In this document: positions 1-64,000 of the stretch, one piece after another
Layout: each line of letters begins with the position of its first letter
Position numbering within the stretch: position 1 is the stretch's first letter
Origin: an uncultured Candidatus Saccharibacteria bacterium
GTDB lineage: Bacteria > Patescibacteriota > Minisyncoccia > Phycocordibacterales > JAKFXT01
Assembly (NCBI GenBank): GCA_964385825.1
Contig: CAYLPX010000001.1
Coordinates: forward strand, 84,493-148,492
Direction of reading: 5' to 3'
DNA: 64,000 nucleotides
Position numbers and translations under genes: made by a program
The notes under the pieces: generated by a model
What the model saw: the letters and a program-made list of their open reading frames with translations, nothing else
Told to the model about the DNA's origin: nothing
The model's database searches: none

Positions 1-1017
1 TTTACTTTCTCCTATCCAGAATGGCTGGTGCTTGAAGTTGGGGCTGATCATCCAGGAGATTTAACAAAGCTCATGAAGTGGGTGAAGCCAGACATGGTAG
101 TTGTCACCCGTTTTCCAGCTATTGCTCCACATGTGGAGTACTACAGTGGAATGGAGGCTTTAATTGAAGAAGAGTCACAGCCAGTGTATGCACTTAAAGA
201 TGGCGGCATATTGATACTAAACGACGATGATGAACGGGTGGTGGCGCTGCGGGAAAAAGTACGTGGAGCGAAAGTTATAACGTACGGTACAACTACAAGA
301 GCGAATGTAGTAGGCAGGGGGGACGATATTTTCTATGGCAGTGATGTTGAGGGAGTAGTGCCACTCGGTATTACGTTTAATGTTGTGGCGAAGAGTGAAG
401 AGGTTCCTTTTGTGATCCATGGAGCACTTGGTGTACAACAAATGTACCCAGTATTAGCAGGTGTTGCAGTGGGTACTGCGTTTGGAGTAGAGCTCAAGGC
501 GTTATCTACTCGGTTCGCTGGTCACAAAACTCCAGCCGGGCGCATGCGCATCATTGAAGGACTGAAGGGCACTACGATCATCGACGATTCGTATAATTCT
601 TCGCCGACTGCCGCCGAGTATGCACTTCTCACTTTAGGAAGAGTGAAAGGCAAACGACATGTCGCAGCGCTCGGCAGCATGAATGAATTAGGGAGTTATA
701 GTGAGGAGGCGCACAAAGAGCTTGGAAAACTTGCCGCGGAGTATGCTGATATGCTCGTGACGGTAGGGGATAAGGCGCGCGGTATTGCTGAAGGAGCGCT
801 TAATGCTGGAATGGATGAAAGTACTATTTTTCAATTTGAGGATTCTCGTGAGGCGGGTAAGTTTTTGGAAGGAACGCTACAAGAGGGGGATATTATTTTA
901 ATTAAAGGATCACAGGGCGGAGTGCGCATGGAAAAAACAGTTGAGGAAATAATGGAACACCCAGAGGATAGAATGAAGCTTTTAGTGAGACAGGAGGGGG
1001 AGTGGCAAACAAGATAG
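1..1017 (+). CDS. murF: UDP-N-acetylmuramoyl-tripeptide--D-alanyl-D-alanine ligase MurF, C-terminal part (5' end outside window)
   Basis: The frame is open from base 1. Mur-ligase central and C-terminal motifs are present (ELGANHPGE-like region, DDSYNSSP, GSMNELG). Stop is TAG at 1015-1017. Confidence 0.8.
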   Translation, partial: FTFSYPEWLVLEVGADHPGDLTKLMKWVKPDMVVVTRFPAIAPHVEYYSGMEALIEEESQPVYALKDGGILILNDDDERVVALREKVRGAKVITYGTTTRANVVGRGDDIFYGSDVEGVVPLGITFNVVAKSEEVPFVIHGALGVQQMYPVLAGVAVGTAFGVELKALSTRFAGHKTPAGRMRIIEGLKGTTIIDDSYNSSPTAAEYALLTLGRVKGKRHVAALGSMNELGSYSEEAHKELGKLAAEYADMLVTVGDKARGIAEGALNAGMDESTIFQFEDSREAGKFLEGTLQEGDIILIKGSQGGVRMEKTVEEIMEHPEDRMKLLVRQEGEWQTR

Positions 1018-1073
1018 TCTTTATTTTTATAGAAATTCTGTTATAGTGAGCCATGTTTCGTAAGGAGAAATAA

Positions 1074-1148
1074 GGCCCTATCGTCTAACGGCTAGGACGG
1101 CACCCTCTCACGGTGCAAATCGGAGTTCGATTCTCCGTAGGGTCGCCC
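1074..1148 (+). tRNA. tRNA-Glu (anticodon CUC)
   Basis: Cloverleaf built by hand. Acceptor GGCCCTA pairs with TAGGGTC. D stem is GTCT/GGAC. Anticodon stem GCACC/GGTGC carries loop CTCTCAC. T arm is CGGAG-TTCGATT-CTCCG. Discriminator is G. Confidence 0.85.
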
Positions 1149-1153
1149 CAAAC

Positions 1154-1184
1154 AAAAACCACTCTTTCTTTGAGTGGTTTTTGT
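1154..1184 (+). terminator. intrinsic terminator downstream of tRNA-Glu
   Basis: Hairpin aaaaaccactc-tttcttt-gagtggttttt with a trailing T run. Confidence 0.6.
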
Positions 1185-1269
1185 TTGGTTGGGTCTAGGA
1201 GAATCGAAAGACGGAGCGCGACGGCGCGAGTCGGGGTCGCGTAAAAACTAGCAAAGTTTTATGCGTGAC

Positions 1270-1289
1270 CGATTCTCCGTAGGGTCGCC
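1270..1289 (+). repeat. 20-nt direct copy of the tRNA-Glu 3' end (T-arm 3' half plus acceptor 3' strand), about 120 bp downstream of the tRNA
   Basis: cgattctccgtagggtcgcc is identical to 1128-1147. The downstream copy ends in gcca. Confidence 0.7.
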
Positions 1290-1359
1290 AATATGGGAAA
1301 ATAAAGTAGTTTGACTTATAAAAAACTAACTTTCACTTAATATCGATAGAAAATGATAA

Positions 1360-1386
1360 CCGCCGGCGCGCTTTGCGCGCCGGCGG
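1360..1386 (-). terminator. GC-rich hairpin terminator for the minus-strand small gene
   Basis: ccgccggcgcgc-tttg-cgcgccggcgg palindrome immediately 3' of the 1405..1623 ORF on the minus strand. Confidence 0.5.
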
Positions 1387-1404
1387 GCTGGTTGGTGGGA
1401 GTGA

Positions 1405-1623
1405 TTACCGCTCCCCGAGGAAAAAGGTACGGCGCCGCTTCTTGCGGTCAAGCAAGAGGATGCATGTCCCCGATATTCCCGTGATGAATTCCGCAAAGAG
1501 GAACCAGAAATCTGTTTCCGTCTCTGGATACCCTACGAAAAATGGGCTGGAGTCCATGAGCTGGGCATGGACCAGAAAGAAGGCTGCGACGGTGATACCG
1601 ATCGCGATTATGCGGCTCCGCAT
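1405..1623 (-). CDS. hypothetical small (72 aa) membrane protein encoded in a GC-rich patch
   Basis: ATG at 1623 is preceded by AAGGAGAG. There are two hydrophobic segments and a basic C-tail. Local GC is clearly above flanking DNA, and a hairpin lies downstream. Confidence 0.45.
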   Translation of the reverse strand: MRSRIIAIGITVAAFFLVHAQLMDSSPFFVGYPETETDFWFLFAEFITGISGTCILLLDRKKRRRTFFLGER

Positions 1624-1693
1624 GTTTCTCTCCTTGAGTTATGCTACTAATTAGTAGCCTAACTCCAACTACCCAAAAGTCAATTGTTTTTCA

Positions 1694-1733
1694 CCAAGAT
1701 TTAATTCCAGCGATAGCTGGAATTAAATCTTGG
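1694..1733. repeat. perfect 18-bp-stem hairpin (ccaagatttaattccagc / gctggaattaaatcttgg, loop gata), about 80 bp upstream of the ABC transporter start
   Basis: Exact inverted repeat read directly from the sequence. A second 16-bp palindrome gctactaattagtagc lies at 1643-1658. Confidence 0.6.
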
Positions 1734-1814
1734 TTCTTGGTCGTTTACCACTCCTTTTTGTGACTGATTATGGAGATTTAGTTTATTTTAGAGCGTTGCT
1801 ATATAATTATTTTT

Positions 1815-3608
1815 ATGGCGTCTGAAAAAACTACAACTACCAAAGGAGATTTCAAAAAAGGATTAAAGGCTATCATATTTCGTCACCTCAAACCATATAG
1901 ACGCGAAATAAATTTACTTTTAATACTCGGATTGATTTCCGCAGTACTTAATGGTTTTGTTCCTTTTGTAACTGGCCGCTTTTTTGATGCACTCATACAT
2001 ATGTCCCAGGGGGTAGCAGAGGTTAAATTACTTACTCCCTGGATTCTCTTTTTTATACTATGGTGTGTAATACAGTTTTTGGTAAATATTGTTGACTGGT
2101 ATATACAAAAGGTTAATAGACACATTGATAATAAAAGCCATTTTGGAATTCAGGCTGCAGGGCTCGCTCATCTTTTACGTTTACCCATGAGTTTTCACAA
2201 AAAAGAAAGAAGCAACGGATTAATTCAAAAAATAAGTGATGTTAGTTGGCGAGTCGCAAGTATGGGAAATACCGTACTTAGCCTTGTACCAAGTTTTATT
2301 AGTGTGTTTGTCGGCATACTTCTTTCTTTTACGCTTAATATAGTATTGGCTTCAGTGCTCTTGGTAGGTATGGTAGTTTATGCAATAATTCTTTTCCGTT
2401 TGGTTTTGCCGACCGCCGAATTAAATAAAAAAGGACATGAAGTTTGGAATAAGGAGTGGGATGCCGCTTCAGCTTCGGTCCAACAAGTAGAAAATGTTAA
2501 GCAGGCAACGGCGGAAGATTATGAAGAGAAAAAAATTACAGAAGGACTGGCTAAGAAGACGTATGGTATTTGGATTTCTCTCGCAAATCGTTGGAGTACT
2601 ATTGGAGGACTACAAAGACTCGTTGTTTTTGTAGTGCAGGTAACAATTTTTGTTTTGGCTATTGGGTATATTCAAAAAGGGATACTGACCGTAGGAGAAC
2701 TTATTACTTTCAATGGCTATGCGCTCATGATTTTGGGACCAATAGTTTCTTTGGGATACAACTGGCAGAATATTCAAAATAGTATTATTGCTGCAGCATT
2801 AGCCGAAGATATTTTTGGAGCAGAAACAGAAGTTTATAACAAAAATTCTAAAGAGAAAAACAAAATAGTTGAGGGAGTGGTAGAGTTTAGAGATGTAACA
2901 TTTCGTTATGCAAAAGATCAGCCAATAGTGCTGGATAAGGTAAGTTTTACAGTGGCAAAAGGAGAAGTAGTGGCGCTTGTGGGTAAAACAGGGGTGGGCA
3001 AGAGTAGTCTCATTGGATTATTAGGAGGATACTTTTTTCCAACTGAAGGCGAGGTGCTTATAGACGGCGTATCAACGAGAGAATTAAACCTAATTGATCT
3101 TCGCAGTAGTATGGCTACCGTACCGCAAGAAGTAGCGCTCTTTAATGATTCTATTAAAAATAATATAAAATACGGTTCGTTCTCTGTGTCGGATAAGACA
3201 TTGCTTCACGCAGCCAAAGAAGCTCATGTAGATGAGTTTGTGGAAAAGTTTCCTGAGAAATACGAACAAGAAGTGGGGGATAGGGGGGTTAAACTATCTG
3301 TTGGACAAAAGCAGCGCGTGGCTATCGCGAGAGCAATGCTACGTGACCCGAAGATTCTTATACTTGATGAGCCAACAAGCGCACTTGATATTGAAACAGA
3401 ACATTTTATTACAGCCTCGCTTGAAAAGCTAATGAAGGGACGTACGACGTTTATTGTGGCTCATCGTTTAAGTACAGTGCGTCGTGCTGATAAGATTTTG
3501 GTAATTGAAGAGGGAAAAATAGTTGAGGAGGGGAATCACGAAACTCTTATTAAAAAGCGTGGTGGAGTGTACAAAAAATTACACGAATTACATATTGGGC
3601 TCGCATAA
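1815..3608 (+). CDS. ABC transporter, fused permease/ATP-binding protein (MsbA/exporter type)
   Basis: N-terminal 6-TM domain. Walker A GKTGVGKSS, signature LSVGQKQRVAIARA, Walker B ILILDEPTSALD. Confidence 0.9.
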   Translation: MASEKTTTTKGDFKKGLKAIIFRHLKPYRREINLLLILGLISAVLNGFVPFVTGRFFDALIHMSQGVAEVKLLTPWILFFILWCVIQFLVNIVDWYIQKVNRHIDNKSHFGIQAAGLAHLLRLPMSFHKKERSNGLIQKISDVSWRVASMGNTVLSLVPSFISVFVGILLSFTLNIVLASVLLVGMVVYAIILFRLVLPTAELNKKGHEVWNKEWDAASASVQQVENVKQATAEDYEEKKITEGLAKKTYGIWISLANRWSTIGGLQRLVVFVVQVTIFVLAIGYIQKGILTVGELITFNGYALMILGPIVSLGYNWQNIQNSIIAAALAEDIFGAETEVYNKNSKEKNKIVEGVVEFRDVTFRYAKDQPIVLDKVSFTVAKGEVVALVGKTGVGKSSLIGLLGGYFFPTEGEVLIDGVSTRELNLIDLRSSMATVPQEVALFNDSIKNNIKYGSFSVSDKTLLHAAKEAHVDEFVEKFPEKYEQEVGDRGVKLSVGQKQRVAIARAMLRDPKILILDEPTSALDIETEHFITASLEKLMKGRTTFIVAHRLSTVRRADKILVIEEGKIVEEGNHETLIKKRGGVYKKLHELHIGLA

Positions 3609-3615
3609 AAAAACA

Positions 3616-3637
3616 GAGCGCGCATTGCTGCGCGCTC
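3616..3637. terminator. hairpin between convergent genes (ABC transporter and the 3642..3830 ORF)
   Basis: gagcgcgca-ttgc-tgcgcgctc. Confidence 0.45.
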
Positions 3638-3641
3638 GGGA

Positions 3642-3830
3642 CTAATCCCAGATTGGAGGCATGTTACCAGTGTCCTCTGGCAATCCCTCGGTGCCCGTAG
3701 GTGTTTCGAGGGCATCAAGGCCATTCTGATGTATGAACTTCTTTCCCGACCCATGTTCACTAGGAGGGGTATTGGCTGCAGCTGGCGAGGGACTTCCGTC
3801 TCCAACTGCTGGAAAAAAAAGTTTCTGCAT
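3642..3830 (-). CDS. hypothetical small protein (62 aa), GC-rich island gene C
   Basis: ATG at 3830 has GAGGGG 7 nt upstream. An upstream hairpin gagccgcg..cgcggctc (3852-3872) separates it from gene B. Confidence 0.35.
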   Translation of the reverse strand: MQKLFFPAVGDGSPSPAAANTPPSEHGSGKKFIHQNGLDALETPTGTEGLPEDTGNMPPIWD

Positions 3831-3884
3831 TTTCATTCCCCTCATGAAAGCGAGCCGCGGGTTGCGCGGCTCGGGTGTGCGGGG

Positions 3885-4220
3885 TCAGTCAGCCTCGGCG
3901 GGGGCTAGCCCGTAAAACTCGGCTTCGTGACGGTGTTCTACTGCTGTCAGTTTTCCACCACGCAGCCACGGCTTCAGCACCTGGAACTCAGCCTGTTTCC
4001 TGCTGAGTGCTTCTCCTGCGAGCCGTTTCATTTCGCAGGCCATGGCAGCATTGCCCATCATGCGAATCTCGGCCGAACGTGTTGTTCGCGCCGAACCGCT
4101 CATGCCGACCAGGAATTCATCCAAAAGCTGGCTCATTGCCCGGCGAGTATTGCCGTTGCATTCCGTGACGAGCTCTTTGGCTCGACTCTTCACAATTTCA
4201 TCTTGGTTCTTGCTTTTCAT
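3885..4220 (-). CDS. hypothetical protein (111 aa), GC-rich island gene B
   Basis: ATG at 4220 with GGGAGGAAG SD. Codon usage has high GC3, unlike neighbouring genes. Its own terminator follows. Confidence 0.5.
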   Translation of the reverse strand: MKSKNQDEIVKSRAKELVTECNGNTRRAMSQLLDEFLVGMSGSARTTRSAEIRMMGNAAMACEMKRLAGEALSRKQAEFQVLKPWLRGGKLTAVEHRHEAEFYGLAPAEAD

Positions 4221-4401
4221 GCCACTTCCTCCCAAGGAAAAAACGACGATTGAAAAACATACCAGTAACGCTGAAAATAATTATACTACTAACCCCCCAA
4301 ATGTCAAATACTGCTATGGGGGTAAAAATAGGAGGGAAAATAAAAGGGGCGCGGCCGGATATTCTCGGTCGCGCCCTGGGGTGTCGTTGCATGTTGCCCT
4401 T

Positions 4402-4812
4402 TCAGCGAACCAGTGAAAGCCGGTGTCGCACACTTTTTTCGGAGGGGAGCACCTGGGTGGTTGCGCCCATTTTGAAGTTCTGGTGCACCCACGTTTCGAT
4501 TTCCCACAGGAGTTCCGGCAGGGGCGTGATGGCGCCATTCTCGGAGCGAACCATGGGGAAGTGGATGCTCAGAATCCAGGACCCGTCAGGGCCGCGTACA
4601 AGTTCGCTCGCCGCCTCGTAGGCCCGCAGTTCACGTCGGAACTTTTCGGTATCCCTTCTGTTGGCGTGGCCAGGGAGAGGGATGCGGCAGCCCACACGAG
4701 CCTCCTTTTCGAAGTTGGCGGGGAAGTAGATCTCCGCTTCAGCGCCCGACTTGTGGAGAAGCCCTCGTACTTCCCGTACGAAAGCTCTCCAGACAGACAA
4801 TATGATTTGCAT
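4402..4812 (-). CDS. hypothetical protein (137 aa), GC-rich island gene A
   Basis: ATG at 4812 with GGAGG 5 nt upstream. It is followed on the minus strand by hairpin 4347-4376 plus a T-rich run. Confidence 0.5.
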   Translation of the reverse strand: MQIILSVWRAFVREVRGLLHKSGAEAEIYFPANFEKEARVGCRIPLPGHANRRDTEKFRRELRAYEAASELVRGPDGSWILSIHFPMVRSENGAITPLPELLWEIETWVHQNFKMGATTQVLPSEKSVRHRLSLVR

Positions 4813-4886
4813 ACAAGCCTCCATTAAATGGTGGGTGGGAACAGGTGTTACTGGTTAAAAATAGTACAATAGAAGGGTGTATAAGT

Positions 4887-4919
4887 AAACCCCTCCGGCG
4901 CAAAGCGCCGGAGGGGTTT
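4887..4919 (-). terminator. intrinsic terminator of yqeY (perfect 15-bp stem)
   Basis: aaacccctccggcgc-aaa-gcgccggaggggttt. Confidence 0.6.
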
Positions 4920-4934
4920 ACCAACCTTACTTTT

Positions 4935-5381
4935 TTAAAACAAGGTTTCTACCACTTCCTTAACTAGGGCGCCATCAGCAGCCCCCTTAAGTTCTTTCAT
5001 AAGTGCCCCCATGAAAATACCCATTTTAGATTTATCGGTTGCGCCAAGCTTTTCTTTGAGCTCTTTTGCTATTTTTTCTATTTCATCGCGTCCCATTTGA
5101 GCTGGAAGATACACCTCAAGAAGTTTCAGTTCAGCTTGTTCATTTTCTACCAGGTCAGTGCGCCCACCTTTAGTGAACTGCTCTATGGAGTCTTTGCGCT
5201 GCTTCACTGCGCGCTTAACCACCGCTAATTCTTCCTCGGGAGTGAGTTTGTCCTGTGGGGTGCGGCCTTTGGCCACGAGCTCATTGGTAAAAGCAGAAAG
5301 GAGTCCGCGAATAACATTTAGTTTTACCGAGTCTTTGGCACGCATAGCATCCTTCATTTCTTCACGTAGTTTCTCTTGCAT
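4935..5381 (-). CDS. yqeY: GatB/YqeY domain protein
   Basis: Full-length similarity to the YqeY family (C-terminal GatB-like helical domain). Confidence 0.8.
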   Translation of the reverse strand: MQEKLREEMKDAMRAKDSVKLNVIRGLLSAFTNELVAKGRTPQDKLTPEEELAVVKRAVKQRKDSIEQFTKGGRTDLVENEQAELKLLEVYLPAQMGRDEIEKIAKELKEKLGATDKSKMGIFMGALMKELKGAADGALVKEVVETLF

Positions 5382-5470
5382 AGAGGTTTATTTTATTGGG
5401 TTATATAGTACTTATCTTAGCAAAAATGAGGGTAATCGTGAATGCGGAAGGCTCGTGTTAAAATAACGGA

Positions 5471-6562
5471 ATGTCTACAACCACTATTGTTATTATCTTT
5501 GTTGCACTCCTTTTTCTACTCCTTAATGGCTTTGCTTTTTGGGCAGTACTTCGTCGTATGGGTACTAAAGATGAGGGGGAGGGGGATAGTGGCATGAAGC
5601 TCTTACTTGAGCAAATGAATGAGCTTACGCGTCGCCAAGGTGACCTTACGAGCATGATGGATAAGAAGTTGCTTGAAAGCTCCCGCGCCATGACCGAGTC
5701 ACTTCACCGTACCGGTGAAACTACTACGCGTATTATTACTGATATTACCGAGAAACTCACCCGACTCGACGAAACCAATAAACAGGTAGTCTCTTTTGCT
5801 GATCAACTTCAGTCTCTCCAGGATATTTTGAAGAACCCGAAACAGCGAGGAATACTTGGTGAGTATTATCTTGAAACACTACTTAAAAATGTACTGCCTC
5901 CTGGGGGGTATCAAATGCAGTATGGGTTTAGCGATGGAGAGATAGTTGATGCAGTGGTGTTCGTGCAGGATAAGATTATACCTATAGACTCTAAGTTCAG
6001 CTTGGAGAACTACAATCGCTGGGTAGAGGAGAAGAACGAACTTGAGAAAATCCGCTTTGAGAAAGTGTTTGTCAACGACCTCAAACTGCGCATACAAGAA
6101 ACTGCTAAATATATTCGCCCGGGAGAAAAGACCATGGACTTCGCGTTCATGTTTATCCCGCATGAGGCTATTTACTATGATTTACTGGTGAACAAAATCG
6201 GCGGGGTAGATGAGAGTAGTGACAACCTTATTCAAAGAGCGGCTACAAAATATAAAGTAATTATTGTTTCTCCTACTTCGTTCCTCGCGTACCTTCAGAC
6301 GGTGCTTCAGGGACTTAAGGCACTAGCCATAGAGGAGAAGGTGGTTGAGGTCATAAAGCGAGTAGGAGAACTTGGTAAACATATGAAGAGCTATGAAGAG
6401 TATCATGGCAAACTCGGAAATGCGCTTGGAACAGTGGTGAATCACTTTAATGCATCAGGTAAGGAGTTTAAAAAGATAGATAAAGATGTGATGCGTATCA
6501 CCGGCGAGAGTATGGATATAGCGACTATTGCACTTGAGGGGCCTGAAAAAGATGTGGAGTAA
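5471..6562 (+). CDS. rmuC: DNA recombination protein RmuC
   Basis: N-terminal TM segment, a long coiled coil and a C-terminal RmuC nuclease-like domain. Confidence 0.85.
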   Translation: MSTTTIVIIFVALLFLLLNGFAFWAVLRRMGTKDEGEGDSGMKLLLEQMNELTRRQGDLTSMMDKKLLESSRAMTESLHRTGETTTRIITDITEKLTRLDETNKQVVSFADQLQSLQDILKNPKQRGILGEYYLETLLKNVLPPGGYQMQYGFSDGEIVDAVVFVQDKIIPIDSKFSLENYNRWVEEKNELEKIRFEKVFVNDLKLRIQETAKYIRPGEKTMDFAFMFIPHEAIYYDLLVNKIGGVDESSDNLIQRAATKYKVIIVSPTSFLAYLQTVLQGLKALAIEEKVVEVIKRVGELGKHMKSYEEYHGKLGNALGTVVNHFNASGKEFKKIDKDVMRITGESMDIATIALEGPEKDVE

Positions 6563-6780
6563 ATAAAAAAAGCCGCCCTTCGCAGGACGGCTCAATGCAG
6601 GGGATCTTCCTGCTTTGATGCAACGCGTACAACATGCCCTCCCGAGCATGTTGGCATACTACAGTATTTAACAGTAAATAAAAGGAGGCAGGCTCGGGGG
6701 AGCCCACCTCAAGGGGAAGGGTAGATGAAGACCCTTACGTCAGAAGAGGAGTCAACTGACGCTCTTTAATAGTACTATAA
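6563..6780 (-). ncRNA. candidate structured RNA (about 220 nt) ending at a minus-oriented terminator
   Basis: The 530-bp gap has no ORF and is moderately GC-rich, with five or more stable hairpins. Hairpin 6571-6592 is followed by a U7 run only on the minus strand. Confidence 0.2.
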
Positions 6781-6784
6781 AATT

Positions 6785-6868
6785 AAAAAAAGAGGGCGGC
6801 CGTGTGAAGGTCGCCCAAATCCATCCTTGCGGATGGTGGAGGAGACTGGGTGTTCCAGTTAGGTAGCA
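6785..6868 (-). ncRNA. candidate small RNA (about 85 nt)
   Basis: Extended -10 TGtTATAGT lies on the minus strand (plus 6875-6883). Hairpin CCATCC-gcaa-GGATGG is followed by terminator GGGCGACC..GGCCGCCC plus a U7 run on the minus strand (plus 6785-6816). The RNA contains CUCCUCC. Confidence 0.25.
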
Positions 6869-7055
6869 CAGTCCCATAGCTAGGACTATAACATATATAG
6901 CTCGTGCAAAATTATCTCAAAATAAATAATTAAAAAAGTAAAGGCCTGTGTGTCACTAAATGGCAGAGAATTGGCTTAAAGGGAAGTCTCCCCCTAGTCT
7001 GGAGTATTTGGGGGCTAGGCTTAAATTTGATTGAATATTGCCCCCTGGGGGATAC

Positions 7056-7083
7056 TTGCAAACCGGCTAGTTTTGTGTAGAAT
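7056..7083 (+). promoter_or_regulatory. sigma70-like promoter of rplU (TTGCAA-16-TAGAAT)
   Basis: The -35 and -10 hexamers are read directly. The predicted start lies only a few nt before the rplU ATG. Confidence 0.4.
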
Positions 7084-7092
7084 ACGTGAATT

Positions 7093-7449
7093 ATGGCTAC
7101 AAAGAAAGCTACAACTAAGAAGGCCTCATCCGACGAATTCGCCGTTATTTTTACTGGTGGAAAGCAGTACAAAGTCTCTGTGGGCGAGAAGATTGATATT
7201 GAAATTATGAAAGGGGACTTCAAGGAGGGGGATAAGGTCGTTTTTGATAAGATTCTCATGGTGGATGATGGCAAGGATACAACAATTGGTGCTCCATATA
7301 TAAAGGAAGCTAAGGTTGAGGGTAAAATCACTAAGATTGCTAAGCATGATAAGGTTATGGTAACGAAGTACAAGGCCAAGAGCCGCTACCTTAAAACCAA
7401 CGGGCACCGCCAGCCATTTTTTGAAGTAGAAATCACTACTCTAAAATAA
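7093..7449 (+). CDS. rplU: 50S ribosomal protein L21
   Basis: AVIxTGGKQYKV motif and full-length L21 similarity. Confidence 0.9.
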   Translation: MATKKATTKKASSDEFAVIFTGGKQYKVSVGEKIDIEIMKGDFKEGDKVVFDKILMVDDGKDTTIGAPYIKEAKVEGKITKIAKHDKVMVTKYKAKSRYLKTNGHRQPFFEVEITTLK

Positions 7450-7454
7450 GAAAT

Positions 7455-7484
7455 AAAAAAAGCGCGCCGCGAGGCGCGCTTTTG
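7455..7484. terminator. bidirectional terminator after rplU
   Basis: aaaaaagcgcgcc-gcga-ggcgcgctttt. Confidence 0.6.
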
Positions 7485-7508
7485 CGCTATGAGGCCCCCC
7501 TTGGGCTA

Positions 7509-7874
7509 CTAGCCTCTCCTGCGCAGGTGATGAGTCAGTGCCATGACACTGAAAACAAGGGTTGATATGTGGAAGGTGCAGTAGGCAATACTCCCGGCCA
7601 GCAGCCACACAACCATGTGGCTAAGAAGTTGCACTACAATGTCCGGATGCTCCATCCCCACATTCTTGATTGAAAGAATACCAATCAGGAACAATAGTGC
7701 ACAGTACACAAGGACAACCCTTTCCCCAGCCGTTTTCGCAGTTATCTCCTTTTCCGGGGCTAAATGTACAACCAGGATGGTGAGCCCCCAGAGGAGAAGC
7801 CCGAGATGGACCCCTCCTGTGGTGGCAATGATGACGAAGGTCTGGATTGACCAAGCAAATTCAAGCTCACTCAT
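7509..7874 (-). CDS. hypothetical polytopic membrane protein
   Basis: ATG at 7874 with AAGGAAGG SD. About 4 TM segments. It is translationally coupled to the upstream gene with a 1-nt gap. Confidence 0.5.
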   Translation of the reverse strand: MSELEFAWSIQTFVIIATTGGVHLGLLLWGLTILVVHLAPEKEITAKTAGERVVLVYCALLFLIGILSIKNVGMEHPDIVVQLLSHMVVWLLAGSIAYCTFHISTLVFSVMALTHHLRRRG

Positions 7875-7875
7875 C

Positions 7876-8223
7876 TCACACCTTCCTTTTTCGTACGAGG
7901 AGCAGAACAATGACAGCACTCCCGATTACGAGATATGCTCCTAAGCTGACAATGAGGCCATCTAAAAGAGCGTTCCCGATCATTTCCCCGCTCGGAGGAC
8001 CCACACCCTCATGGTGCGTGAGGCGGGTATAGGAATGAGTGAAGAAGACCCCGACGCTGAAGACGCCGGCGATGAGTAGCTGGAATTTCCCCCGCGTAAG
8101 TTTCAAAAAAGTCCTTACCTCCGACAGAATTGCGTCGATCCCGAAGGTAAAGGGCATTCCCATCACAGCAAGGGCCACAATCACTTTCCCGTGACCCGCA
8201 AGTACTTCCAAGATTTCAGGCAT
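7876..8223 (-). CDS. small membrane protein, possibly Mrp/Mnh antiporter subunit G-like (weak)
   Basis: ATG at 8223 with GAGGAG SD. Two or three TM segments. The motif YTRLTHHEGVGPPSG resembles the MnhG YxRxHAAGKxxTLG region. Confidence 0.35.
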   Translation of the reverse strand: MPEILEVLAGHGKVIVALAVMGMPFTFGIDAILSEVRTFLKLTRGKFQLLIAGVFSVGVFFTHSYTRLTHHEGVGPPSGEMIGNALLDGLIVSLGAYLVIGSAVIVLLLVRKRKV

Positions 8224-8291
8224 GGTGCCACTCCTCAAGGTTCAAAACAGATTGCATTAAAACACTAAAATACTGGTATTACAAGAAGAGA

Positions 8292-8909
8292 CTATGAACG
8301 ATTACGTAGAGCACTTTTAATAGTTTCGCTATCGGTGTATTCAACTTCAGAGCCAGTTGAGAGTCCGCGGCCAAGGACTGATAGCTTAATTTTGTATTGT
8401 TCACTTAATGGCTTAAGAAGTGAAGTAAGGTAGGAAATAGTATTCTCACCCTCAGCGTTAACCGCAAAAGCAAAAATAACTTCTTTGAGTACTCCGCTTG
8501 TGGCGAGGGTTTCTACATGTGTAAGACAGGGAGTGGCCCGTACTTTTTCTTCAGGATTTTTTTCAAGTATGGGGACAGTTCCGCCAAGTACGAAGTAGTA
8601 GCCACTGTAAGCTCCACTCTTTTCAATATTATCCAAATCTATGTCTTTTTCTACCACCATAAGGAGGCTCTGATCCCTATCGGCATTGCGACAGATGGGG
8701 CAAAGGGGGTTCGTGGTATTCCCGTTGTAGAACCTAAAACAGTTTTTACAGACGCGAATTTCTTTTTTAATGGCTTTGATGAGTTCCGAGAGCTCGTCAA
8801 GATAGCTACTGTTGCGGGAAAGCAAAAAATACACAAAGCGTTTTGCTTGGCGTGGCCCAATACCTGGGAATTCACGGAACTTAGCAGTGAGGGAGTCAAT
8901 GGCAGACAT
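8292..8909 (-). CDS. recR: recombination protein RecR
   Basis: N-terminal HhH (GIGPRQAKR), C4 zinc finger CKNC...CPIC and Toprim domain. Confidence 0.9.
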   Translation of the reverse strand: MSAIDSLTAKFREFPGIGPRQAKRFVYFLLSRNSSYLDELSELIKAIKKEIRVCKNCFRFYNGNTTNPLCPICRNADRDQSLLMVVEKDIDLDNIEKSGAYSGYYFVLGGTVPILEKNPEEKVRATPCLTHVETLATSGVLKEVIFAFAVNAEGENTISYLTSLLKPLSEQYKIKLSVLGRGLSTGSEVEYTDSETIKSALRNRS

Positions 8910-8959
8910 AGGGGGAGTTTATAGCAAAACAGATTATAGTTTATAGTGAAAAATAAAAG

Positions 8960-10402
8960 CTAGAAGGATTCCGCGGCGCTATTATTAGCGTCACTAAAGG
9001 CTCCAAAATCATTTTTATCGATGGAAAGAAAGGTAGTTTTCTTCTCATCAAAGTAAAGATCAACTTTACCGGTGGGACCATTGCGGTGCTTTTCAACCAA
9101 GATCTCAGCAATGTTTACTTTGTCTGAATCTTCTTTGTACTTATCTTCGCGGTGAATAAACATCACTACATCAGCATCCTGTTCAATAGAGCCGGAATCA
9201 CGAAGGTCAGAGAGGCGAGGTTTACCCCCACGTTGCTCTACAGCACGAGAGAGCTGTGAGAGCGCGAGTACTGGCACATCAAGGTCACGGGCCAAATGTT
9301 TGAGCGAGCGAGAAAGTTCGGTTACTTGTTGTACAGCAGAATCAGAGTTACGGGTGTTAATAGGGGTCATGAGCTGGAGGTAATCAACCACAATTAAACC
9401 AAGGCCACCCTCACGCTTCATCCGACGGGCCACAGAGCGCATCTTAAGAATATTGTTACCTGGTTGATCATCAATAGTGATAGGAGCTTTAGAGAGTCGG
9501 TCAAGTGAATCACGAATACGGTTGAAGTCTTCGTCGAGTGAAATATTACCAGTACGCAAACTCCACGCATTGACGCGTGATTCAGCAGCAATCATACGAT
9601 CTACGAGCTGCTCATTACTCATTTCAAGAGAGAAGATGCAGACAGGGTTTTTATGAAGTGTGGATGTTTGACGGGCGATATCAAGGGCTAGTGCAGTTTT
9701 ACCCATTGAAGGACGAGCAGCGAGAATGATGAGATCAGACTTCTGAAGTCCGGCTAGCATATTATCCAAATCCTTAAAACCAGTTTTGATACCACGGACC
9801 TCATTTTTGTTCTGGTGCAATTTTTCAATACGCTCCCAAGCGTCCCCCAGTACATTTTTTAGCTCTATGAATTTCTTCGCGCCTCCCGCATTGTTGGTGA
9901 GTTCAAAGAGTTGATGCTCAGCTTTTTCAAGGAGCATTTCAACTTCTTCATTTTCTTCATATCCAAGATCGTTGATGCCTTCAGCAGCTTCAATCAAAGC
10001 ACGCATCATAAACTTTTTGTAAATGATATCCGCGTAGTACTTAATGTTGGAAGCAGAAGGTACGCTATTTACAAGATCTGTGAGATACGCAGCTCCACCA
10101 ATTTGGTCTAATTGACCCTTCTCGCGCAACTTTGAGGATAGTGAAAGTAGATCAATAGGATCGCTCTTGCTGTAGAGCTCCAACATGCTGGAGAAAATCA
10201 TGCGATGCTTTTCGGCGTAGAAACTTTCAGGACTGATAACGTCAAGCACATCTATCATGGCGTCAGGTCGAAGCATAATAGCTCCGAGGAGTGCGCGCTC
10301 GGAATCAATGTTCTGTGGAGGAACACGAAGACGAGCTAGGTCGTAGCGGGTTTGTTTCCCCTCATAGGTTGGTCTTTGGTTTTGTTTGAAGTCACGCGCC
10401 AT
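8960..10402 (-). CDS. dnaB: replicative DNA helicase DnaB
   Basis: DnaB N-terminal domain and RecA-like core with Walker A ARPSMGKTA. Confidence 0.9.
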   Translation of the reverse strand: MARDFKQNQRPTYEGKQTRYDLARLRVPPQNIDSERALLGAIMLRPDAMIDVLDVISPESFYAEKHRMIFSSMLELYSKSDPIDLLSLSSKLREKGQLDQIGGAAYLTDLVNSVPSASNIKYYADIIYKKFMMRALIEAAEGINDLGYEENEEVEMLLEKAEHQLFELTNNAGGAKKFIELKNVLGDAWERIEKLHQNKNEVRGIKTGFKDLDNMLAGLQKSDLIILAARPSMGKTALALDIARQTSTLHKNPVCIFSLEMSNEQLVDRMIAAESRVNAWSLRTGNISLDEDFNRIRDSLDRLSKAPITIDDQPGNNILKMRSVARRMKREGGLGLIVVDYLQLMTPINTRNSDSAVQQVTELSRSLKHLARDLDVPVLALSQLSRAVEQRGGKPRLSDLRDSGSIEQDADVVMFIHREDKYKEDSDKVNIAEILVEKHRNGPTGKVDLYFDEKKTTFLSIDKNDFGAFSDANNSAAESF

Positions 10403-10498
10403 TAGTAAGATTCTACCACGAGCAGAATTAGAGAAGGGAAGGGAAAAAGGGTCTAAACAGGGGAAAGACTGTGCATAATCCGGTTGAATGACAAGGCT

Positions 10499-10528
10499 AT
10501 TGCTAAATAGTAAAATATGTTATATAAT
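10499..10528 (+). promoter_or_regulatory. sigma70-like promoter (TTGCTA-18-TATAAT, TGt extended -10) for the GC-rich small gene
   Basis: Hexamers read directly. The 5' leader is about 55 nt. Confidence 0.4.
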
Positions 10529-10588
10529 ACAACTCAGTAAGTTTTTCCGATCAACCTTTTGTGGCCTACGGGCCGAGGAGTAAAGAGG

Positions 10589-10891
10589 ATGTTCAATCTC
10601 GTCAATGCCAATCCCGAAAGGGATACCACGCCAGTCGTTCACGTAGAGCGGCTGGCGGACATCATTCACAGCATGCTGGGGGCGAGGATTGTATATCGTC
10701 CTTGGGAAGTGGCAGGGCCGTCCGAGCAGGATGAAATCCTGCTGCAGAAGGCGGAAGAAATCTGCGTGGTCACCGTGAAGGCGGGAGATCGCCGTCAGGC
10801 CTTTGAGGTCCATAACCTTGGGGCCCAATTCATCGGGCTGGTGAAGATTTTGAGTCAGCAGACCGGCTTCGAGTACCGCGCGGTATTCTGA
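10589..10891 (+). CDS. hypothetical protein (100 aa) in a GC-rich islet
   Basis: ATG is preceded by GAGGAGTAAAGAGG. Local GC is clearly above flanking DNA. A canonical terminator follows immediately. Confidence 0.45.
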   Translation: MFNLVNANPERDTTPVVHVERLADIIHSMLGARIVYRPWEVAGPSEQDEILLQKAEEICVVTVKAGDRRQAFEVHNLGAQFIGLVKILSQQTGFEYRAVF

Positions 10892-10909
10892 GACGGTACT
10901 CGGGTGGGT

Positions 10910-10942
10910 GCGCGCAGCAATGCGCGCATTTTTTTATTTTTT
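10910..10942 (+). terminator. intrinsic terminator (gcgcgca-gcaa-tgcgcgc plus T run), shared with the convergent cysS 3' end
   Basis: GC hairpin followed by TTTTTTTATTTTTT. Confidence 0.65.
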
Positions 10943-12310
10943 ACTAACTTTTGTGCCTTCTGGGGTGTCGTCCAAGGAATAACCCATTCCTGCAATTTCA
11001 CTGCGAATGGCGTCAGAGCGAGCAAAATCTTTTTTCTCTCTTGCCACTTCACGTTCTTTGAGTAAGTTTTGTACTGCAATCGGTAGCTCCAACTCTTCTT
11101 CTTTTGCAGTTTTGTCCAAGTGAAGTCCGAGTACTTCATCAAACTTTAGAATTGTCGCTCTTTTATCAGCATCGGATATATCAGATTTTAAAACTTCAAA
11201 CACAAGGGCGAGCGCCTGTGGGGTACCAAGATCATCATCAATAAATTTTCCAAATTTCTCAATACTTGCTTTGTCGGGTGAACCACCCTCCGGCAGGGCG
11301 CTTACTGTTTTGCAAAGGTTGGTATATGCAGTTTGGGCACCCTCTAGTGCCTCAAAGCTGAAGTTCATTGGAGAGTTGTAACGAGATTGTAGTAAAAGAT
11401 ACCGGTATGCAAGTGGGGAAATACTTTTTTCAATAAGTGTCTTGAGGGTAATAAAGTTGTCTCCTGATTTGGCCATTTTTTCTTCTCCCATATTAAGGTG
11501 TGCATTGTGTAGCCAATAGTTCACATACTTTTTATCAGTAGCCTTTTCGGATTGAGCGATTTCGTTTTTATGATGGACGGGAATGTGGTCAATACCACCA
11601 GTATGAATATCAAATGGCTGCCCGAGGTATTTCTCACTCATGGCAGAACATTCTATGTGCCAGCCAGGGAACCCTTTACCCCACGGAGCATTGTACCCAA
11701 GCTCCTCGTTAAATTTCCAGAGAGCAAAGTCACGAGGATTTTTCTTCTCACTATTAGTTCCAATGCGGGAATGCTCGTCGTCTATGGTTGATGCGCCGCC
11801 GAAGTTGTCGTACGAAGGAAAGGTACTTGTATCAAAATAGAGTCCATCGTTGGTGCTGTATGTTGCTCCTTTATCAACAAGTTTTTGAATAAGGCTAATG
11901 TCTTCTGGGATATGGTCACTTGCAAAAGGGAAATGTTCAGGGGTTTCTATATTAAGCGTTGTTAAATCTTCCTTAAATCTTTCAAAATAAAAATCTGCTA
12001 TTTCGCGCATAGCTACAAGGGTCATGGGCTTTCCTTCGCGCTTAAGAGCCCTTGTCATCTTATCGTCGCCATCATCCCCATCACTTGAGAGGTGACCAAT
12101 ATCAGTTACGTTTATAACTTGAGTTACTTTATACCCGTGCCACTGTAGTGCGCGGCGAACTGTGTCTGCAAATACATACGAGCGAAGGTTGCCGATATGG
12201 GCATAGTTGTAGACGGTAGGACCGCAATTATACATACGGACTTCGCCTTCGGTAATAGGCTTAAACTCCTCTTTTTGCTTAGTTAGGGTGTTATAGAAAA
12301 CTAGACTCAT
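10934..12310 (-). CDS. cysS: cysteine--tRNA ligase
   Basis: HIGH motif (HIGN) and KMSKS (KMAKS), with full-length CysRS similarity. Confidence 0.9.
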   Translation of the reverse strand: MSLVFYNTLTKQKEEFKPITEGEVRMYNCGPTVYNYAHIGNLRSYVFADTVRRALQWHGYKVTQVINVTDIGHLSSDGDDGDDKMTRALKREGKPMTLVAMREIADFYFERFKEDLTTLNIETPEHFPFASDHIPEDISLIQKLVDKGATYSTNDGLYFDTSTFPSYDNFGGASTIDDEHSRIGTNSEKKNPRDFALWKFNEELGYNAPWGKGFPGWHIECSAMSEKYLGQPFDIHTGGIDHIPVHHKNEIAQSEKATDKKYVNYWLHNAHLNMGEEKMAKSGDNFITLKTLIEKSISPLAYRYLLLQSRYNSPMNFSFEALEGAQTAYTNLCKTVSALPEGGSPDKASIEKFGKFIDDDLGTPQALALVFEVLKSDISDADKRATILKFDEVLGLHLDKTAKEEELELPIAVQNLLKEREVAREKKDFARSDAIRSEIAGMGYSLDDTPEGTKVSKK

Positions 12311-12488
12311 AAATATGAGTGTATCGTAAAAAATAGGAATTGTAACGTGCTTTAAAAATCTTCAAAACTTTATAATTTTGAGTATAGTTCAAGGCGCGAG
12401 TAGTTTTTACGACTAAGCTGTAGATGGGCTACTGCGCATGAGTAAAAGCTAGAAGCAACGCAGAAATACACCAAAAGTATAAGTTTTA

Positions 12489-13403
12489 CTACAACCAGTG
12501 TTTGTGCTTGAAATACGCAAACATCCCAATAGTCACTGCCACCATAATACCTAAAATATCATAGAAGCCCGTCGCATCGCTCACAATGGGAGTTACGGTG
12601 GTATTCATACCGAAGATTCCGGCAATTAAAGAAAGTGGGAGCATGATAAAAGATATGAGCGCGAGGACTCGCATAGTTTCATTTTGCTTGGTTGAAAGCA
12701 AGGAGTCGTTGGTGGCGCGGAGTTCATTCAACGTGTCAGTATTTGACTCTATAGCACTTTGTACTCGAGAGTAGGCACCCAAAATAGCCTGGACGTAATA
12801 ATTGAAATCTTCGCCAAAGAATTTGCGTACGGCAAGTTCAAGGGAAGCCAGTACTTCATCGTGTAAGGAAAGGGCTTGTTTAAATTGTAAAATCTCGCGA
12901 GCCACTTTAGAAAGTTCAAACACCATTTGACGTTCATTGCCCATAAAAATGCGGTTTTCGATAACCTTGAGCCTATCAGTAACATAGTCTAATTCATGTG
13001 TTAGGGACTTATAGAGTTTCTTAATCATGTGGAAGAAAATGTATCCCGCATGATCTCCTAAACTTTCTTTCTCTAAAATAGCGTTCACCTCAAATACTTT
13101 AGAGAATTTGTGTAGCGCATCTATAGAGTCGTAATGTGTAGTGATGAGAAAGTTCTTGCCGATGACAAAATCTATTTCCTGATTTTGATCTTGGCCATGT
13201 GAGTGGTGGAGAGCGGGGAAGTGGAGGATGAGGTAAATATAATTTTTATATAAATCCACCTTTGGTTTAAGGCTCGGTGTCATGAGATCCTCTGCTACTC
13301 GTGGGTCAAGGCCGTAGGTAGCCATAACCTCACGCACCTCTTCTATAGAAGGGGAAGAGAGATCAATCCAAATTAACTCTTTGTGTGTGTAGCGGGTAAT
13401 CAT
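12489..13403 (-). CDS. corA: magnesium/cobalt transporter CorA family
   Basis: Cytoplasmic domain, two C-terminal TM helices and a GMN motif. Confidence 0.85.
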   Translation of the reverse strand: MITRYTHKELIWIDLSSPSIEEVREVMATYGLDPRVAEDLMTPSLKPKVDLYKNYIYLILHFPALHHSHGQDQNQEIDFVIGKNFLITTHYDSIDALHKFSKVFEVNAILEKESLGDHAGYIFFHMIKKLYKSLTHELDYVTDRLKVIENRIFMGNERQMVFELSKVAREILQFKQALSLHDEVLASLELAVRKFFGEDFNYYVQAILGAYSRVQSAIESNTDTLNELRATNDSLLSTKQNETMRVLALISFIMLPLSLIAGIFGMNTTVTPIVSDATGFYDILGIMVAVTIGMFAYFKHKHWL

Positions 13404-13443
13404 AGATAAGAGAGGGGTCTATGCATTATATAGAAGGAGCTTC

Positions 13444-14769
13444 TTGTTGGTAAGGGGGCTCTTCTGTATAATGCATAAGTATTTCTTTTTTTGTTCAATG
13501 ACTCCAAAATCTCATTTCAAATTATATGTGCTGCCGACCATCTTGGCCGGTCTTTTAATTGCCGGAACTTTTTCACTCGGTGTGTATATAGGTAGTCGTC
13601 ATGCAATGGCTTCGCTTCCCCTTGTAACAACTAGTAGTGGGGCAAAGGTTGATATAGATGCATTTTGGAAAGCATGGGGAATATTGAATGAGCGGTTTGT
13701 GGGTGATGCGATACCAAAAGATCAAGATAAGGTGTATGGAGCTATTGCTGGGCTCGCTGCGTCATATAAAGATCCGTACACGGTCTTTTTCCCACCAGTT
13801 GAGTCTAAAGCTTTTAATGAACAGGTGAGTGGTGCATTCGAAGGAGTGGGTATGGAAGTTGATATAAAAGCGGGAGTGCTCACGGTAGTGGCACCTATTA
13901 AAGATGCTCCAGCAGATAAGGCAGGAATGCTTACGGGAGACCATATTATAAAAATTGATGGCAAGAATACTGCAGGACTTGCGGTTGAAGATGCTATTAA
14001 ACTTATAAAAGGTAAGAAGGGGACAACTGTAGTGCTCACAGTAATTCGGGCAAGTAGAAAAGATCCTTTTGATGTTTCAATCGTTCGTGACACTATAGAT
14101 ATCCCTTCAACTAAAGCGGAGATGCGCAAAGATGGAATCTTTGTCATCAGTATTTATAGTTTCTCGGCTCCTTCATATATTAAGTTCCGTGAGGCCCTCC
14201 GTCAGTTTGTAGAAGCAAAGAGCGATAAACTGATTATTGATTTGCGTAATAACCCAGGTGGTTACTTGGAGGCAGCGGTAGATATTGGCAGCTGGTTCTT
14301 GCCACAGGGGAGTGTGATTGTGAGCGAGGATTATGGTAAGGCTAAAGAACCGCTTTACCACAGAAGTACTGGCTACAATATTTTTAACGATAAGTTGAAA
14401 CTCATTATTCTCATTAATGGCGGCTCAGCCTCAGCTTCTGAAATTTTGGCTGGTGCACTTCATGATCACAATAAAGCACGACTACTTGGAGAAAAAAGTT
14501 TCGGAAAGGGGTCTGTGCAGGAACTAATTCCCATCACATCTGACACGTCTCTTAAGGTGACTATTGCTCGTTGGCTCACTCCGAATGGCACTTCTATTTC
14601 TCACCAAGGGATCGTGCCTGATATTGTGGTGCCCATGACGTTTGATGACTTCAAGGCTAAGGGGGACATTCAAATGGCAAAGGCAGTGGAAACTTTGCTT
14701 AAAGAATCTGCTACCTCTTCCACAGCTTATATACTAAACGCCCCACAATTTACAGTAACAGGACACTAG
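13444..14769 (+). CDS. ctpA: carboxyl-terminal processing peptidase (S41 family, PDZ-containing)
   Basis: PDZ domain and the S41 catalytic region GGSASASEILAGAL...FGKGS. Signal/TM at the N-terminus. Exact start is uncertain. Confidence 0.85.
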   Translation: MLVRGLFCIMHKYFFFCSMTPKSHFKLYVLPTILAGLLIAGTFSLGVYIGSRHAMASLPLVTTSSGAKVDIDAFWKAWGILNERFVGDAIPKDQDKVYGAIAGLAASYKDPYTVFFPPVESKAFNEQVSGAFEGVGMEVDIKAGVLTVVAPIKDAPADKAGMLTGDHIIKIDGKNTAGLAVEDAIKLIKGKKGTTVVLTVIRASRKDPFDVSIVRDTIDIPSTKAEMRKDGIFVISIYSFSAPSYIKFREALRQFVEAKSDKLIIDLRNNPGGYLEAAVDIGSWFLPQGSVIVSEDYGKAKEPLYHRSTGYNIFNDKLKLIILINGGSASASEILAGALHDHNKARLLGEKSFGKGSVQELIPITSDTSLKVTIARWLTPNGTSISHQGIVPDIVVPMTFDDFKAKGDIQMAKAVETLLKESATSSTAYILNAPQFTVTGH

Positions 14770-14838
14770 GCCTTCCGTGGACAGGTGGTAGTAAATACGT
14801 TACTATCCTCTTATTATTATCCGTTTACTTATTCTTAT

Positions 14839-15282
14839 ATGAAGGTTGTATTTCTACAGGATGTCGCGCGTATCGCACACAAATATGATATTAAAGAGGT
14901 TTCTGGAGGTTATGCTTCCAATTTTCTATTTCCACGAAAATTAGCTGTTGTTGCAACCCCAGAAATGATCTCAAAAGTAGAGGGAGAGAGGGCAAAGCAA
15001 AAGGATCTACAGAAGATGCAGGAAGAGTTACTTATGAAAAGTCTCGCTACGCTTGAGGGAACAGTCATTACTTTAAAGGAAAAGGCGAATGAGGAAGGAC
15101 ATTTGTACGCTAAAGTGCAAGCTCCTGAACTTATTAAGGCTCTAAAGGCACAAGCCGGTATAGACTTACAATCTGATCACTTAACTTCTAAGGAGCCACT
15201 TAAGGCGGTGGGGGAACATACAGTAGACATTGAGGTACAAGGTAAGAAGTCTTCGTTTAAGGTTGTTATTGAAGCTTTGTAG
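14839..15282 (+). CDS. rplI: 50S ribosomal protein L9
   Basis: Begins MKVVFLQDV and has the L9 N- and C-domain pattern. Confidence 0.85.
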   Translation: MKVVFLQDVARIAHKYDIKEVSGGYASNFLFPRKLAVVATPEMISKVEGERAKQKDLQKMQEELLMKSLATLEGTVITLKEKANEEGHLYAKVQAPELIKALKAQAGIDLQSDHLTSKEPLKAVGEHTVDIEVQGKKSSFKVVIEAL

Positions 15283-15287
15283 AGAAA

Positions 15288-15324
15288 CAAAAAAACCGGC
15301 GCCCTAGGGCGCCGGTTTTTTTTG
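15288..15324. terminator. bidirectional terminator between rplI and rpmA
   Basis: aaaaaaaccggcgccc-tag-gggcgccggtttttttt. Confidence 0.65.
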
Positions 15325-15326
15325 TT

Positions 15327-15599
15327 TTATTTAACGTGAGCGACTTTCTTGAGAATTGTCTTACCGTCAAAATGAGTCTTGCGAGTAGTACCAAATGAAA
15401 CCAACCCTTCCTTTAGAGCATAAAGAGTATGATCTTTTCCGATGCCCACATTGAGTCCTGGGAGAATACGTGTACCACGCTGGCGGATAATAATAGCGCC
15501 GGCTTTAGCTTTTTCTCCAGCATAAAGCTTCGTACCCAAATACTGGGCGTTTGAGTCTGTCAGGTTTTTGGCGGAACCTCCCGCTTTCCTTGTTGCCAT
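15327..15599 (-). CDS. rpmA: 50S ribosomal protein L27
   Basis: Full-length L27 similarity (GGSAKN...GxKxxxG). Confidence 0.9.
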
Positions 15600-15623
15600 A
15601 GCTTAGTTTGTAGTTAGTTCAGA

Positions 15624-16154
15624 GTGGTTTATAGTAGTAAGAGGAATTGTGTAATTCCAAGCGCCACACGAACAACAATGCAGACTACTATAAAGGAATT
15701 GGAGGAAAATAGCAAGGTAGGGGGTGGGGGAAGCATCCCTTGGGGAGTCTCTCATAAAAATGGCTTAAAATATGGGTTTTTAGCCATTTCTGAGGAGGTA
15801 TACCTCGTCAGTATCATTGTTTTGGTTGGACTGCTTGGGTTTGGACTCGGACGACTTTCGACTCGAGAGGAAAAAGTGAAAACCCCAGTAAAACTCATAA
15901 CTTCTGATGCTACTGCACAGGTGGCGCAGGTTTCCTCAAGTATTAGACCCACCGCTTCACCTATTACCGCAGAAGAAGTGCATGGAGCTTCTCCGGCGGT
16001 CGGCACAGAAGTAGTGGCTTCAAAGCAGGGGAGTAAGTATCATTATCCCTGGTGTCCGGGAGCTTCTAAGATTATCGCGGCTAACAAAATAACTTTCGCC
16101 TCAGAAGCGGAGGCAGAGAGCGCAGGATATACTAAGGCCAGTAACTGTAAGTAA
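15624..16154 (+). CDS. hypothetical membrane-anchored protein with a C-terminal Cys-containing motif (YHYPWCPG...AGYTKASNC)
   Basis: Single TM segment and a Ser/Ala-rich linker. The conserved-looking C-terminal about 40 aa resembles a small metal-binding module. The start is probably the internal Met at 15678. Confidence 0.45.
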   Translation: MVYSSKRNCVIPSATRTTMQTTIKELEENSKVGGGGSIPWGVSHKNGLKYGFLAISEEVYLVSIIVLVGLLGFGLGRLSTREEKVKTPVKLITSDATAQVAQVSSSIRPTASPITAEEVHGASPAVGTEVVASKQGSKYHYPWCPGASKIIAANKITFASEAEAESAGYTKASNCK

Positions 16155-16178
16155 GTTTTTCATATATACTATAAACCT

Positions 16179-16778
16179 ATGATTGCATTAGACATTGAAG
16201 CTTCAGGCGTGGATTACCATAAAAACTCCATTATAAGTATAGGGGCACTTGATCTGGAAAACCCTACTAATAGGTTTTATGGAGAGTGTCGTGTGTGGGA
16301 TGGGTCTCATATTGCAGAGGATACGATGGTTTTTTTGCAAATGACTGAAGAGCAGTTTCGGGATCCTACGAAGCAGAGCGAGGCAGAATTACTTGTGAAA
16401 TTTTTAGCATGGTGTGAGGGGGTGCGAGATCGAACTTTTTTAGGTCAAAATATTTCATTTGATCGGGACTATATAAAAGCTGCTTGTGAACGTATACACC
16501 ACGACTATCCTTTTGCGCACCGAACGGTAGATACCCACTCTCTTTGTTATATGCACATGGTAAAGAGGGGAGTTACTCCACCCTTTAATGAAGAACACCA
16601 CCGTACTGCCCTTAATTTGGATGCTATTCTCCTGTACTGTGGAATTCCTGAAGAGCCTCAACCCCACAATGCATTAACAGGAGCGCTTTCTCATGCTGAG
16701 GTGGCCTATAGATTACTCTATGACAAAAAGTTTTTGCCAGAATTTGATAAGTTTGAAATTCCGTGGCAAAAGGCGTAG
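16179..16778 (+). CDS. DEDD-family 3'-5' exonuclease domain protein (DnaQ-like)
   Basis: Exo I motif IALDIEASG and an HNALTGAL Exo III-like motif (partly degenerate). Confidence 0.5.
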   Translation: MIALDIEASGVDYHKNSIISIGALDLENPTNRFYGECRVWDGSHIAEDTMVFLQMTEEQFRDPTKQSEAELLVKFLAWCEGVRDRTFLGQNISFDRDYIKAACERIHHDYPFAHRTVDTHSLCYMHMVKRGVTPPFNEEHHRTALNLDAILLYCGIPEEPQPHNALTGALSHAEVAYRLLYDKKFLPEFDKFEIPWQKA

Positions 16779-16789
16779 GATACTACCAT

Positions 16790-16999
16790 ATGGAACATAA
16801 TCTAAAAAAGAAACTTTATTTATCAGTAACAGATAGGAAAATTGCTGGTGTTCTCGGGGGTCTTGGAGCATATTTCGAAATTGACTCAACTTTGCTCCGT
16901 TTAGCCTTCCTGCTCCTTTTAGTCTGCACCGCTTTTTTCCCAATGACTGTTTTCTATCTTCTTGCGTGGGTGGTTATCCCTGAGCAATCAAACTCATAA
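16790..16999 (+). CDS. PspC-domain membrane protein
   Basis: The DRKIAGVLGGLGAYFEIDSTLLRL PspC signature followed by one TM segment. Confidence 0.6.
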   Translation: MEHNLKKKLYLSVTDRKIAGVLGGLGAYFEIDSTLLRLAFLLLLVCTAFFPMTVFYLLAWVVIPEQSNS

Positions 17000-17011
17000 T
17001 TAGAAAGTGTT

Positions 17012-17039
17012 AAAAAAACTGTCCAAAGACAGTTTTTTG
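17012..17039. terminator. bidirectional terminator
   Basis: aaaaaactgtc-caaa-gacagtttttt. Confidence 0.6.
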
Positions 17040-17084
17040 TTTTTAATATTGGAAGTAGTTTGTGTGTTATACCCACTCCTTTTA

Positions 17085-17100
17085 GTCGGGATATTGGGAG
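17085..17100 (-). repeat. degenerate copy (15 of 16 nt) of the tRNA-Pro 3' end, 25 bp downstream of the tRNA
   Basis: gtcgggatattgggag compared with gtcgggatactgggag at 17123-17138. Confidence 0.5.
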
Positions 17101-17123
17101 CGTTACGTCTTTTCAAAACCCTG

Positions 17124-17195
17124 TCGGGATACTGGGAGTCGAACCCAGTGTTATGTGCACCCCATGCACATGTGTTACCGGTACACTATACCCCG
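17124..17195 (-). tRNA. tRNA-Pro (anticodon GGG)
   Basis: Minus-strand cloverleaf. Acceptor CGGGGTA pairs with TATCCCG. D stem is GTGT/ACAC. Anticodon stem TGTGC/GCACA carries loop ATGGGGT. T arm is CTGGG-TTCGACT-CCCAG. CCA is not encoded. Confidence 0.85.
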
Positions 17196-17298
17196 ACAGG
17201 ATTTTTAAAAGCCAGAATTTTTTAATTGTATACAATATAAAAAAATTCGTTCTGTATGTCCACTAAGTAAAGAAGTTTACTTAGATGGCTATCCAGAA

Positions 17299-17335
17299 CC
17301 CCCATGCACGTGTGTTACCGATACACTATACCCCG
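17299..17335 (-). repeat. copy of the tRNA-Pro 5' half (acceptor 5' strand through the anticodon loop; about 35 nt, 2 mismatches plus 1 extra C), 108 bp upstream of the tRNA and 3 nt from the stop of the adjacent gene
   Basis: cccatgcacgtgtgttaccgatacactataccccg compared with 17161-17195. Confidence 0.7.
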
Positions 17336-17338
17336 TAC

Positions 17339-17893
17339 TTATTGCTCAATAGTATAAGACTTATAAAGCGTAACTGGAAGTCCCGCAGCTTCAGCTTTTT
17401 TTATAGTGTCACCAGTACCATAACTCTTGTTTACATGGAAGGCATAGACTTCATCGGAAAAAGTAACTTCTTCAATATGTCGTAGATCATACTGGTCTTG
17501 GGTTATGTCCCCACTGTCTTTGCGTACTTCAAACATTGAACTTGGATTTCTTTGTTTTATTATTTTTAAAATATACTCAATGTTATCTATGTCAGCATCA
17601 GTAATAGTTTCTGGTTTCCAGTTTTTGCGATAGTCAGCGATGAAATGGTCGAGTCGAGCAGGGATAAAGATGCGGATGCGGGTGCAGTCAGGGTTCAATT
17701 TTACAAACTCGTCCATAGCGAAATAGTCTACGCCGGTAGCTCCTCCAGTGACAAGGCCATCACCACGTTCAAAAACTTTGCGGGCCGCCTCGCGCACGTC
17801 TTGCTCCACTTCTTTATTCCATAGTCGCCATGACCCAGTGAAAATTACCCAGCGCATAAGGTATGAAAATACCATATTTTTGCCATTTTTCAT
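17339..17893 (-). CDS. DprA/Smf-like (SLOG-type) Rossmann-fold protein, single domain
   Basis: VIFTGSWRL, GDGLVTGGATGVDYFAMDE and IRIFIPARLDHF match the three conserved DprA/LOG Rossmann motifs. ATG at 17893 lies directly after the DoxX terminator. Confidence 0.45.
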   Translation of the reverse strand: MKNGKNMVFSYLMRWVIFTGSWRLWNKEVEQDVREAARKVFERGDGLVTGGATGVDYFAMDEFVKLNPDCTRIRIFIPARLDHFIADYRKNWKPETITDADIDNIEYILKIIKQRNPSSMFEVRKDSGDITQDQYDLRHIEEVTFSDEVYAFHVNKSYGTGDTIKKAEAAGLPVTLYKSYTIEQ

Positions 17894-17908
17894 AGAGGTG
17901 CTGAGATA

Positions 17909-17939
17909 CAAAAAAACCGGAGAAGACCCCGGTTTTTTT
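17909..17939. terminator. bidirectional terminator (aaaaaaaccgg-agaagacc-ccggttttttt)
   Basis: Read directly. Confidence 0.6.
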
Positions 17940-17960
17940 GTTTTGAATGTCAGCTTCGGA

Positions 17961-18425
17961 CTACATTCCCATACCGCCAGTCATGCCGCGGTTCATCATT
18001 TTGTTGTCCATGCTCATCTTGTCAGCACCATGTTTTGCAACAAGGAGAAGGCCACCGATGATTGCTAGGTTCTTGAGAGCGCTTACCCAATCAACTTGGA
18101 AAGGAACTCCAGCTGGAGCTAGCATACTGGTGTGAACAATAAGGGTTGCTATAACGGTGAAGATAATAAGCATCCATGAAGCAAGGCGTGTCTTGTAGCC
18201 AGCAAGGAGTAGAAGCGCTCCACCGAGTTCAAAGACTACTGCAAGGAGTGCCCAAGCTGTACCAGGGAGCACTTTAAGCGCTGTACCTAGGTTGCTTGCA
18301 AGACCAGAGAAGCCCATGACTTTCTGATAGCCTGCCATAATAAAAACTATCGCTATAAATACGCGAGCAATAACTGGAGCCCACATATCTACCTTATCGC
18401 ACCACATCTTACACTTTTCCATCAT
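17961..18425 (-). CDS. DoxX-family membrane protein
   Basis: Four TM segments and a DoxX-like AGYQKVMGF segment. Confidence 0.55.
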   Translation of the reverse strand: MMEKCKMWCDKVDMWAPVIARVFIAIVFIMAGYQKVMGFSGLASNLGTALKVLPGTAWALLAVVFELGGALLLLAGYKTRLASWMLIIFTVIATLIVHTSMLAPAGVPFQVDWVSALKNLAIIGGLLLVAKHGADKMSMDNKMMNRGMTGGMGM

Positions 18426-18587
18426 ATAGATACTTATAATTAATATTCAATAATGAGAGTATTATACTCTAAAAAATGAAGTTGTGGGGCAGGGGAGTGG
18501 ATAAGGTTTATGCTTGGCGTGGCATTTACGAAAATATATTTTCGTGTCGTTATGCCGCCATAAAGAGATGGTGTTATACTTTACTGC

Positions 18588-19130
18588 ATGAAAAAGAAGA
18601 CAGGAGCTGTTAGAAGGGATTCGCAAATAACAGGCTACTGGCTTATGAAGTCAGAGCCGGAAGAGTATTCTTTTGAAGATCTAGAAAATCATAAAAATGG
18701 GGGACGGTGGGATGGGGTACGGAATTACCAGGCCCGGAATTTCCTTCGGGATATGAAGGTTGGGGATAAAGCCCTCTTTTACTACTCCAGCGTTAAAGTT
18801 CCGGCCGTAGTCGGCGTAGCGACCATTGTAGGGGCTCCATATCCCGATCCTACGCAGTTTAACCCCAAGAGTAAGTACTTTGACCCAAAGGCCACAAAAG
18901 ACCGTGCCATATGGGTTTCTAGGGATTTGGCACCTGTGGATAACTTTTTAAGGGGTAAGGAGGGTAGGGGAGTAACGCTCCCCCAAATGAGGGCGAATCC
19001 TAAGCTTTCAGGTATGAGGCTTCTTGCGAGGGGTAACCGGCTCTCAGTTATGCCGGTTACTAAGGCCGAGTTTGAAGAAATAGTAAAAATGGCCAAAAGG
19101 AAGCTCCGGGACCCCCTCTTTTGGGATTAA
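18588..19130 (+). CDS. EVE (PUA-like) domain protein
   Basis: YWLMKSEPEEYSFEDL...WDGVRNYQARNFLRDMKVGDKALFYYS is a classic EVE/DUF55 signature. Confidence 0.65.
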   Translation: MKKKTGAVRRDSQITGYWLMKSEPEEYSFEDLENHKNGGRWDGVRNYQARNFLRDMKVGDKALFYYSSVKVPAVVGVATIVGAPYPDPTQFNPKSKYFDPKATKDRAIWVSRDLAPVDNFLRGKEGRGVTLPQMRANPKLSGMRLLARGNRLSVMPVTKAEFEEIVKMAKRKLRDPLFWD

Positions 19131-19257
19131 GGATGCGGGAATTAATACCTAGCTTGATAAAATTTCGATAGTCTAGTCGAGTAGAAAATCGTGAAACTAT
19201 GGCTCTGTAGAGCCATTTTATGCCTATTGACACCCCCCTAAAATCCTTGTCTAACCA

Positions 19258-19286
19258 TTGACAAAATAAACCAAAGGTGATACAAT
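19258..19286 (+). promoter_or_regulatory. near-consensus sigma70 promoter TTGACA-17-TACAAT driving the 19359 gene
   Basis: Read directly. The leader is about 65 nt. Confidence 0.5.
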
Positions 19287-19358
19287 AATAACAAATCAGA
19301 GTATACCTCTGGTTCTTTCATTTAAGGCTGATCAATTCAATTTCGGAACAACTTAAGT

Positions 19359-19952
19359 TTGAGGGCCAAGCGCCGCATCCCTAAGTGCCTTCTATGGAGA
19401 TTACGAGCTAATAATTGGCTTATTTTAGGAATAGCAACAGGAATTCTTCTCTTCATCTCTAACGCTACTAATAATAATGCTGAAGCCGCTCTACAACCTG
19501 TAGTAGCTACAACTTCAGTTAAGGTAGTAGTTAAAGATAAGAACCCAGTACGTTCAGAATCAAATAAGGGAACTCTTAAGAAAGAAACCCCAGTAGTATT
19601 GTCAGCAAGTTCGACCGAAGTTATCGTTCGTGCGTACTTTGAGGACATACCACAGTTAGCTGAAGTTTCTCGTTGTGAATCAGAATTTCACCAGACTAAT
19701 AAGGATGGAACCATCTATCGTGGTGAAGCCAACCCTAAAGACGTTGGTGTGATGCAAATCAATGAATTCTATCACGCAGAAACTGCAAAGAAGCTTGGTT
19801 TTGACATCTACACGCTAGAAGGAAATATGGCCTATGCTCGTTATATCTACGAGAAACAAGGTATAGCTCCGTGGAGCGCATCAGCTCCATGTTGGAACAA
19901 AAAAGTTTCCCAAATCAATCTAGTCTCAAACGGGCTTGCACTCAATAAGTAA
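19359..19952 (+). CDS. secreted lysozyme-like / SLT-type transglycosylase domain protein
   Basis: Signal peptide. CESEFHQ...GVMQINEFYH matches the SLT-type E-S...GxMQ catalytic motif. The start uses TTG. Confidence 0.45.
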   Translation: MRAKRRIPKCLLWRLRANNWLILGIATGILLFISNATNNNAEAALQPVVATTSVKVVVKDKNPVRSESNKGTLKKETPVVLSASSTEVIVRAYFEDIPQLAEVSRCESEFHQTNKDGTIYRGEANPKDVGVMQINEFYHAETAKKLGFDIYTLEGNMAYARYIYEKQGIAPWSASAPCWNKKVSQINLVSNGLALNK

Positions 19953-19964
19953 AAGACCCAAAAC

Positions 19965-19995
19965 AAAATCCTCCGGCCAAAAGTCGGAGGATTTT
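19965..19995. terminator. bidirectional terminator (aaaatcctccg-gccaaaagt-cggaggatttt)
   Basis: Read directly. Confidence 0.6.
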
Positions 19996-20086
19996 GTTTT
20001 GGAAAACTACACGAAATACAGGGGGATCATGGACGGGGACATGGGTTTTATAAGTTTCCTTCTCTAGTACTAATGTTCGCACAATA

Positions 20087-20196
20087 TATCTTTTGCGTAA
20101 ATAACTATAGGCTATGCCGAGGAGAAAAACTTATCCACTTCCCCGTCTGTAGTAATTTTTTAGTTTGGACGCGGTTCGTTATTTACGCAAAAGATA
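20087..20196. repeat. 18-bp perfect inverted repeat (tatcttttgcgtaaataa / ttatttacgcaaaagata) with a 74-bp spacer, followed by a nested 11-bp inverted repeat gcatgttgtgc/gcacaacatgc (20199-20241) and three copies of gcacaaNat
   Basis: Exact matches read from the sequence. No convincing ORF spans the region. Confidence 0.6.
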
Positions 20197-20306
20197 GCGC
20201 ATGTTGTGCAACAAAGGGTTCCCCTATATCGCACAACATGCTTGGCAAAAAACCTTCTAATTGCATGAATGTTTTTTGCTTAAAATGCACTTAAAATTTT
20301 AATACA

Positions 20307-20333
20307 AAAACAGGGGAGTCTCTCCCCTGTTTT
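20307..20333. repeat. palindromic hairpin aaaacaggggag-tct-ctcccctgtttt, copy 1 (immediately 3' of the 2-TM gene stop; acts as a bidirectional terminator)
   Basis: Identical to copy 2 at 21496-21530 except for one loop base. Confidence 0.7.
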
Positions 20334-20335
20334 AA

Positions 20336-21457
20336 TTAGTCACCAGTTTTTTGAGTTTTAAGTAGATTTACTAACTCTAGTATTAATTGCTTATCATATT
20401 TAATTTTGTTCTCAATTACCGGCTCCGTAAAAATTACGTTTAAACTTCTTAATAATATTGGATCTTTTGCGGGCTCATTTGATGGAAATTGATTTCTCAG
20501 ATTTATCATTGTCTGAGTCGCAACATCTTTAAAGGAGTATGCCTCATAAAGGCGTCGATGGTTTGAATATTGTTGTGCGCTGAAAATAGTAAAGTAAGCT
20601 GGAATTAGAAGAATAGCGAAATGTAAAAGGGCTGATCCTATACTTATATTCTCACCGCTACGTATTAGTAATAGTAAACTAAGGGCAACAATTGTTGCTC
20701 CAAACAATGAGCTAAGCAGGAGCCAAAATATAGAGCCACTAGGATACGGGATTTTAAATTTATTAAAAAATGGGGTCTTTAGCCAATTAATTTTAAGTGT
20801 TTTGTGTTCTGCGGCTTTTTTAGCCGAATCAGTTGCATTTGCTTTTAATATTAAACTCACTGCCTCCTTATCTTTTTCAATTAAGTCCCTTGCACGTTCT
20901 AAGGCTAGTTTAATTAAATCCGCATTCTCAATTAATTCATCGATTAGCTCCTCTGTTGGTGAAAATTTATTTTTTAATTCTGTAAGTTCAGCTGCAATAT
21001 TTTTAATATTATCTTTTTCAATATCCCACTCATTTTTAAAAGATTTTAAAATTACATCGTATTTATTTTCGAATAAATCTTCAATAAAATTTTTATCTAG
21101 AAAGTCTGATTGCTGGGTGAATAAAAAATGATAACGGCCTAAGCTATTATAAATTTCAACCTCAAGACCTTTTAAATCATTAATTAATTCTTGTCTACGA
21201 GGTACATCTAGGAATGTAATAACTCTACTATCGATAAAGGTGAGTAAGGATTGAAGGGAATTGTTAATTTGGCTTTGAATTGTTGCTGGGAGTGTGCTAA
21301 TTATCTGATTTGATACTATATTGTCAAAAAAACTTTTTAATCTTTTAAAAACTGGTTCAGTATCGCTAAGGTCGCCAGTGGGACCAAGATCTTTTCTACT
21401 AAGTCTTGCCCAGTCAATTAAACCATAGCGCTCAAATTTTTGGTATATATCTTGCAT
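20336..21457 (-). CDS. hypothetical protein (about 373 aa). N-terminal 230-aa helical cytoplasmic domain, two TM helices and an 80-aa C-tail. Very AT-rich codon usage.
   Basis: Long ORF with local GC near 30%, well below neighbouring genes. TM segments are WLLLSSLFGATIVALSLLLLI and LLHFAILLIPAYFTIF. The start is ATG 21457 or TTG 21463. Confidence 0.55.
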   Translation of the reverse strand: MQDIYQKFERYGLIDWARLSRKDLGPTGDLSDTEPVFKRLKSFFDNIVSNQIISTLPATIQSQINNSLQSLLTFIDSRVITFLDVPRRQELINDLKGLEVEIYNSLGRYHFLFTQQSDFLDKNFIEDLFENKYDVILKSFKNEWDIEKDNIKNIAAELTELKNKFSPTEELIDELIENADLIKLALERARDLIEKDKEAVSLILKANATDSAKKAAEHKTLKINWLKTPFFNKFKIPYPSGSIFWLLLSSLFGATIVALSLLLLIRSGENISIGSALLHFAILLIPAYFTIFSAQQYSNHRRLYEAYSFKDVATQTMINLRNQFPSNEPAKDPILLRSLNVIFTEPVIENKIKYDKQLILELVNLLKTQKTGD

Positions 21458-21495
21458 ACTCAATTTAGTCGAAGTCTACACCTGTCCTAAAAAAA

Positions 21496-21530
21496 GTCAA
21501 AAACAGGGGAGCCTCTCCCCTGTTTTTGAC
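21496..21530. repeat. palindromic hairpin gtcaaaaacaggggag-cct-ctcccctgtttttgac, copy 2, with a partial third half-repeat tcccctgttt at 21531-21540
   Basis: Direct repeat of the 20307-20333 element flanking the AT-rich gene. Confidence 0.7.
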
Positions 21531-21551
21531 TCCCCTGTTTGTTCTTTTAAA

Positions 21552-21872
21552 CTATTGGCCTAAATCTACCTTTGGTGGATCAATGGCTGTGGGTCTGCCA
21601 GCCTTGAGATCCTCTAAGGCCCCAATGAATGGAGTCCAGATAAGCTTGATGAAAACGTCGTTATAGAGGTAGGTAGCAGGTTTTTCTAGGTAGTGGGACC
21701 AGATGCCTACACTAAGATCTCTAACATAACCAAAGTTACTCTGACCAGTTGGTGAGTCTACGATACCCTTGAGGCTAATGCCAAAATAGCTGATTGAAAG
21801 CAGGGCGATAATAAGGAGTACGAGAAGGCCGATGATTCCTTTATTTGTTTGACGAGCACCAACTTGATTCAT
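21552..21872 (-). CDS. hypothetical small membrane-anchored protein (106 aa)
   Basis: N-terminal TM segment and a conserved-looking soluble domain. No family recognised. Confidence 0.4.
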   Translation of the reverse strand: MNQVGARQTNKGIIGLLVLLIIALLSISYFGISLKGIVDSPTGQSNFGYVRDLSVGIWSHYLEKPATYLYNDVFIKLIWTPFIGALEDLKAGRPTAIDPPKVDLGQ

Positions 21873-21920
21873 ATCGATATTTTATAGCAAAGGTGTCTTG
21901 TTACCAACAAAGTTCTCCAC

Positions 21921-23264
21921 TTATAAATAAAGCATTGGGTTAAGGTAGGCCTTGTAGTCTGCAACGGGTACAGTGTAGGTGCCGCTGCAGATTTTACTTT
22001 TAAGACTAACGACGCGTACACCTTGAGAAGCAAAAAGTCCAAAGTGTAAGTGTGGCCCTGTAACGTAACCAGTTGAACCCGAGTAGCCGATCAGGTCTCC
22101 AGTTTCTACCTGATCTCCCGCTACGGCCTTAATTAGTGAGAGGTGCGCGTAGACAGTTGAGAGTCCGTTACCGTGTTTTATAAAAACCCACTTTCCATAA
22201 GAGGCTCCTGGACAAACGGTATCCGTATTCCCAGTGCCAACAACCATACCAGCAAGCGCCGCATACACAGGAGTACCCACATAGGCCTTGAGGTCTATAC
22301 CATTGTGACCCTTACCACCGTAGGCTCCGTTATGAGCCTTAGCGAATTCGGTATCGCCAAAGAGTTGCGTAACTACGAACTCTTTAAGTGGTGAATGGAG
22401 CACTTTGGCTGGAGTTGGGTAGCTACTCGGGTCAATGGTAAGTTTCAGTTGGGATTCATAATCATCAAGCTCCTTCTGCAGTGCCAGTCGTCTAGTTTCG
22501 CTTTCAGCCACCATTTTTTTGTAGGTTGCTTCCGTATTCTTACTTTGAGTGAGTAGCTCGTTTGTTTGGCTCTTGTTTATTTCAACGATTTTTTTCTGAT
22601 CGGCTAACTGTGCGCGCAAACTAATAAGTTCACGTTTCTTTTTTTCGGTACTGGTTTTAGTGTTGGTAAGATCAGTTTTGGCAGCAGAGAGTTTAGTTAC
22701 TTGGGTTTTGATACCGCCTTGAAGCTCTGCTAATTGGTTCTCGGCATTCCACGCCTCGGTGATGCTCTTTTGGCGAAGAAGTGTTTCTACAAAGGGAGTA
22801 GAGTCATTTTCGTGTAGCCGCATAAGTGATGCCCGAAGACCATCAAGCTCTGTGTTTATGGCATCTTCTTTGTTTGAAATCTGACCGGTTAAACTTTCTA
22901 TAGATAGGGTGGCCGCATCTATTTTATTCTCGGTGATTGAGATATCAGCAGCCAGTTTTTTGCGATTGAGTTCAAGCACGGTTAGGGCACTTTGGAGGGT
23001 TTTGCCTTGCTTGTTGGCTTTTTGCATTTCATCTTGGAACTGCTTTATATTGCGCTCAAGGTCAGCGATGTCTTTGTTCTTTGCGTCGATTTTGGCTCGC
23101 AGTTCATCAACAGGGTTCGGTGCTTCAGAAATGGTTACTGGTGTTGTGCTACTTGTATCAGTACTCACTGTTTCAGCAAGAAGTGTATATAGTGGGAAGC
23201 AAAAGGTGCTTGATACTAGCATACCGAGAAGGAAGTGTGTCTTTTTCGGTAGTAGTGTACGCAT
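21921..23264 (-). CDS. M23-family peptidase with N-terminal coiled coil (EnvC/LytM-like)
   Basis: Signal peptide, a long coiled coil and the C-terminal LytM motifs HNGIDL...GSTGYVTGPHLHF. Confidence 0.8.
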   Translation of the reverse strand: MRTLLPKKTHFLLGMLVSSTFCFPLYTLLAETVSTDTSSTTPVTISEAPNPVDELRAKIDAKNKDIADLERNIKQFQDEMQKANKQGKTLQSALTVLELNRKKLAADISITENKIDAATLSIESLTGQISNKEDAINTELDGLRASLMRLHENDSTPFVETLLRQKSITEAWNAENQLAELQGGIKTQVTKLSAAKTDLTNTKTSTEKKKRELISLRAQLADQKKIVEINKSQTNELLTQSKNTEATYKKMVAESETRRLALQKELDDYESQLKLTIDPSSYPTPAKVLHSPLKEFVVTQLFGDTEFAKAHNGAYGGKGHNGIDLKAYVGTPVYAALAGMVVGTGNTDTVCPGASYGKWVFIKHGNGLSTVYAHLSLIKAVAGDQVETGDLIGYSGSTGYVTGPHLHFGLFASQGVRVVSLKSKICSGTYTVPVADYKAYLNPMLYL

Positions 23265-23270
23265 AGGCTT

Positions 23271-24698
23271 TTAATTGGGCATAGTAGTAGAGAGGAGGCT
23301 GAGTGCGGTAGTAAGGCGCAGAAGGGTTTCAGTTTTGCCAAGTACGTGGGACAGGGTGAATGGGTCGGCAGATTTTTCTTTTCCGGATAGGGCAAAGCGA
23401 AGTGGCCAGAGTACCTGTGCCCTCCCCGCCTCTGTAGCATAGTCCCACAAGGTGTTTTTAACGGTATCTTTATTCCAAGCAGTTTCATCAAGCGCTTCTA
23501 GAAACTCTTTAACTTTTTTCAAATGCCCCGCTGTACTTTCGAGAGTAACGGACTCCCCTTTTTTTGCTTTGGGTAGTAACTGCTGTACTTCAAAGGTTGG
23601 CTTGGCGAAGAAGTAGGTTAAGTCCCCTTCTTCAGCAAGCGTTGTTACATCGTTAAATGTATTGATTCGCTCTTTGATATCGGGAAGAGCGCGGCTGAAA
23701 CGTTCCTCGTTCCATTCAGGGAGTGCTTTTATAGAGTCAGGTAGAAAGATGAGTACCTGTTTTTTAAAATCACTATCAGAAAGTTTTTTAATATGTTCAC
23801 GGTTAAACCAAATTAGTTTTTCAATATCAAAGATAGCACCGGCCTTCTGAATTCGCTCAAGAGTAAAAGCTTCTACCAGTTCCTCACGGGTAAATACTTC
23901 TTGAGTAGTTCCTGGATTCCAGCCAAGAAGCGCTAGATAGTTTATAAATGCATCAGGGAGAATACCCATCTTTCGGTACTCTGAAACCGGGACTGAACCA
24001 TTGCGCTTACTCAGTTTTGAACGATCGCTGCCGAGGATAAATGGGAAGTGACAGTATGTTGGGCGGGGTGCTCCGATAGCTTCTTGAATTAGGATTTGGC
24101 GGGGAGTGTTGTAGATACCATCTTCTCCACGAATGATGTGAGTAACCCCCATTTCGAAATCATCTATAACCACAGCCAAGTGATAGAGCGGTTCCTCAAT
24201 AGTGCGTGCAATCACGAAGTCCCCTAGCTCAGTTGTGTCCACATTAATTTCTCCACGTAAAAGATCGGTAAAGGTTACAACCTTATTCGGGTTCTTAAAG
24301 CGAATAACCCGTTTGGTGTCATGTACTTCTCTAGGGCTTCCATCTTCCTCTTCGTCTTCACCTTCGCTCCCTTCTCTCTCGTTAATGACCGTACTTTCCT
24401 CTGAAAGATAAGCTTTGCCCTCTCCCAGCATTTTTTCAATATGTTTTTGGTAAATGAGAGTGCGCTCAGACTGATGGTAGACTTCACTGAAGGTAAGGCC
24501 AAGCCATTCTAGGGTTTCAAAAATATTTTGCTCGTACTCCTTTTTTGAACGAGCTTTGTCAGTGTCTTCCCAACGAAGAATAGTTTTACCACCATTCTTT
24601 TTAGCAAAGAGATAGTTAAGGAGTGCAGTTTTTGCCGTACCTACATGTATGAGGCCAGTTGGACTTGGTGGGAAACGGGTAATAATAGACATAGGCAA
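23271..24698 (-). CDS. gltX: glutamate--tRNA ligase
   Basis: PSPTGLIHVG (HIGH) and KLSKR (KMSKS). Contains an acidic insertion EREGSEGEDEEEDG. Confidence 0.9.
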   Translation of the reverse strand: MPMSIITRFPPSPTGLIHVGTAKTALLNYLFAKKNGGKTILRWEDTDKARSKKEYEQNIFETLEWLGLTFSEVYHQSERTLIYQKHIEKMLGEGKAYLSEESTVINEREGSEGEDEEEDGSPREVHDTKRVIRFKNPNKVVTFTDLLRGEINVDTTELGDFVIARTIEEPLYHLAVVIDDFEMGVTHIIRGEDGIYNTPRQILIQEAIGAPRPTYCHFPFILGSDRSKLSKRNGSVPVSEYRKMGILPDAFINYLALLGWNPGTTQEVFTREELVEAFTLERIQKAGAIFDIEKLIWFNREHIKKLSDSDFKKQVLIFLPDSIKALPEWNEERFSRALPDIKERINTFNDVTTLAEEGDLTYFFAKPTFEVQQLLPKAKKGESVTLESTAGHLKKVKEFLEALDETAWNKDTVKNTLWDYATEAGRAQVLWPLRFALSGKEKSADPFTLSHVLGKTETLLRLTTALSLLSTTMPN

Positions 24699-24707
24699 AA
24701 TGGTGTA

Positions 24708-25838
24708 TTAGTTAGTCTCGTGTGAGAGTGCAATGGTAAAAATAGCACGAGCCAACTTTTCGGCTGCGTCTCCCTTGTGAAATGCCTTGGCGGCTTCGTG
24801 CATACGCTGTCTCCCTTCAGTATCAGCCATGAGACGGTTGATTTCGTAAAGAAGGAGGTGTGGAGTAAGGTTTTTTTCTTCAATAGCAATACCGGCATTA
24901 CTTCTTGCATAGGCAAAGGCATTTTTAGTTTGATCGTGACTGATATCCTCTGGGATAGGAATGACAATTGCAGGAACTCCCCATGAAGCGATTTCAAAAA
25001 GGGATGATCCAGCTCGGCTAACCACTAAGGAAGCCACTCCGGCGCTCATGCGCAGAGCCAGTTCGTTGAGGTAGCTAAAGGGTTTGTAGCGAGTGATATT
25101 AGGATTGCCTTCAAGTACAACTCCTGCAGTTCCAGCCACTTCCTTAAAATTTTTCTCACCAGTTTGATGAATAATCTGATAATTTTCCAAAAGCTGTGGT
25201 AAGCATTCAAGAAGAGCGCTATTTATTTTTTCAGCTCCTTGTGATCCACCGAGAATTAGGATAGTTGGGATACTTGGATCAAGCTTCAGAAAATCATACG
25301 CACCTTCTTTAATTGGTACCATAACATCCTTGCGTATAGGGAGTCCCGTCCAGACAGCTTTTCCTTTGGGGAAGTATTCAGCAGCTTCTGGGTAGGCAAC
25401 GGCAATTTGAGTAGCGAACTTACCTGCCCAAGCATTAACTCGGCCGGGTTTAGAATCCGATTCATGGATAATAACGGGAATACGGAATAGTTTGGCTGCA
25501 AGAAGTGCTGGGAAACTCCCCGCTCCACCCTTGCCAAAAACAACGTCGGGGTAAATAGCAAAAACGGAATACATAGCTTTCAAAACGCCAGCCGCAGTCT
25601 TGAATAGGTCAAAAAAGTTAGCAATGGAGAAGTAGCGACGGAGCTTCCCTACTGGGGCATAAATATAGGTTATATTGTTTTCAAACAAAAGCCGGCTGTC
25701 GTAGGGGGTTGGTGACATGAAATAAAGCTCAGGCGGTAGCGTATGCTCCGCCTTTGACATTTCTTGTATTTCCTTGGCTACTGCAATAATCGGGTAAAAA
25801 TGCCCGCCAGTAACCCCTCCTGCAAAAAGAATTTTCAT
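24708..25838 (-). CDS. murG: undecaprenyldiphospho-muramoylpentapeptide beta-N-acetylglucosaminyltransferase MurG
   Basis: N-terminal GGTGGH motif and GT-B fold similarity. Confidence 0.9.
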   Translation of the reverse strand: MKILFAGGVTGGHFYPIIAVAKEIQEMSKAEHTLPPELYFMSPTPYDSRLLFENNITYIYAPVGKLRRYFSIANFFDLFKTAAGVLKAMYSVFAIYPDVVFGKGGAGSFPALLAAKLFRIPVIIHESDSKPGRVNAWAGKFATQIAVAYPEAAEYFPKGKAVWTGLPIRKDVMVPIKEGAYDFLKLDPSIPTILILGGSQGAEKINSALLECLPQLLENYQIIHQTGEKNFKEVAGTAGVVLEGNPNITRYKPFSYLNELALRMSAGVASLVVSRAGSSLFEIASWGVPAIVIPIPEDISHDQTKNAFAYARSNAGIAIEEKNLTPHLLLYEINRLMADTEGRQRMHEAAKAFHKGDAAEKLARAIFTIALSHETN

Positions 25839-25948
25839 GAGAATTGATGAAAACTGCGGTTTTTAAGTAGCAAACAGTAAGTATGTGTTCCGAGCCAATG
25901 CGTACCAACAGTGGCCATAATTATAGCAAAAAGTAGCCTTTTTTTCAC

Positions 25949-27067
25949 CTATTTCTTGGTACTATGACGAGAAATACTGAGGAGTATACCGGCTTCCGCA
26001 AGAGCGGTGAGTAGTGCTGTTCCCCCTTGGCTTACGAAAATAAGAGGCTTACCGGTTAGTGGAAAAAGAGCCAGCATAGAAGCAATATTTAAAAGGGATT
26101 GTGCACTAATTAGGGTTACTATTCCCACCCCAAGCAGTATGCCGAATAGATCAGGAGCATGGATTGAAGTGCGTATTCCGCGTAAGGTGAAGGCTACAAA
26201 AAGAAGAATGAGGAAAGCACTCCCAATAAAGCCGAACTCTTCTCCCGTTACAGCAAAAATAGAATCACCCACTGGCTCTGGCAAGTATTGGAATTTTTGT
26301 ACACTTTGCCCGAATCCTTTTCCAAAAAGTCCTCCTGATCCAATTGCTATGAGGGATTGGTTCACTTGGTAGCCCGCTCCCCTAATATCAGCTTTTTCAA
26401 AATTGACGAAGGTCATAATGCGCTCCTTCACATAGGGCCTTGCCATAATAATTATTCCCCCTCCCAGTATCGCTATGACAACAAGCATTAAAATATAGCG
26501 CCATGGGCAGCCGGCTAGGAAAAGCATAGCAAACCCCGCTATACCCATAATGAAAAAATCGATTGTATCAGGTTGGAGGAGGAAAACAGCGCCAGTTATG
26601 GCTGTCAGAATTATAAATGGCATAAGCCCTAGTTTGAAAACCTGACTCTGATTTTTGATAGTGGAGAGCCAGGTTGCAAGATAGATAACAAAAGCGATTT
26701 TAAGTAACTCGCCAGGTTGGAATGAAATAGGACCAAACTCCAGCCAGCGGGTAGCCCCTCCGTGGGTAACTCCAAAATGAGGGATAAAGACAAGCGCAGT
26801 TAAGGCAAGTGCTCCCACGAAAAAGTAGAAGGCGTATTTGCGCCAAAAGCGATATGGAATAAGTGAAGTAACAAATAGGGCTACTCCTCCAAAAAGGATG
26901 CCATACACAAACTGTTTGATAACAACAGCACCAAATTGAGCCCCTTCACGAGCCAAAAGACCCATTGAAGCAGAAGAAAAGATAATGAACCCCGTAGTAA
27001 TCAGTATTAGTAAGATACCAAACAGTAACTTATCCGGTGCGTGGGTGCTCCGCATGGCGTTATCCAA
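25949..27067 (-). CDS. ftsW: SEDS-family peptidoglycan polymerase FtsW/RodA
   Basis: Ten TM segments and SEDS conserved blocks. It sits in the murG-ftsW-mraY context. Confidence 0.85.
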   Translation of the reverse strand: MDNAMRSTHAPDKLLFGILLILITTGFIIFSSASMGLLAREGAQFGAVVIKQFVYGILFGGVALFVTSLIPYRFWRKYAFYFFVGALALTALVFIPHFGVTHGGATRWLEFGPISFQPGELLKIAFVIYLATWLSTIKNQSQVFKLGLMPFIILTAITGAVFLLQPDTIDFFIMGIAGFAMLFLAGCPWRYILMLVVIAILGGGIIIMARPYVKERIMTFVNFEKADIRGAGYQVNQSLIAIGSGGLFGKGFGQSVQKFQYLPEPVGDSIFAVTGEEFGFIGSAFLILLFVAFTLRGIRTSIHAPDLFGILLGVGIVTLISAQSLLNIASMLALFPLTGKPLIFVSQGGTALLTALAEAGILLSISRHSTKK

Positions 27068-28130
27068 TTAGGGCAAGGGCCATGCCAAGGATTGCGAATA
27101 CGACTCCCACAATCCAGAAGCGCATTACTACTTTGTACGGTGGCCAACCAATAGCTTCAAAGTGGTGGTGAATCGGAGCAACAAGAAAAACTTTTTTCCC
27201 TCTTAATTTTTTGGAGGTTACTTGGATAATATCTGAAAGGGTTGTCACAATAAGTGGTAAGGCAATAACTGGAAGCACAATAAGACCATGTCCACCTCCC
27301 AAGCTGTCTGTCATGAAGGCAACAACGGCCAAGGTTATAGTGAGGCCCATCATACCGGTTTCTGACATGTAAAAGCGTGCCGGAGGAATATTGAACCAGA
27401 GGAAGGCCAGTATTCCGCCGACTACTACAAGGCAGAATGCAGCTAGGTTAATTTGGTTTTGGTAATACGCAATACCGGCGTAGGCTGCAAACATGGCTGA
27501 GAAGATTCCACCGGAGAGGCCGTCTATGCCATCTATCACTCCCCCTGAATATATGCCGATAACCACGAGGACAAATAAAGGTATGAAAGCAATTCCTAGG
27601 TACCAATCACCAAGCACTGGTAATCCAATTGAGGCAACTCCGAGTTTGTAGTAAAACCACAGAGCGCAAAGTAAACCGATAGTTCCAACTATGAGCAATC
27701 TCTTTTTTAGCGAAAGACCTCCTGCTATGTGGTCTCCCCCACCCTTCACTTCAAGATAGTCGTCAATAAGTCCAAAGAGCGAGCCAACAATAAGGACAGC
27801 GAGTGGAATCCATGTTTGGTTACGGCTGATAAAATCTAATTTAGAAAAAGTTTCGCCTCCAAGTATGTGACTTAAAAGCATGAGAAGGAGTGCTGTTAGG
27901 AAGACAGAAACCCAGACTACCACCCCCCCCATTTTCGGAGTGCCTACTTCTTTGTGTTTATGTAATTCGTTAAAAATGGGTGTAGCACTACCTGAGAGAT
28001 CTACTTTGCCCGATTTTTTCTTCCACATCTCGTTTTTGTAGAGGTAGTTGGTCAGAATGGGGGTGAACGCTACGCCTATGGTGAAAGCAAGGGTAAAAGG
28101 GATAAATAGTTTTACAATGTCTATAATCAT
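27060..28130 (-). CDS. mraY: phospho-N-acetylmuramoyl-pentapeptide transferase MraY
   Basis: Polytopic protein with the HHHFE motif. Confidence 0.9.
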   Translation of the reverse strand: MIIDIVKLFIPFTLAFTIGVAFTPILTNYLYKNEMWKKKSGKVDLSGSATPIFNELHKHKEVGTPKMGGVVVWVSVFLTALLLMLLSHILGGETFSKLDFISRNQTWIPLAVLIVGSLFGLIDDYLEVKGGGDHIAGGLSLKKRLLIVGTIGLLCALWFYYKLGVASIGLPVLGDWYLGIAFIPLFVLVVIGIYSGGVIDGIDGLSGGIFSAMFAAYAGIAYYQNQINLAAFCLVVVGGILAFLWFNIPPARFYMSETGMMGLTITLAVVAFMTDSLGGGHGLIVLPVIALPLIVTTLSDIIQVTSKKLRGKKVFLVAPIHHHFEAIGWPPYKVVMRFWIVGVVFAILGMALALIG

Positions 28131-28156
28131 AGTTTTTTCAGTATAGCATGCACTAT

Positions 28157-28735
28157 TTAGGCTTCGGTTGTTGATTGCCCAGTCTCTCGGAGATCTTCCT
28201 TCTTACTCGCTTCTTTGCGGGCTTCAATTTCAGCTCGAGTGGTTTCGTACTCTGGTAACTCCTCCACGCTTCCAATCCCAAGGAATGAAAGGAGTTCAAA
28301 GGTTGGTCGGTACTTGAGGCTACGCTTATCCGTTTCGTGTTCAATGCGCTCAACTAACCCGCGCATGAGGAGATTGCGAAGAATAAAGTTGGAATTAACC
28401 CCCCGAATGTAGTCTATTTCACTTCTTGAAACTGGCCCTAAGTACAGCACGATTGAAAGCGTTTCAAGCCCTGCGCGGCCCAAATCTTTGTGAAGTTCTT
28501 CTTTAATGAATTTTTCAATGATGGGTGCCGCTTCTTTGTGCGTACCGAGCATAACTTCCCCATCCTTTTGAATGAGGGCAAGTCCACGATTCTCTAAGGT
28601 TGCAGCTAATGCTTCTATAGCTTCGCTTACTTTTGACACCTCTTCTCCGGTTAGCTCGGAAAGCTTTTTAAGGCTAAGAGGCTCTCCTTTAAAGAAGAGA
28701 ATAGATTCAATGAGTGAAGAAAGTGGTAGGGACAT
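28157..28735 (-). CDS. scpB: segregation and condensation protein B
   Basis: Tandem winged-helix ScpB pattern. Confidence 0.8.
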   Translation of the reverse strand: MSLPLSSLIESILFFKGEPLSLKKLSELTGEEVSKVSEAIEALAATLENRGLALIQKDGEVMLGTHKEAAPIIEKFIKEELHKDLGRAGLETLSIVLYLGPVSRSEIDYIRGVNSNFILRNLLMRGLVERIEHETDKRSLKYRPTFELLSFLGIGSVEELPEYETTRAEIEARKEASKKEDLRETGQSTTEA

Positions 28736-28737
28736 AG

Positions 28738-29466
28738 TTATGAAATGGTTGGGACCCCGATCTCTGCGGTTTCCATAGTAATATCGCTAAATCGGTCTTC
28801 TTGGGTTACTGCTATAATACCCTGCTTTACTAACTCTAGCATAGCAAGAAACCCTACAATGACATGTACTTTCTCGGCTCTCTCTCCCCCAGCAAATTGC
28901 TTGAAGGAGGTCCTCAAATTGCTCTGTATACGAGTGACTAGTCGTTCTATCATTTCTTCTATACTAACCACTTTTTTAACTATGGCTTGAGGGATAAGTT
29001 CCTTAATTGGGATTGCAAGTAGCACTTTCTTGATACTCTCTCTAATTGAGGATGGGGTGATTGTTTCCTCCGGAGAAAAAATAGGGTTAACTACTTTTTG
29101 CTCAGATTTACTAAATATTGGGGTTTTGCCAAAACGCTCCTTGATGTGGAAACTTAGGGCGCGCATACGCTCTAGAGTTTTCAGGCGCTCTTCAAGGTCA
29201 GCCACATCAGCACTTTCCTCCATGGTGAGTGAGAGATTGGGTAGGAGGGATTTTGACTTTATTAACAGGAGTGTTGAGGCCACAAGAACAAAGTGTGCAA
29301 TATGAGGTATCCCTTCCTCCTCTAGGTTTTTTACATGTTCAATAAAGTCATCGGTAACGCTTGCTAGTGAGATGTCGTTGATATGAAGCTTACGCTTTTC
29401 TATGAGATCAAGCAGCAGATCGAGCGGTCCTTCGAATTGTTCCAAGTTTACTTTAAAGGCTTCCAT
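28738..29466 (-). CDS. scpA: segregation and condensation protein A
   Basis: ScpA N-terminal LDLLLDLIEK motif. Confidence 0.8.
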   Translation of the reverse strand: MEAFKVNLEQFEGPLDLLLDLIEKRKLHINDISLASVTDDFIEHVKNLEEEGIPHIAHFVLVASTLLLIKSKSLLPNLSLTMEESADVADLEERLKTLERMRALSFHIKERFGKTPIFSKSEQKVVNPIFSPEETITPSSIRESIKKVLLAIPIKELIPQAIVKKVVSIEEMIERLVTRIQSNLRTSFKQFAGGERAEKVHVIVGFLAMLELVKQGIIAVTQEDRFSDITMETAEIGVPTIS

Positions 29467-29516
29467 ACGGTTTAATGCTTACTATAACGGGTTTAGACCC
29501 TTCGGGCAATTGTGTA

Positions 29517-29545
29517 TTGCCAAATAAGGGGTTTTGTCCTATAGT
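29517..29545 (+). promoter_or_regulatory. sigma70-like promoter TTGCCA-17-TATAGT for the GC-rich small gene/RNA
   Basis: Read directly. The leader is about 65 nt. Confidence 0.4.
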
Positions 29546-29616
29546 GAAATTTGCTGTTCAATTTTGGAAGGCGCGACCAATAAAAATTCGCGTCACCGAG
29601 TATAGGAGGGTCAGGA

Positions 29617-29874
29617 ATGACCGAGTTGGCAAGAAACCTGCCGGATAGTCCGGCGCGGTGCAATTGTGCCCCAGGGCACAGTCGTTGCGCTGGCAAGACC
29701 AGCAAGAACACGTGCCCAGGCATGGCAGTAACGCCCGTTCGGTGCGTTTCGCGGCACATGGACAAGGGGGTGGTGGGGTTTCGCCTGACAGTTTCTGTTC
29801 GGGCAGACGAGACCACCCATTTCGTCAGGTCGAACTGGCAGGGCGCAACCCCCGAAATCGAAGCTCGGGCCTGA
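29617..29874 (+). CDS. hypothetical Cys-rich small protein (85 aa) in a GC-rich islet (alternatively a structured ncRNA)
   Basis: AGGAGGG lies 6 nt before the ATG. The N-terminus reads CNCAPGHSRCAGKTSKNTCPG. A strong terminator follows. Composition is low-complexity, so protein coding is not certain. Confidence 0.35.
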   Translation: MTELARNLPDSPARCNCAPGHSRCAGKTSKNTCPGMAVTPVRCVSRHMDKGVVGFRLTVSVRADETTHFVRSNWQGATPEIEARA

Positions 29875-29888
29875 ATCGGCAATTCGGA

Positions 29889-29918
29889 AGCCGCGGCGTA
29901 CGCCGCGGTTTTTTTTAT
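29889..29918 (+). terminator. intrinsic terminator (gccgcggcg..cgccgcgg plus T8), abutting the aspS stop
   Basis: GC hairpin followed by TTTTTTTTATTT. Confidence 0.65.
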
Positions 29919-31244
29919 TTACTTACTGAGAAGTGTGTCTATGCGGTTAATGTCACGAGGGAAAAGTGTGGCTTCTTTTACATTAGCAAGGCCCAAAAAT
30001 TTCTGTGTTAAGCGTTCAAGTCCGATAGCAAGTCCTCCGTGTGGTGGCATACCGGTATCAAAGGCTTGGAGATAGAACGAGAATAGTTCTGGGTTAAGCC
30101 CCTTGTTTTTAAGGCCCTCAAGCATGAGCTCTCTGGTGTGGCGACGCTGTCCCCCGGTCGTTATTTCAACTCCACGGAATAGTAGGTCAAAGGACTTAGA
30201 AAAGCCTTTATCATTTTCATCCTCGTATGTGTAGAAGGGGCGCTTAGTAATTGGATAGTGAGTGATAAAAATAAAATCAGAATTATGTGTTTTCTTAGCC
30301 CACTCACAGAGCTGCCTTTCATGTTCTGGTTCAAGGTCTGGCTCCCCTACTGCTTTACCGCCAAACTCCTTCTCAATAAGTTCCTGGGCCTCGCGGAGTT
30401 TCATGGTAGGGATATTTTTTGGTACTACAGGGATTTCTGCAGCAAGAAGGGCGAATTCCTTTTCGCACGTGTTATGTAGATGCTTTGTTATGGCTATCAT
30501 CATGTCATTTTCAAGGCGCATGATATCTGTGTGGTCTTTAATAAAACCAAACTCTAAATCAAGAGAGGTGTATTCATTGAGGTGGCGGGAGGTGGCATGT
30601 TTTTCTGCTCGGAACACATTACCAATAGTGTAAACTCGTTCAAATACTCCCACCATAATCTGTTTGTAGAGTTGTGGTGAGGTAGCAAGACCGGCTTTGT
30701 GACCAAAGTGATCAATAGCGTATATAGCGCTTCCCCCCTCGGCATCACCCCCTACAATTTTAGGACATTGGAATTCTGTAAAACCGTTACTATCTAAAAA
30801 AGCATGAAAAGCTTTAATGATTTCACTTTGTACTTTAAAGATCGCATGACTCCTTTCACTGCGAAGGGTGTAGGGTTGGTTATCAAGAAAAGTATCTATA
30901 TTAAGTTCAGTACCGAGTTCAAAAGGTACTTCTGCCTTAGCAAGTACGCGTATAGCTTTTATTTCAAGTTCAATTGAACCATTCATAACTCCAGCCTTTA
31001 CCATTTTCTCTGGTCGTTTGTTTACCTGTCCCTCTATTTCAACTACCCATTCTGGTCGGAGGGTTTGTGCCACAGTGAGTGCTTCTTCATGGCTTGGCAA
31101 CACCACTCCTTGTACTAGGCCCGTGGCATCACGTATATCAAGAAAGATGAGCTTACCATGATCACGACGAATATGTACCCAGCCCTTTATGAGTGCGGTC
31201 TCCCCTACTTTCTTTTCTAAATCTTGAATAAATGTTCTTTGCAT
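29919..31244 (-). CDS. aspS: aspartate--tRNA ligase, short archaeal/type-2 form (class IIb)
   Basis: N-terminal OB fold (GWVHIRRDHGKLIFLDIRD). Class II motifs FRAE...RH and GLAIGLERL. At 441 aa it lacks the bacterial GAD insertion. Confidence 0.8.
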   Translation of the reverse strand: MQRTFIQDLEKKVGETALIKGWVHIRRDHGKLIFLDIRDATGLVQGVVLPSHEEALTVAQTLRPEWVVEIEGQVNKRPEKMVKAGVMNGSIELEIKAIRVLAKAEVPFELGTELNIDTFLDNQPYTLRSERSHAIFKVQSEIIKAFHAFLDSNGFTEFQCPKIVGGDAEGGSAIYAIDHFGHKAGLATSPQLYKQIMVGVFERVYTIGNVFRAEKHATSRHLNEYTSLDLEFGFIKDHTDIMRLENDMMIAITKHLHNTCEKEFALLAAEIPVVPKNIPTMKLREAQELIEKEFGGKAVGEPDLEPEHERQLCEWAKKTHNSDFIFITHYPITKRPFYTYEDENDKGFSKSFDLLFRGVEITTGGQRRHTRELMLEGLKNKGLNPELFSFYLQAFDTGMPPHGGLAIGLERLTQKFLGLANVKEATLFPRDINRIDTLLSK

Positions 31245-31247
31245 AAT

Positions 31248-32225
31248 TTAAAGTGTTACCCCAACAAGATCACGAACCTTCTCCATTGTTTGTTTTGCTT
31301 TAGCGCGCGCTCGCTCTCCTCCTTGCGCCAGAACTGAGGCAATAAGCGAACTATCATTTCGGATCTCCTCATAACGGTTTCGAAGTGGGGTCATAAAGTT
31401 CTGCATATTCCCAAACAATATATCTTTAGATTCTTTGTATCCAATTCCCCCCTTTTGATAGCGCTCGGTTAGTGTTGCAAGATCATTTTGGCTAAAAAGT
31501 TTGTGATAGGTAAAAACAAGATCGGTGGCAGGGTCTTTTGGTTCCTCTACGCCTTTTGAATCAGTAGTAATACTCATAACAGCTTTGCGTAATGTTTCCT
31601 CGTCAGCAAAGAGTGGAATAATATTGCCGTAACTTTTACTCATTTTTTGTCCATCAATACCTGGAATGGTTTGAACAGTCTCATCAATAAAGGCTTCTGG
31701 TATTACAAAAGCTTCTCCGAAAGTACTATTGAACTTTTGGGCAGTATCACGGGCTATCTCTATATGTTGTTTCTGATCAGCTCCAACTGGAACAATATGT
31801 GCCTGTTCAATTAAAATATCGGCGGCCATTAAGAGTGGGTAATCAAAAACACCGACATTAATTTCCTTATTCTTTGCTTCAGCGTCCTTGAAGGCGTGTG
31901 CTCGCATAAGGTATGGCATGGTCGTTATGCAATTGAATATCCAAGCTAGTTCGGTTACTTGAGGAACATCGGATTGCTTATAGAGAGTAACTTTTTCAGG
32001 ATTAAGACCAATAGCCAAATACCCCGCCACGGTGTCTTTAATGATGTTTTGCATCTCCTCTTTATTTTGGAGGGTGGTTAGAGAGTGTAGGTCGGCAACA
32101 AAGATGTTGCAATCATAGGAATCCTGGAGGGTTAGGAATTGGCGCATGGCTCCAAAATAGTTGCCAATATGGAGGGTTCCGGTCGATTTGATACCAGAAA
32201 CTAAGGTTTTTTTAGCGGTTACCAT
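31248..32225 (-). CDS. trpS: tryptophan--tRNA ligase
   Basis: HIGH motif (TLHIGN) and KMSKS, with full-length TrpRS similarity. Confidence 0.9.
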   Translation of the reverse strand: MVTAKKTLVSGIKSTGTLHIGNYFGAMRQFLTLQDSYDCNIFVADLHSLTTLQNKEEMQNIIKDTVAGYLAIGLNPEKVTLYKQSDVPQVTELAWIFNCITTMPYLMRAHAFKDAEAKNKEINVGVFDYPLLMAADILIEQAHIVPVGADQKQHIEIARDTAQKFNSTFGEAFVIPEAFIDETVQTIPGIDGQKMSKSYGNIIPLFADEETLRKAVMSITTDSKGVEEPKDPATDLVFTYHKLFSQNDLATLTERYQKGGIGYKESKDILFGNMQNFMTPLRNRYEEIRNDSSLIASVLAQGGERARAKAKQTMEKVRDLVGVTL

Positions 32226-32276
32226 AGGCGCTATACTAGCAGAAATAAGGGGTTTTTCAAAACAGCAAAGGAGGGG

Positions 32277-32999
32277 CTAGTGTTTGCTTTGCGTAAAAAA
32301 ACGCTTGGGTAAAAGGTACATGAGGAGGGTTATTGAGCCTGCCAAAACAGCTAGTGAAAGCCCCAAAAGATTTTGGACTGAATTGATTGAAATATGGATA
32401 AGAAAACCTGCTGTACCAAGGAGAAAGCCAACGGCGCTTAGGGTTAGTAATTTAAAGCGGCCATAAGAATCTTTCAGTAGCATGGCTGCTTCATAGAAAA
32501 TAACACCCCAAAGGTATCCGTAGATGAAAAAGGTTAAGCCAACGAGCCAGCGGACTATTGGGTTTGCAACCCAAGTCATAACTCCGAGCTCATTAACTAC
32601 CGGTAGTCTAAAATCATAAAAAAGGAGTGCCGTTGAGAAGATGGTAATAATGCCAACAGTAATAATACCGAGTACTTCTTCTTTTTCGGAAATAATGGAA
32701 CTGGCCATAAGACGAAGTAATCTGAAACCAACCATGAGAGCACAAAGAGTTAGGGTAGTACCGATAATGTAGGCGTAGGCAAAAAGAAGCATATTGGAGG
32801 CGTCAATAAAGTACGGCACTACGAAACAGACACACCGAAGAGAAATAAAAGTAAAGAAAATACCCGCTGCAAGCACAGCTTCATTTCGGGTGCGGTGGTA
32901 GGAAATGAACATGTAGCTTGAAGCACAGATAAAACAAAAGCCAGTTATGGCTGACGCCAGTAAACTTAGGGGGGCGTGTAATATTTCAGTTAGCATCAT
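32277..32999 (-). CDS. hypothetical polytopic membrane protein (7-TM-like)
   Basis: About 7 hydrophobic segments. It overlaps the histidine kinase stop by 4 nt, so it is in the same operon. Confidence 0.5.
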   Translation of the reverse strand: MMLTEILHAPLSLLASAITGFCFICASSYMFISYHRTRNEAVLAAGIFFTFISLRCVCFVVPYFIDASNMLLFAYAYIIGTTLTLCALMVGFRLLRLMASSIISEKEEVLGIITVGIITIFSTALLFYDFRLPVVNELGVMTWVANPIVRWLVGLTFFIYGYLWGVIFYEAAMLLKDSYGRFKLLTLSAVGFLLGTAGFLIHISINSVQNLLGLSLAVLAGSITLLMYLLPKRFFTQSKH

Positions 33000-34648
33000 A
33001 CAGTTTTAGCAAAATTAGTAACAGTGTTGGCTCTGATAGCCTCGCTATCCTCCAAAAGTTCTACAAAGAAGGTGGTTCCCTTCCCTATTCCTTCTGATTC
33101 TATCCAAACTCGGCCCTTATGTCCTTCTACAATTTCTTTCACAATATAAAGCCCGAGCCCCGTACCGATAACGTTCACTTTGTTAGCATCTTTGGCTCTT
33201 GAGAATTTTGCAAAGAGAACGGGTATGGTTTCTTTATCAACTCCAATACCAGTGTCTGCAATAGATAGTATAATCTTTCTCTCAGCTCGCTTTTTAGTGA
33301 GGCGCACCGCAATACTCCCCTTAGGGGTATATTTAATGGCGTTGTCTATAAGGTTAACGGCAACTTGGCGTATTTTACTAATGTCGGCTTTAACAAGATA
33401 GGGAGTGAGGTGATCAGTACTAAAAGTGAGCACAAGGTCACGCTGTGTAGCTGATGCTTTCTGTTCTTCAACTACGCTCTTTACGATTTTCTCAAGATCC
33501 ACGGTTTCAAACTCATACTTCATGCGACCCTGTTCAATGCGCGAAACATTGAGGAAGTCCTCAACCATCACTACAAGTGATTGGCAGGATTGGAACATTT
33601 TATCCACCGCTTCGTTGATGGCAGGAGGGACCTTGCCATAGGACCCATCTAAGATGAGCGAAGCGTAACCCTTAATAGCGGTTAGTGGGCTGCGGAGTTG
33701 GTGTGAGGCAATCGAAACGAATTCAGACTTTAGTTTATCAAGTTCTTTAAGGCGATCGTTGGCGCGTGCTAGATCAGTGGCTAGTCGCTCGATTTCTTCG
33801 CGTGACTCAATTTCCTTCATAACACTGCGGATAAGGAAGACTCCAGAAATAATTGTCGCGATAAGAAGGCCTGAAGTTATAAGTTGATCTTCGGTAGTTG
33901 GTGAAACTAGAATACGAGAGAATAAGAGTCCCCAGATAGCAAAAGTGAAAAGCTCAGCAGACACCACTTTTATATTAAAGAGGTGGTGTCGCAAAATAGC
34001 GTAGGTAATGATTATCGGATAGAGCGAGAAAAGAATAAGTGGGTATGGTGGAATAGGAATGTTAAATGTTAAAAGGAAGACACTTCCCCCACCGATAAAA
34101 CCAGCTGTTGAAGAAAATAGTACGTACCCAAGACGTGTTTTTTCTGTTCCCTTTACCTTACCGATTGAAATAAAAAGAATTATTTCTGCTACTAGTACAA
34201 TGATGAAAAAGTAGGCCGTGAAGTATATATAGAGTGGACCTGCATCAGGTGCAAAGGCCAGTGGGCTTTTGGGAAAGACGTCACGCACGAATAATAAACT
34301 TTTACTAACGAGGAGGAAAAAGACTGCCAGGAATGAAAAAATAATCGTGAGTGGCAGGTATTTTTTATTGGTGTTGGTTAGACTAATGATGAAGTAGAAG
34401 TAAAGGACAGGAATTAATATTGCTCCAAGATGAAGGATCCAGTCACTTTCTATAGCGGAAGTTCTACTGCTAGCAACAAGCATAGAAAAATATCCGAAAC
34501 TCCAAATAGCGGTTACTAGATTAAGGAGCATCCAAGCCCTATTTTCCTTTTTCTTGCTATCACTAAAAAATACAAAGGCACCGGATGCTATGGCGACTAA
34601 TCCACCAAGGAAGAGTGAGATATTGAAATAGTTAAGTGATTCAAGCAT
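32996..34648 (-). CDS. sensor histidine kinase with an N-terminal multi-TM sensor
   Basis: HisKA H-box SHQLRSPL and a HATPase_c (G boxes DTGIGV, GTGLGL). Confidence 0.85.
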   Translation of the reverse strand: MLESLNYFNISLFLGGLVAIASGAFVFFSDSKKKENRAWMLLNLVTAIWSFGYFSMLVASSRTSAIESDWILHLGAILIPVLYFYFIISLTNTNKKYLPLTIIFSFLAVFFLLVSKSLLFVRDVFPKSPLAFAPDAGPLYIYFTAYFFIIVLVAEIILFISIGKVKGTEKTRLGYVLFSSTAGFIGGGSVFLLTFNIPIPPYPLILFSLYPIIITYAILRHHLFNIKVVSAELFTFAIWGLLFSRILVSPTTEDQLITSGLLIATIISGVFLIRSVMKEIESREEIERLATDLARANDRLKELDKLKSEFVSIASHQLRSPLTAIKGYASLILDGSYGKVPPAINEAVDKMFQSCQSLVVMVEDFLNVSRIEQGRMKYEFETVDLEKIVKSVVEEQKASATQRDLVLTFSTDHLTPYLVKADISKIRQVAVNLIDNAIKYTPKGSIAVRLTKKRAERKIILSIADTGIGVDKETIPVLFAKFSRAKDANKVNVIGTGLGLYIVKEIVEGHKGRVWIESEGIGKGTTFFVELLEDSEAIRANTVTNFAKTV

Positions 34649-34653
34649 AGCGA

Positions 34654-36315
34654 TTATTCTATAGCTACTTGAGGTAGGTATTTATTTCCCAGTTCGGTGA
34701 AGTCCTTTGCCTGACCGATAAGTTCAGCTAACTTTTTCTGGGTTGGGTATGAAATATTTGTTCCATGATGTGGTTCGATATGAATGTCGCCTCTATACGC
34801 AAGCCCCTGTTGTCTTGCCTCGCTAAACGCCCTCAATTTACCCTCAAGAGCATAAAGAGCTGATTGGGGTGAAGAGCAGGCTACGTGTGGATTTTTTATT
34901 CCATGAACGCTCCAGCCTTCTGGAATATGTGAGGGGTTAATATAGCCATGCCAGTGTGAGAGGGCCATACCATGCTTCATTATATGCTCAAGAAATCTAT
35001 TAGTAGGGTCAGTGTAGTTAAGAATAGAAGCAATAATTGCGTTTCCCACACTATGAGCAAGCATTACGCCAGTATCAAAAGAAGGTTTGTAATCTTTCTT
35101 AAAGACCACCCCCTTTGGTGCCTGTATGTACATAATCCCATTTTTAAGACCGATTTTAACCACGTCTTTAATTGGGTCCATGTTGGTTTTATTGGCTCCT
35201 GATCGCTGACTAATGAGCCAAACTTCTGGTACCTTGAGTGCAAATTTTCCTTCTTTAATTTCAATAACGATATACATATCATCACCCACATAGAACAAGT
35301 CTTCTTGGGGTGGGTTGCCGCCCAATTCTTTTGCTATGTTTGCAAAAGGTATGAGTGGCGAAGGCATAACCGGCATTTGGTTAGCAAGAAATCCATAGCT
35401 CATACCGGTCCGATGATCGAGATGGAGCTGGCCAATCCAAGCATAAAACTTATTACGGAATGGAAGGTCGGAAATCTTTTTTCCCGGAGGATACATGGAG
35501 AATGATTCAAAAAGTGGCCCACTTTCAACAAGGTCACGCACAAGCGGGCTATGTACACTGTCTGTCGAGTCAAAAGGTTTTTGTATAACTGTAAAATCCG
35601 AAAATCGGTATGGTCGAATGGGGGCTGCAATTTTAGGTAAAAGACCGTACAACACATCGTGTTTAAAATTACTTTTAAGCTTATAGAAAGGATGTGAAGC
35701 ATTGAAGTTATAGACAACCCAGTTTTCTTTATCAACCACTATGACAATATTGGTCATATGGAAGGCAAAGAGTCTCATGGCAGTGTCAAAGTGGTCATAG
35801 AAGTTACTCTGCTCGGTGATGGTTTTCGGTTTATCGAGAATAGTTATAACCGAGCTCAATCTAAAGCTTGAAGCCACATCTATCGGCATGTGCCCCATTT
35901 CATTTTCTCCAAGTGCAATAACTGAAACACCAGGGCGAATACGATGCTTTTTAAGTATGCCTTTAATAGTTTTGCTATCGATGTATACGCGATCAGTTTT
36001 CCCTCTAGTTTTTTCAAAAAGATACAATACGTTATTACTAAGGCTGGCAAGGAGTCGTTTTATTCGCTTTTTTGTCGGGACATTTTCAAGCGCCTCTCTG
36101 TAGGGAATAATTCTAACCCCAAGTTCTATTAGAGTTTCTTCTAACTGTTTTGCAAACGCCAGAACGGGGGCACTAAGTGTTGTAAGGTTTTGAATGGGAT
36201 AAAAGGAAAGAATTACCTGTTTGGCCATTTGTTTTGGCTCCTTTTCCACCCCCTCTTCAAGGCCTAATATAGTTTGAATTGTTTTTTCACTAAGCATAGA
36301 CATGTATGTGTTCAT
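34654..36315 (-). CDS. hypothetical 553-aa soluble protein, His-rich C-terminal region (HWHGY, EPHHG)
   Basis: Long intact ORF that overlaps plsC by 26 nt (translational coupling). No family recognised. Confidence 0.5.
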   Translation of the reverse strand: MNTYMSMLSEKTIQTILGLEEGVEKEPKQMAKQVILSFYPIQNLTTLSAPVLAFAKQLEETLIELGVRIIPYREALENVPTKKRIKRLLASLSNNVLYLFEKTRGKTDRVYIDSKTIKGILKKHRIRPGVSVIALGENEMGHMPIDVASSFRLSSVITILDKPKTITEQSNFYDHFDTAMRLFAFHMTNIVIVVDKENWVVYNFNASHPFYKLKSNFKHDVLYGLLPKIAAPIRPYRFSDFTVIQKPFDSTDSVHSPLVRDLVESGPLFESFSMYPPGKKISDLPFRNKFYAWIGQLHLDHRTGMSYGFLANQMPVMPSPLIPFANIAKELGGNPPQEDLFYVGDDMYIVIEIKEGKFALKVPEVWLISQRSGANKTNMDPIKDVVKIGLKNGIMYIQAPKGVVFKKDYKPSFDTGVMLAHSVGNAIIASILNYTDPTNRFLEHIMKHGMALSHWHGYINPSHIPEGWSVHGIKNPHVACSSPQSALYALEGKLRAFSEARQQGLAYRGDIHIEPHHGTNISYPTQKKLAELIGQAKDFTELGNKYLPQVAIE

Positions 36316-36970
36316 TCTGTGTTTCCATTATGGCACGAGCAGTCTCCCGATAATACGCGGGGTCTTCTGTGTGGCTGTGTATATCGTACTGAGGCTTACC
36401 GATACGTACTTGAATATGGCGTTTTCTACCGAGCAACTCTCGAAGCGTAATTTTATAAGCCCCGGTTATGGTGACGGGGATAATAGGAGCATGTGAGACA
36501 CTGGCTAGATACACCACTCCCCCATGAACATCGCCAAGGGAGCCAGTTTTGCTAATTCTGCCTTCTGGGAAGATGCAGACAGTGTTCTTTTCCTTAAGTA
36601 GCTTGATATGATTCTTTAATGACTCGCGGTAATCCTTGAGCCCGGATTCTGCGGGGTAAGCCCCCCAAGCTTTAAAGAAAAACCCGCCATAAAAGAATTT
36701 CCGCATCCCCTTAATTGAGGCTAGATAATTTTTTCTGGAGACATAAAAGAGCGGCGCAAGCGATGATAAGCATGGCAGGGCGGCTCGCACAAGTATAGGG
36801 TCGAGCTCACTAATATGATTTGAAGCAAAAATAACAGGAGGTTTTACAAGCCGTAGGTTTTCAAGCCCCACAACTTCAAAGTGAATGAAATAATTTAGCA
36901 ATAGTCTTGTTGGAATCCACGCGGTTGATTGCAACACTTTTGGTATATATAGTTTCAGGGCCTTTTTCAT
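36290..36970 (-). CDS. plsC: 1-acyl-sn-glycerol-3-phosphate acyltransferase (LPLAT family)
   Basis: NHISELDP (HX4D) and FPEGRIS motifs. Confidence 0.8.
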   Translation of the reverse strand: MKKALKLYIPKVLQSTAWIPTRLLLNYFIHFEVVGLENLRLVKPPVIFASNHISELDPILVRAALPCLSSLAPLFYVSRKNYLASIKGMRKFFYGGFFFKAWGAYPAESGLKDYRESLKNHIKLLKEKNTVCIFPEGRISKTGSLGDVHGGVVYLASVSHAPIIPVTITGAYKITLRELLGRKRHIQVRIGKPQYDIHSHTEDPAYYRETARAIMETQNEHIHVYA

Positions 36971-36994
36971 ACTGATAGATAGCGTGTTTTCGCT

Positions 36995-37483
36995 CTAGGA
37001 TGATCGTTTGGAGGTTAGGAAAAGCGCAAGGAAAGAGGCAACAACCCAATAGAAAAAGATATTAGGAATGCCTAAGAACTTTTTAAACGTTGGTAGATAT
37101 GGGAATACAGTTTCGCCTCCAAGTAGCGCGTTAAGGCAGAGCGTTGCAAGGCCAATAATTGCAATTGATAGAACAATTGCTTCAAAAATTCTTGGGATTG
37201 AGCTCCAGGAGAAGACAGCCGAAATCACCCGACGCAGGGCGAAAAAGAATAGAAGGCTACTAACCACAAAGAAACCAATGTGTACTAGGTTTTTATCAGT
37301 AGCGGCACCTAGATTTCCCATGAGCAGTGTGGGGAGTGGAGAAATCGTTCCTAGGAAATAACTTATAAAGAGAGATAGAAAGAGGGTGACCCCAGCACTT
37401 TTGCCAAAGTAGAGCAACCACGAAAAAAGTGTTGCGAACGCCACAATAATAACAAGAATATCAAAAGGCATACCAAAGAACAT
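36995..37483 (-). CDS. hypothetical membrane protein
   Basis: Five hydrophobic segments. No family recognised. Confidence 0.45.
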   Translation of the reverse strand: MFFGMPFDILVIIVAFATLFSWLLYFGKSAGVTLFLSLFISYFLGTISPLPTLLMGNLGAATDKNLVHIGFFVVSSLLFFFALRRVISAVFSWSSIPRIFEAIVLSIAIIGLATLCLNALLGGETVFPYLPTFKKFLGIPNIFFYWVVASFLALFLTSKRSS

Positions 37484-37531
37484 AGTAATATTTTTTACTT
37501 TTAAAGGTAACTATATTGTAATACAACTTTA

Positions 37532-38596
37532 CTAAATCCCCTCACCTTTTAGTTTTTCCACAAGCTCACGAGCCTGCTTGCTTAATTTTTGTGGCATGGC
37601 AATAGCAATTTTTATAAGAAGATCTCCACGGTGGTTCTTATCAATAGGGACACCCTTTCCTTTTACGCGGAGTATTTCACCAAAACCAATACTTGAAGGA
37701 ACTGTTACTTTAAGTGGTCCCTCAACACTGGCAACACTATACTCACCCCCAAGAAGCGCATCGCTTAATTTAATTGAAAGTTCGGTGATAAGATTATTCC
37801 CGTCGCGATAGAGTTTGGGATGTGGTTTAACATGAATCTTGATGTAAAGGTCGCCTGAGGCTCCGCCCTGTGCCGCTTCTCCGCGGCCCTGCATGCGAAT
37901 AACTTCACCATTATCAATCCCCGCTGGGACAGAAATTGAAAGTTCTTCTTGTTTGCGGAGAACACCTTCCCCATGGCAAGCAGCACATTTCTCTTTTGGT
38001 ATTTTCCCGCTTCCACGACAGGTGGTACAGGCACGGACAACACTCACCTGACCAAAGAAAGAGCGTTTTGTTTCGTGGATCTTTCCATTACCATTACAAG
38101 TTTTACAAACCTGCATCTCAGTTCCCTTTTTTGCCCCACTCCCCGAGCATGTGTCACATACACCAAGTTTTGTTAGTAAAACTTTACGCGTAACACCAAA
38201 CACTGATTCTTCAAAGGTCAATTCAAGGTCAATAGAAATATCCCGTCCTCGTGGTTTGCTTTCCCGTCCTCCTCCAAACATGTCGCCGAAAATATCGCCC
38301 AAATCCCCGAAGTCAAAGTTTTGTCCTCCAGTAAAACCAGAAAAATCAAAGTCCCCAAAGCCTTGCGGGCCTGGTCCCTGCGAGCCGGAAAAGGTTTGGC
38401 CATAGGTGTCATACTCAGCCCGCTTTTTTTCATCTGAGAGGATGGAGTAGGCTTCACTAATTTCTTTGAACTTAGCGTCGTCCCCTCCCTTTTTGTCAGG
38501 ATGATATTTATGTGCGAGTTTGTGGAAGGCCTTTTTAACTTCCTCTTTGTTGGCCTTCTTGTCTACCCCTAGAATGTCGTAATAGTTTTTTGCCAT
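37532..38596 (-). CDS. dnaJ: chaperone DnaJ
   Basis: J domain with HPD, a G/F region and four CxxCxGxG zinc-finger repeats. The start is taken at MAKNYYD. Confidence 0.9.
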   Translation of the reverse strand: MAKNYYDILGVDKKANKEEVKKAFHKLAHKYHPDKKGGDDAKFKEISEAYSILSDEKKRAEYDTYGQTFSGSQGPGPQGFGDFDFSGFTGGQNFDFGDLGDIFGDMFGGGRESKPRGRDISIDLELTFEESVFGVTRKVLLTKLGVCDTCSGSGAKKGTEMQVCKTCNGNGKIHETKRSFFGQVSVVRACTTCRGSGKIPKEKCAACHGEGVLRKQEELSISVPAGIDNGEVIRMQGRGEAAQGGASGDLYIKIHVKPHPKLYRDGNNLITELSIKLSDALLGGEYSVASVEGPLKVTVPSSIGFGEILRVKGKGVPIDKNHRGDLLIKIAIAMPQKLSKQARELVEKLKGEGI

Positions 38597-38626
38597 GAAT
38601 TGATTATACACAAACTAATCTTGATG

Positions 38627-38667
38627 TAAAAAACTCCTTAACCATTTTTGCTTTTAAGGAGTTTTTT
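38627..38667. terminator. bidirectional terminator after dnaK
   Basis: aaaaaactccttaa-ccatttttgctt-ttaaggagtttttt. Confidence 0.6.
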
Positions 38668-38681
38668 ACTTGTTTTATAGC

Positions 38682-40574
38682 TTATTTAGTGTCTGTTGAT
38701 TCCTCGCTAGTGCCCTCTGGAGTATCCGTTTTCGCCTCTTCACTTTGCGGGGCTGCACTTCCCTGTTCTTTGTAAAGTGCCTCACCAATCTTTGAGAGCT
38801 CAGTACTCAGTGCCTCAGTAGCTGCTTTAAGTGCCTCAGCCTCTCCTTCGCGTACCTTTTTAACTTCAGCTATTTTACTTTCAATACCAGCTTTCATTTC
38901 AGGTGTGACTTTATCAGCATTATCCTTAAGTGATTTCTCCGCGGTGTAGACAAGCTGATCTGAGGAATTACGAAGTTCGGCCAATTCCTTTTTCTTAGCA
39001 TCTTCTGCACTGTAATTTTCAGCATCTTTGCGCATACGTTCGATTTCTGCATCCGATAGGCTTGAACTTGCTTCAATGCGGATAGTCTGCTCTTTCCCAC
39101 TAGCCTTATCCTTTGCTTTCACTTGTAGGATTCCATTTGCATCAACGTCAAAGGTAACTTCAATTTGCGGCATATTACGTGGAGCTGGTGGAATACCGTC
39201 AAGGATAAATTGGCCGAGGCTTTTATTATCAGAGGCCATAGGGCGATCTCCTTGGATAACATGAATTTGTACTGAGGTTTGATTATCAGCTGCTGTTGAG
39301 AATACTTGAGAGTGTGACGTTGGAATAGCTACATTACGCTTAATGAGGGTTGTATTAACTCCACCTAATGTTTCAATACCGAGTGAAAGTGGAATAACAT
39401 CAAGGAGGAGGATGTCCTTCACATCTCCCTGCATGATTCCAGCCTGGAGTGCTGCACCAGCAGCCACAACTTCATCAGGGTTGATAGACTTGTTAGGCTC
39501 CTTACCAAAGAGTTCCTTCACAGCCTTTTCAATGGCTGGCATACGAGTCTGTCCACCTACAAGAACAACCTCATCAATTTCATTCACTTTAAAAGGAGAG
39601 GCTTCAATAGCACGCTTGGTGATTTCGATAGAACGCTCAATAAACTCACGAGCCAACTCCTCAAGCGTTGCTCGACTTAGCTTCATTAGTAAGTGTTGAG
39701 GTCCTGAAGCACCAGAGGTAATAAAAGGAATATTTACTTCAGTTTCTGTAGTAGTTGAAAGCTCGTGTTTCGCCTTTTCAGCAGCCTCATCGAGTCTCTG
39801 AAGGGCTAGTGGATCGGTTGAAACATCAATGCCACTTTCCTTTTTATACTCATCGGCTATGTAACGAATAATCTTGCGATCAATATCTCGTCCTCCAAGG
39901 TGGCTATCCCCATCGGTAGACTTTACTTCAACCGTATCATCTTCCCCAGCGATTGATACTTCAAGGATTGAGATATCAAACGTTCCGCCTCCAAAGTCGT
40001 AAACGGCAATTTTCTCATTCTTCTTTTTGTTAAAACCATATGCAAGGGCGGCCGCGGTCGGTTCATTAATGATGCGTCGTACGGTTAGTCCAGCAATAGC
40101 CCCAGCATCTTTAGTTGCTTGCCTTTGAGCATCATTGAAATATGCTGGAACTGTTATGATTGCTTCGGTTACTTTCTCGCCAAGCTTGCTCTCAGCATCA
40201 GCTTTTAATTTTGAAAGGATCATGGCTGAAATGGCTTCTGGTGAATACCAGTCAGTTCCCATCTGTATCTTTACTCCCCCATTGTCAGCTTTCTCTACTT
40301 TGTAGGGAACATTTTTCTTATCACTTTGTACAGCTGCTTCATCAAATGAGTGGCCAATGAATCGCTTAATACCATAGACGGTGTTAGTTGGATTGGTGAC
40401 TGCCTGACGTTTAGCTAGCTGCCCAACTAAGCGCTCCCCTGTTTTAGAAAGCGCCACAATAGAAGGAGTGGTACGAGCACCTTCAATATTCTCAATAATA
40501 CGTGGTTCACCATTTTCAATAATGGCTACTGCTGAGTTGGTTGTACCAAGATCAATACCTAAGATTTTTGCCAT
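38682..40574 (-). CDS. dnaK: chaperone DnaK (Hsp70)
   Basis: [16 protein letters not shown] and full-length Hsp70 similarity. Confidence 0.95.
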
Positions 40575-40597
40575 AGTTTTTATGTTAGTGAATAAGT

Positions 40598-41212
40598 TTA
40601 TTGTGCAATTTTGCCGACAACAACACGTGCTCCACGGAGCACCTTGCCTTGTAGCATAAATCCTTTTTGTAATACTGCAACTATTTTGCCATCATCTTCT
40701 TTTACTCCAACTTCCCTTGTTTCAACGGCCTCATGGAGTGAGGGGTTAAACTCTTCGTTAAGTGGATTGATGACGGTAAGTCCCCGTTGCTTTAGGACAT
40801 CAAGAAGCATGGTGTAAATATACTCAATTCCCATTCTCCAGGCGCTATCCACCTTCTCCCAAACTTCCTTATTGGCCATAGCACTATCAAAACTCTGTAG
40901 TACGGGAATTAGATCCTCTATAAGACCCAGGGTTGCGAATTTAACAAGATCCTTACGCTCTTCCTCCTGCTGCTTTTTAACGTTAATGAACTCCGCTTTA
41001 CTTCTCTGCCAGCCGGCAAGATACTCCATCTTCTCTTGCTCAGCAATTTTCAATTTTTCCCGAAGTTTTTTGAGCGCTCCTGTAGTGAGCTCCTCCTCGT
41101 CCTCTAGCGATATGTCCTCGTTTGTGTCTTCCCCTCCAAAGTTAAGTGTTGATTCAGGGTCGAGTTCTTCCCCATCTTGTTTTGAAGCGTCTTTTTTCAT
41201 AATAGTGGTCAA
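40598..41212 (-). CDS. grpE: nucleotide exchange factor GrpE
   Basis: Coiled coil plus the C-terminal GrpE beta domain, in a grpE-dnaK-dnaJ arrangement. Confidence 0.85.
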
Positions 41213-41286
41213 GTTAAAAAACTAATGTCACTTTGTAACACGAGAAGCCTAAGAAAGAATTGTAAAGGCTGAAAGTTGGAGTGCAA

Positions 41287-41703
41287 TTAACGCTTACTCC
41301 ACTGTGGAGCCTTGCGAGCTTTTTTAAGCCCGAACTTCTTGCGTTCTTTGCGACGAGGGTCGCGCTTTAGGAAACCAGCTTGCTTAAGCTCCTTGCGGAG
41401 GGTTTCGTCAAATGAAGTTAATGCGCGGGCAATTCCATGGCGAATAGCATCAGCTTGAGCGCGGATCCCGCCACCAACAACCTTTGCTGATACCTCAAAT
41501 TGCTTGGTCTCGGCATTTTGGCTAAGTGGACTTAAGACAGTTGCTTGCTGCTCGGCAATAACAAAGTAATCATTAAGGCCTTTACCATTAACCACAACTC
41601 CTTGCTTGGTAGCTTCTGTGATGCGCACACGAGCAATAGCGCTCTTGCGGCGACCAATTCCTTCTATGTATCCTTTAAGAGTTTTTGTTGACATATTATT
41701 CAC
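41287..41703 (-). CDS. rpsI: 30S ribosomal protein S9
   Basis: C-terminal ...KKARKAPQWSKR and full-length S9 similarity. Confidence 0.9.
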   Translation of the reverse strand: MNNMSTKTLKGYIEGIGRRKSAIARVRITEATKQGVVVNGKGLNDYFVIAEQQATVLSPLSQNAETKQFEVSAKVVGGGIRAQADAIRHGIARALTSFDETLRKELKQAGFLKRDPRRKERKKFGLKKARKAPQWSKR

Positions 41704-42046
41704 TGATTTCTAGGTTAAGAAGCATAGTATCACGATGCTTGTTTTTTGGAAGCATACGAGAAACAGCATGCTTGATAACTTCACCATACCCCTTGGTATC
41801 AGCTACGCGCTTTGCGGTCATTTGAGTGATACCACCTGGGTAGCCAGAGTAACGGGTGTGAAGAATACCTTCAAGGCGAGTCTGTGTAGCATTAAGCTTA
41901 CTTGCATTAGTAATAGTAACTTTGGCTGTAGGCGCAAAGTGCTTTCTAAATGTTGGACTATCCTTACCCATGAGAAGTGTTGCTACTTCGGTTGCAAGGC
42001 GTCCGAGTTTCTTTCCTGTCGCGTCGATAGTGTGAGTTTTCTGCAT
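41696..42046 (-). CDS. rplM: 50S ribosomal protein L13
   Basis: DATGKKLGRLAT motif. ATG at 42046 lies 4 nt after the rplQ stop. Confidence 0.85.
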   Translation of the reverse strand: MQKTHTIDATGKKLGRLATEVATLLMGKDSPTFRKHFAPTAKVTITNASKLNATQTRLEGILHTRYSGYPGGITQMTAKRVADTKGYGEVIKHAVSRMLPKNKHRDTMLLNLEISE

Positions 42047-42050
42047 ATAT

Positions 42051-42404
42051 TTATACAAATTCAATAACAGCTTGCTTACTACCATCCTTAATACGAGGAG
42101 AAAGCTTGGTAATGCGAGTGTAGCCACCAGCGCGTTTCTCGTAGCGAGGAGCTAAGGTTTTGAAAATCTTTTCAACACTTGCGCGACCACTTCCAAGTCG
42201 TGCTAGCACAAGGCGGCGGTTAGCAACAGAATCAGCCTTTCCTTTGGTTACTAGTTTTTCTACGAATGGGCGGAGCTCTTTTGCTTTAGCCTCAGATGTA
42301 GTGATTTTCTCACGGATAATGAGAGAGCGGGCCAAAGAGCGGATGAGGGCTGTCCGACCCTTATCTACTAGTCCAAACGCTCGACCTTTTTTGTGGTGAC
42401 GCAT
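42051..42404 (-). CDS. rplQ: 50S ribosomal protein L17
   Basis: MRHHKKGR... full-length L17 similarity. Confidence 0.9.
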   Translation of the reverse strand: MRHHKKGRAFGLVDKGRTALIRSLARSLIIREKITTSEAKAKELRPFVEKLVTKGKADSVANRRLVLARLGSGRASVEKIFKTLAPRYEKRAGGYTRITKLSPRIKDGSKQAVIEFV

Positions 42405-42412
42405 ATATGTGC

Positions 42413-43369
42413 TTATTTAAGAGTTACTCCAAAGCCTGCTAACATTTTCTTAATTTCCTGCATACCCTTACTGCCAAGTCCGTCAATATCAAGTATGTCC
42501 TCTTCCTTCTTTCGAGCAAGACCACCTAAAGTACGGATGTTGGCGGTGGTTAGGGCGTTAATGGTGCGAGGAGAAAGATCTAAGGTTTCAATGCGCGTCT
42601 TTAGCATATCAGGATCAATAGAGCTTTCTTTTTCAGTGTTCGTAGGAGTTGGCTCACTGTGGTGGAGTGAAAGGTCTTCTTCCTTAAAGCCGATAATGGC
42701 CTTAAGCTGATTGATCATAATTTCAATAGATTTCTCAAGTGCCTCATGTGGAGTGATGATACCATCAGTCTCAATAAAAATCTTAAGACGATTAAAGTCG
42801 GTACGATTACCAACACGCATGTTTTCTACTTCGTAGTTCACACGGCGGATTGGGGTAAAAGAAGCATCGAGGGCGATAGTACCAATATCAACTTTTTCTT
42901 TTTGAAGATTTTCCTTTGAAACATAGCCCATTCCCTTTTCAACACGAAGTTCAGCTTTGAAAGCAACCTTACCAGTAACTGTAGCAATAACTTGATCTTT
43001 GTTGATGATCTCAACCTGACCAGGTGCCTCAATATCCTTAGCGGTAACTTCCTTTGGACCCTTAACATCAATAGTAAGAGTTTGTGGTTCGTCAGTTAGC
43101 ATCTTAATGCGCACACGCTTGAGGTTAAGGAGGATAGTAATAACATCCTCTTTAACACCCTCTAGGGTTGAGAACTCGTGACTCACCCCTTCAATCTTTA
43201 CATGAGTAATAGAGGCTCCAGGAAGGCTAGAGAGGATAATGCGGCGAAGTGAGTTACCAAGCGTGTGTCCGTACCCAGGGTAAAGACCATCTATTTCGTA
43301 GCTTCCACTTAGCTCTGACTCCTCTACCACCTTTGGTTTTGAGGGAAGAATGACATTAATATCTGACAT
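42413..43369 (-). CDS. rpoA: DNA-directed RNA polymerase subunit alpha
   Basis: N-terminal dimerisation domain and C-terminal CTD HhH, within the conserved rpsM-rpsK-rpsD-rpoA-rplQ order. Confidence 0.9.
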   Translation of the reverse strand: MSDINVILPSKPKVVEESELSGSYEIDGLYPGYGHTLGNSLRRIILSSLPGASITHVKIEGVSHEFSTLEGVKEDVITILLNLKRVRIKMLTDEPQTLTIDVKGPKEVTAKDIEAPGQVEIINKDQVIATVTGKVAFKAELRVEKGMGYVSKENLQKEKVDIGTIALDASFTPIRRVNYEVENMRVGNRTDFNRLKIFIETDGIITPHEALEKSIEIMINQLKAIIGFKEEDLSLHHSEPTPTNTEKESSIDPDMLKTRIETLDLSPRTINALTTANIRTLGGLARKKEEDILDIDGLGSKGMQEIKKMLAGFGVTLK

Positions 43370-43435
43370 ATTTTTTTACTATTTAAACAATTGCTAATTC
43401 TACAATAATTTTAAACAAAAGGCAATTTTTACGGC

Positions 43436-44044
43436 TTAACGGCTATAGAACTCAAGGACTGGCACCAAATCGTATGCAAGCTCACTTCTTACATATACTG
43501 GTGTACCTACCACCTTTCCTTCTGCCCGGTCGGCATTAAAAGAAACCCAAGAAGGGGTGGTATGGTCTTTGAGTTTAGCTGCAAGCTCAGTAAAGAGCAC
43601 ACTCGTCTTACTACCCTCACGTACAGAAACCACATCATTAGCTGATACAACAAAAGAAGGAATGGTTACCTTGCGACCATTTACCATGATGTGACCATGA
43701 GAAACAAGCTGGCGGGCCTTGCGACGGGTGTTAGCAAGTCCCATACGGTACACAGTATTATCAAGGCGGCTCTCAAGAGAGCGGTAGAGAGTTTCAGCTG
43801 GGTTGCTACTCTTCCCTTCCATAGCTTTGGTAATGTAGTTCTTAAATTGCTTCTCCGTAATCCCGTAGGTGAAACGAACGCGTTGCTTTTCAATAAACTG
43901 CTTTGCGTAGTCACTCTTTGGTGCTCGGCGCTTGCCAGAACTTTCTGAGCGAGCCTGTGAAAGTTGAAAACGCTGTGTTTGGAGTTGCTCAAACACTGAT
44001 GATCCAAGACGCTTTCCTATTTTATACTTTGGTCCAATTTTCAT
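43436..44044 (-). CDS. rpsD: 30S ribosomal protein S4
   Basis: S4 domain ([10 protein letters not shown]) and C-terminal ...EFYSR. Confidence 0.9.
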
Positions 44045-44058
44045 ATGAGATTTTTACA

Positions 44059-44493
44059 TTAAATGCGACGAGGCTTAGGTGGCTTTGGTCCATTGTGTGG
44101 AACAGGGGTGATATCACGGATTGAAAGAAGACCAATACCTTTTCCAGAAAAGGCGCGAATAGCCGACTCGCGACCAGCTCCAACTCCTTTTACTACTACA
44201 TCAACTTCACGAACACCAATAGCAGTAGCTTTTTCACCAATAAGTTCACCTACCTTAGCAGCAGCAAAAGGAGTTCCCTTTTTGGCTCCAGCAAACCCGA
44301 GTGAACCGCTTGAAGAAGAGCAAATAGCATTCCCCTTTTTATCGGTTAAAAGAACGCGGGTATTGTTGTAGGTGGAGGCAACATAGAGGACACCCGTATC
44401 AATCTTCTTTTTAGCGGCGCGCGCTAAAGACTTGGCCCGGAGTCCCTGGTCAACTTCACCTCCACTTTTACTTGCTACTCGTTTTTTACCCAT
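44059..44493 (-). CDS. rpsK: 30S ribosomal protein S11
   Basis: C-terminal ITPVPHNGPKPPKPRRI. Confidence 0.9.
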   Translation of the reverse strand: MGKKRVASKSGGEVDQGLRAKSLARAAKKKIDTGVLYVASTYNNTRVLLTDKKGNAICSSSSGSLGFAGAKKGTPFAAAKVGELIGEKATAIGVREVDVVVKGVGAGRESAIRAFSGKGIGLLSIRDITPVPHNGPKPPKPRRI

Positions 44494-44518
44494 ATTGGTT
44501 TAATGTTTTTAATGTTGA

Positions 44519-44902
44519 CTATGTCTTAGATTCCTTACGACGACCGCTTCCCATTGTCTTACGAACATTTCCACGTACAGTTCGAGAATTAGTTTTAGTG
44601 CGTTGTCCGCGACTTGGTAGGTGTTTCGCATGACGGCTACCTCGGTAAGTCTTTATATCCTTGAGGCGCTTAATATTGGCTTGAACAATACGCTTTAGAT
44701 CCCCTTCTATTTTATAGTCTCTTTCAATGATAGTTCGGATGGCTTGCTCATCACTTTCTTTCAAATCCTTTGCTTTAGTGTCAATTGAAACTTTAGCTTC
44801 CTTAAGGATTTTGCGGGCGCTGGTAGTACCAATACCGTAGAGAGCCGTGAGCGCGTACTCCATACGCTTATGTTCGGGAAGTGTTATACCAAGGATTCTC
44901 AT
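44519..44902 (-). CDS. rpsM: 30S ribosomal protein S13
   Basis: MRILGITLP...ALTALYGIG. Confidence 0.9.
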   Translation of the reverse strand: MRILGITLPEHKRMEYALTALYGIGTTSARKILKEAKVSIDTKAKDLKESDEQAIRTIIERDYKIEGDLKRIVQANIKRLKDIKTYRGSRHAKHLPSRGQRTKTNSRTVRGNVRKTMGSGRRKESKT

Positions 44903-44930
44903 AATAGAAATAAATAAATGTTTTTATAGA

Positions 44931-45044
44931 CTAGCCCTGACGTTGCTTGTGACGAGGGTCAGCGCAAATAACGTGCACCCGCCCCTTGCGGCGGACCATT
45001 TTACATTTGGTACAAATCTTTTTAACTGAAGCACGTATTTTCAT
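44931..45044 (-). CDS. rpmJ: 50S ribosomal protein L36 (37 aa; not in the ORF track)
   Basis: Hand translation gives [37 protein letters not shown]. Confidence 0.8.
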
Positions 45045-45050
45045 GTGTAT

Positions 45051-45275
45051 TTAAAGTCTCCGTACAATTTTGCCTTTTGAGAGATTGTAAGGGTCAATTT
45101 CTACCTCAACCGTATCACCCACAAGGACGCGAATACGGTGTAATCGCATACGACCAGAGAGATACCCTAGCATGGTCTCCCCGCCTTCTTGTAGTTCAAT
45201 ACGGAAAAGAGTATTAGGCAGTGCTTCAATAACAGTGCCTACTTTTTTCTCCTTACTCTCTTTTTCGTTACTCAT
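45051..45275 (-). CDS. infA: translation initiation factor IF-1
   Basis: S1-like fold with GTVIEALPNTLFRIEL...GKIVRRL. Confidence 0.85.
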   Translation of the reverse strand: MSNEKESKEKKVGTVIEALPNTLFRIELQEGGETMLGYLSGRMRLHRIRVLVGDTVEVEIDPYNLSKGKIVRRL

Positions 45276-45473
45276 TATGGCTTTTACGGAACAATGCCCC
45301 ATAGAATAACAAAAAACCTTTTAAGCGTCAAATGTGAGAAACAGTAAAACGGCTCTTTGTAGAGCGGTTTTTGTAGGATTGAATATAGCACAAAAAGTGG
45401 CTTAAAACCATTTTTGGCATTGGCACCTCTTTGGCCCTTCAGGAATGCTAAAATATGGCCTAAAATAAGGGTT

Positions 45474-46883
45474 TTATCGGATTATAATGTCGCTGTTGAT
45501 AATATCTATCTTCTCACTATCTTCAGGAAGGGTTGATTTCCAGGCTGGTCTAATCGAAACCTCGGCCTTCTTTATTCCCTCATAATTCTTAAATATCTCA
45601 TTAACTTTATTTTGTGGTACACCAGATAAGTCCTTTTTTAGTTTCTCGCTATCGTATAGCCAGGTCAATGTTGTTGTGCCAGAAAGAGTAAACGGCAAGT
45701 TACCACTATTCCAAGGGGCTGTTTCAAGACTGTCCGGTGAGAAGGTTAGGTTTTGGAGGTTGAGTGAGGTGAGTGGTGCCCCTTTATAATCAGGCAGGGT
45801 ATTTTTGGCGATAAACATAGCGAGTTCATCCTTTTTAAAAAGAATGGCATGAAGGCTAGCTTTCATAGATATTTCAGTATCCTCTGGCTTAGAGAGAAGT
45901 GTGTAGGTGGTATATACAGCGCCATCGTAAAGGAGGAAGCCGGCTGGAACCTGTTCTTTGGCCTTATTAACAAGCTTACTTTTGAGTGAGGTTTTAAGGT
46001 CAGCTTGGCCTGCTTCAAGGTCGTGGGCACTAGCAGTTTTAATAGTGCCTTTCATACCACCCTGCATTTCAGTTTTTGAGCGGCCATAAATAGTGCTATA
46101 GCGTGGGTCACCCTTAAATCCAGGAATGGTAAAGTCAGCAAGCCCAATATTGTACCCTTCTCCTGCAGTATCTGCATTGGCGACGACCTCTACACTTCCT
46201 GGGGTTGTCCCTTTTTGTGCAGGTACTACTACAGAATTATCAATGCGGAATATTAAGTTATCTCCCGTTTCAAGACGGGTATTACGCACAAGCCGTTGCG
46301 ATTTGCTGGTTTTGTTAAAGATAACTACCTTACCGCTCGCTCGGCGCTCAATGACTTTTTCTCCTGTTGAGGGTACGGATTTCTTATCGGTATCTTCAAG
46401 GGTGAGAACCGTGAAGGCTAAGTCACCAGCTTGTGGATTCTTTTTGGCGGAGAAAGAATTTTTAAGTCCAACATCTTCAGTTTTTTGGGTTACGGTTATG
46501 AGAGCCCCAACATTTAAGAAAAGGTAAAGGAAGTACACAAGTACTATGGCAACTATAAATCCACCAAAAGAAGCAATTCTAGTTATACGCTTTGAATAAG
46601 AATGTATGCTGTCTGTTGAGGGAATGGCAGGGTTCGGCAGATCGGGACTGATATTTTCAGTTGGGTACTGTGGTTTTTGAACCGGCGTTTTTAAAAATGA
46701 ATTTCCGCTGGCCATGCGCTCTTTTGCCTGTTCGCGGAGCGGCAATCGGGGTGTACTGCTTTGTGGTGAGGTAGGAATGGGGGGAAGTTTTTTGCGCCTT
46801 GAAGGAAGCTCAATATCACGAATACTTCTTTTTTCGCTGGGGGGCACAATATCTTCTATTTGTGGTTTTTTCATGGCTGCCAT
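45474..46883 (-). CDS. hypothetical membrane-anchored protein (Pro-rich cytoplasmic N-terminus, one TM segment, large extracytoplasmic domain)
   Basis: Intact 469-aa ORF. No family recognised. Confidence 0.45.
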   Translation of the reverse strand: MAAMKKPQIEDIVPPSEKRSIRDIELPSRRKKLPPIPTSPQSSTPRLPLREQAKERMASGNSFLKTPVQKPQYPTENISPDLPNPAIPSTDSIHSYSKRITRIASFGGFIVAIVLVYFLYLFLNVGALITVTQKTEDVGLKNSFSAKKNPQAGDLAFTVLTLEDTDKKSVPSTGEKVIERRASGKVVIFNKTSKSQRLVRNTRLETGDNLIFRIDNSVVVPAQKGTTPGSVEVVANADTAGEGYNIGLADFTIPGFKGDPRYSTIYGRSKTEMQGGMKGTIKTASAHDLEAGQADLKTSLKSKLVNKAKEQVPAGFLLYDGAVYTTYTLLSKPEDTEISMKASLHAILFKKDELAMFIAKNTLPDYKGAPLTSLNLQNLTFSPDSLETAPWNSGNLPFTLSGTTTLTWLYDSEKLKKDLSGVPQNKVNEIFKNYEGIKKAEVSIRPAWKSTLPEDSEKIDIINSDIIIR

Positions 46884-46905
46884 ACTACTAGTTTAACATG
46901 GGAGG

Positions 46906-48150
46906 TTAGCTCTTTTTGGGGGGATAAAGTTCCGGAAGAGTTTCTTTGGCTGCGGCGGCGAATGAGGCGCTAATAGCCAATATGGTGTCGAAACGAATAT
47001 CAAGACTAAAACTAACTGAGTCAGCAAGGAGGGCTGTATCAACAAGATTTACATTAAAACCATTAGGCACTAGTGTTTGACTTGCAAATCCATGGGCTGC
47101 ACTTATTTCGGAGAAAATGTCTTTAAGGTCAGTGTCTACCAGAAGATATAAATCAGGGGGAACAGAAGTTTCTTCTGTAAGATTGATTAAAGATCTTTCA
47201 AGGTATACCAGCCATTCAGCTTGGGCTTGCTTTATGAGTGGTTCAAGCTTTATTCGCTCTGGCTCGCTAAGTTTTTTGTCATGGTAGAGCCCAAGGCGGG
47301 TTAAAGCATCTTCGTTTGTAGTGCTAAGTTTTTGTGCGATAAAACGTACGAGAGAGTATTTACCATATGGGAAAGACACGGTTTCAAGTAGCGCATGATT
47401 ACGAACAAGCGAAACTTCGGAAACTTCGCTTCCTATTGTCATAAACAGAAAATCTGATTCAGCATCTATACGGTTGCGAAGCGCAATGAAAGCGGCTAGG
47501 GAGAGGGGTTCCACGGAAACTTTGGCAGGGGTATACTTGCGTACTAACGTAGTAATCCCCTCAAGCACAGCTGGATCTATTGAGGTTCGGAATGCAGAAA
47601 TAGTAATATCTGATGTTTCTCTGTTGTAGGGGTCAGTAACATGATAGCCATTCACTTTAATATCAATAATACGTTCGTGAACGATTGTTGCATTATCCCC
47701 CACTAGCTCATTTTCATGTGCAGAAAGTGACGCCTTCTTTTCAACTTTAAGTAAAGAATCAACAAAATGGGGTGTTACTACGAATTCCTTTTCGTTTTTG
47801 TGATGAATAAGGGTCGTGTGTGAAAGATAGTAAGGAGCAGCAAGGATGCAGCAGACCTCATCAGCAGCAAGTAATTCATGGTCACGTTTATTCTTTTGAA
47901 GAATGCGGGCTATTTGCTCTAGTACTTGCCCAAGGGATTGCAAGGCTGTGGTTACAATATCAGGACTATCTTTTTCACTCACCCGTTGTTCGCCGAGCAC
48001 GGTATAGAGGATGTGTGGTTTGCCACTGCGCATTTCAACAACGGCTCCACGGCAGTTACCGCGTCCAATATCGAGATAGAGGACAATTTTTAAAGGAACA
48101 GTTCTTGTGCCGCTTAAAGTATTAAGAAAAGGAAAAAAACCCATGAACAA
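46906..48150 (-). CDS. actin-fold ATPase-like protein (FtsA/PilM-like, weak)
   Basis: N-terminal LDIGRGNCRGAVVE resembles the FtsA/PilM phosphate-1 motif. Overall similarity is weak. Confidence 0.3.
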   Translation of the reverse strand: MFMGFFPFLNTLSGTRTVPLKIVLYLDIGRGNCRGAVVEMRSGKPHILYTVLGEQRVSEKDSPDIVTTALQSLGQVLEQIARILQKNKRDHELLAADEVCCILAAPYYLSHTTLIHHKNEKEFVVTPHFVDSLLKVEKKASLSAHENELVGDNATIVHERIIDIKVNGYHVTDPYNRETSDITISAFRTSIDPAVLEGITTLVRKYTPAKVSVEPLSLAAFIALRNRIDAESDFLFMTIGSEVSEVSLVRNHALLETVSFPYGKYSLVRFIAQKLSTTNEDALTRLGLYHDKKLSEPERIKLEPLIKQAQAEWLVYLERSLINLTEETSVPPDLYLLVDTDLKDIFSEISAAHGFASQTLVPNGFNVNLVDTALLADSVSFSLDIRFDTILAISASFAAAAKETLPELYPPKKS

Positions 48151-48202
48151 ATTATAACAGGAGAAGCTGTTAGCTTGTAGTTTTGGGTGTTAGTAGAGAA
48201 AA

Positions 48203-48906
48203 CTAGTCGTTGTTAGTATTTATTTCGGCTAAGCATTTCTTCTGAAGGAAGTCATAGTCTATTTTTTCACAGAGTCTTGCATTTTTAGTATGGATGGCAA
48301 TATTTCCATAGCAATTATTTTTTGCTATTTCGTAAGCACCATAGTGTGCTAATGGTCTTGCTTCACATGCTGCGACTTGATTGGTTAAAAGGCCGAAATC
48401 ACTGTAACACTGGTCTATAGCATCTTCCTGAGTTGTGGTCATAATTTTCTGCCTTTTTTCTTCAGATCTGCTCATAAATCCTTCACCACTTTGATCGCAT
48501 AAATGCATGTCATTTTTTGCAATCGCAACTGCTCGTATGCAATCTTCCTTTAAGTATCCATTTGTAAAAGTTTTACAAACACTAACAGAATTCATTTTAC
48601 TTGCAACTGATACTTGGCACTGTCCTTGCGCAAGCGAGGTTTTCCCAATAGGAAAATCAGAATCAAGCAAAACATAAGGAGTGGGAGCTGAACATTGATA
48701 AAATTCTTTCTCAATTTGAGATCCCACAGCTGCAGCATCATAGCCCGAATTACTAAGAATATTATTAATTACAGTATCTGCTACAATAGTGCTATTTTCC
48801 TTAGCCGCTACGATATTTAGTTTATAAGGTTTTGAAGAATATCTTATATAAAAAAAGTGCTTACAAAAATAATTGCAACTAAGGTTAGTAAAATATTTTT
48901 CTTCAT
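48203..48906 (-). pseudogene. secreted Cys-rich protein gene interrupted at a T7 homopolymer (signal-peptide ORF 48844..48906 is -1 out of frame with the body 48203..48727)
   Basis: MKKNILLTLVAIIFVSTFF then a stop. The body frame (YIRYSSKPYKLNIVAAK...GSQIEKEFYQC...) is open across the tract. One extra T, or a -1 slip on T TTT TTT, fuses them. Confidence 0.4.
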
Positions 48907-48909
48907 ACT

Positions 48910-50664
48910 TTAGTTGAGTACTGCTTTGATACGACGAACACCAGCTGAAACTGCTTCTTCTTTTTGGATACTAAAAGCACCAAGGGTTCCGGTATTTTCT
49001 ACATGGGGACCACCACAGAACTCTAAACTGAAGTCCCCTATTTTGTAGACGCGTACTGTGTCACCATACTTTTCTTCAAAGAGTCCGATAGCTCCCTTCT
49101 TCTCAGCTTCGTCTTTCGGTAGATCTTCAAAGGTAACTGGTAGTCCTGCTTTAATTTGTTCATTCACCAATACTTCCACGGCCCTTTTTTGTTCATCAGT
49201 CATTTTCTCTGGGTGGGCAAAGTCAAAGCGAAGACGCTCGGTAGTAATGTTGCTTCCCTTCTGGGCAACGTGTTCACCAAGGATAGTTTTAAGTGCTTTG
49301 TGTAGTAGATGAGTTGCGGTGTGGTATTTTACGGATTGCTCGCTGGTATCAGCAAGACCACCTTTAAACTTTTTCTCCGAGCCCATGCGAGAAATGTCTT
49401 GGTGTTTTTGCATTTCTTCTTTAAACCCCTCCTCATCTATTGCAATACTGCGCTCATGAGCCAGCTCTCGAGTCATTTCAAATGGGAATCCATACGTGGA
49501 GAAAAGCTTGAAAGCTTCTTTTCCGGTAATCTTTCCGGTTGAAAGTTTAGTAAACTCTTTCATGCCATCAAGGAGGGTACGACGAAACCGTTTTTCTTCT
49601 TCCAATATTTCTTCTCGGATGACATTGCTTTCACTTTCAAGGTTTGGATAAGTTACTTTGTATTTTTCAATAACTGGGGCAACGAGGTGAGCGATATCGC
49701 CTTCTTTAAACTTTAAAATATCAGCAAAGCGGATGGCACGACGCAAAAGTCGGCGAAGTATGTACCCTTGATCAGTATTGGATGGTCGTACTCCATCAGC
49801 AATAAGGAAAACGCTGGTACGAATATGATCAGCCACTACGCGTATTGCTTTAACATCATGTTCTAGGGCGAAGTCTTCAATTTTCTGGATAAGAGGTTCA
49901 AAGATATCGGTATCATAGGCTGTTTTCTTGCGCTGCATAACAGCGGTAATGCGCTCAAGCCCAGCCCCCGTATCTACATTTTGTTGTGTGAGCTTTCCAA
50001 CAACCTTACCACCCTCTTTCTTGTACTCCATGAATACATCGTTCCAAATCTCAATAACATCTTCACGTTTCATGGCTGCAAGAAAAGCTTCTTTGTCTAA
50101 GTCGCCAAGACCCTTTTCAGTCATGTCGTAGAACATTTCCGTATCTGGTCCACAGGGGCCATTATCCCCTGGACTCCACCAATTATCTTCGGCAGGCAAA
50201 AAGTAAATACGCGCTTCGGGTATGCCGAGGGATTTCCAAATAGCCGGAGCTTCTTCGTCACGCGGAGCATTATTGTCTCCTTCAAATACAGTTACATACA
50301 GGCGTGTTGGATCAAGACCAAGTCCCTCTTCTTTTGAGGTAAGGAATTCAAAACTCCATGTGATAGCATCTTTTTTAAAATAATCGCCGAGTGACCAGTT
50401 CCCCATCATTTCAAAAAAAGAAAAGTGTCGCAAATCACCAATGTCTTCAAGATCACCAGTTCGGACACACTTTTGAACGTCAGCAATGCGCTTACCTAAA
50501 GGGTGTGGCGCCCCCATCAAAAAAGGTACCAGTGGTTGCATTCCGGCAGTATTAAAAAGCACTGAAGGGTCATTTTCCGGTACTAAAGAGGCTGAGGCGA
50601 TAATGGCGTGCCCTCTTTTTTTAAAAAAATCTAGGAACCGGGAGCGGATTTCGTTGGATTGCAT
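48910..50664 (-). CDS. alaS: alanine--tRNA ligase, short form (584 aa; catalytic, tRNA-recognition and editing-core domains; no C-Ala domain)
   Basis: N-terminal class II core FLDFFKKRGH, and the editing motif HTATHLLHKAL. Confidence 0.85.
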   Translation of the reverse strand: MQSNEIRSRFLDFFKKRGHAIIASASLVPENDPSVLFNTAGMQPLVPFLMGAPHPLGKRIADVQKCVRTGDLEDIGDLRHFSFFEMMGNWSLGDYFKKDAITWSFEFLTSKEEGLGLDPTRLYVTVFEGDNNAPRDEEAPAIWKSLGIPEARIYFLPAEDNWWSPGDNGPCGPDTEMFYDMTEKGLGDLDKEAFLAAMKREDVIEIWNDVFMEYKKEGGKVVGKLTQQNVDTGAGLERITAVMQRKKTAYDTDIFEPLIQKIEDFALEHDVKAIRVVADHIRTSVFLIADGVRPSNTDQGYILRRLLRRAIRFADILKFKEGDIAHLVAPVIEKYKVTYPNLESESNVIREEILEEEKRFRRTLLDGMKEFTKLSTGKITGKEAFKLFSTYGFPFEMTRELAHERSIAIDEEGFKEEMQKHQDISRMGSEKKFKGGLADTSEQSVKYHTATHLLHKALKTILGEHVAQKGSNITTERLRFDFAHPEKMTDEQKRAVEVLVNEQIKAGLPVTFEDLPKDEAEKKGAIGLFEEKYGDTVRVYKIGDFSLEFCGGPHVENTGTLGAFSIQKEEAVSAGVRRIKAVLN

Positions 50665-50688
50665 AATAGAGAGATTTTACCACATTGG

Positions 50689-51252
50689 TTAGTTGGGTAA
50701 AAATGCCGCTTTGGCTTGCGTTAAAACCTCTCTATGCATCATCACGAGTGGAGCTTCTTTGCCAAGTTTTTCTTCAATGATTGCAAAAACCTCATCATGG
50801 AACCAGGCATATTGCGTAGGGTCCTTAATCAAAATCTTCTCAGGGTTTTCAAGAGCGCTTAAAAGATTATGGATTTTGTCAGCCGAAGCAATGAGCGCAG
50901 TATCTTCCCCAGCGTTTTTTAATTTCCCTATATAGAGCTCTTTGCGTGCACGCCATGAGGAGAGATGCTTATCCTTTTTTAAAAGTTCAGTCACGGTTAA
51001 AACTAGAGAGGCCACACGCTTACCTAAGTGCTCTTCTATTTTTTGTAAGGGATAATCAGTGTCCTCAAGTATGTCGTGGAGGAGGGCGGCTGAGATCACC
51101 TCTTCATCGGTACTGTGGTTACTTACCATACTCGCAACTGAGTAGAGGTGGCTGACATAAGGTAGTGGGTAATCATAGGCAGCGCGGTATATGCCGTCGT
51201 GGGCAGCCGTAGCTATTTTAATCGCTTTTTCTATTCTGGGAGTGTAATTCAT
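50689..51252 (-). CDS. HD-domain phosphohydrolase, RelA/SpoT-type (p)ppGpp hydrolase-like
   Basis: AAHDGIYR...HLYSVASMV...ALLHDILEDT matches the Rel/Spo HD domain signature. The start is taken 4 nt after the UDG stop. Confidence 0.6.
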   Translation of the reverse strand: MNYTPRIEKAIKIATAAHDGIYRAAYDYPLPYVSHLYSVASMVSNHSTDEEVISAALLHDILEDTDYPLQKIEEHLGKRVASLVLTVTELLKKDKHLSSWRARKELYIGKLKNAGEDTALIASADKIHNLLSALENPEKILIKDPTQYAWFHDEVFAIIEEKLGKEAPLVMMHREVLTQAKAAFLPN

Positions 51253-51256
51253 TAGG

Positions 51257-51862
51257 TTAAAGGAATTGCTGGAGTATAGAAAAGTCACGTTTCAGTTCAT
51301 CCTTTGTTTTATTGTTATACACGGCAACAGCTGGATGGTAAAGGGGAATGATTTTGACTTCTCCATAGGAAGTTTGAGCTTTGAACACTTTGCCGTGAAT
51401 TTTACTAATGGGTGCAAGGTCACTTTCGAGGTTGAATTTTTCCATAATGTACTTCATGGAATATCGACCTAAGGTAGCTAAAACCTTTGGCTTGATGATA
51501 GTAATTTGTCTATCAAGAAATGGGCCATAGACAGATATTTCTTTTGGTGTCGGGTCACGGTTTTCTGGCGGTCGGTCTTTTACAATATTAGTTATATATA
51601 CTTTTTCACGTGGGAGTTTAATAGAAGCTAGTAGTTCGTCGAGCACACGGCCAGAGGCCCCGCAAAATGGTTTTCCCGTTAGGGCTTCGTTTTTACCAGG
51701 AGCTTCACCTATAAACATAATGGAAGTATCAAAACTTCCTTCGCCGATGACGGGGAACACTTTATTTTTAATACGTTCGGCATAAAGAGGAGAGTTTTTA
51801 AGCACTAAAATTTCATCAGAAATTTCTTTCATATAAAGCTCCTTTTCCTCCCTTTTTTTCAT
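51257..51862 (-). CDS. uracil-DNA glycosylase, family 4
   Basis: GEAPGKNEALTGKPFCGASG motif. Confidence 0.8.
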   Translation of the reverse strand: MKKREEKELYMKEISDEILVLKNSPLYAERIKNKVFPVIGEGSFDTSIMFIGEAPGKNEALTGKPFCGASGRVLDELLASIKLPREKVYITNIVKDRPPENRDPTPKEISVYGPFLDRQITIIKPKVLATLGRYSMKYIMEKFNLESDLAPISKIHGKVFKAQTSYGEVKIIPLYHPAVAVYNNKTKDELKRDFSILQQFL

Positions 51863-51895
51863 AGGGTTAGTATACCAAAATGTAAAACCCGCTTG

Positions 51896-52336
51896 TTAGG
51901 CGGGTCTTCCTCCGTGGTCGCGGTTTGGTCGGCAGGGTGAACTTACGCGGTCCGGTCCCGCGTGTCCAGTTGCCGGGTTGGCGGCGATTGCCACACCGTC
52001 AGTGCGGCGCCGCGGTGGATCACGTGAATGGGACATGGGACGCTCGACTTTTCGAGTGACTGCGAAAGCTTCTACGGTCAAAAGGGAAATGTCAGGCGAT
52101 GGTAACACTGGCAGATCGAAGCCAAGGCGAAGCTCGTGCTCCTGCTTTGGCTCGGACTCAGTGAGTACCACTACTGGCAAGTTCGTCAGCTCTTTGATGA
52201 GCCTTAATTCTTGCCCGCCTTCGAGCGTTTGCGCGTCAACAATGACTTGTATGCCGCGCATATGTGCGAGAGCCTCTAGGGCTGCCAAATCAAACGGCCC
52301 AAGAAGGCCGCTACTGATGAGCAATACGCGCATCAT
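51896..52336 (-). CDS. hypothetical protein (146 aa), GC-rich. N-terminal part weakly resembles a degenerate receiver domain, followed by an Arg/Pro-rich tail.
   Basis: ATG ATG at 52336 with AAGGAGG 4 nt upstream. Promoter TTGTCA-17-TATGCT (minus strand, 52375-52403). Terminator hairpin at 51887-51905. PVVVLT-like block is present but the acidic pocket (DD) is absent. Confidence 0.4.
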   Translation of the reverse strand: MMRVLLISSGLLGPFDLAALEALAHMRGIQVIVDAQTLEGGQELRLIKELTNLPVVVLTESEPKQEHELRLGFDLPVLPSPDISLLTVEAFAVTRKVERPMSHSRDPPRRRTDGVAIAANPATGHAGPDRVSSPCRPNRDHGGRPA

Positions 52337-52438
52337 GGTGCCTCCTTTGTGGGTTGTGTACGAAACTAAAAAAGAGCATACCAGCAAAGCCCCCTTTTGA
52401 CAAGGAGATACGGTATAAGGAAGGTGCAAGCACAATAC

Positions 52439-52472
52439 AGTACGCATTCTCCCAATTGGGAGAATGCGTACT
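52439..52472. promoter_or_regulatory. perfect 34-bp palindrome agtacgcattctccc-aatt-gggagaatgcgtact upstream of the GC-rich gene promoter
   Basis: 15-bp arms with a 4-nt centre, read directly. There is no adjacent U run on the minus strand, so it is more likely an operator or protein-binding site than a terminator. Confidence 0.5.
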
Positions 52473-52516
52473 AAAATATTCCTTTTTTTATAAACTATAA
52501 ACTTCTCTGATACAAA

Positions 52517-52786
52517 CTACTTTATCGCTCCTTCTGCTTTAAGTAAGGCTCTCTTTTTCTCGGGGCCACCGCGGTTGTATTCTCCGATCTTGCCGTCACT
52601 CCGTATAACGCGGTGGCATGGCACAGAGGGGTCGTAATTATTTTTCATAATGGTTCCAACGGCCCTAGCCGCACCAGGATTACCAGCGTGCAGAGCAACC
52701 GCTCCGTAAGTCATAGTTTTCCCTTTGGGGATACTTCTAACCACTTTACGTACCCGTTCTTCAAAAAGAGTCTCTTGTTTTTTCAT
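52517..52786 (-). CDS. methylated-DNA--protein-cysteine methyltransferase, DNA-binding/catalytic domain only (89 aa)
   Basis: The PCHRVI active-site motif is retained. Confidence 0.75.
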   Translation of the reverse strand: MKKQETLFEERVRKVVRSIPKGKTMTYGAVALHAGNPGAARAVGTIMKNNYDPSVPCHRVIRSDGKIGEYNRGGPEKKRALLKAEGAIK

Positions 52787-52789
52787 AGC

Positions 52790-53569
52790 TTACTTTTTCT
52801 TGCGCAAATTCGCATCAGCCATGGCAGCTGCTTTGCGATAGGCACAGTATTGGCAGGTCTCACTGGGGTTTGGTAATTTTTCTTCTAGCAAACACTGTTT
52901 AATTTGTTTTAGTGTTTCTGGAATCCAGGATGGATCTCCTTTGTATGGTAACAGCACTACATCAAACTCTAGTTTGGCATCAAAGGCTTCCCTATCCTGC
53001 TTACCATTTACATACACAAAGTAACCAGTCTCTGATACTTTGAAGCCATTCTGTCTAAAGAGCCACTGATAGACTTCCATTTGCCTCTTGTATCCTATCT
53101 GCCATTCAGCATCGAGGTTTATTTCAGCCTCAGCGTCAGCCTTACTAGTTGCTTTGTAGTCAGCAATAATAAGTTCACCTTCTGGGTTTACCCACACATC
53201 ATCTATCCCACCGCGGATAATAAGATTTAGTTCCTTATCTAAATATTTTATGCCGTTGCGAAGGGCATCACGCCATTCATCCATACGATCGTCTTGTAGC
53301 GGCACAGCATCAAGGCCGTAGCTCTCAAGTAATGGATGCTTACTCTGAGCTTTGCGATGAATATCAAATTCTTTTTTAAGTAAGGCATCAACGGCATTGT
53401 TAAGGGTGAAGGGAAAAGAATCTGGTCGACCTATACCAAGTCGGCGATCAAGATAAAAGCAGCGAGCACACTCAAGAAAGAGGTCGATTTTGCTACGAGA
53501 AAGTTCAAAGGGCTCCTTACTTTCTGGATTAAATATTTTGTAAGTTTTAACTTTATAGAGAAATGCCAT
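52790..53569 (-). CDS. PD-(D/E)xK nuclease with Cas4-like Cys4 cluster (RecB-family exonuclease fold)
   Basis: GGIDDVWVNPEGELIIADYKAT gives a D...E.K core. Cys pairs CARC (N-terminal) and CQYC (C-terminal) match the Cas4/AddB Fe-S arrangement. Confidence 0.55.
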   Translation of the reverse strand: MAFLYKVKTYKIFNPESKEPFELSRSKIDLFLECARCFYLDRRLGIGRPDSFPFTLNNAVDALLKKEFDIHRKAQSKHPLLESYGLDAVPLQDDRMDEWRDALRNGIKYLDKELNLIIRGGIDDVWVNPEGELIIADYKATSKADAEAEINLDAEWQIGYKRQMEVYQWLFRQNGFKVSETGYFVYVNGKQDREAFDAKLEFDVVLLPYKGDPSWIPETLKQIKQCLLEEKLPNPSETCQYCAYRKAAAMADANLRKKK

Positions 53570-53616
53570 GGAGCAATAGGTAAAGTAATAAGCGGACAAA
53601 CAAAAAGAAAGCAGGC

Positions 53617-54117
53617 TTACTCTATGGGGTCGTGGCGAAGCTTTTCTTCAACTCCCCAGAGGGTAGAGAAGATAAAAAGGGTGAGCAGGGTTGTCATAAC
53701 AGCAATGGTGTAATAACCAAAAGCTACTGCAATACCTATACCATTAGCTACCCACATACCGGCAGCAGTAGTAACTCCTACCACTCTGTTGTCGTGGTAA
53801 ATGATGATTCCTCCACAAAGAAATCCTATACCCATCACAATACCAGCGGCCATACGCATCGGGTCGAAGTTGGTAAAGCCAATGAAGCGTTCTGTAGCGA
53901 GGAGTGAAATAATAACTAGAAGACAGGATCCCAAAGAAACGAAAGCGTATGTACGCATCCCCACCATTTTGTGCGATAGAGTACGCTCGGCTCCAATAAT
54001 GGCTCCAAGCCCCACCGCCGTTACCAGTTTTATAATAAGAGGAAGATTGGTAGTAAGGTAGGTTGCAAATGGTTCTGGGATCATAAATAGTGAGTTAATT
54101 ATAATGTATTTTGACAA
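53617..54117 (-). CDS. MgtC/SapB family membrane protein
   Basis: GAIIGAERTLSHKMVGMRTYAFVSLGS signature and four TM segments. Confidence 0.7.
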   Translation of the reverse strand: MSKYIIINSLFMIPEPFATYLTTNLPLIIKLVTAVGLGAIIGAERTLSHKMVGMRTYAFVSLGSCLLVIISLLATERFIGFTNFDPMRMAAGIVMGIGFLCGGIIIYHDNRVVGVTTAAGMWVANGIGIAVAFGYYTIAVMTTLLTLFIFSTLWGVEEKLRHDPIE

Positions 54118-54938
54118 AGAACCTTTCCTTCTTCAAGTACTTTGTTCATTTTTGCTTCACTCATGCCAAGTTTTTGAAGTGCTTCTCTATTCTCCCCTAC
54201 TGATTTGCAAAGAACAACCCCACCATTTAGGAGGTTAAGCTTCTCCTGCTTGTTTAAGGTAGTAAGACAGGTTATGGGATGTATTCCAGTTTGCTCTATA
54301 AGGTCTTGCAGGTTACCAAAACGTGGATAGGTCCAACTAAGTACCTTCATACCCTTACAATTGGCATACTGTACTGCCTGCTTAGTGAACTTAGTGTTGG
54401 TGATAAGCCATGCTTCGTCCACCGGTCGCTCGCCGCGCTCCGCTCGATACTTTTTAATATCGTCAATGCGAGAGTTTACATAGAGAGCCACTTTAACATC
54501 AGATTTAATACCGAGTTGGTTGTGATACTTTACTTCTCCCAAGATAGATTTTTGTTCATTTTCAGCCACTAGGTCTACTTCATGTTCCACGCAGGAGCCT
54601 TGGAGTACGACACCAGTTTCAACTTTAAAGCCCTTGGCCTTAAATATTTCTCCTATAAAATCCTCAAAAGGAAATCCTGATGGACCGAGCTCCATAACCG
54701 CACGTTTTAGTGAGTAACGCATAGCTGCAGGCTTTTCCAGTGAGCGTAAGTGGTCATAGGCTAGTTTGTAGATTAGGCCGGTAGGCATGCCGGGTTTTAT
54801 CTCGCTTTTGACCAGCTTAACGACAGCTGTAATTGATTTGTCATTAGCGCCAGAGCGGTGGAGGGAGTGAATGAGCTTGCTTACATCGAAAGCTTCTAGC
54901 TCACCATTTTCTTTCATGACGAGAAGTGGTTTTTTCAT
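54099..54938 (-). CDS. ATP-cone domain fused to a restriction-endonuclease (Mrr-like PD-(D/E)xK) domain
   Basis: An N-terminal ATP-cone (as in NrdR, about 90 aa) is followed by FEDFIGEIFKAKGFKVE...EVDLVAENEQKSILGEVKYH. Confidence 0.55.
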   Translation of the reverse strand: MKKPLLVMKENGELEAFDVSKLIHSLHRSGANDKSITAVVKLVKSEIKPGMPTGLIYKLAYDHLRSLEKPAAMRYSLKRAVMELGPSGFPFEDFIGEIFKAKGFKVETGVVLQGSCVEHEVDLVAENEQKSILGEVKYHNQLGIKSDVKVALYVNSRIDDIKKYRAERGERPVDEAWLITNTKFTKQAVQYANCKGMKVLSWTYPRFGNLQDLIEQTGIHPITCLTTLNKQEKLNLLNGGVVLCKSVGENREALQKLGMSEAKMNKVLEEGKVLCQNTL

Positions 54939-54951
54939 TTACTGTAGTATA

Positions 54952-54986
54952 GCAAAAAAAATGCCCGGCGCAGAACTCGCGCCGGG
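54952..54986 (-). terminator. strong minus-strand intrinsic terminator (cccggcgc-agaactc-gcgccggg plus a U8 run)
   Basis: Read directly. It terminates the transcript coming from mnmA. Confidence 0.65.
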
Positions 54987-55195
54987 ACTTGCTCGTTTTG
55001 AGGCTTGATTCAGCCTCTTTGCGTGTTGCATGCACTGATTGCGACAAGGGCCGCAAGGGTGCAGAGCAGAAAGAACGACCTGTACTGTGCAGGGCAGACC
55101 ATCCCCGCCGGGCCACATTGATACGTTTGGGGGCCTGTGGAAAGCCCCCCGATTCCTGCGTGCATGCCCATCTCCTTTGTGTTGAGACTTTTTTA
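54987..55195 (-). other. 209-nt GC-rich structured element between the mnmA stop and the terminator (3' UTR or independent sRNA)
   Basis: There is no plausible ORF; the candidates overlap mnmA or are low-complexity. Hairpins include gaggct-tgattc-agcctc and gggggc-tttccaca-gccccc. Local GC is clearly above flanking DNA. Confidence 0.3.
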
Positions 55196-56263
55196 TTATA
55201 CACCAGCTTCTAAAATAGCTCCACCAAGACATATATCTCCTTGATAAAAAACAACTGATTGGCCGATGGGGGCAAGGAGTGGCTCTTTGAAGGTGACAGT
55301 TTTGTTTTCAGTGTTTAGGATGGCAGGATAAAAATCGCCATGGTACCTAATTTGCGCTTCACAAGTTATTTCTTTCTCCCTATTTCCGCGAAGTATCAGA
55401 TTGCTTAGCTTGTAGTGTGAAGTATTGCTAGTAGCTTCCTCGGGGTTTTCTGAAACGGTTATGGTATTTTTCTCTATATCTTTCGCAATCACATAGTATG
55501 GTTTATCGAGGGTTGTTTTTTTAGTGATAGTAAAACCATGTCGCTCCCCCAGAGTATATAGCACAGACCCCTCATGAGTTCCTATGTCTTCTCCCTGTTC
55601 GTTTAGTACTAAGCCTTCACTTGTTGTAATGAAGTGCTTTAGAAAACTTTTCATATCAACATTGCTTACAAAGCAGAGGCCTTGGCTGTCCTTTTTGGTT
55701 GCTGTTACAAGATTAGCCCTTTCAGCAATTTTGCGAACTTCACTTTTTAACATTCTCCCAACGGGAAATAGGGTGTGAGCAAGAATGTCCTCAGTAAGTG
55801 TCCAGAGGAAGTAGACTTGATCTTTACCCGCATCTTTTGCCTTGAGTAACTCTAACTGTGGACTAATTTGTACGTAGTGGCCAGTTGCAACAAAATCAGC
55901 ACCCTCATTCCTAGCCCAATTATAAAAAGCCCCGAACTTTACTTCTTTGTTACAAAAGACATCAGGGTTTGGGGTCCTACCCTTTTGGTATTCAGCGAGG
56001 AGGTAATCAATTACTCCTTCTTTGTATTCCTTCTCTAAGTCTAGGGTTTTAAAAGGAATATTGAGCTTGGCGGCTACACGCATGGCGTCCAGTCGATCTT
56101 CCCTCCAGGTGCAGGGCACAAAATCTGGCTGCCAGACTTTTATGAACACACCAGTGACGTCATACCCAGCTTTTTTGAGCAGGTAGGCTGAAACAGAGCT
56201 GTCCACTCCGCCTGAGAGTCCCACATATACTTTTTTTCCTCGTCCTTCTTTCATGCGAGGCAT
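55196..56263 (-). CDS. mnmA: tRNA-specific 2-thiouridylase MnmA
   Basis: PP-loop SGGVDSS and full-length MnmA similarity. Confidence 0.9.
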   Translation of the reverse strand: MPRMKEGRGKKVYVGLSGGVDSSVSAYLLKKAGYDVTGVFIKVWQPDFVPCTWREDRLDAMRVAAKLNIPFKTLDLEKEYKEGVIDYLLAEYQKGRTPNPDVFCNKEVKFGAFYNWARNEGADFVATGHYVQISPQLELLKAKDAGKDQVYFLWTLTEDILAHTLFPVGRMLKSEVRKIAERANLVTATKKDSQGLCFVSNVDMKSFLKHFITTSEGLVLNEQGEDIGTHEGSVLYTLGERHGFTITKKTTLDKPYYVIAKDIEKNTITVSENPEEATSNTSHYKLSNLILRGNREKEITCEAQIRYHGDFYPAILNTENKTVTFKEPLLAPIGQSVVFYQGDICLGGAILEAGV

Positions 56264-56269
56264 CTTACC

Positions 56270-57262
56270 CTAATTTGCGGCGTTAAGGTAGCGGCGCTTG
56301 TTTGTTAAATGTTCTTCGTACGTTGTTGCGTAGTAGAACGATCCTCCACGACTGGTAAGATAAAAAAGATACTTAGTTGGTTTAGCGGAAAGAGCGGCCT
56401 TTATAGATTCAAGTCCAGGATTTGCAATCGGAGTTGGTGGAAGTCCTTTATATTTGTAAGTATTGTACGGCGATGTTGTGGCAAGATCTTTGGTCGTTAG
56501 TTCATAGGTATTTTTACCGAGCGCATAGTCTAAAGTTGAATCAACCTGTAGAAGCATTCCGACGGCAATACGCTTCCATAAAATGCTAGCTACGTTTTGT
56601 CTGTTTTCAAAGTTTTGGGCCTCCTTTTCTAGAATTGAGGCCATGGTCACCACATCATGTAAGCTTTTACCGAAGCTCCGCACTTCTTTGTTGAGCGGAT
56701 CAGTTTTTTCTTTAAAGGTACTTTGCATAGTAGTAATAACTTCTTTGGCATCAGCGGATTGTAGAAAGAAATAGGTGTCAGGGAATAAGAAGCCCTCAAG
56801 AGGTGTGCCGAGGGTTATGAAGTCTTTTTCATTGCAGAGTGGAAGGGACTTGGCGCAGAGAGCGGCCAACTCGCGCACAGCAAGTCCTTCAGGAAAGGTA
56901 ACGCGGATAGATAGCAACTGATGGTCTCCATGTGCAAGACGGCGAGCGACTTCCACTAAGTTTTGCTTATGATTAAAAAGGTACCCTCCGGCCAGTACCC
57001 CGTTTGAACCGCTAAGTTTAACTATCATAGAAAAGAGGACTGTTGAGCGGATAATATGTCTGCTTTTGAGTAATTCGGCAGCAGCTACAACTGAACTATC
57101 TTTAGGGATAATGACCATATCATTTTCTGGAAAGTTGAGTGGTGCCGCCAAAAACATTCCATAAGCTACAAAGCTAACAAACAAAAGAGCAAGAACAACT
57201 CTGGCAACCGTTTTGGGTATAGCAAGATAAAAACGAATAACGAGTTCCTTCGGTTTATGCAT
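56270..57262 (-). CDS. mltG: endolytic murein transglycosylase MltG (YceG family)
   Basis: N-terminal TM segment and a YceG-like domain. Confidence 0.75.
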   Translation of the reverse strand: MHKPKELVIRFYLAIPKTVARVVLALLFVSFVAYGMFLAAPLNFPENDMVIIPKDSSVVAAAELLKSRHIIRSTVLFSMIVKLSGSNGVLAGGYLFNHKQNLVEVARRLAHGDHQLLSIRVTFPEGLAVRELAALCAKSLPLCNEKDFITLGTPLEGFLFPDTYFFLQSADAKEVITTMQSTFKEKTDPLNKEVRSFGKSLHDVVTMASILEKEAQNFENRQNVASILWKRIAVGMLLQVDSTLDYALGKNTYELTTKDLATTSPYNTYKYKGLPPTPIANPGLESIKAALSAKPTKYLFYLTSRGGSFYYATTYEEHLTNKRRYLNAAN

Positions 57263-57265
57263 AGT

Positions 57266-58522
57266 TTAGTGCGGCAAATTAGTTGGAGCATCTGCCCTAC
57301 GCGAGGTAACACGATTAATCATCGGTGTTTGTAGTGTTGAACCAATAGGGTGGAAAATAGTGGCCATCTCTTCGGTGTTTAGAATAATAGGATGTTCTTT
57401 GTGTGGATTATAAAAGAACATACGACGACGATAAGCATCAACTGCATGGTGTTTAATTTTATCCTTACGGATATCTCTAAAGTCTTGCCATGGATAGTCA
57501 AAGGGGTCAGCTACATGGTTAACTGTAAAACCATTTAGATTTGTTGAGTTGTACTGCTTCATTAAAGTTAAAAGGGTTGCAATACGTCCCCCATTAAACT
57601 TTTCTGGTTCAGCAAAGTAGATTAGGCGTATACCCACATCAAAGGCAATTTTAGAAACGCTTCGTTCAATAGCCGCAAAAAGATCGGCTTCTCCTTTGGT
57701 GGGGATTCGTTCGAATTCAACTTGCTTATCACCTTGAGTTTTTGTCTGTGCGAGCATTTTGGCACGAAGTTCTGTAATAAGCGCCTTACCTTCCTCCTCA
57801 AGTGTTGTCTCACCAAACCATGTTCCATGCTTATGTTTTTTCTTGTGAGCAGTAAATACAATTTGGTACCATGCGTACTCTCCTTTTTGAAGGGTGCTTA
57901 GGTATTCAAGAAGGTGTGAGAATGGATCTATTTTGAACTCCTCTTTGGGATCCTTATCAAGCCCATAGTCCACATAGGTTTTGATTGGATATGGGTCTGG
58001 TTTCGTTAGGCCAAAGTTGTTACACCAAACCAAAAATTTCTTTTTATTATAATGAGGCATCATGTCGGTGTAATCCTCTACTTCATTTATCTCTATATTG
58101 GGATACTGCCCGTAAAACTGTGCCTCAACAAGATTTTTGAATGAAGCGCGTGTCCAAAAGTAAAAGTGAATGTTGCCCTCAAAAGAAACAATTTCAATTG
58201 AGTACCACGGACGCATTTTCCCGTCTATATACTTTGCGTACCAACTTCCCTCTCCCCCTGTCTGGTGGAGGTTGGATAACACTAGTTCCATAGCAAGTGG
58301 AGATTTGAATACTTCTGGAGGAAATTTTAGCTCAAGGAGGACGTATTTTTGCTTAGCAATAAAATCTGAGCGGATATAGACAATCCAAATATTCCAAAAC
58401 CCTATGCCAAGGGCTATTGGGAGCCAGACTGGTGAGGCAATAAACAGATAATGAAGCAGGGCACCAAACCAGTCGCTATAAAAGACTCCGAAGAGTGGCT
58501 GCCAAAAATCAGTAGATCCCAT
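57266..58522 (-). CDS. hypothetical membrane protein (2 TM segments plus a large soluble domain)
   Basis: Intact 418-aa ORF. No family recognised. Confidence 0.5.
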   Translation of the reverse strand: MGSTDFWQPLFGVFYSDWFGALLHYLFIASPVWLPIALGIGFWNIWIVYIRSDFIAKQKYVLLELKFPPEVFKSPLAMELVLSNLHQTGGEGSWYAKYIDGKMRPWYSIEIVSFEGNIHFYFWTRASFKNLVEAQFYGQYPNIEINEVEDYTDMMPHYNKKKFLVWCNNFGLTKPDPYPIKTYVDYGLDKDPKEEFKIDPFSHLLEYLSTLQKGEYAWYQIVFTAHKKKHKHGTWFGETTLEEEGKALITELRAKMLAQTKTQGDKQVEFERIPTKGEADLFAAIERSVSKIAFDVGIRLIYFAEPEKFNGGRIATLLTLMKQYNSTNLNGFTVNHVADPFDYPWQDFRDIRKDKIKHHAVDAYRRRMFFYNPHKEHPIILNTEEMATIFHPIGSTLQTPMINRVTSRRADAPTNLPH

Positions 58523-58571
58523 ATAGCAATATTGTAACGCACAGTTGTAAGTTTAGTGAAATACTCAAAGG

Positions 58572-58603
58572 AAAAACCCTCCGCCAAATGGCGGAGGGTT
58601 TTT
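58572..58603 (-). terminator. intrinsic terminator (accctccgcc-aaat-ggcggagggt plus a T run)
   Basis: Read directly. Confidence 0.6.
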
Positions 58604-58612
58604 CGTGGAGTG

Positions 58613-59650
58613 TTACGCAGCTACGTATTTTCCTTCTTTATTTTTCTTGAAAAACTTAGGGTTCTGGAGATTAACTGAAATAGTATTTTCTTTCACATAA
58701 CGCTCCTTCAAAACCTTCTCTACAATTTCTTGCTTGGTAAGTGGGCCGTGTTTCTTAATGATTTCGCGGATAACATCTTTTACAACACCAGCGGCATATC
58801 CCCATTCTGACAATGCATACAATCCTCGTCCAACCAAAACAAAACGTTTATCCTTAATAAGTTCGTTGTGGCAAGTAGCAACATGAGCTTCACGATCAAA
58901 AAGTTCTTGAATAGCCTTAGCAACTTCGGTGAAGTGCATAGGAGATCCATGACGACGAATAGCAAGATAGGCAAAATCACGCATACCCTTCGCTTTAATG
59001 TTAGCTGAATGAGCTGCTCCCCACTCCCCAAGTGGGTTACGATTTATTTTCTTAGAAAGTGAGAGCCAGCGCTTAGCAAGTTCTTTATCCTTATACTCTT
59101 CAGAGACTTCTTTTAGTTCATTCAAAAAGGTATCTATCATTTCAGCTTCAGGAATAAGAGCATCGTCTTCAAGTGACTCATAGAGTCTCTTAAGGGATCC
59201 TTCGATCTTGTTAGCGAGCGTATCGTCAGTAAACCAGCGGTGGTGGAAATGCTCATCCTCCTTGCGCTTCTTAAAAGCGTCTCCAAGCACAAGCATAAAA
59301 TGAATACAGTTTTGTGTGCCTGGATCATCGCTAATTGCCTTAAGGAAATGCGCTTCAGAGACAATAGAGCCCATTTCTTTCATGGCGCGAGCAAGATCAG
59401 AAAGAGCTTCAACTTCTTTGGTATAAGCCGGAGACTTACGGATTACACCAAAAGAGTAGTTTTCGATTTGGCGAACACGCTCACGAGTGATTTTGTAGGT
59501 CTTACCAATGCTTTCAAGGGTCATGTGCTCAGAGGTTTTACCAAGTCCGTAACGGTTGGTGATAACGTCCCGAGCACGTAGAGGAAGCGCCCCGAGGAGG
59601 CGCTTAACGACTTGCTTTGGCTTAAAATTAAGTGTGACCTTCATAATCAA
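58613..59650 (-). CDS. sigma-70 region-4-like HTH domain protein with a C-terminal winged-helix-like domain (putative transcription factor)
   Basis: LKRLLGALPLRARDVITNRYGL...TLESIGKTYKITRERVRQIE is a strong match to the sigma70 region 4 signature. Regions 2 and 3 are absent. Confidence 0.55.
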   Translation of the reverse strand: MIMKVTLNFKPKQVVKRLLGALPLRARDVITNRYGLGKTSEHMTLESIGKTYKITRERVRQIENYSFGVIRKSPAYTKEVEALSDLARAMKEMGSIVSEAHFLKAISDDPGTQNCIHFMLVLGDAFKKRKEDEHFHHRWFTDDTLANKIEGSLKRLYESLEDDALIPEAEMIDTFLNELKEVSEEYKDKELAKRWLSLSKKINRNPLGEWGAAHSANIKAKGMRDFAYLAIRRHGSPMHFTEVAKAIQELFDREAHVATCHNELIKDKRFVLVGRGLYALSEWGYAAGVVKDVIREIIKKHGPLTKQEIVEKVLKERYVKENTISVNLQNPKFFKKNKEGKYVAA

Positions 59651-59742
59651 TTTGTGTTGTATTTATACGTTTTAGCACTTAGTTGTGGAATAGTCAAGTC
59701 CTCCCTGTTAGTAGCTATTTTTGCCTTTTTCCACAGCTGTTT

Positions 59743-59865
59743 TTACTTTTTAATGAGGTCTATCCAAGGGCCATGGAGGGTCAGGACTAATACCCAAGCG
59801 GGAAACATCACAATCCCTCCTACAATAAAAACCCCAAAACGTATGATTTTACCGACTGTCTCCAT
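59743..59865 (-). CDS. possible 40-aa small membrane protein (METVGKIIRFGVFIVGGIVMFPAWVLVLTLHGPWIDLIKK)
   Basis: Hand-translated ORF starting 4 nt after the leuS stop. It has one hydrophobic helix and no clear SD. Confidence 0.25.
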   Translation of the reverse strand: METVGKIIRFGVFIVGGIVMFPAWVLVLTLHGPWIDLIKK

Positions 59866-59868
59866 AGG

Positions 59869-62751
59869 TTAGATAATGATATTAAGAACTTTGCCTGGAA
59901 TGTAAATGGTACGCTTTATTTCTCCCGCTATCCACTTAGCAATGGAATCTTCCCCTTTGGCCGCTTTAAGTGCCTCTTCTACAGGAGCTTCACTACCTAC
60001 AGTAATAACCCCACGGGCTTTTCCATTGATAGAAACAGAAATAGTGACAGTATCAGTCTTTAAGTATTTAGGATTAAAGACAGGCCACTTCTCGAGGTGA
60101 ATTGATTTCTTATTTCCAAGTTCTTGCCAAAGTTCCTCTGTTACATGTGGGGCAAATGGAGCAAGAAGACGCAGGAATATTTGATACTGCTCTCTTGTTA
60201 CTGTTGGATTATGCTCCATTTCATTGAGTAGAATCATGAGCTGGCTAATAGCCGTATTCATTTTAAGCCCCTCAATATCCTCACTAACCTTTTTTATGGT
60301 TTTGTGAAGTAACGGTAAGAAAGCTTCGGTATTGTGGTTCCGACAATCACGGCAAGTTTCCTTAAGTGGAACTCCAATATAAAACTGCCCAATGTTAAAT
60401 ACCCTTTCGATGAATCGCCTGGAGCCAGCCATGCTGTCTCCATCCCAGGCAATAGGTTGATCAAATGGTCCCATGAACATTTCAAAGAGACGTAGTGTGT
60501 CAGCTCCCAAAGTTTCAACGATAGTATCGGGGTTAATAACATTACCCTTTGATTTGGACATTTTAGCACCACCCTTAGCTAAGATAAGGCCATGACTTGT
60601 ACGCTTTTTATAGGGTTCACTAGTTGGAACAAGCTTTAAGTCGTAAAGAAACTTATGCCAAAAACGTGAATACAAAAGATGGAGTGTGGTGTGTTCCATT
60701 CCCCCGTTATACCAATCAACCGGCGTCCAGTAGGAAAGAGTTTTTTTACTCGCAAACTCTTTTTTATTTTGTGGATCGGCGTAGCGTAAGAAATACCATG
60801 ATGAGCCAGCCCACTGTGGCATGGTGTCTGTTTCGCGTCTTGCTGGACCCTTACACTTTGGGCAGGTAGTTGTTATCCACTTCTCCATGAGAGAAAGCGG
60901 TGACTCTCCAGTACTGGTTGGTTTGTAACTTTTAACTTTAGGAAGGACAACGGGGAGATTTTTTTCGGGTACAGGGACAATGCCACAGGTTTCGCAGTGA
61001 ATGATTGGTATTGGTTCACCCCAGTAGCGCTGACGAGAAAAAATCCAGTCGCGTAATTTGAAGGAAATTTTCTTTTTGCCTAAAGTTGCTTCTCTAATTT
61101 TTACTTTAGCCTCTTCGCTGGTAAGCCCGGTGAAGGGGCCAGAGTTAATGAGGACGCCGCTTTCGGTGTACACACTATCTTCCTTCTCCCACCGTGCTAG
61201 CCAATCAGCAAGTTCAGCATGAACTACTTTTGGATACACTATTTCTTCCTTACTGAACCATTGTAGATCGTAAGCATCCCCCTCTTCTTTGGTTCTCTCT
61301 ACTACAGTCTCATCAAGCAAATCAAACATGACGGCTTGTGTGAAAGCTATACGATTCTGATCTTTATGAGCAGCAAAATATTCTGCGCGTACCTGTCCTC
61401 CTAAAACTTTTATAAACTTTAAGTTTGTGTACCCTGTTTCTTCCGCCACTTCTCTTTTAGCAGCAGTTACAACATCTTCCCCGGCTTCTACCCCGCCCAT
61501 AGGAAAAGTAATCCAGGGCTGGGCTTTCCATTTGAGGAGTAAGTATTTATTGGTCTGGGGGTTACGAACAATGCAGTGAACATTTTGTCTTTCAACAACT
61601 CTTTTACCTTCTCGTGGTGGGTTGTTTTGATCGACTCGATTTGGTACCACTACTTCTTTTATGGGAAGATTGTGAGCTTTGGCAAAAGCGTAATCACGTT
61701 CATCATGCGCGGGAACGGCCATAATGGCCCCTGTTCCATAATGTGCTAAGACATAATCCGCTATAAAAATTGGCACTGTCTCTTTTGTGCCGGGGTTTAT
61801 GGCTACAACACCCTCAAGCTGTACACCCGTCTTTTCTTTGCCTTCTGCTGTTCTTTCAATATCCTCCTTTGCAAGCGCTGCCTTTTGATATGCTTCCAAA
61901 GCCCTTTGATTAGTAATAGCTGGTGCTAATACTTTTAAGATGGGATGCTCTGGAGCAAGTACAACATAAGTAGCGCCAAAGAGCGTGTCTGGCCTTGTAG
62001 TAAAAACTTCAAGTTTGGCTAATACATCCTGGCCCGCATTAGCAATAGGAAAGGTTAGTAAGGCCCCTTCGCTTTTTCCTATCCAGTTACGTTGCTGGAT
62101 TTTAATTTTTTCTAAATAATCAACAGAGTCTAGATCTTTGTCCAAGCGCTCAGCATATTTAGTAATAGCAAGCATCCATTGCTCTCGCTCACGCTTCTCG
62201 GTTGGTGTTCCACAGCGCTCGCACTTCCCATCTATGACTTCTTCATTAGCTAAGCCCACCAGATCCTTCGGACACCAATTAACTACGGTACGAGCTTTGT
62301 AGGCTAAACCCTTCTTTAGTAACTGTAAAAATATCCATTGCGTCCATTTGTAGTAAGCCGGATCGGTAGTATTAACCTCACGACTCCAGTCAAAAGAAAA
62401 ACCAAGTCTTTGGAGTTGCTTACGAAAATTGGCTATATTTTTCTTGGTTTGAATGGCGGGATGAATACCTGTTTTAATTGCATAGTTTTCAGCCGGAAGT
62501 CCAAAAGCATCCCAACCAATCGGAAAAAGTACGTTATACCCCTCGCCTCGCCGTTTGCGAGCGACAATGTCCATAGCGGTATTGCTACGAATGTGACCAA
62601 CGTGTAAACCCTCTCCCGAAGGGTATGGGAACTCAATAAGACCGTAGAATTTTTTAGTTTTTGAGGGGAAGTTGGCCTTACCAAGGTTTTCCTTCTTCCA
62701 AACTGCCTGCCATTTCTTTTCAATCCTTTTGTGGTTATAGGTTCTAGCCAT
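59869..62751 (-). CDS. leuS: leucine--tRNA ligase carrying an inserted NUDIX hydrolase domain (about aa 371-531)
   Basis: HIGH (HVGH) and KMSKS are present. The TTRPDT editing region is intact. The insert contains a complete Nudix box GGVEAGEDVVTAAKREVAEETGY. Confidence 0.9.
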   Translation of the reverse strand: MARTYNHKRIEKKWQAVWKKENLGKANFPSKTKKFYGLIEFPYPSGEGLHVGHIRSNTAMDIVARKRRGEGYNVLFPIGWDAFGLPAENYAIKTGIHPAIQTKKNIANFRKQLQRLGFSFDWSREVNTTDPAYYKWTQWIFLQLLKKGLAYKARTVVNWCPKDLVGLANEEVIDGKCERCGTPTEKREREQWMLAITKYAERLDKDLDSVDYLEKIKIQQRNWIGKSEGALLTFPIANAGQDVLAKLEVFTTRPDTLFGATYVVLAPEHPILKVLAPAITNQRALEAYQKAALAKEDIERTAEGKEKTGVQLEGVVAINPGTKETVPIFIADYVLAHYGTGAIMAVPAHDERDYAFAKAHNLPIKEVVVPNRVDQNNPPREGKRVVERQNVHCIVRNPQTNKYLLLKWKAQPWITFPMGGVEAGEDVVTAAKREVAEETGYTNLKFIKVLGGQVRAEYFAAHKDQNRIAFTQAVMFDLLDETVVERTKEEGDAYDLQWFSKEEIVYPKVVHAELADWLARWEKEDSVYTESGVLINSGPFTGLTSEEAKVKIREATLGKKKISFKLRDWIFSRQRYWGEPIPIIHCETCGIVPVPEKNLPVVLPKVKSYKPTSTGESPLSLMEKWITTTCPKCKGPARRETDTMPQWAGSSWYFLRYADPQNKKEFASKKTLSYWTPVDWYNGGMEHTTLHLLYSRFWHKFLYDLKLVPTSEPYKKRTSHGLILAKGGAKMSKSKGNVINPDTIVETLGADTLRLFEMFMGPFDQPIAWDGDSMAGSRRFIERVFNIGQFYIGVPLKETCRDCRNHNTEAFLPLLHKTIKKVSEDIEGLKMNTAISQLMILLNEMEHNPTVTREQYQIFLRLLAPFAPHVTEELWQELGNKKSIHLEKWPVFNPKYLKTDTVTISVSINGKARGVITVGSEAPVEEALKAAKGEDSIAKWIAGEIKRTIYIPGKVLNIII

Positions 62752-62780
62752 AGTTACTTGATATTACTAAAGAGATACCA

Positions 62781-62826
62781 AAAATCAAAACCCCTCCCCA
62801 AACTTGGGGAGGGGTTTTGATTTTTT
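62781..62826. terminator. bidirectional terminator (16-bp stem atcaaaacccctcccc / ggggaggggttttgat)
   Basis: Read directly. Confidence 0.65.
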
Positions 62827-63793
62827 AGTCTATAGTAGGGTCCACCGGTGTTTTCCCTCTTGTCTTATAGATATCGGGATCTATGGTCCGGGAGAAACAA
62901 TAATTTCCCGCTGGATGCTTCCAATTATCCCCCTCAAGACCCAATTGTGGATAGCTGGCGTAGGTATTGGTGGATGGATAGGCACGATCATTACTTGCTT
63001 TGTTAAATGTTGCACAAATTTCAAAAGAATTAGCCCCTTTTACTGTGTAGGTATACGCCTCTCCTCTTTGCTTATCAACAGGAATACTGCCATAGCCGAG
63101 GGTGTCCTTTGTTTCAGCTAACGTTGTTGGCAACTTACTCTTGTTTTGCCAGTAACTCACCACCTCAGTTTGGATATTCATAAGATCAGTAACCTTTTGA
63201 TTATCAAAACCAAGCAATCGAGCAGTCATTGGAGACCCGATTATGAAGAAGCCACTCACCACACTTCCGAGGACTATAAGTACAGCAACTATACCGAACG
63301 TGTGTCCTTTGCGTGGACTTGCTATATAAGCTCCGCGAAGGTCAAGAAGATAGTAATAGAGAGTTAGTCCGGCAATAATAAGCACAGCTAAGACCTTATA
63401 GAGGAATCGGCTAGTCACCTCTCCATTCAGGAAGGTATTAATAAGTGTGATGAGGTCACCTATAACAAGCGCGGCAGCCAAAAAAAGTGTGAGGAATAAG
63501 AGCCACTTGCGGACTCCAACATCTTTGCGCGCTGGATCAAGGCGAAGTTGCTTGTTCTGGTAGTATGAAAGTCCAAGGAAAACTGGAAACAGTACCATGA
63601 GCACCGCAAGTGAAAATCGAACAGCACCTGAATAGGGATCGTAATAATACGGCATGTCAGTTAGTGCGTCTGGGAATAAATAATCTACATAGTTGAACAG
63701 TAAAGCGAGAAGACTTCCTACTGAACTATAAAGAGTGCTGATAATAGCTAGATAGACGAAAAAGTCTTTAGCAGTTGATTTTGTTGGTTCCAT
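62825..63793 (-). CDS. hypothetical membrane protein (4-5 TM segments plus a C-terminal extracytoplasmic domain)
   Basis: Intact 322-aa ORF. No family recognised. Confidence 0.5.
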   Translation of the reverse strand: MEPTKSTAKDFFVYLAIISTLYSSVGSLLALLFNYVDYLFPDALTDMPYYYDPYSGAVRFSLAVLMVLFPVFLGLSYYQNKQLRLDPARKDVGVRKWLLFLTLFLAAALVIGDLITLINTFLNGEVTSRFLYKVLAVLIIAGLTLYYYLLDLRGAYIASPRKGHTFGIVAVLIVLGSVVSGFFIIGSPMTARLLGFDNQKVTDLMNIQTEVVSYWQNKSKLPTTLAETKDTLGYGSIPVDKQRGEAYTYTVKGANSFEICATFNKASNDRAYPSTNTYASYPQLGLEGDNWKHPAGNYCFSRTIDPDIYKTRGKTPVDPTID

Positions 63794-64000
63794 ATTTATT
63801 AAGTCTAGTACTATTCCATGAGGACTTCATGAATTGTCATTAAGTATAGCAAATTTTATTAGCCAAGTGTTACTTGGGTGGAAAACCTAAATAGGTAAGA
63901 TAGCCGAATTTTTGCAAAATCGGGTAATAGATGAGACCTGCCCCCTTCCAAATTATTGCCTGCACAGTCAAAAGTAAAAGTACAAATGGATAACGAATGT

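Follow-up and report, generated by a model that had tools for sequence, protein, structure and literature searches.

GC-rich islets of predicted small-protein genes are the only SD-led genes in a 64-kb stretch of a Saccharibacteria genome

Background

Bacterial ORFans were reportedly found by Daubin and Ochman in 2004 to be usually AT-rich, and Klein, Misulovin and Eddy are said to have described GC-rich islands of non-coding RNA in AT-rich hyperthermophiles in 2002. The genomes of Bacteroidetes are dominated by translation initiation without an SD sequence. Initiation that is SD-less or leaderless is also described as dominating the genome of Deinococcus (PMC4007540) and as dominant in mycobacteria (PMC4633059), and the description of GeneMarkS-2 defines a class of 'atypical' genes (PMC6028130).

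Here we analysed a window of 64,000 nucleotides from an uncultured Saccharibacteria bacterium, in which small GC-rich islets lie scattered among core genes. Like ORFans, 'atypical' genes and genomic islets, the window islets are short, lineage-restricted, deviant in composition, patchy in distribution and situated between conserved core genes. They differ from ORFans in being GC-rich with the high GC limited to the coding sequence (CDS), in having no donor that we could find and no obvious mobility genes, in having remained stably in the genome from a time before a species split, and in coinciding exactly with the only SD-led genes. The bacterium resembles SD-less and leaderless genomes in that an SD is missing from most genes and a -10 box immediately precedes the ATG in many, but its SD-led minority consists of compositionally distinct orphan small genes, not of a housekeeping subset. 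Integron gene cassettes are also small, mostly orphan ORFs with quick turnover at fixed positions; the islets, unlike cassettes, are scattered singly, with their own promoter and terminator, no common attC-like repeat and no integrase apparent in the vicinity. Four of the islet proteins (i1, i6, IxA and IxB) are short, hydrophobic and encoded in self-contained units, as are type I toxins and small membrane proteins, but no antisense RNA partner was identified, no family matched, and the remaining islet proteins are soluble. With the RNA islands of hyperthermophiles the islets share a high GC content against an AT-rich background; in contrast to those islands, they are predicted translated ORFs in a bacterium of 43% GC that gives no sign of being a thermophile.

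Composition and gene content of the islets

The original prediction listed six patches as GC-richer than their flanks, and this was borne out for all six (54–58% GC against 43% for the window). In order along the window their GC contents are 0.543, 0.547, 0.561, 0.585, 0.551 and 0.550, on a background of 0.34–0.45 in the flanks and a window mean of 0.432, and each ranks in the top 0.03–2.3% of equal-length windows (z = 2.5–4.4). The count of six was too low: a seventh islet, at 7450–8291, had been overlooked, and contains two ORFs with GC of 0.51–0.53 and GC3 of 0.59. Each islet carries one to three small ORFs of 51–146 aa, ten genes in total. The predicted genes and signals are as follows.

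1360–1386, minus strand: terminator of i1, with 12 G-C pairs and a T-run
1405–1623, minus strand: i1, 72-aa hydrophobic small protein; GC 0.54, GC3 0.70; SD AAGGAGAG, duplex -8.5 kcal/mol
3642–3830, minus strand: i2a, 62-aa (67 aa from an upstream ATG) Pro/Gly/Thr-rich protein; terminator 3616–3637
3885–4220, minus strand: i2b, 111-aa Ala/Arg-rich protein; SD -10.2
4280–4307, minus strand: promoter of i2b, TTGACA-16-TATAAT, a 12/12 match, conserved in the sister species
4402–4812, minus strand: i2c, 136-aa protein
7509–7874, minus strand: IxA, 121-aa multi-pass hydrophobic protein (121 aa also in the JGI annotation); terminator 7458–7483
7876–8223, minus strand: IxB, 115-aa hydrophobic protein (115 aa also in the JGI annotation); SD GAGGAG
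10500–10528, plus strand: promoter of i3, TTGCTA-17-TATAAT
10589–10891, plus strand: i3, 100-aa protein of alpha/beta type, the most strongly conserved of the islet genes; terminator 10906–10931
29517–29545, plus strand: promoter of i4, TTGCCA-17-TATAGT
29617–29874, plus strand: i4, 85-aa Cys/Arg-rich protein, GC 0.62; terminator 29886–29913
51896–52336, minus strand: i5, 146-aa protein whose Pro/Arg tail is disordered; promoter 52375–52403, terminator 51884–51908
55010–55165, minus strand: i6, 51-aa protein, Cys-rich and with a hydrophobic segment at the C-terminus, behind AAGGAG; terminator 54964–54986

Patch 2 (3609–4930) contains three of these genes (i2a, i2b and i2c), i2a being situated after the i2b terminator. 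In patch 1, the ORF originally placed at 1373–1654 is an antisense one; the predicted gene, annotated by JGI as a 72-aa gene, is i1 on the minus strand. The sixth patch had been taken as non-coding, but the 51-codon ORF of i6 was found there. This is the weakest coding call, and chance alone could account for the open frame (probability about 0.15). Coding by i1, i4, i5 and i6 is predicted from the window alone.

Islet genes differ clearly from core genes in base composition: GC3 is 0.386 +/- 0.045 in core ORFs of at least 150 aa (n = 50) and 0.44–0.71 in the ten islet genes, with values of at least 0.56 in nine of them. Codon-position GC in the islet ORFs follows a coding-type pattern, and both composition and codon usage are atypical for the host genome; codon choice is distinct, with G-ending codons enriched, and the GC shift extends to all three codon positions and to the amino acids (Lys down; Arg, Ala and Gly up). 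The high GC is restricted to the CDS and terminator. Promoters and 5'UTRs within the islets have 0.36–0.50 GC, and the non-coding spacers of islet 2 are genome-like (0.38–0.40), compared with a GC3 of 0.60–0.70 in the adjoining genes.

One suggestion in the original prediction was that the patches encode strongly selected, highly expressed small proteins, that is, codon-adapted native genes whose high GC3 reflects preferred codons. High expression is indeed suggested by the consensus promoters and by the strength of the SDs and terminators. However, the ribosomal-protein and IF-1 genes of the window have an ordinary GC3 of 0.30–0.44 and no SD, so the suggestion is unsupported, and the compositional shift reaches codon positions 1 and 2 and the amino acids themselves. 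Codon adaptation is hardly credible as the cause.

Expression signals and the split in translation initiation

In all ten islet genes an SD is followed by an ATG and by an ORF that ends 5–25 nt before, or within, a terminator. The strong SDs that had been predicted for the small ORFs are present in every islet gene, and hairpin and U-run terminators were likewise found, by a terminator scan for i1, i2a, IxA, i3, i4, i5 and i6 and by direct reading of the sequence for i2b and i2c. Recognisable -35/-10 promoters had also been claimed, and this applies to five of the ten genes: sigma-70-like promoters were detected by scan for i2b (12/12), i3, i4 and i5, and that of i2c was read in the sequence and is conserved in the sister species. 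It does not extend to i1, i2a, IxA/IxB and i6, for which the scan of the window yielded no convincing promoter. Transcription and translation of the islet ORFs are predicted from these signals, which support the view of the patches as compositionally atypical, autonomous small-protein expression units.

The split between islet and core genes with respect to the SD is complete, and is a new result. Calculated with a 16S rRNA anti-SD sequence assumed to be canonical, duplex energies lie between -8.4 and -11.6 kcal/mol in ten of ten islet genes and -6.0 to +1.9 in 45 core genes, without overlap (Mann-Whitney U = 0, p = 5e-7). Judged against the canonical SD, a GGAGG-type motif 4–10 nt upstream of the start that pairs with the anti-SD, all ten islet genes are SD-led and none of the 45 core genes is. 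The core starts were assigned by longest ORF or homology and may in some cases be wrong, although up to four alternative starts still gave few SDs. A TAnnnT box ends 4–9 nt before the ATG in 22 of the 45 core genes and in none of the ten islet genes. A -10 box so placed indicates a leaderless mRNA, and about half of the core genes look leaderless. Since the housekeeping genes start without a classical RBS, the islet genes are the only genes of the window that have one. The same holds in the sister species, where energies reach -8.2 or lower in six islet genes but stay at -6.2 or higher in 37 core genes (U = 0, p = 5e-5).

More distant relatives exhibit a weaker form of the split. A strong SD precedes a median fraction of 0.06 of the core ORFs at 48 Saccharibacteria loci, and in AT-rich relatives the small intergenic ORFs have a median dGC3 of +0.11 with an SD versus +0.04 without (p ~0.001). 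The restriction of the SD to islet genes had been overlooked in the original prediction, and is the most informative feature of the islets.

Tests for structured RNA

High-GC islands within an AT-rich genome are classically taken as a signal of non-coding RNA, and the patches had also been proposed to be structured-RNA genes, in which case the ORFs would be incidental. The islet CDSs have negative folding z-scores against dinucleotide shuffles (mean -1.9, n = 10, versus -0.6 for eight core controls), which may in part represent codon periodicity, and every islet contains a long antisense ORF, so open frames are cheap at such GC. However, among Rfam covariance models run over the window only two tRNAs reach the gathering threshold and no islet does; the sensitive mode gave only sub-threshold, chance-level matches of hairpin type in or near the islets. 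The SD-ATG spacing is correct in all ten genes, the ORFs fill the space between SD and terminator, and base composition gives an estimate of about 1e-13 for the joint probability that ten SD-framed ORFs of 51–146 codons arise by chance. Furthermore, the divergence of i3 and i2c is protein-like, with dN/dS well below 1. It is extremely unlikely that the islets are structured RNAs with incidental ORFs.

Homologue and repeat searches

The small proteins had been said to resemble no known family, and none of the ten matched Pfam, NCBIfam, PHROGs or PADLOC; no known toxin, antitoxin or defence model (PADLOC, Pfam, NCBIfam) was matched either. Among 5.8e9 and 1.84e9 proteins the sole homologue of i2c is a sister-species protein, i5 matches only itself among the 5.8e9 public proteins, and no donor homologue of either was found in the two collections. 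Searches of phages with i3, i4 and i2b, of plasmids with i3, and of viral contigs with i3 and i2c gave no match. The proposal of a dispersed gene family is unsupported, because all-against-all comparison detected no similarity among the islets at the protein or DNA level; the DNA matches were chance 8–13-mers plus one of 18 nt between two terminator hairpins. An attC-type imperfect inverted repeat, as in integron cassettes, was not found in common across the islets, nor were shared or flanking repeats at islets other than islet 1. At islet 1, 20 nt of the tRNA-Glu 3' end are repeated 122 bp downstream of the tRNA, and this copy adjoins but does not enclose the islet.

Sister species, relatives and the origin of the islets

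The islets are patchy across relatives, many of which have none at the same junctions, and present at junctions of the sister species. In the syntenic MAG L006 the ABC and YqeY genes are 74 bp apart, so islet 2 is absent there, and among relatives the L21-RecR and DnaB-CysRS junctions differ in length, with extremes of 4 bp and about 5000 bp. The closest relatives of the window ABC transporter are in Saccharibacteria MAGs.

In the sister contig, SD-led units exist at five of the six junctions that could be examined; these are GC-rich at the islet 2, Ix, 3 and 5 junctions, with a lower-GC remnant (0.43) at islet 6. Conservation ranges from 83% identity down to unalignable or lost. The sister copy of i3 (L121 8062–8364, unannotated there) is 83% identical, with dN/dS of 0.13 and GC3 of 0.69/0.77, and the sister protein of i2c is 59% identical, with dN/dS of 0.21 and a promoter and 5'UTR about 88% conserved. 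These ratios indicate that i3 and i2c are under purifying selection at the protein level. The i2a homologue is 38% identical (alignment z = 7), and the i2b slot contains, behind a conserved promoter, a 116-aa ORF that is unalignable (27% identity, z ~1), the frame being open in both species. Islet promoters are about 85–90% identical between the species, and core 4-fold sites differ at 59%, around 80% of the way to saturation.

Two slots bear on birth of the genes de novo, by which resident intergenic transcripts with promoter, SD and terminator would have gained and lengthened ORFs in place. At the islet 5 slot a homologous promoter and SD precede an ORF of 55 aa in the sister, versus 146 in the window, and at the islet 6 slot the SD and terminator are kept around an ORF of only 4 codons, versus 51. 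The orphan status of the islet genes and the scarcity of stop codons in GC-rich sequence are also in keeping with such an origin. It is nevertheless very unlikely: deletion in the sister, the usual bias of reduced genomes, explains both slots equally well, there is no known source of GC-rich intergenic DNA in an AT-drifting genome, and the proteins i3 and i2c are well constrained.

Repeated acquisition from a higher-GC donor had also been proposed, and is conceivable as old events only, because the sister species, with 4-fold sites about 80% of the way to saturation, already has islets at these junctions. The islets would then be neutral relics of horizontal transfer, brought in with their SDs by a donor very rich in GC that itself uses SDs (such as the epibiont's actinobacterial host or its phages), and their GC, unmaintained, would still be drifting AT-ward. 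The atypical composition at three codon positions with its distinct G-ending codon choice, the foreign-looking SD, the patchy distribution and the duplicated tRNA-Glu 3' end beside islet 1 all favour transfer, and natural competence has reportedly been observed in Saccharibacteria in one study. The decay calculation permits it as well, since with core 4-fold sites about 80% saturated an ancestral GC3 of ~0.95 at the split would have decayed to ~0.64. Against this, the protein searches gave no donor homologue of i2c or i5, nor was there one for the tested islet proteins in phage, plasmid and viral collections, and the spacers of islet 2 are already genome-like beside genes of high GC3. Furthermore, GC3 is highest in i3, which is the oldest gene and the one most conserved, the opposite of simple amelioration, and genes unshared with the sister have lower GC3. 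All acquisitions would also have to fall just before the species split. We regard a neutral transfer relic as unlikely, though worth serious consideration.

A separate expression class

The reading that we prefer, with a probability of about 0.6, is that the islets are long-resident accessory small-protein genes constituting a separate SD-dependent, GC-rich expression class, separate because the core genes are SD-less or leaderless and the islets SD-led. Each GC-rich patch would be such a gene, or a short run of them, between conserved housekeeping genes. Its promoter would drive an mRNA with a leader (5'UTR) some 30–60 nt long, in which the strong GGAGG-type SD would pair with the anti-SD and recruit the 30S subunit; the GC-rich ORF of 51–146 codons would then be translated, about half of the products being small membrane proteins, and the GC-rich hairpin and T-run would end the transcript and shield the neighbouring genes. 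Core genes would take the other route, without an SD and in about half of cases leaderless. The islet genes would predate the split from the sister species, evolving fast and sometimes being lost with their promoters retained. SD and high GC may be functionally coupled: if GC-rich structured mRNA is barred from AU-rich or leaderless entry, only SD-bearing copies would be expressed and kept. Selection may be the force that keeps islet GC high, and the islets could have originated as old foreign DNA or as native sequence.

Another group of signals lies near the islets.

6563–6880, minus strand: three tandem small non-coding units, two with CU-rich anti-SD-like motifs (6676–6880)

The CU-rich units may be regulators of the SD-led genes. 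By extension, Saccharibacteria might have two translation regimes, one SD-independent or leaderless for housekeeping, the other SD-dependent for GC-rich, structured, monocistronic small-protein mRNAs whose GC is actively maintained and which are controlled as a group by the CU-rich anti-SD sRNAs. This full scheme is speculative and, taken as a whole, improbable; if true, the only SD-bearing mRNAs of the cell could be steered as a set, an 'SD regulon'. Unit A of the tandem array (6787–6847) was considered as RF02278 (Betaproteobacteria toxic sRNA) and rejected; it scored 37 bits (E = 1.4e-4) against a gathering threshold of 50, and is alike in architecture only.

The GC-rich islets and their genes

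The mean G+C content of the window is 43.2%, compared with 54.3–58.5% in the six patches for which the original prediction had claimed GC-richness and 34–45% in their flanks. Each of these patches ranks within the top 0.03–2.3% of same-length windows by G+C content, and at the gene level the G+C content of third codon positions (GC3) is 0.44–0.71 in the islet ORFs (at least 0.56 in nine of the ten), versus 0.386 ± 0.045 in the 50 core ORFs of at least 150 aa. The six patches are therefore real, but the list was incomplete: a seventh, islet Ix (7450–8291), qualifies by the same measures and had been overlooked. It carries two hydrophobic ORFs, each led by a Shine–Dalgarno (SD) sequence, with a G+C content of 0.51–0.53 and a GC3 of 0.59. 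Reading of both strands, together with signal scanning, gave the following islet genes:

1405–1623 (−), i1, 72 aa
3642–3830 (−), i2a, 62 aa
3885–4220 (−), i2b, 111 aa
4402–4812 (−), i2c, 136 aa
7509–7874 (−), IxA, 121 aa
7876–8223 (−), IxB, 115 aa
10589–10891 (+), i3, 100 aa
29617–29874 (+), i4, 85 aa
51896–52336 (−), i5, 146 aa
55010–55165 (−), i6, 51 aa

The sixth patch, previously regarded as non-coding, thus carries the i6 ORF, and in the first patch an antisense ORF had been followed instead of the gene at 1405–1623 (−). A long antisense ORF is present opposite every islet, as is expected where A-ending codons are rare. About half of the islet proteins are small membrane proteins.

Elevated G+C content is limited to the coding sequences and terminator hairpins, and the promoters and 5′ UTRs, including the spacers that separate the three genes of patch 2, have a G+C content of 0.36–0.50. 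A GGAGG-type SD precedes the ATG in 10/10 genes, and all ten ORFs end 5–25 nt ahead of, or within, a GC-rich hairpin followed by a T-run. The recognisable promoters that had been claimed are present for some of the genes: scanning found near-consensus promoters for i2b (TTGACA-16-TATAAT, 12/12), i3, i4 and i5, and that of i2c was identified by reading the sequence. For i1, i2a, IxA/IxB and i6, however, neither approach gave anything convincing. An identical 18-nt core, GCGCGCAGCAATGCGCGC, is found in the terminator hairpins of i2a (3618–3635) and i3 (10910–10927), in transcript orientation in each, and may reflect chance or a reused terminator module. An ORF of 375 aa at 20336–21463 (−), within AT-rich 20100–21300, is atypical in the opposite direction (G+C 0.32, GC3 0.23).

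Two predicted modes of translation start

The 45 nt upstream of each gene were listed, and duplex energies were calculated against the canonical anti-SD, which is assumed for this host. Pairing energies are −8.4 to −11.6 kcal/mol for the islet genes and −6.0 to +1.9 (median +0.2) for 45 confidently started core genes, so that the two distributions are wholly non-overlapping (U = 0, p = 5e-7). No SD precedes the core genes, many of which have a TAnAAT box a few bases 5′ of the ATG, for example at 1795–1814, 8910–8930, 51863–51880 and 54939–54958; of the 45, 22 have a −10 box (TAnnnT) that ends 4–9 nt ahead of the ATG, compared with 0/10 islet genes. A −10 box just before the ATG is the signature of a leaderless mRNA, and its frequency here suggests that leaderless mRNAs may be widespread among the core genes. 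The energies of six islet and 37 core genes in the sister species, GCA_964541455.1, are separated in the same way (U = 0, p = 5e-5), and its core genes, too, combine a lack of SDs with such −10 boxes.

Strong SDs are rare on the core ORFs of 48 Saccharibacteria loci (median fraction 0.06), even with up to four alternative starts allowed. The AT-rich relatives L057, L052, L039, L100, L079 and L041 have SD-led small ORFs of their own, with GC-rich bodies and terminators, and some relatives have such ORFs at the very junctions occupied by islets in the window. When small intergenic ORFs of the AT-rich relatives are pooled, the median GC3 excess is +0.11 for SD-led ORFs versus +0.04 for those without an SD (p about 0.001). 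The association between SD and high G+C content in small genes is thus not unique to this genome. We put at roughly 60% the probability that the islet genes are a distinct GC-rich set whose translation depends on SDs, within a genome otherwise without them. Such a genome would offer a natural system in which SD-dependent and SD-independent initiation coexist within one cell. Our literature search turned up no work on how Saccharibacteria use SDs or on small GC-rich genes in that group.

Comparison with the sister species

The junctions of islets 2, Ix, 3, 5 and 6 were compared with the corresponding core-gene intervals (slots) of the sister species, in loci L121 and L134; a further locus, L105, comes from a close relative of the sister species and is within about 5–10% divergence of L121. 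Core proteins of the two species are 77–98% identical, and 59% of core four-fold sites differ, compared with 73% expected at saturation. The sister has GC-rich, SD-led units at the islet 2, Ix, 3 and 5 junctions and a lower-GC remnant at slot 6.

State of the islet genes in the sister species
i3: 83% identical; dN/dS 0.13; GC3 0.69 (window) versus 0.77 (sister)
i2c: 59% identical; dN/dS 0.21
i2a: 38% identical; alignment z = 7
i2b slot: ORF of 116 codons, practically unalignable (z about 1)
Slot Ix: two ORFs replaced by a single 130-aa membrane ORF, unalignable and unrelated-looking
Slot 5: 55 codons versus 146; promoter, UTR, SD and terminator clearly homologous
Slot 6: SD, 4-codon ORF and terminator; G+C 0.43

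The coding bodies thus vary widely, some being well constrained and others very labile. The islet 2 promoters are about 85–90% identical across the two species, whereas the i2b coding sequence is almost random in its divergence. These comparisons argue that the islet units are old and that their transcription signals are under selection. Public gene calls miss both the i3 orthologue of the sister (L121, 8062–8364) and its 55-aa ORF in slot 5 (L134, 3454–3621), and small GC-rich genes may be under-called in CPR genomes. Four protein cluster members (P0014, P0018, P0011 and P0047) were discarded, as all proved to belong to the species of the window itself and to differ in the start that had been called; a further cluster yielded no sister orthologue.

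Searches for related sequences

One explanation offered in the original prediction, a dispersed family of small regulatory or structured-RNA genes, found no support. Only two tRNAs in the window pass the Rfam gathering scores, with no family in any islet, and the sensitive mode gave chance hairpin matches in the islets and nothing more. Comparison of the islet proteins with one another revealed no resemblance, and comparison of all islet DNA yielded chance words and a single 18-nt terminator-hairpin match, with no shared mobile-element backbone; paralogy among the islets is therefore not found. That the proteins are unlike any known family agrees with our searches of Pfam, PADLOC, PHROGs and NCBIfam, which gave zero matches.

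The large protein databases were searched with i2c and i5: among 5.8 billion proteins i5 retrieved only itself and i2c one relative, and an i2c profile against 1.84 billion representatives retrieved that single relative again. A search of about 100 related Saccharibacteria loci revealed no homologue of any islet protein outside the sister species. Phage records contained no match to i3, i4 or i2b, plasmid records none to i3, and IMG/VR viral contigs none to i3 or i2c. The AlphaFold model of i3 has an alpha/beta fold (pLDDT 66), for which Foldseek found nothing significant in the PDB (best E = 0.15, generic ferredoxin-like folds); the i2c model has a pLDDT of 59. Homologous SD-led, GC-enriched ORFs of 67 and 70 aa (40% identity, E = 4e-8) are present in two distant Saccharibacteria, at L039 4334–4537 and L052 9248–9460, and some such small genes thus belong to wider families.

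The patches are probably small orphan protein genes that are long-resident, fast-evolving and accessory. Annotation of CPR bacteria is difficult, and many of their small genes have no assigned function; if the split in initiation is genome-wide, the combination of SD, high G+C content and terminator would be a simple finder for the accessory small-protein set of Saccharibacteria. The islet proteins are candidates for roles in host interaction, defence or the membrane of an epibiotic parasite.

Origin of the high G+C content

The classical reading would be foreign origin, with the islet genes as a compositional relic of a GC-rich donor. It would account for atypical composition at all three codon positions, for a codon choice that favours G-ending codons (CTG 0.26 versus 0.05, CGG 0.22 versus 0.04) and for an initiation signal that looks foreign. 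However, no donor homologue was found in the searches, the highest GC3 belongs to the most conserved gene, and the non-coding spacers of islet 2 are already genome-like beside a GC3 of 0.60–0.70. Moreover, elevated GC3 is the same in both species despite mostly turned-over synonymous sites. Our decay estimate assumes that each lineage retains about 43% of its compositional memory, and on that assumption a relic would require an ancestral GC3 of about 0.95–1.0 at the split, extreme yet possible for an actinobacterial donor. We consider a relic unlikely; were the genes merely the product of old horizontal transfer, they would be a clean case of foreign genes retained only with their own ribosome-binding site.

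Our working explanation is a functional coupling of SD and G+C content. If initiation by default requires either an AUG at the very 5′ end or a start region that is AU-rich and unstructured, a strong SD would be the only route to translation for a GC-rich mRNA. Measured against dinucleotide shuffles, islet coding sequences are predicted to fold more stably (mean z −1.9) than core controls (mean z −0.6), which would fit selection acting on the structure or stability of the mRNA but is weak evidence for it. The islet genes would allow us to ask whether one gene class can hold its base composition off the genomic equilibrium. Both tRNAs of the window, Glu(CUC) at 1074–1147 and Pro(GGG) at 17123–17195, decode G/C-ending codons, and the shares of the codons that they read are 0.46 in islets versus 0.36 in core genes for GAG and 0.26 versus 0.17 for CCC.

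Small non-coding units in the RmuC–L21 gap

The gap between the RmuC and L21 genes, 6563–7092 (−), contains three tandem small non-coding units, A, B and C (6563–6880), every one of which has its own −10 box and terminator. Unit A contains the CU-rich, anti-SD-like motif CUCCUCCACC and matches the toxic sRNA family RF02278 below threshold (37 bits; gathering score 50); in the sister the motif is retained and the hairpins are different. In unit B a hairpin loop contains CUCCUCU, and a linker contains CCUUCC or ACCUCC. The sister's units B and C match those of the window at about 85% identity, with compensatory changes at 4/51 predicted pairs. Since the CU-rich motifs complement GGAGG, a sequence used as an SD in the window by islet genes only, it is conceivable that anti-SD sRNAs control the islet genes as a group. 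Whole-sequence sRNA–target duplex energies were set aside because they produced artefactual long-range structures, as were counts of anti-SD-like motifs in the same gap of relatives, which are confounded by SDs of opposite-strand genes.

Genomic setting of the islets

The core genes around the islets encode a Mur ligase, an ABC exporter, YqeY, RmuC, L21, RecR, DnaB, CysRS, ScpA, AspRS, UDG, MnmA and ribosomal proteins, and their nearest genome matches assign the window to Saccharibacteria. An assembly chimera is excluded by the recurrence of identical contigs across several samples from JGI, ENA and Logan. The distance between the ABC and YqeY genes is 74 bp in a distant syntenic MAG, compared with the 1.3-kb islet 2 in the window, and in about 40 relatives the L21–RecR junction spans anything between 4 bp and 5 kb and DnaB–CysRS between 48 bp and 2 kb. 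These differences indicate that islets occupy intergenic sites that are variable within the clade. A perfect 34-nt palindromic terminator (52439–52472) lies downstream of an MGMT-like gene; four Logan contigs stop inside it, and the population variation that they seemed to suggest at islet 5 was rejected as an assembly artefact. The final 20 nt of tRNA-Glu(CUC) recur exactly at 1270–1289, 122 bp downstream, and islet 1 begins about 70 bp past this second copy of the tRNA 3′ end. The repeat resembles an attL/attR pair such as might flank a nearly deleted integrated element.

Follow-up and report, generated by a model that had tools for sequence, protein, structure and literature searches.

A probable old, clade-restricted accessory locus of small genes with coding turnover between yqeY and an ABC transporter gene in Candidatus Saccharibacteria

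A GC-rich island of three consecutive small genes on the minus strand, here called A, B and C, lies between yqeY and an ABC transporter gene in the window, the 64-kb stretch of Candidatus Saccharibacteria DNA that we analysed. Its anatomy and evolutionary history are probably those of an old accessory locus that is restricted to one clade, consists of two autonomous units and turns over its coding cargo. On this reading, the island would belong to a single Candidatus Saccharibacteria (TM7/CPR) lineage and would not be a recent import. The first unit would be gene A with its own promoter and terminator, and the second would be genes B and C, driven by a consensus sigma-70 promoter and linked by an intercistronic stem-loop. 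Both promoters, the 5' UTR and the terminator hairpins would stay near-constant while the coding cargo turns over. Gene A would diverge fast and yet be under purifying selection, and pieces of the locus would be exchanged among strains by homologous recombination.

Transcription units of the island

The first-pass annotation had described three genes in a GC-rich island, each with its own Shine-Dalgarno (SD) site and terminator, and had taken them for separately expressed small proteins. The three minus-strand ORFs with SD sites were confirmed (GGAGG for A and B, GAGGGG for C), as were the GC hairpins at 3852-3872 and 4347-4376. The sizes of B (111 aa) and C (62 aa) were also correct, and A was found to encode 136 aa and not 137. 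Upstream of the island, the intrinsic terminator of yqeY (4885-4921, minus strand) forms a perfect 17-bp stem followed by UUUACUU (dG -37 kcal/mol, z -6.9). It is canonical, as is the terminator of gene C, and it is absent from the related sequences L009 and L011. Its 3' side overlaps the -35 element of a putative promoter of gene A (4861-4889, minus strand), with TTTACT at 4889-4884, a 17-nt spacer and TACTAT at 4866-4861. A consensus scan did not flag this promoter, which was read from the sequence and the alignment; at this position the block TTGTACwATTTwTAwCCAGTAA is kept in four of four lineage sequences. Gene A itself (4402-4812, minus strand; pI 9.6) has its GGAGG at 4822-4818. It is followed by an intrinsic terminator (4335-4376, minus strand) consisting of an interrupted 10-pair stem, GGGCGCGaCCG...CGGcCGCGCCC, and then CUUUUAUUUU. 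The position of this terminator is kept in L009, L011 and L060.

Between this terminator and gene B lies a promoter (4280-4307, minus strand) that agrees with the sigma-70 consensus at 12 of 12 positions (TTGACA, 16 nt, TATAAT), so that A is transcriptionally separate from B. ATTTGAC and TTAGTAGTATAATT are unchanged in all four lineages, where the promoter takes the form TTGAC-N-TTAGTAGTATAAT. The 5' UTR (4221-4279, minus strand) is about 55 nt long, with its start placed from the -10 element, and is partly conserved (GTTTTTTCAAT...). Gene B follows (3885-4220, minus strand; pI 9.1), with GGAGG at 4232-4228. A candidate shared operator, CCAGTAAC, is found near both promoters in the window and was dropped because the other lineages do not retain it at the B promoter.

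The hairpin after gene B (3852-3872, minus strand) has a 9-bp GC stem and a 4-nt loop (dG -25.6 kcal/mol). The letters that follow are GCUUUCAUGAGG, without a U-tract, and the equivalent hairpin in L009 likewise lacks one; in L060, where gene C is absent, U9 follows the hairpin. Gene C (3642-3830, minus strand; pI 4.6, with other possible in-frame starts as far as 3845) begins about 20 nt beyond the hairpin, which leaves no space for a promoter, and an outer CCCC/GGGG pairing of the hairpin could cover the SD site of C. The hairpin is probably a stabiliser or an attenuator and not a terminator. Since it lacks a U-tract and C lacks a promoter, B and C are probably co-transcribed, and the island would comprise two transcription units (A; B and C) and not three. 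The proposal of one terminator per gene thus held for A and C and failed for B, and that of separate expression applied to A but not to B and C. The terminator of gene C (3607-3637, minus strand) reads GAGCGCGCAGCAATGCGCGCTC followed by UGUUUUUUUA and faces the 3' end of the convergent ABC transporter gene. Its 22-nt hairpin recurs in identical form 3' of the gene that follows A in L009 and L060. A copy with three mismatches lies 3' of an orphan gene at 10589-10891.

Conservation, turnover and composition across lineages

The locus was compared across three lineages, all of them represented by metagenome assemblies. L009, L011 and L060 share the order yqeY, A, terminator, promoter and a further gene, B'. 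Their YqeY proteins are 97% (L009 and L011) and 78% (L060) identical to that of the window, and the locus is absent from L012, a more distant member of the Saccharibacteria (YqeY 55%). The flanking genes of the three lineages are saturated at synonymous sites. Gene A is 59% and 23-30% identical between lineages and diverges about ten times faster than the neighbouring genes, with its orthologues in the same rank order as the YqeY phylogeny. Promoters and hairpins are better kept between lineages than the coding regions.

Where the window has gene B, L009, L011 and L060 have a member of the unrelated B' family. B' is 57% identical across the deeper split between L009 and L060. Homology of the window B to B' was refuted by BLASTP, by hhalign with 2- and 3-sequence profiles, by six-frame tblastn and by a shuffle test (z at most 1.7). 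Judged by these comparisons, an unrelated ORF has displaced the B gene at this position in the window lineage. Gene C occurs in two lineages and is missing from the outgroup L060. In rmuC and A, L009 and L011 share about 99% identity, which falls to 82-91% in yqeY and to about 61% across the 5' half of B'. This mosaic could in principle derive in part from assembly chimerism; a further sequence, L059, independently confirms the L011-type junction and argues against chimerism at that one junction.

GC content in 300-nt windows across 3601-4800 was 0.56-0.61, compared with a mean of 0.432 over the 64 kb (sd 0.049 for 200-nt windows). No other GC excursion in this stretch is as long or as high as the island, whose GC-richness ends at the CDS boundaries of its genes. 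Against 40 window genes of at least 200 aa (GC3 0.384 ± 0.040, maximum 0.459), gene A has a GC3 of 0.69 (z=7.5) and gene B of 0.60 (z=5.3). GC3-rich codon usage unlike that of the host, as first proposed, was therefore found for A and B and not for C (0.44, z=1.5), in which just codon positions 1 and 2 are GC-rich. Synonymous choices also differ between island and host (CTG 0.33 vs 0.05; TTC 0.75 vs 0.34). The GC3 of gene A is 0.69, 0.65 and 0.68 across the three lineages, with core genes at 0.37-0.46. High GC3 is also seen in other small clade-specific genes of the same genome, and no paralogy was found among these GC-rich orphans. The high GC3 does not extend beyond coding regions and has persisted over a long time. 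The first-pass annotation had set its reading against ordinary conserved core genes of the same composition in related genomes; the genes were indeed present and GC-rich in relatives, but in a narrow clade and not as core genes.

These patterns bear on an alternative that we consider rather unlikely, namely that alleles are continually imported from an unsampled GC-richer pool, either a mobile element or related lineages, with recombination via the conserved promoter and terminator cassettes refreshing both cargo and GC3. Cassette boundaries that are kept around cargo that is not, the displacement of B in situ, the identity mosaic between L009 and L011 and the reuse of an identical 22-nt hairpin at several loci would all fit such import, and PMC10187176 describes natural competence in Saccharibacteria. 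However, no member of such a pool appeared in any collection searched, and the rank order of the A orthologues is what vertical descent predicts.

Homology, origin and coding status of the three proteins

A word-indexed search of 5.8 billion proteins returned, for gene A, its own cluster and one relative at 59% identity only, and for gene B, B itself only. With A as the query, HMMER was run exhaustively over 1.84 billion representatives and recovered only the cluster of A itself and P0004, which was rejected as a relative because it is an artefact, a translated CRISPR array. All matches of A, B and B' were Saccharibacteria contigs with the same synteny. Across these collections, A, B and B' are clade-restricted orphan (ORFan) families. 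A, B and C had no match in Pfam, PHROGs, PADLOC or NCBIfam, and the PADLOC-DB 2.0 defence models yielded no family for any of them. Searches of the orthologues against Pfam, PADLOC and PHROGs, and of the other GC-rich orphans against Pfam, gave chance-level or sub-threshold matches only. The PADLOC screen of the orthologues contributed a single match, at chance level, of one B' allele to MTase_II (12.6 bits). An ACT domain (PF13740) scored 16.2 bits against a Pfam gathering cut-off of 23 in the L060 orthologue of A, and the window A did not match it. Neither single sequences nor profiles of 3-4 sequences gave a match below E=0.09 when searched against PDB sequences.

The arrangement of A next to B or B' also raises the idea of a toxin-antitoxin or anti-phage defence module with A and B as the pair. 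Two small genes kept as neighbours in three lineages, rapid turnover with one partner replaced and a position at a synteny break, on the variable edge of the genome, are what such a module would show. We nevertheless regard it as improbable. The terminator and the separate promoter between A and B exclude an operon, the two products are both basic, and the replacement of B with A kept at 59% identity is not expected of a matched pair. In addition, no toxin, antitoxin or defence model was matched in a screen that covered nine orthologues with Pfam and PADLOC and the window proteins with Pfam, PADLOC and NCBIfam.

The first-pass annotation had further suggested that the genes might be derived from a phage or plasmid and that B faintly resembled phage Gam-like proteins. 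The latter resemblance was not borne out, with no match of B in Pfam, PHROGs, NCBIfam or PADLOC at E<=1, no PDB chain at E<=10 and no tblastn match in 50,697 phage records at E<=1. Nor was a phage or plasmid derivation supported. No island match was found by tblastn or blastn against phages and plasmids or in a scan of IMG/VR contigs, and the island models had no match in the BFVD structure library. Searches for direct or inverted repeats flanking 3600-4940, and for an integrase-sized ORF beside the locus in the window, L011 and L060, were also negative. The only att-like repeat, a duplicate of the 3' end of tRNA-Glu (1128-1147 and 1270-1289), encloses 120 nt and lies 2.3 kb from the island.

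Recent horizontal import, with the island as a phage or plasmid fragment not yet host-like in composition, is on balance quite improbable. The idea draws on GC content and synonymous codon usage far beyond the host range, on the synteny break and on the att-like duplicate. Set against it, apart from these negative searches, is that position and regulatory cassettes are shared by three lineages with saturated synonymous divergence in the flanking genes. Moreover, GC-richness stops at the CDS boundaries, and gene A retains a GC3 of 0.65-0.69 even at 23-30% identity, contrary to what slow drift to a host-like composition after a single import predicts.

The coding status of the genes was assessed from substitutions between sequences. 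The pN/pS values were 0.29/0.68 for gene A (window vs L009), and 0.16/0.55 for B' and 0.05/0.20 for C' (both L009 vs L011). In A, B' and C', the annotated frames have the lowest pN/pS, with ratios of 0.26-0.43 compared with about 1-1.5 in shifted frames, and are the sole stop-free frames in both genomes. Differences between lineages are in excess at third codon positions. This pattern identifies A, the sister-lineage B' and C as protein-coding genes under purifying selection. All other contigs with gene B are 100% identical and place it outside this comparison; its putative coding status rests on its ORF, SD site, promoter and codon-position GC pattern. Nine further contigs with gene A are likewise 100% identical to the window, with no within-species variation. 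In AT-rich genomes, structured RNAs often account for GC-rich tracts, and GC-richness does open spurious ORFs here (one of 134 aa, antisense, at 4423-4827, and one of 145 aa in an overlapping frame of L009), but the frame-specific substitution pattern, SD sites at the correct spacing and an Rfam search that was empty within the island at the gathering threshold and even at E<=1 make it very improbable that the segments are structured non-coding RNAs with the ORFs as by-products.

The invariant motif of gene A is AEI[YF]FP...R[VI]GCRIPLxG...W[VI][HY]xxF...RL, and its relationship to the L060 orthologue gave z=13.4 in a shuffle test. An AlphaFold model of A from a 2-sequence alignment was alpha+beta (pLDDT 59), which suggests, with low confidence, a ferredoxin-like fold. 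The single-sequence model of B was an all-helical hairpin (pLDDT 59), and with the same low confidence its product may be all-helical. The product of gene C is acidic, rich in Pro, Gly and Ser and probably disordered; it has the motif FI[HR]QNGLDxxxTP in common with C' of L009 and L011. No signal peptides are predicted for the three products.

Possible role and comparison with known systems

Returning to the reading of an old accessory locus with two units, its role can be addressed tentatively. The genes could possibly encode strongly expressed small proteins engaged in conflict or partner interaction, for example in the interplay with phages or between epibiont and host. This role would best fit because fixed strong expression is combined with rapid turnover and allele replacement. 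A more speculative idea, to which we give little weight, is that the locus is one case of an undescribed class of small genes in fixed "expression slots" of this lineage. A slot would consist of a promoter close to the consensus, a 5' UTR that is conserved and a GC hairpin terminator common to the slots, and its cargo would evolve very fast or be swapped for unrelated ORFs. The GC3 of slot genes would be actively held about 0.25-0.3 above the rest of the genome, by selection on mRNA, by GC-biased gene conversion at recombination hot spots or by import from an unseen pool.

If such a class were real, it would represent a fast-changing interface of the epibiont with its host bacterium or with phages. 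Saccharibacteria are described in PMC10633639 as ultrasmall epibionts of Actinobacteria. Most of the genes that may govern the epibiont lifestyle are unannotated, and the locus offers a delimited set of candidates: three small proteins with defined predicted promoters and terminators, and one slot in which the gene has been replaced. The compositional signature (GC3 of at least 0.56 compared with at most 0.46) also picks out further small genes of this genome that are specific to the clade. If the signature holds generally, fast-evolving accessory genes in CPR genomes could be found cheaply with it, and it would be a natural test case for GC3 maintenance in bacteria; if not, the island would be an ordinary cluster of hypothetical proteins.

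The locus was also compared with known systems. Phage Gam proteins are small and helical, as B is predicted to be, but have no sequence similarity to it in any library or in phage genomes. A likeness of A to ACT or ferredoxin-like domains comes from the weak match of one orthologue and a low-confidence model, and no ligand-binding signature was found. Type II toxin-antitoxin pairs are likewise two small adjacent genes kept as neighbours, whereas A and B form separate units with basic products and no toxin or antitoxin family signal. Integron cassettes resemble the B position in having a fixed promoter, an exchangeable ORF and then a conserved hairpin. In contrast to integrons, the island has no integrase nearby and one slot only, and its hairpin, a plain GC stem of 9 bp, serves as a terminator and is no attC site. 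Phage "morons" share the strong promoter and terminator of each unit and the atypical composition; the island, however, lies outside a prophage, shows no homology to phages in sequence or model structure and is kept at a chromosomal site between housekeeping genes. ORFan islets at synteny breaks are also short, fast-evolving and confined to a narrow clade, and they, too, are flanked by conserved core genes where a rearrangement boundary runs. Bacterial ORFans usually exceed their genome in AT content, whereas the genes of this island are markedly GC3-richer, and persistently so across lineages.

Composition and coding status of the island

The first-pass annotation had described 3609-4930, between yqeY and an ABC transporter gene, as a GC-rich island of three small genes. 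GC was 0.56-0.61 in 300-nt windows across this segment compared to a mean of 0.432 for the 64-kb window, the strongest and longest GC excursion within it, and the segment is indeed filled by three minus-strand ORFs. Gene A (4402-4812) encodes 136 aa and has the SD sequence GGAGG 5 nt ahead of its ATG, gene B (3885-4220) encodes 111 aa with GGAGG 7 nt ahead of its ATG, and gene C (3642-3830) encodes 62 aa with the SD sequence GAGGGG. The reported GC hairpins were found at 3852-3872 and 4347-4376. GC3-rich codon usage, claimed for all three genes, held for A (0.69) and B (0.60) but not for C (0.44), the reference being 40 genes in the window that encode 200 aa or more (0.384 +/- 0.040, maximum 0.459). 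Synonymous codon choice in the island genes was also unlike that of the reference genes, and the GC excess ended at the CDS boundaries. An antisense 134-aa ORF (4423-4827, plus strand) spans nearly all of gene A; since its L009 counterpart contains stops and it is not conserved, it is a by-product of GC-richness.

Among genome records, uncultured Candidatus Saccharibacteria MAGs came closest, and the island was present in nine further public contigs, each 100% identical to the window. A sister lineage is represented by the contigs L009 (Logan) and L011/L061 (CAZIPS010000002.1) and by an independent fragment, L059; the YqeY of this lineage is 97% identical to that of the window and the flanks are ~78-80% identical at the nucleotide level. 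The YqeY of the outgroup, L060 (JGI 3300015360), is 78% identical. The island was absent from the more distant Saccharibacteria genome L012 (YqeY 55%), though rmuC and yqeY are present there.

Between the window and L009, gene A had a pN of 0.29 and a pS of 0.68, compared to a pN of 0.025-0.046 and equally saturated pS for its neighbours yqeY and rmuC. Between L009 and L011, pN/pS was 0.16/0.55 for B', the family occupying the B slot in L009, L011 and L060, and 0.05/0.20 for C', the counterpart of C. The annotated frames were the only stop-free frames in both compared genomes and had the lowest pN/pS (~1-1.5 in shifted frames), with differences concentrated at third codon positions. This shows that A, the B' family and C, the genes covered by this test, are protein-coding. 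The same in-frame pN/pS, stop-free frames and third-position excess rule out a non-coding RNA, and Rfam gave no match in the island.

Expression signals

On the 3' side of gene A lies a stem plus CUUUUAUUUU, followed, ahead of B, by a promoter matching the sigma-70 consensus at 12 of 12 positions (TTGACA-16-TATAAT, 4307-4280). The core of this promoter (ATTTGAC...TTAGTAGTATAATT) is invariant across four lineage sequences while the surrounding DNA is variable, and a block upstream of A, containing a promoter-like site (TTTACT-17-TACTAT) and CCAGTAA, is conserved likewise. The hairpin 3' of B has no U-tract and C starts ~20 nt further on, as in L009; in L060, which lacks gene C, U9 follows the hairpin. 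Separate expression of each gene had been proposed. Since A is followed by its stem and the B promoter, whereas B and C are parted by a hairpin without a U-tract and only ~20 nt, the proposal fits A but not B and C, and the locus is best read as two predicted transcription units, [A] and [B-C], rather than three.

One 22-nt terminator hairpin, GAGCGCGCAGCAATGCGCGCTC, is reused 3' of different small genes (window 3616-3637 and 10908-10929, L009 2870-2891, L060 10362-10383) and is identical between lineages with saturated synonymous sites.

Probable displacement and recombination at the locus

All lineages are collinear between the CysS region and yqeY, and synteny breaks directly past the island. 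There the window has a convergent ABC transporter gene (1815-3608), whereas L009, L011 and L060 have another ABC gene, on the same strand as the island (L011 9763-11165), only 22% identical to that of the window, in which it has no orthologue. Because the adjoining transporter differs in identity and orientation between lineages, the island marks a synteny break. The A proteins of the window and L009 share 59% identity; identity to the L060 protein is 23-30%, with homology still clear (shuffle z=13.4). B' retains 57% identity over the deeper L009-L060 split, yet similarity between window B and B' was undetectable in any test applied. This points to B having been displaced in situ in the window lineage, behind a conserved promoter and 5' UTR. 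Genes C and C' share only the motif FI[HR]QNGLDxxxTP.

L009 and L011 are ~99% identical in rmuC and A, 82-91% identical (9-18% different) in yqeY (1416-1862 and 8001-8447, respectively) and ~61% identical (about 39% different) in the 5' half of B' (2516-2700 and 9095-9280). This pattern indicates a probable recombination mosaic with allele-sized tracts, consistent with the natural competence reported for Saccharibacteria (PMC10187176).

Elsewhere in the window (1074-1290), the final 20 nt of tRNA-Glu (1128-1147, CGATTCTCCGTAGGGTCGCC) have an exact second copy at 1270-1289, with a terminator-like hairpin and 120 nt of GC-rich filler between the copies. No integrase-sized ORF adjoins the repeat, which looks like an att scar of an element that integrated or excised. 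The recR-rplU spacer is a further variable slot: the window has a pair of GC3-rich genes for membrane proteins there (7509-8238), the sister lineage a single, different one that encodes a 130-aa membrane protein (L061 2344-2736), and L060 no gene (6575-6746). The rmuC-rplU spacer (6563-7092) is 530 nt long and ORF-free, and might hold a leader upstream of the L21 gene; a sub-threshold Rfam Betaproteobacteria_toxic_sRNA match within it (6787-6847, minus strand; E=9e-4 and 37 bits, the gathering score being 50) is probably due to chance.

Relatives, function and GC3 excess

The A, B and B' proteins have no relatives outside this clade. Gene A matched nothing outside the clade among 5.8 billion word-indexed proteins, had relatives in this clade alone among JGI metagenome contigs, and had none in IMG/VR. 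An exhaustive pass through the 1.84 billion representatives gave one extra match, P0004, an 824-aa "protein" that is a translated CRISPR array, its repeat read in three frames (E=3e-4, spurious). Gene B matched only itself, and B' retrieved three alleles, every one in the same slot. Family libraries, PDB sequences and phage and plasmid collections gave no match for the island proteins, leaving the suggested Gam likeness of B and a phage or plasmid derivation without support; the long-lived GC3 excess also speaks against the latter. The product of A is basic; its low-confidence model (pLDDT 59) shows an amphipathic helix at the N terminus and then beta-alpha-beta-beta-alpha-beta-like elements. 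Its invariant residues are grouped in AEI[YF]FP and R[VI]GCRIPLxG, and the L060 orthologue has a sub-threshold ACT match. The product of B is modelled as a basic helical hairpin (pLDDT 59), and that of C is acidic and rich in Pro/Gly/Ser. Inspection of the three sequences showed no signal peptide.

The GC3 of gene A is 0.69, 0.65 and 0.68 in three lineages. Other small clade-specific genes, scattered between core genes, likewise have a GC3 of 0.56-0.70 compared to 0.38 for the core, and most have their own SD and GC-hairpin terminator. In the window these lie at 1405-1623, 7509-8238 (a pair), 51896-52336 and 55010-55171 on the minus strand and at 10589-10891 (100 aa) and 29617-29874 on the plus strand. 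Pfam gave no family for the five ORFs scanned (1405-1623, the 7509-8238 pair, 10589-10891 and 51896-52336), and BLASTP among the ORFs other than the pair revealed no paralogy. The gene at 10589-10891 has equally GC3-rich syntenic orthologues in L011 (83% identity) and L060 (31%), and three small clade-specific genes checked, two in L011/L061 and one in L060, had a GC3 of 0.60-0.77. Such a long-lived, CDS-confined excess is unlike a recent import drifting slowly to host composition.

Collectively, A, B and C are a real, well-delimited orphan-gene trio at a recombining, rearranging site of a Saccharibacteria genome. The trio is old within the clade, and its expression signals, as read from the sequence, are strong and fixed while its cargo changes fast. 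Some other cellular role is the likeliest for these genes; a role in conflict or partner interaction is a tentative alternative, and a TA or defence-like pair is improbable. Although CPR genomes commonly contain orphan genes, two features merit follow-up here: the displacement of B in situ, downstream of a consensus promoter that is itself conserved, and the persistent difference in GC3 that sets small clade-specific genes apart from the core. Bacterial GC-biased gene conversion has been documented at recombining loci (PMC4450053), but the GC3 effect here looks large for that process.

Follow-up and report, generated by a model that had tools for sequence, protein, structure and literature searches.

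Known small RNAs (sRNAs) with unpaired CU-rich stretches act via base pairing (PMC5688073). In the double-hairpin sRNAs of Burkholderia (ncS03, ncS05, ncS27 and ncS62), considered here together with the Rfam family RF02278, such stretches are complementary to ribosome-binding sites (PMC5688073). Two other systems, the NmsRs of Neisseria (PMC5688073) and the alphaproteobacterial cuckoo/CcsR family, consist of small RNA genes arranged head to tail, each with a terminator, and carry C/U-rich motifs resembling an anti-Shine-Dalgarno (anti-SD) sequence in hairpin loops or unpaired stretches; the cuckoo/CcsR family has CCUCCUCCC loops (PMC4615179, PMC8034643). A structured non-coding region next to the ribosomal protein gene rplU is also known in Firmicutes, where the L21 leader (RF00559) lies upstream of this gene. 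Our literature search found no account of regulatory RNAs in Patescibacteria/CPR bacteria. To our knowledge, known regulators are scarce in these organisms, which have tiny genomes.

The locus described here is the spacer between rmuC and rplU in a 64-kb stretch of DNA from a CPR bacterium (hereafter the window, meaning the whole stretch that was analysed). With the rmuC stop at 6562 and the rplU ATG at 7093, this spacer measures 530 bp (6563-7092) and is the longest non-coding gap of the window; an initial annotation had given the correct length and had called the spacer long for a compact genome. It most likely contains three tandem genes for small non-coding RNAs, placed back to back on the minus strand. 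The three units (u1, u2 and u3) span 6565-6893, the rmuC-proximal 330 bp, and are convergent with rmuC and divergent from rplU. Each has a -10-like box, two to three hairpins and a terminator made up of a hairpin and a U-run; all three minus-strand terminators fall within 330 nt, each 85-95 nt downstream of a -10-like box. The units are not paralogous repeats of one another. On the plus strand, no rmuC terminator is present.

The closest relatives of the RmuC protein are found in Patescibacteria/Paceibacteria MAGs that are Taylorbacteria- and Zambryskibacteria-like, with identities of 100% (one ENA cluster) and 69-76% (the next species). Close relatives keep the gene order yqeY - rmuC - rplU - hypothetical - recR - dnaB, and the L21 proteins at the syntenic loci of relatives contain PF00829. 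Overall, rmuC adjoins rplU in approximately 50 of 80 GTDB loci, and in most genomes with this adjacency (Paceibacteria, GTDB loci) the spacer is shorter than 150 bp. Among Paceibacteria (L001-L101), the region downstream of rmuC is a variable hot spot that ranges from 7 bp to more than 1 kb. Its contents include nothing at all, small or Cys-rich ORFs (L004, L016, L023), larger inserted ORFs (L045, L057, L073) and structured non-coding sequence.

The features of the locus are collected in Table 1. The minus-strand terminators of u1 and u3, each with seven U residues, were already placed correctly in the initial annotation, as were the CUCCUCC motif and the CCATCC/GGATGG hairpin of u1. The extended -10 box had been put at 6875-6883, which is wrong by ten bases; because TGTTATAGT lies further upstream, the first RNA is approximately 94 nt in length instead of approximately 85 nt. 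What had been taken for one structured region of about 220 nt is divided into u2 and u3 by an overlooked terminator followed by CUUUUAUUU. The spacer had also been called ORF-free. Minus-strand ORFs of 41-64 aa do exist in it, and these are mechanical ORFs without conservation.

Table 1. Coordinates of features in and beside the rmuC-rplU spacer (window positions)
Feature	Position	Strand	Basis or description
rmuC	5471-6562	+	RmuC with PF02646
u3 RNA, ~88 nt	6565-6652 (~6652 to 6565)	-	fold, terminator scan, comparison
u3 terminator	6592-6571	-	terminator scan; GCGA loop, followed by U7
u3 HP2	6617-6593	-	
u3 linker	6630-6618	-	GUACGCGUUGCAU; 13 nt, single-stranded, between two hairpins, conserved
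u3 HP1	6652-6631	-	GGGA tetraloop
u3 putative -10, TGTAGTAT	6656-6663	-	weak box
u2 RNA, ~90 nt	6676-6767 (~6767 to 6676)	-	fold, terminator scan, comparison
u2 terminator	6710-6685	-	terminator scan; followed by CUUUUAUUU
u2 HP2	6736-6717	-	
u2 HP1	6762-6737	-	12-nt loop UUGACUCCUCUU
u2 CUCCUC	6751-6746	-	in the loop of HP1
u2 putative -10, TATAGT	6774-6779	-	weak consensus match; overlaps TAGTAC
u1 RNA, ~94 nt	6785-6878 (~6878 to 6785)	-	fold, terminator, -10 box
u1 terminator U7	6791-6785	-	
u1 terminator stem	6816-6794	-	
u1 GCAA-capped hairpin	6836-6821	-	CCATCC/GGATGG
u1 CUCCUCC	6844-6838	-	exposed between 5' stem and GCAA hairpin
u1 5' stem		-	GGGACUG/CAGUCUC
u1 putative promoter, extended -10 TGTTATAGT	6885-6893	-	sequence
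Stretch between the u1 and rplU promoters	6894-7055		AT-rich, with hairpin; no significant fold
rplU promoter, TTGCAA-N16-TAGAAT	7056-7083	+	promoter scan; ends 9 nt before the rplU ATG

An sRNA gene is generally expected to have its own promoter and terminator. The terminators of the three units are clear and the -10 boxes are putative; that of u1 fits the promoter type of this genome, TGnTAnnnT, which is found in the window just upstream of gene starts. At the u2 box, L087 (a contig of the sister lineage described below) has TGTAGT/TAGTAT, and the position relative to HP1 is conserved between the lineages. At the u3 box the same contig has TATTAT, at an equal distance from HP1. Fold stability, a check proposed with the initial annotation, also favours structured units (z = -2.8 to -6.2 against dinucleotide shuffles). 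Specifically, the minus-strand fold is -27.5 to -31.5 kcal/mol for u1 (z = -2.8 and -3.9), with an MFE of -37.7 kcal/mol for u2 (z = -5.9 and -6.2) and of -38.7 to -45 kcal/mol for u3 (z = -3.4 and -5.1). For u2 and u3 the minus-strand fold is stabler than the plus-strand fold, while for u1 the plus-strand fold is slightly stabler (-33.5 vs. -27.5 kcal/mol).

An assembly artefact is excluded by three contigs from other samples (L084-086) whose spacer is identical to that of the window. A sister lineage, represented by seven contigs, has an RmuC that is 94% identical at the amino acid level and a 600-bp spacer with the same layout; sequences for the units were taken from L087-090 and L092-095. 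Between the window and this lineage, four-fold degenerate sites (rmuC, rplU, yqeY and recR) are 39-51% identical, which is near saturation. In comparison with L087, u2 is 76% identical and u3, the best conserved unit, 85%. Together, u2 and u3 have 21 substitutions in paired columns and no broken pair: four are secure double compensatory changes and nine are G·U-compatible. For u2 (21 pairs, window vs. L087), there are 10 such substitutions, with a secure double change (UA>CG) in HP1, and two further double changes rest on a hand alignment of HP2. For u3 (26 pairs, 100% paired across three distinct sequences), seven pairs vary on one side only, and the 11 substitutions include three double compensatory changes (GC>AU, CG>GC and AU>GC) and five wobble-compatible ones. 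When equal numbers of substitutions were placed at random, 6-7 pairs were broken on average, and zero broken pairs occurred in approximately 1 of 20,000 trials for each of these units. A pair-count tool gave 100% of cells paired for u3 vs. 41-50% for slid partners; the shuffle control of this count is weak, as it draws on three distinct sequences from two deep lineages, and 23 of 500 shuffles reach the observed values.

The G·U pairs of u2 and u3 fit the minus strand only and become A·C mismatches on the plus strand. Single-stranded segments are conserved as well: the HP1 loop of u2, UUG(A/U)CUCCUCUU, is constant but for one base between the lineages, and the u3 linker is constant across lineages as (G/C)UACGCGUUGC(A/G)U. 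Unit u3 is without a CU motif. Within the reach of sequence comparison, these data demonstrate purifying selection on u2 and u3 for RNA base pairing on the minus strand, and the two are very probably functional structured RNAs. The proposal of one or more minus-strand sRNAs in the initial annotation is thereby supported: u2 and u3 are conserved above the neutral level, they change in the sister lineage with pairing preserved and in a strand-specific manner, and Rfam assigns nothing to them at threshold. Conservation above neutral with structure-preserving change and no conserved ORF, a feature expected of an sRNA gene, is found for u2 and u3 and not for u1.

Unit u1, the CUCCUCC-containing RNA of the initial annotation, shows no sequence conservation beyond its own species. 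Its identity with the sister lineage is 56% with gaps, and the two cannot be aligned. An analogous RNA occupies the same place: at the position of u1, the sister lineage has an unalignable RNA (u1') behind the same TGTTAT(G/A)GT box (TGTTATGGT or TGTTATAGT), and u1' keeps UUCCCUCCUCA, a GC-rich hairpin and a terminator. Judged by this comparison, u1 is a fast-evolving unit that has been replaced in the sister lineage, and it is plausible, with the balance slightly in favour, that it is a lineage-specific sRNA. Within the sister lineage itself, the first hairpin of u1' has been rewritten from CGCCCCCCAUGGGGCG to GCCCGAAUUGGGC (L087 4395-4415 vs. L092 and L095). This is a small hypervariable stem-loop that remains a hairpin, in contigs that are otherwise near-identical.

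Beyond the sister lineage, more distant members of the sub-clade (L091, L081, L083 and L100, with RmuC 74-87% identical) have spacers of 350-430 bp that cannot be aligned; their minus strands have CUCCUC or CCUCC in hairpin loops or linkers ahead of terminators. The spacers of L012, L040, L051 and L068 can be aligned neither to the window nor to each other. A blastn comparison with 80 GTDB rmuC loci revealed nothing similar to the units. Covariance models R1 and R2 scored strongly on their own training sequences only, and neither the window nor 87 related loci yielded another confident copy. Weak R2 matches (21-25 bits: L087 u1', the CU-loop RNA of L100 and some terminators) were not accepted as proof of homology. 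The scores of L087 u1' and the L100 RNA are marginal (21-23 bits); these RNAs clearly share their architecture, and possibly their descent, with the units of the window. A metagenome scan with the u3 linker pattern returned one match, on a high-GC contig inside an ORF that we recognised by eye from the DNA and take to be that of ribosomal protein L28 (rpmB), and we attribute it to chance. Scans of viral contigs with the u1, u2 and u3 patterns returned 0, 2 and 1 matches, respectively; the sole one that also fits model R2 lies antisense inside a phage ORF and is likewise ascribed to chance. The units are narrowly distributed and belong to no described family.

A search of the window and 16 related loci with Rfam at the gathering threshold returned tRNAs only. 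No housekeeping RNA was assigned to the spacer, and there was no match to RNase P, tmRNA or SRP RNA, in agreement with the initial annotation; with ARAGORN, too, the spacer was devoid of tmRNA and tRNA genes. Elsewhere in the window, the 3' 19 nt of a tRNA-Glu gene (GATTCTCCGTAGGGTCGCC, 1129-1147) are repeated 142 nt downstream (1271-1289), with an encoded A completing GCCA after the second copy only. This repeat looks like an att-type duplication or an insertion remnant at a tRNA. A further stretch, 3609-4934, has a high G+C content, many hairpins and ORFs that overlap in many frames, and Rfam gave no match to it; in relatives it holds two called genes without a Pfam match on record (111 and 136 aa in L084).

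In the remainder of the spacer, a fourth unit at 6894-7055 was considered and rejected, since neither strand of 6925-7050 folded significantly (z = 0.15 and 0.63). The stretch cannot be aligned to L087 and is possibly a decayed fourth unit. At the corresponding place on its minus strand, L087 (4519-4661) has a fourth unit whose loop contains CCCCCUCCC and whose terminator is strong, and the difference from the unstructured stretch of the window suggests that units are gained and lost. The rplU promoter is conserved in all close relatives. From its distance to the ATG it follows that the rplU mRNA is leaderless or near-leaderless, and a long plus-strand rplU leader is excluded. Just after rplU comes an 11-bp GC-rich palindromic hairpin (7458-7483) with an A-run on one side and a T-run on the other, which resembles a bidirectional terminator common to rplU and the convergent gene at 7509-7919.

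CU-rich motifs are concentrated on the minus strand of these spacers. In eight lineages, CTCCTC or CCTCC was observed 24 times where 6.9 occurrences were expected (0 of 500 shuffles reach 24), vs. 3 observed and 2.8 expected on the plus strand. With a stricter descriptor, which requires a hairpin with the CU motif in its loop together with a terminator, 10 sites were found in 750 kb, five of them on the minus strand of the rmuC-rplU spacer. The window itself makes little use of SD sequences. An SD-like tetramer (GGAG, GAGG or AGGA) is present at -22 to -4 of 5/66 ORF starts, which leaves CU-rich seeds largely without their classic target. Of 42 ATG-start ORFs, 21 have a TAnnnT box whose end lies 5-10 nt before the ATG, compared with 12.8% of all ATGs, and the box is often preceded by TG. 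Examples of such start regions are 5456-5470 (rmuC), 7075-7092 (rplU) and 10403-10418 (dnaB). Judging from these start regions, the genome seems to depend in the main on mRNAs that have neither a leader nor an SD site, which makes generic SD masking by CU-rich motifs unlikely. The initial annotation had called CUCCUCC anti-SD-like; the motif is there, and a functional anti-SD reading is weakened in a genome that hardly uses SD sequences.

Predicted duplexes were not enriched at the 68 start regions of the window, where the mean was weaker than the coding background. The best predicted target site, at about +15 to +27 of a gene that we read as murG from its N-terminus (MKILFAGGVTGGH), did not rise above background and was dropped. 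A role of the u3 GGGAGG as a sponge pairing with u1 or u2 was rejected, as inter-unit duplex energies equal those of shuffles; GGGAGG is, in addition, mostly inside the HP1 stem with its GGGA tetraloop. In the rmuC-rplU spacer of a Zambryskibacteria MAG (L012, 4415-4433, minus strand) we observed GGCUGGAUCACCUCCUUUU, and in L051 (5258-5271, minus strand) GAUCACCUCCCUUA. The former looks like the usual bacterial 16S 3' end. Both stretches could be an rRNA fragment or an anti-SD mimic.

We consider it fairly probable that the locus encodes three tandem minus-strand sRNAs that are separately promoted, have Rho-independent terminators and act by base pairing in trans. Under this reading each unit would be transcribed from its own promoter and end in a Rho-independent terminator, and the RNAs would be riboregulators whose seeds are the CU-rich segments of u1 and u2 and the conserved linker of u3. 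For the CU-rich seeds, the partners may be GGAGG-like stretches near the 5' end of the coding part of leaderless mRNAs, or else a small number of special mRNAs; the seeds would not be general SD blockers, because there are almost no SD sequences and many leaderless genes. By analogy with known sRNAs, regulation in trans through the exposed CU-rich and linker segments can be proposed tentatively, at somewhat less than even confidence. The main alternative to it is that the anti-SD look-alike motif serves as a decoy or mimic: the RNAs would be real and would imitate the 3' tail of 16S rRNA (CCUCC), titrating a protein or RNA that recognises this tail or SD-like sequences, and they would not be antisense regulators of the classic kind. 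Such a role would suit a genome that is poor in SD sequences and rich in leaderless genes. Anti-SD-like CU motifs recur at the locus even without sequence conservation, the distant relatives L012 and L051 have the stretches described above on the minus strand of the same spacer, and u2 and several relatives end in ...CCUCC(U)n. However, u3 is the best conserved unit and has no CU motif, the 3' CCUCC of u2 is paired within its terminator stem, and the L012 case may be an rRNA fragment and is not homologous to the units of the window; we regard the decoy role as rather unlikely. We give little credence to a further idea, in which the spacer is a fast-evolving sRNA "nursery" by rplU whose look-alikes of the 16S anti-SD tail are decoys or specificity switches for the translation start machinery. 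These RNAs might sequester the small number of SD-like sites that exist, or a factor with affinity for the 16S 3' tail, and if so they would control translation in a way that has not been described for CPR bacteria.

It is also improbable that the hairpins are cis-acting punctuation without a functional RNA, either terminators or insulators stacked so as to protect rmuC from antisense transcripts that start near the divergent rplU promoter, or the leftovers of insertions. The spacer is a variable hot spot where relatives have nothing, small ORFs or unrelated sequence, u1 and 6894-7055 turn over quickly, and the plus strand is without an rmuC terminator, all of which would fit punctuation. The conserved HP1 and HP2, the 12-nt CU loop of u2, the 13-nt linker of u3 and the -10 box before each unit would nevertheless go unexplained, and insertion debris would drift to the neutral 39-51% identity, in contrast to the 76-85% observed. 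Leaderless mRNAs for small proteins, a 41-aa ORF in u1 (6877-6752) and a 64-aa ORF in u3 (6649-6455), are a very unlikely explanation. The distance from -10 to ATG, 7 nt in u1 and 6 nt in u3, is as in 21 of the 42 ATG-start genes of the window, and in u3 of L087 a similar frame is open through ...TRC[IV]KAGRSPA. Both ORFs, however, cross the terminator hairpin and U-run and have their stop codons beyond the U-runs, so the terminated transcripts would lack a stop codon; a conserved ORF with start and stop inside the transcript, as a leaderless small-protein gene should have, was not found. In L087 the u3 ATG is replaced by ATA and u1' has no ATG, the frame after HP2 differs from that of the window by a 1-nt indel while the hairpins persist, and a 1-nt deletion in L094 (vs. 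L087) gives a premature TAA with the hairpin kept. Furthermore, the two "synonymous" changes in the only shared ORF together make up a single compensatory base pair. Least credible of all, in our view, is a plus-strand element, either an rplU leader or riboswitch of the L21-leader kind or an element of the rmuC 3' UTR. The position upstream of a ribosomal protein gene and the slightly stabler plus-strand fold of u1 would agree with it. Against this, the conserved rplU promoter of all relatives leaves the spacer outside the rplU mRNA, it is only on the minus strand that the hairpins are followed by U-runs, the wobble pairs likewise fit that strand alone, and there is no Rfam L21_leader match even at E ≤ 10.

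If the three tandem units are expressed as sRNAs, then such reduced cells would be shown to retain riboregulators and to reinvent them rapidly at one fixed place in the genome, and u2 and u3 would provide two covariance models for surveying Paceibacteria MAGs. Anti-SD-like motifs in a seemingly SD-less genome also raise the question of what CU-rich seeds recognise under leaderless translation. If the units are mere punctuation, the finding is an ordinary one.

Among described systems, the L21 leader shares with this locus a structured non-coding region adjoining rplU, but the units are on the opposite strand, outside the rplU transcript, and have no Rfam match to it. The NmsRs and the cuckoo/CcsR family are closer in organisation, as they too are head-to-tail small RNA genes with individual terminators and with C/U-rich motifs in loops or unpaired stretches. 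They differ in that there is no similarity by sequence or covariance model and nothing in Rfam at E ≤ 10, that the units here are not paralogous repeats, and that the host is an SD-poor CPR bacterium. In Alphaproteobacteria, the cuckoo/CcsR family is accompanied by a DUF1127 gene. The neighbours here are rmuC and rplU, and a loop-borne CUCCUC is found in u2 only.

The nearest likeness is that of u1 to RF02278 (Betaproteobacteria toxic sRNA), which apart from terminator-driven noise (Phe_leader, TarB) was the only match to the spacer in Rfam at E ≤ 10. The score of 37.0 bits (6787-6847) is below the cut-off of 50, with E-values of 1e-5 on a 751-nt stretch and 8.8e-4 on the whole window; it was the single match to this family in the 64 kb, and there was none at E ≤ 5 in eight related loci. 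RBS-dependent toxicity is reported for RNAs of this family. Unit u1 aligns over the whole 64-nt model and has the family's order of parts within a short RNA: GUCUCCUCCA unpaired on the 5' side, next a hairpin that closes with UGGAUU, and last a terminator. On the other hand, the second, loop-borne CUCCUC of the family is absent from u1, where the loop is GCAA, and occurs here in another RNA, u2. Unit u1 has an extra 5' stem, and its host is an SD-poor CPR bacterium and not a betaproteobacterium. The dispersed homologous copies that the family has in each genome were not found in the 64 kb of this genome that were searched. Based on these comparisons, the resemblance between u1 and RF02278 is most likely due to convergence, a functional analogy and not membership of the family.
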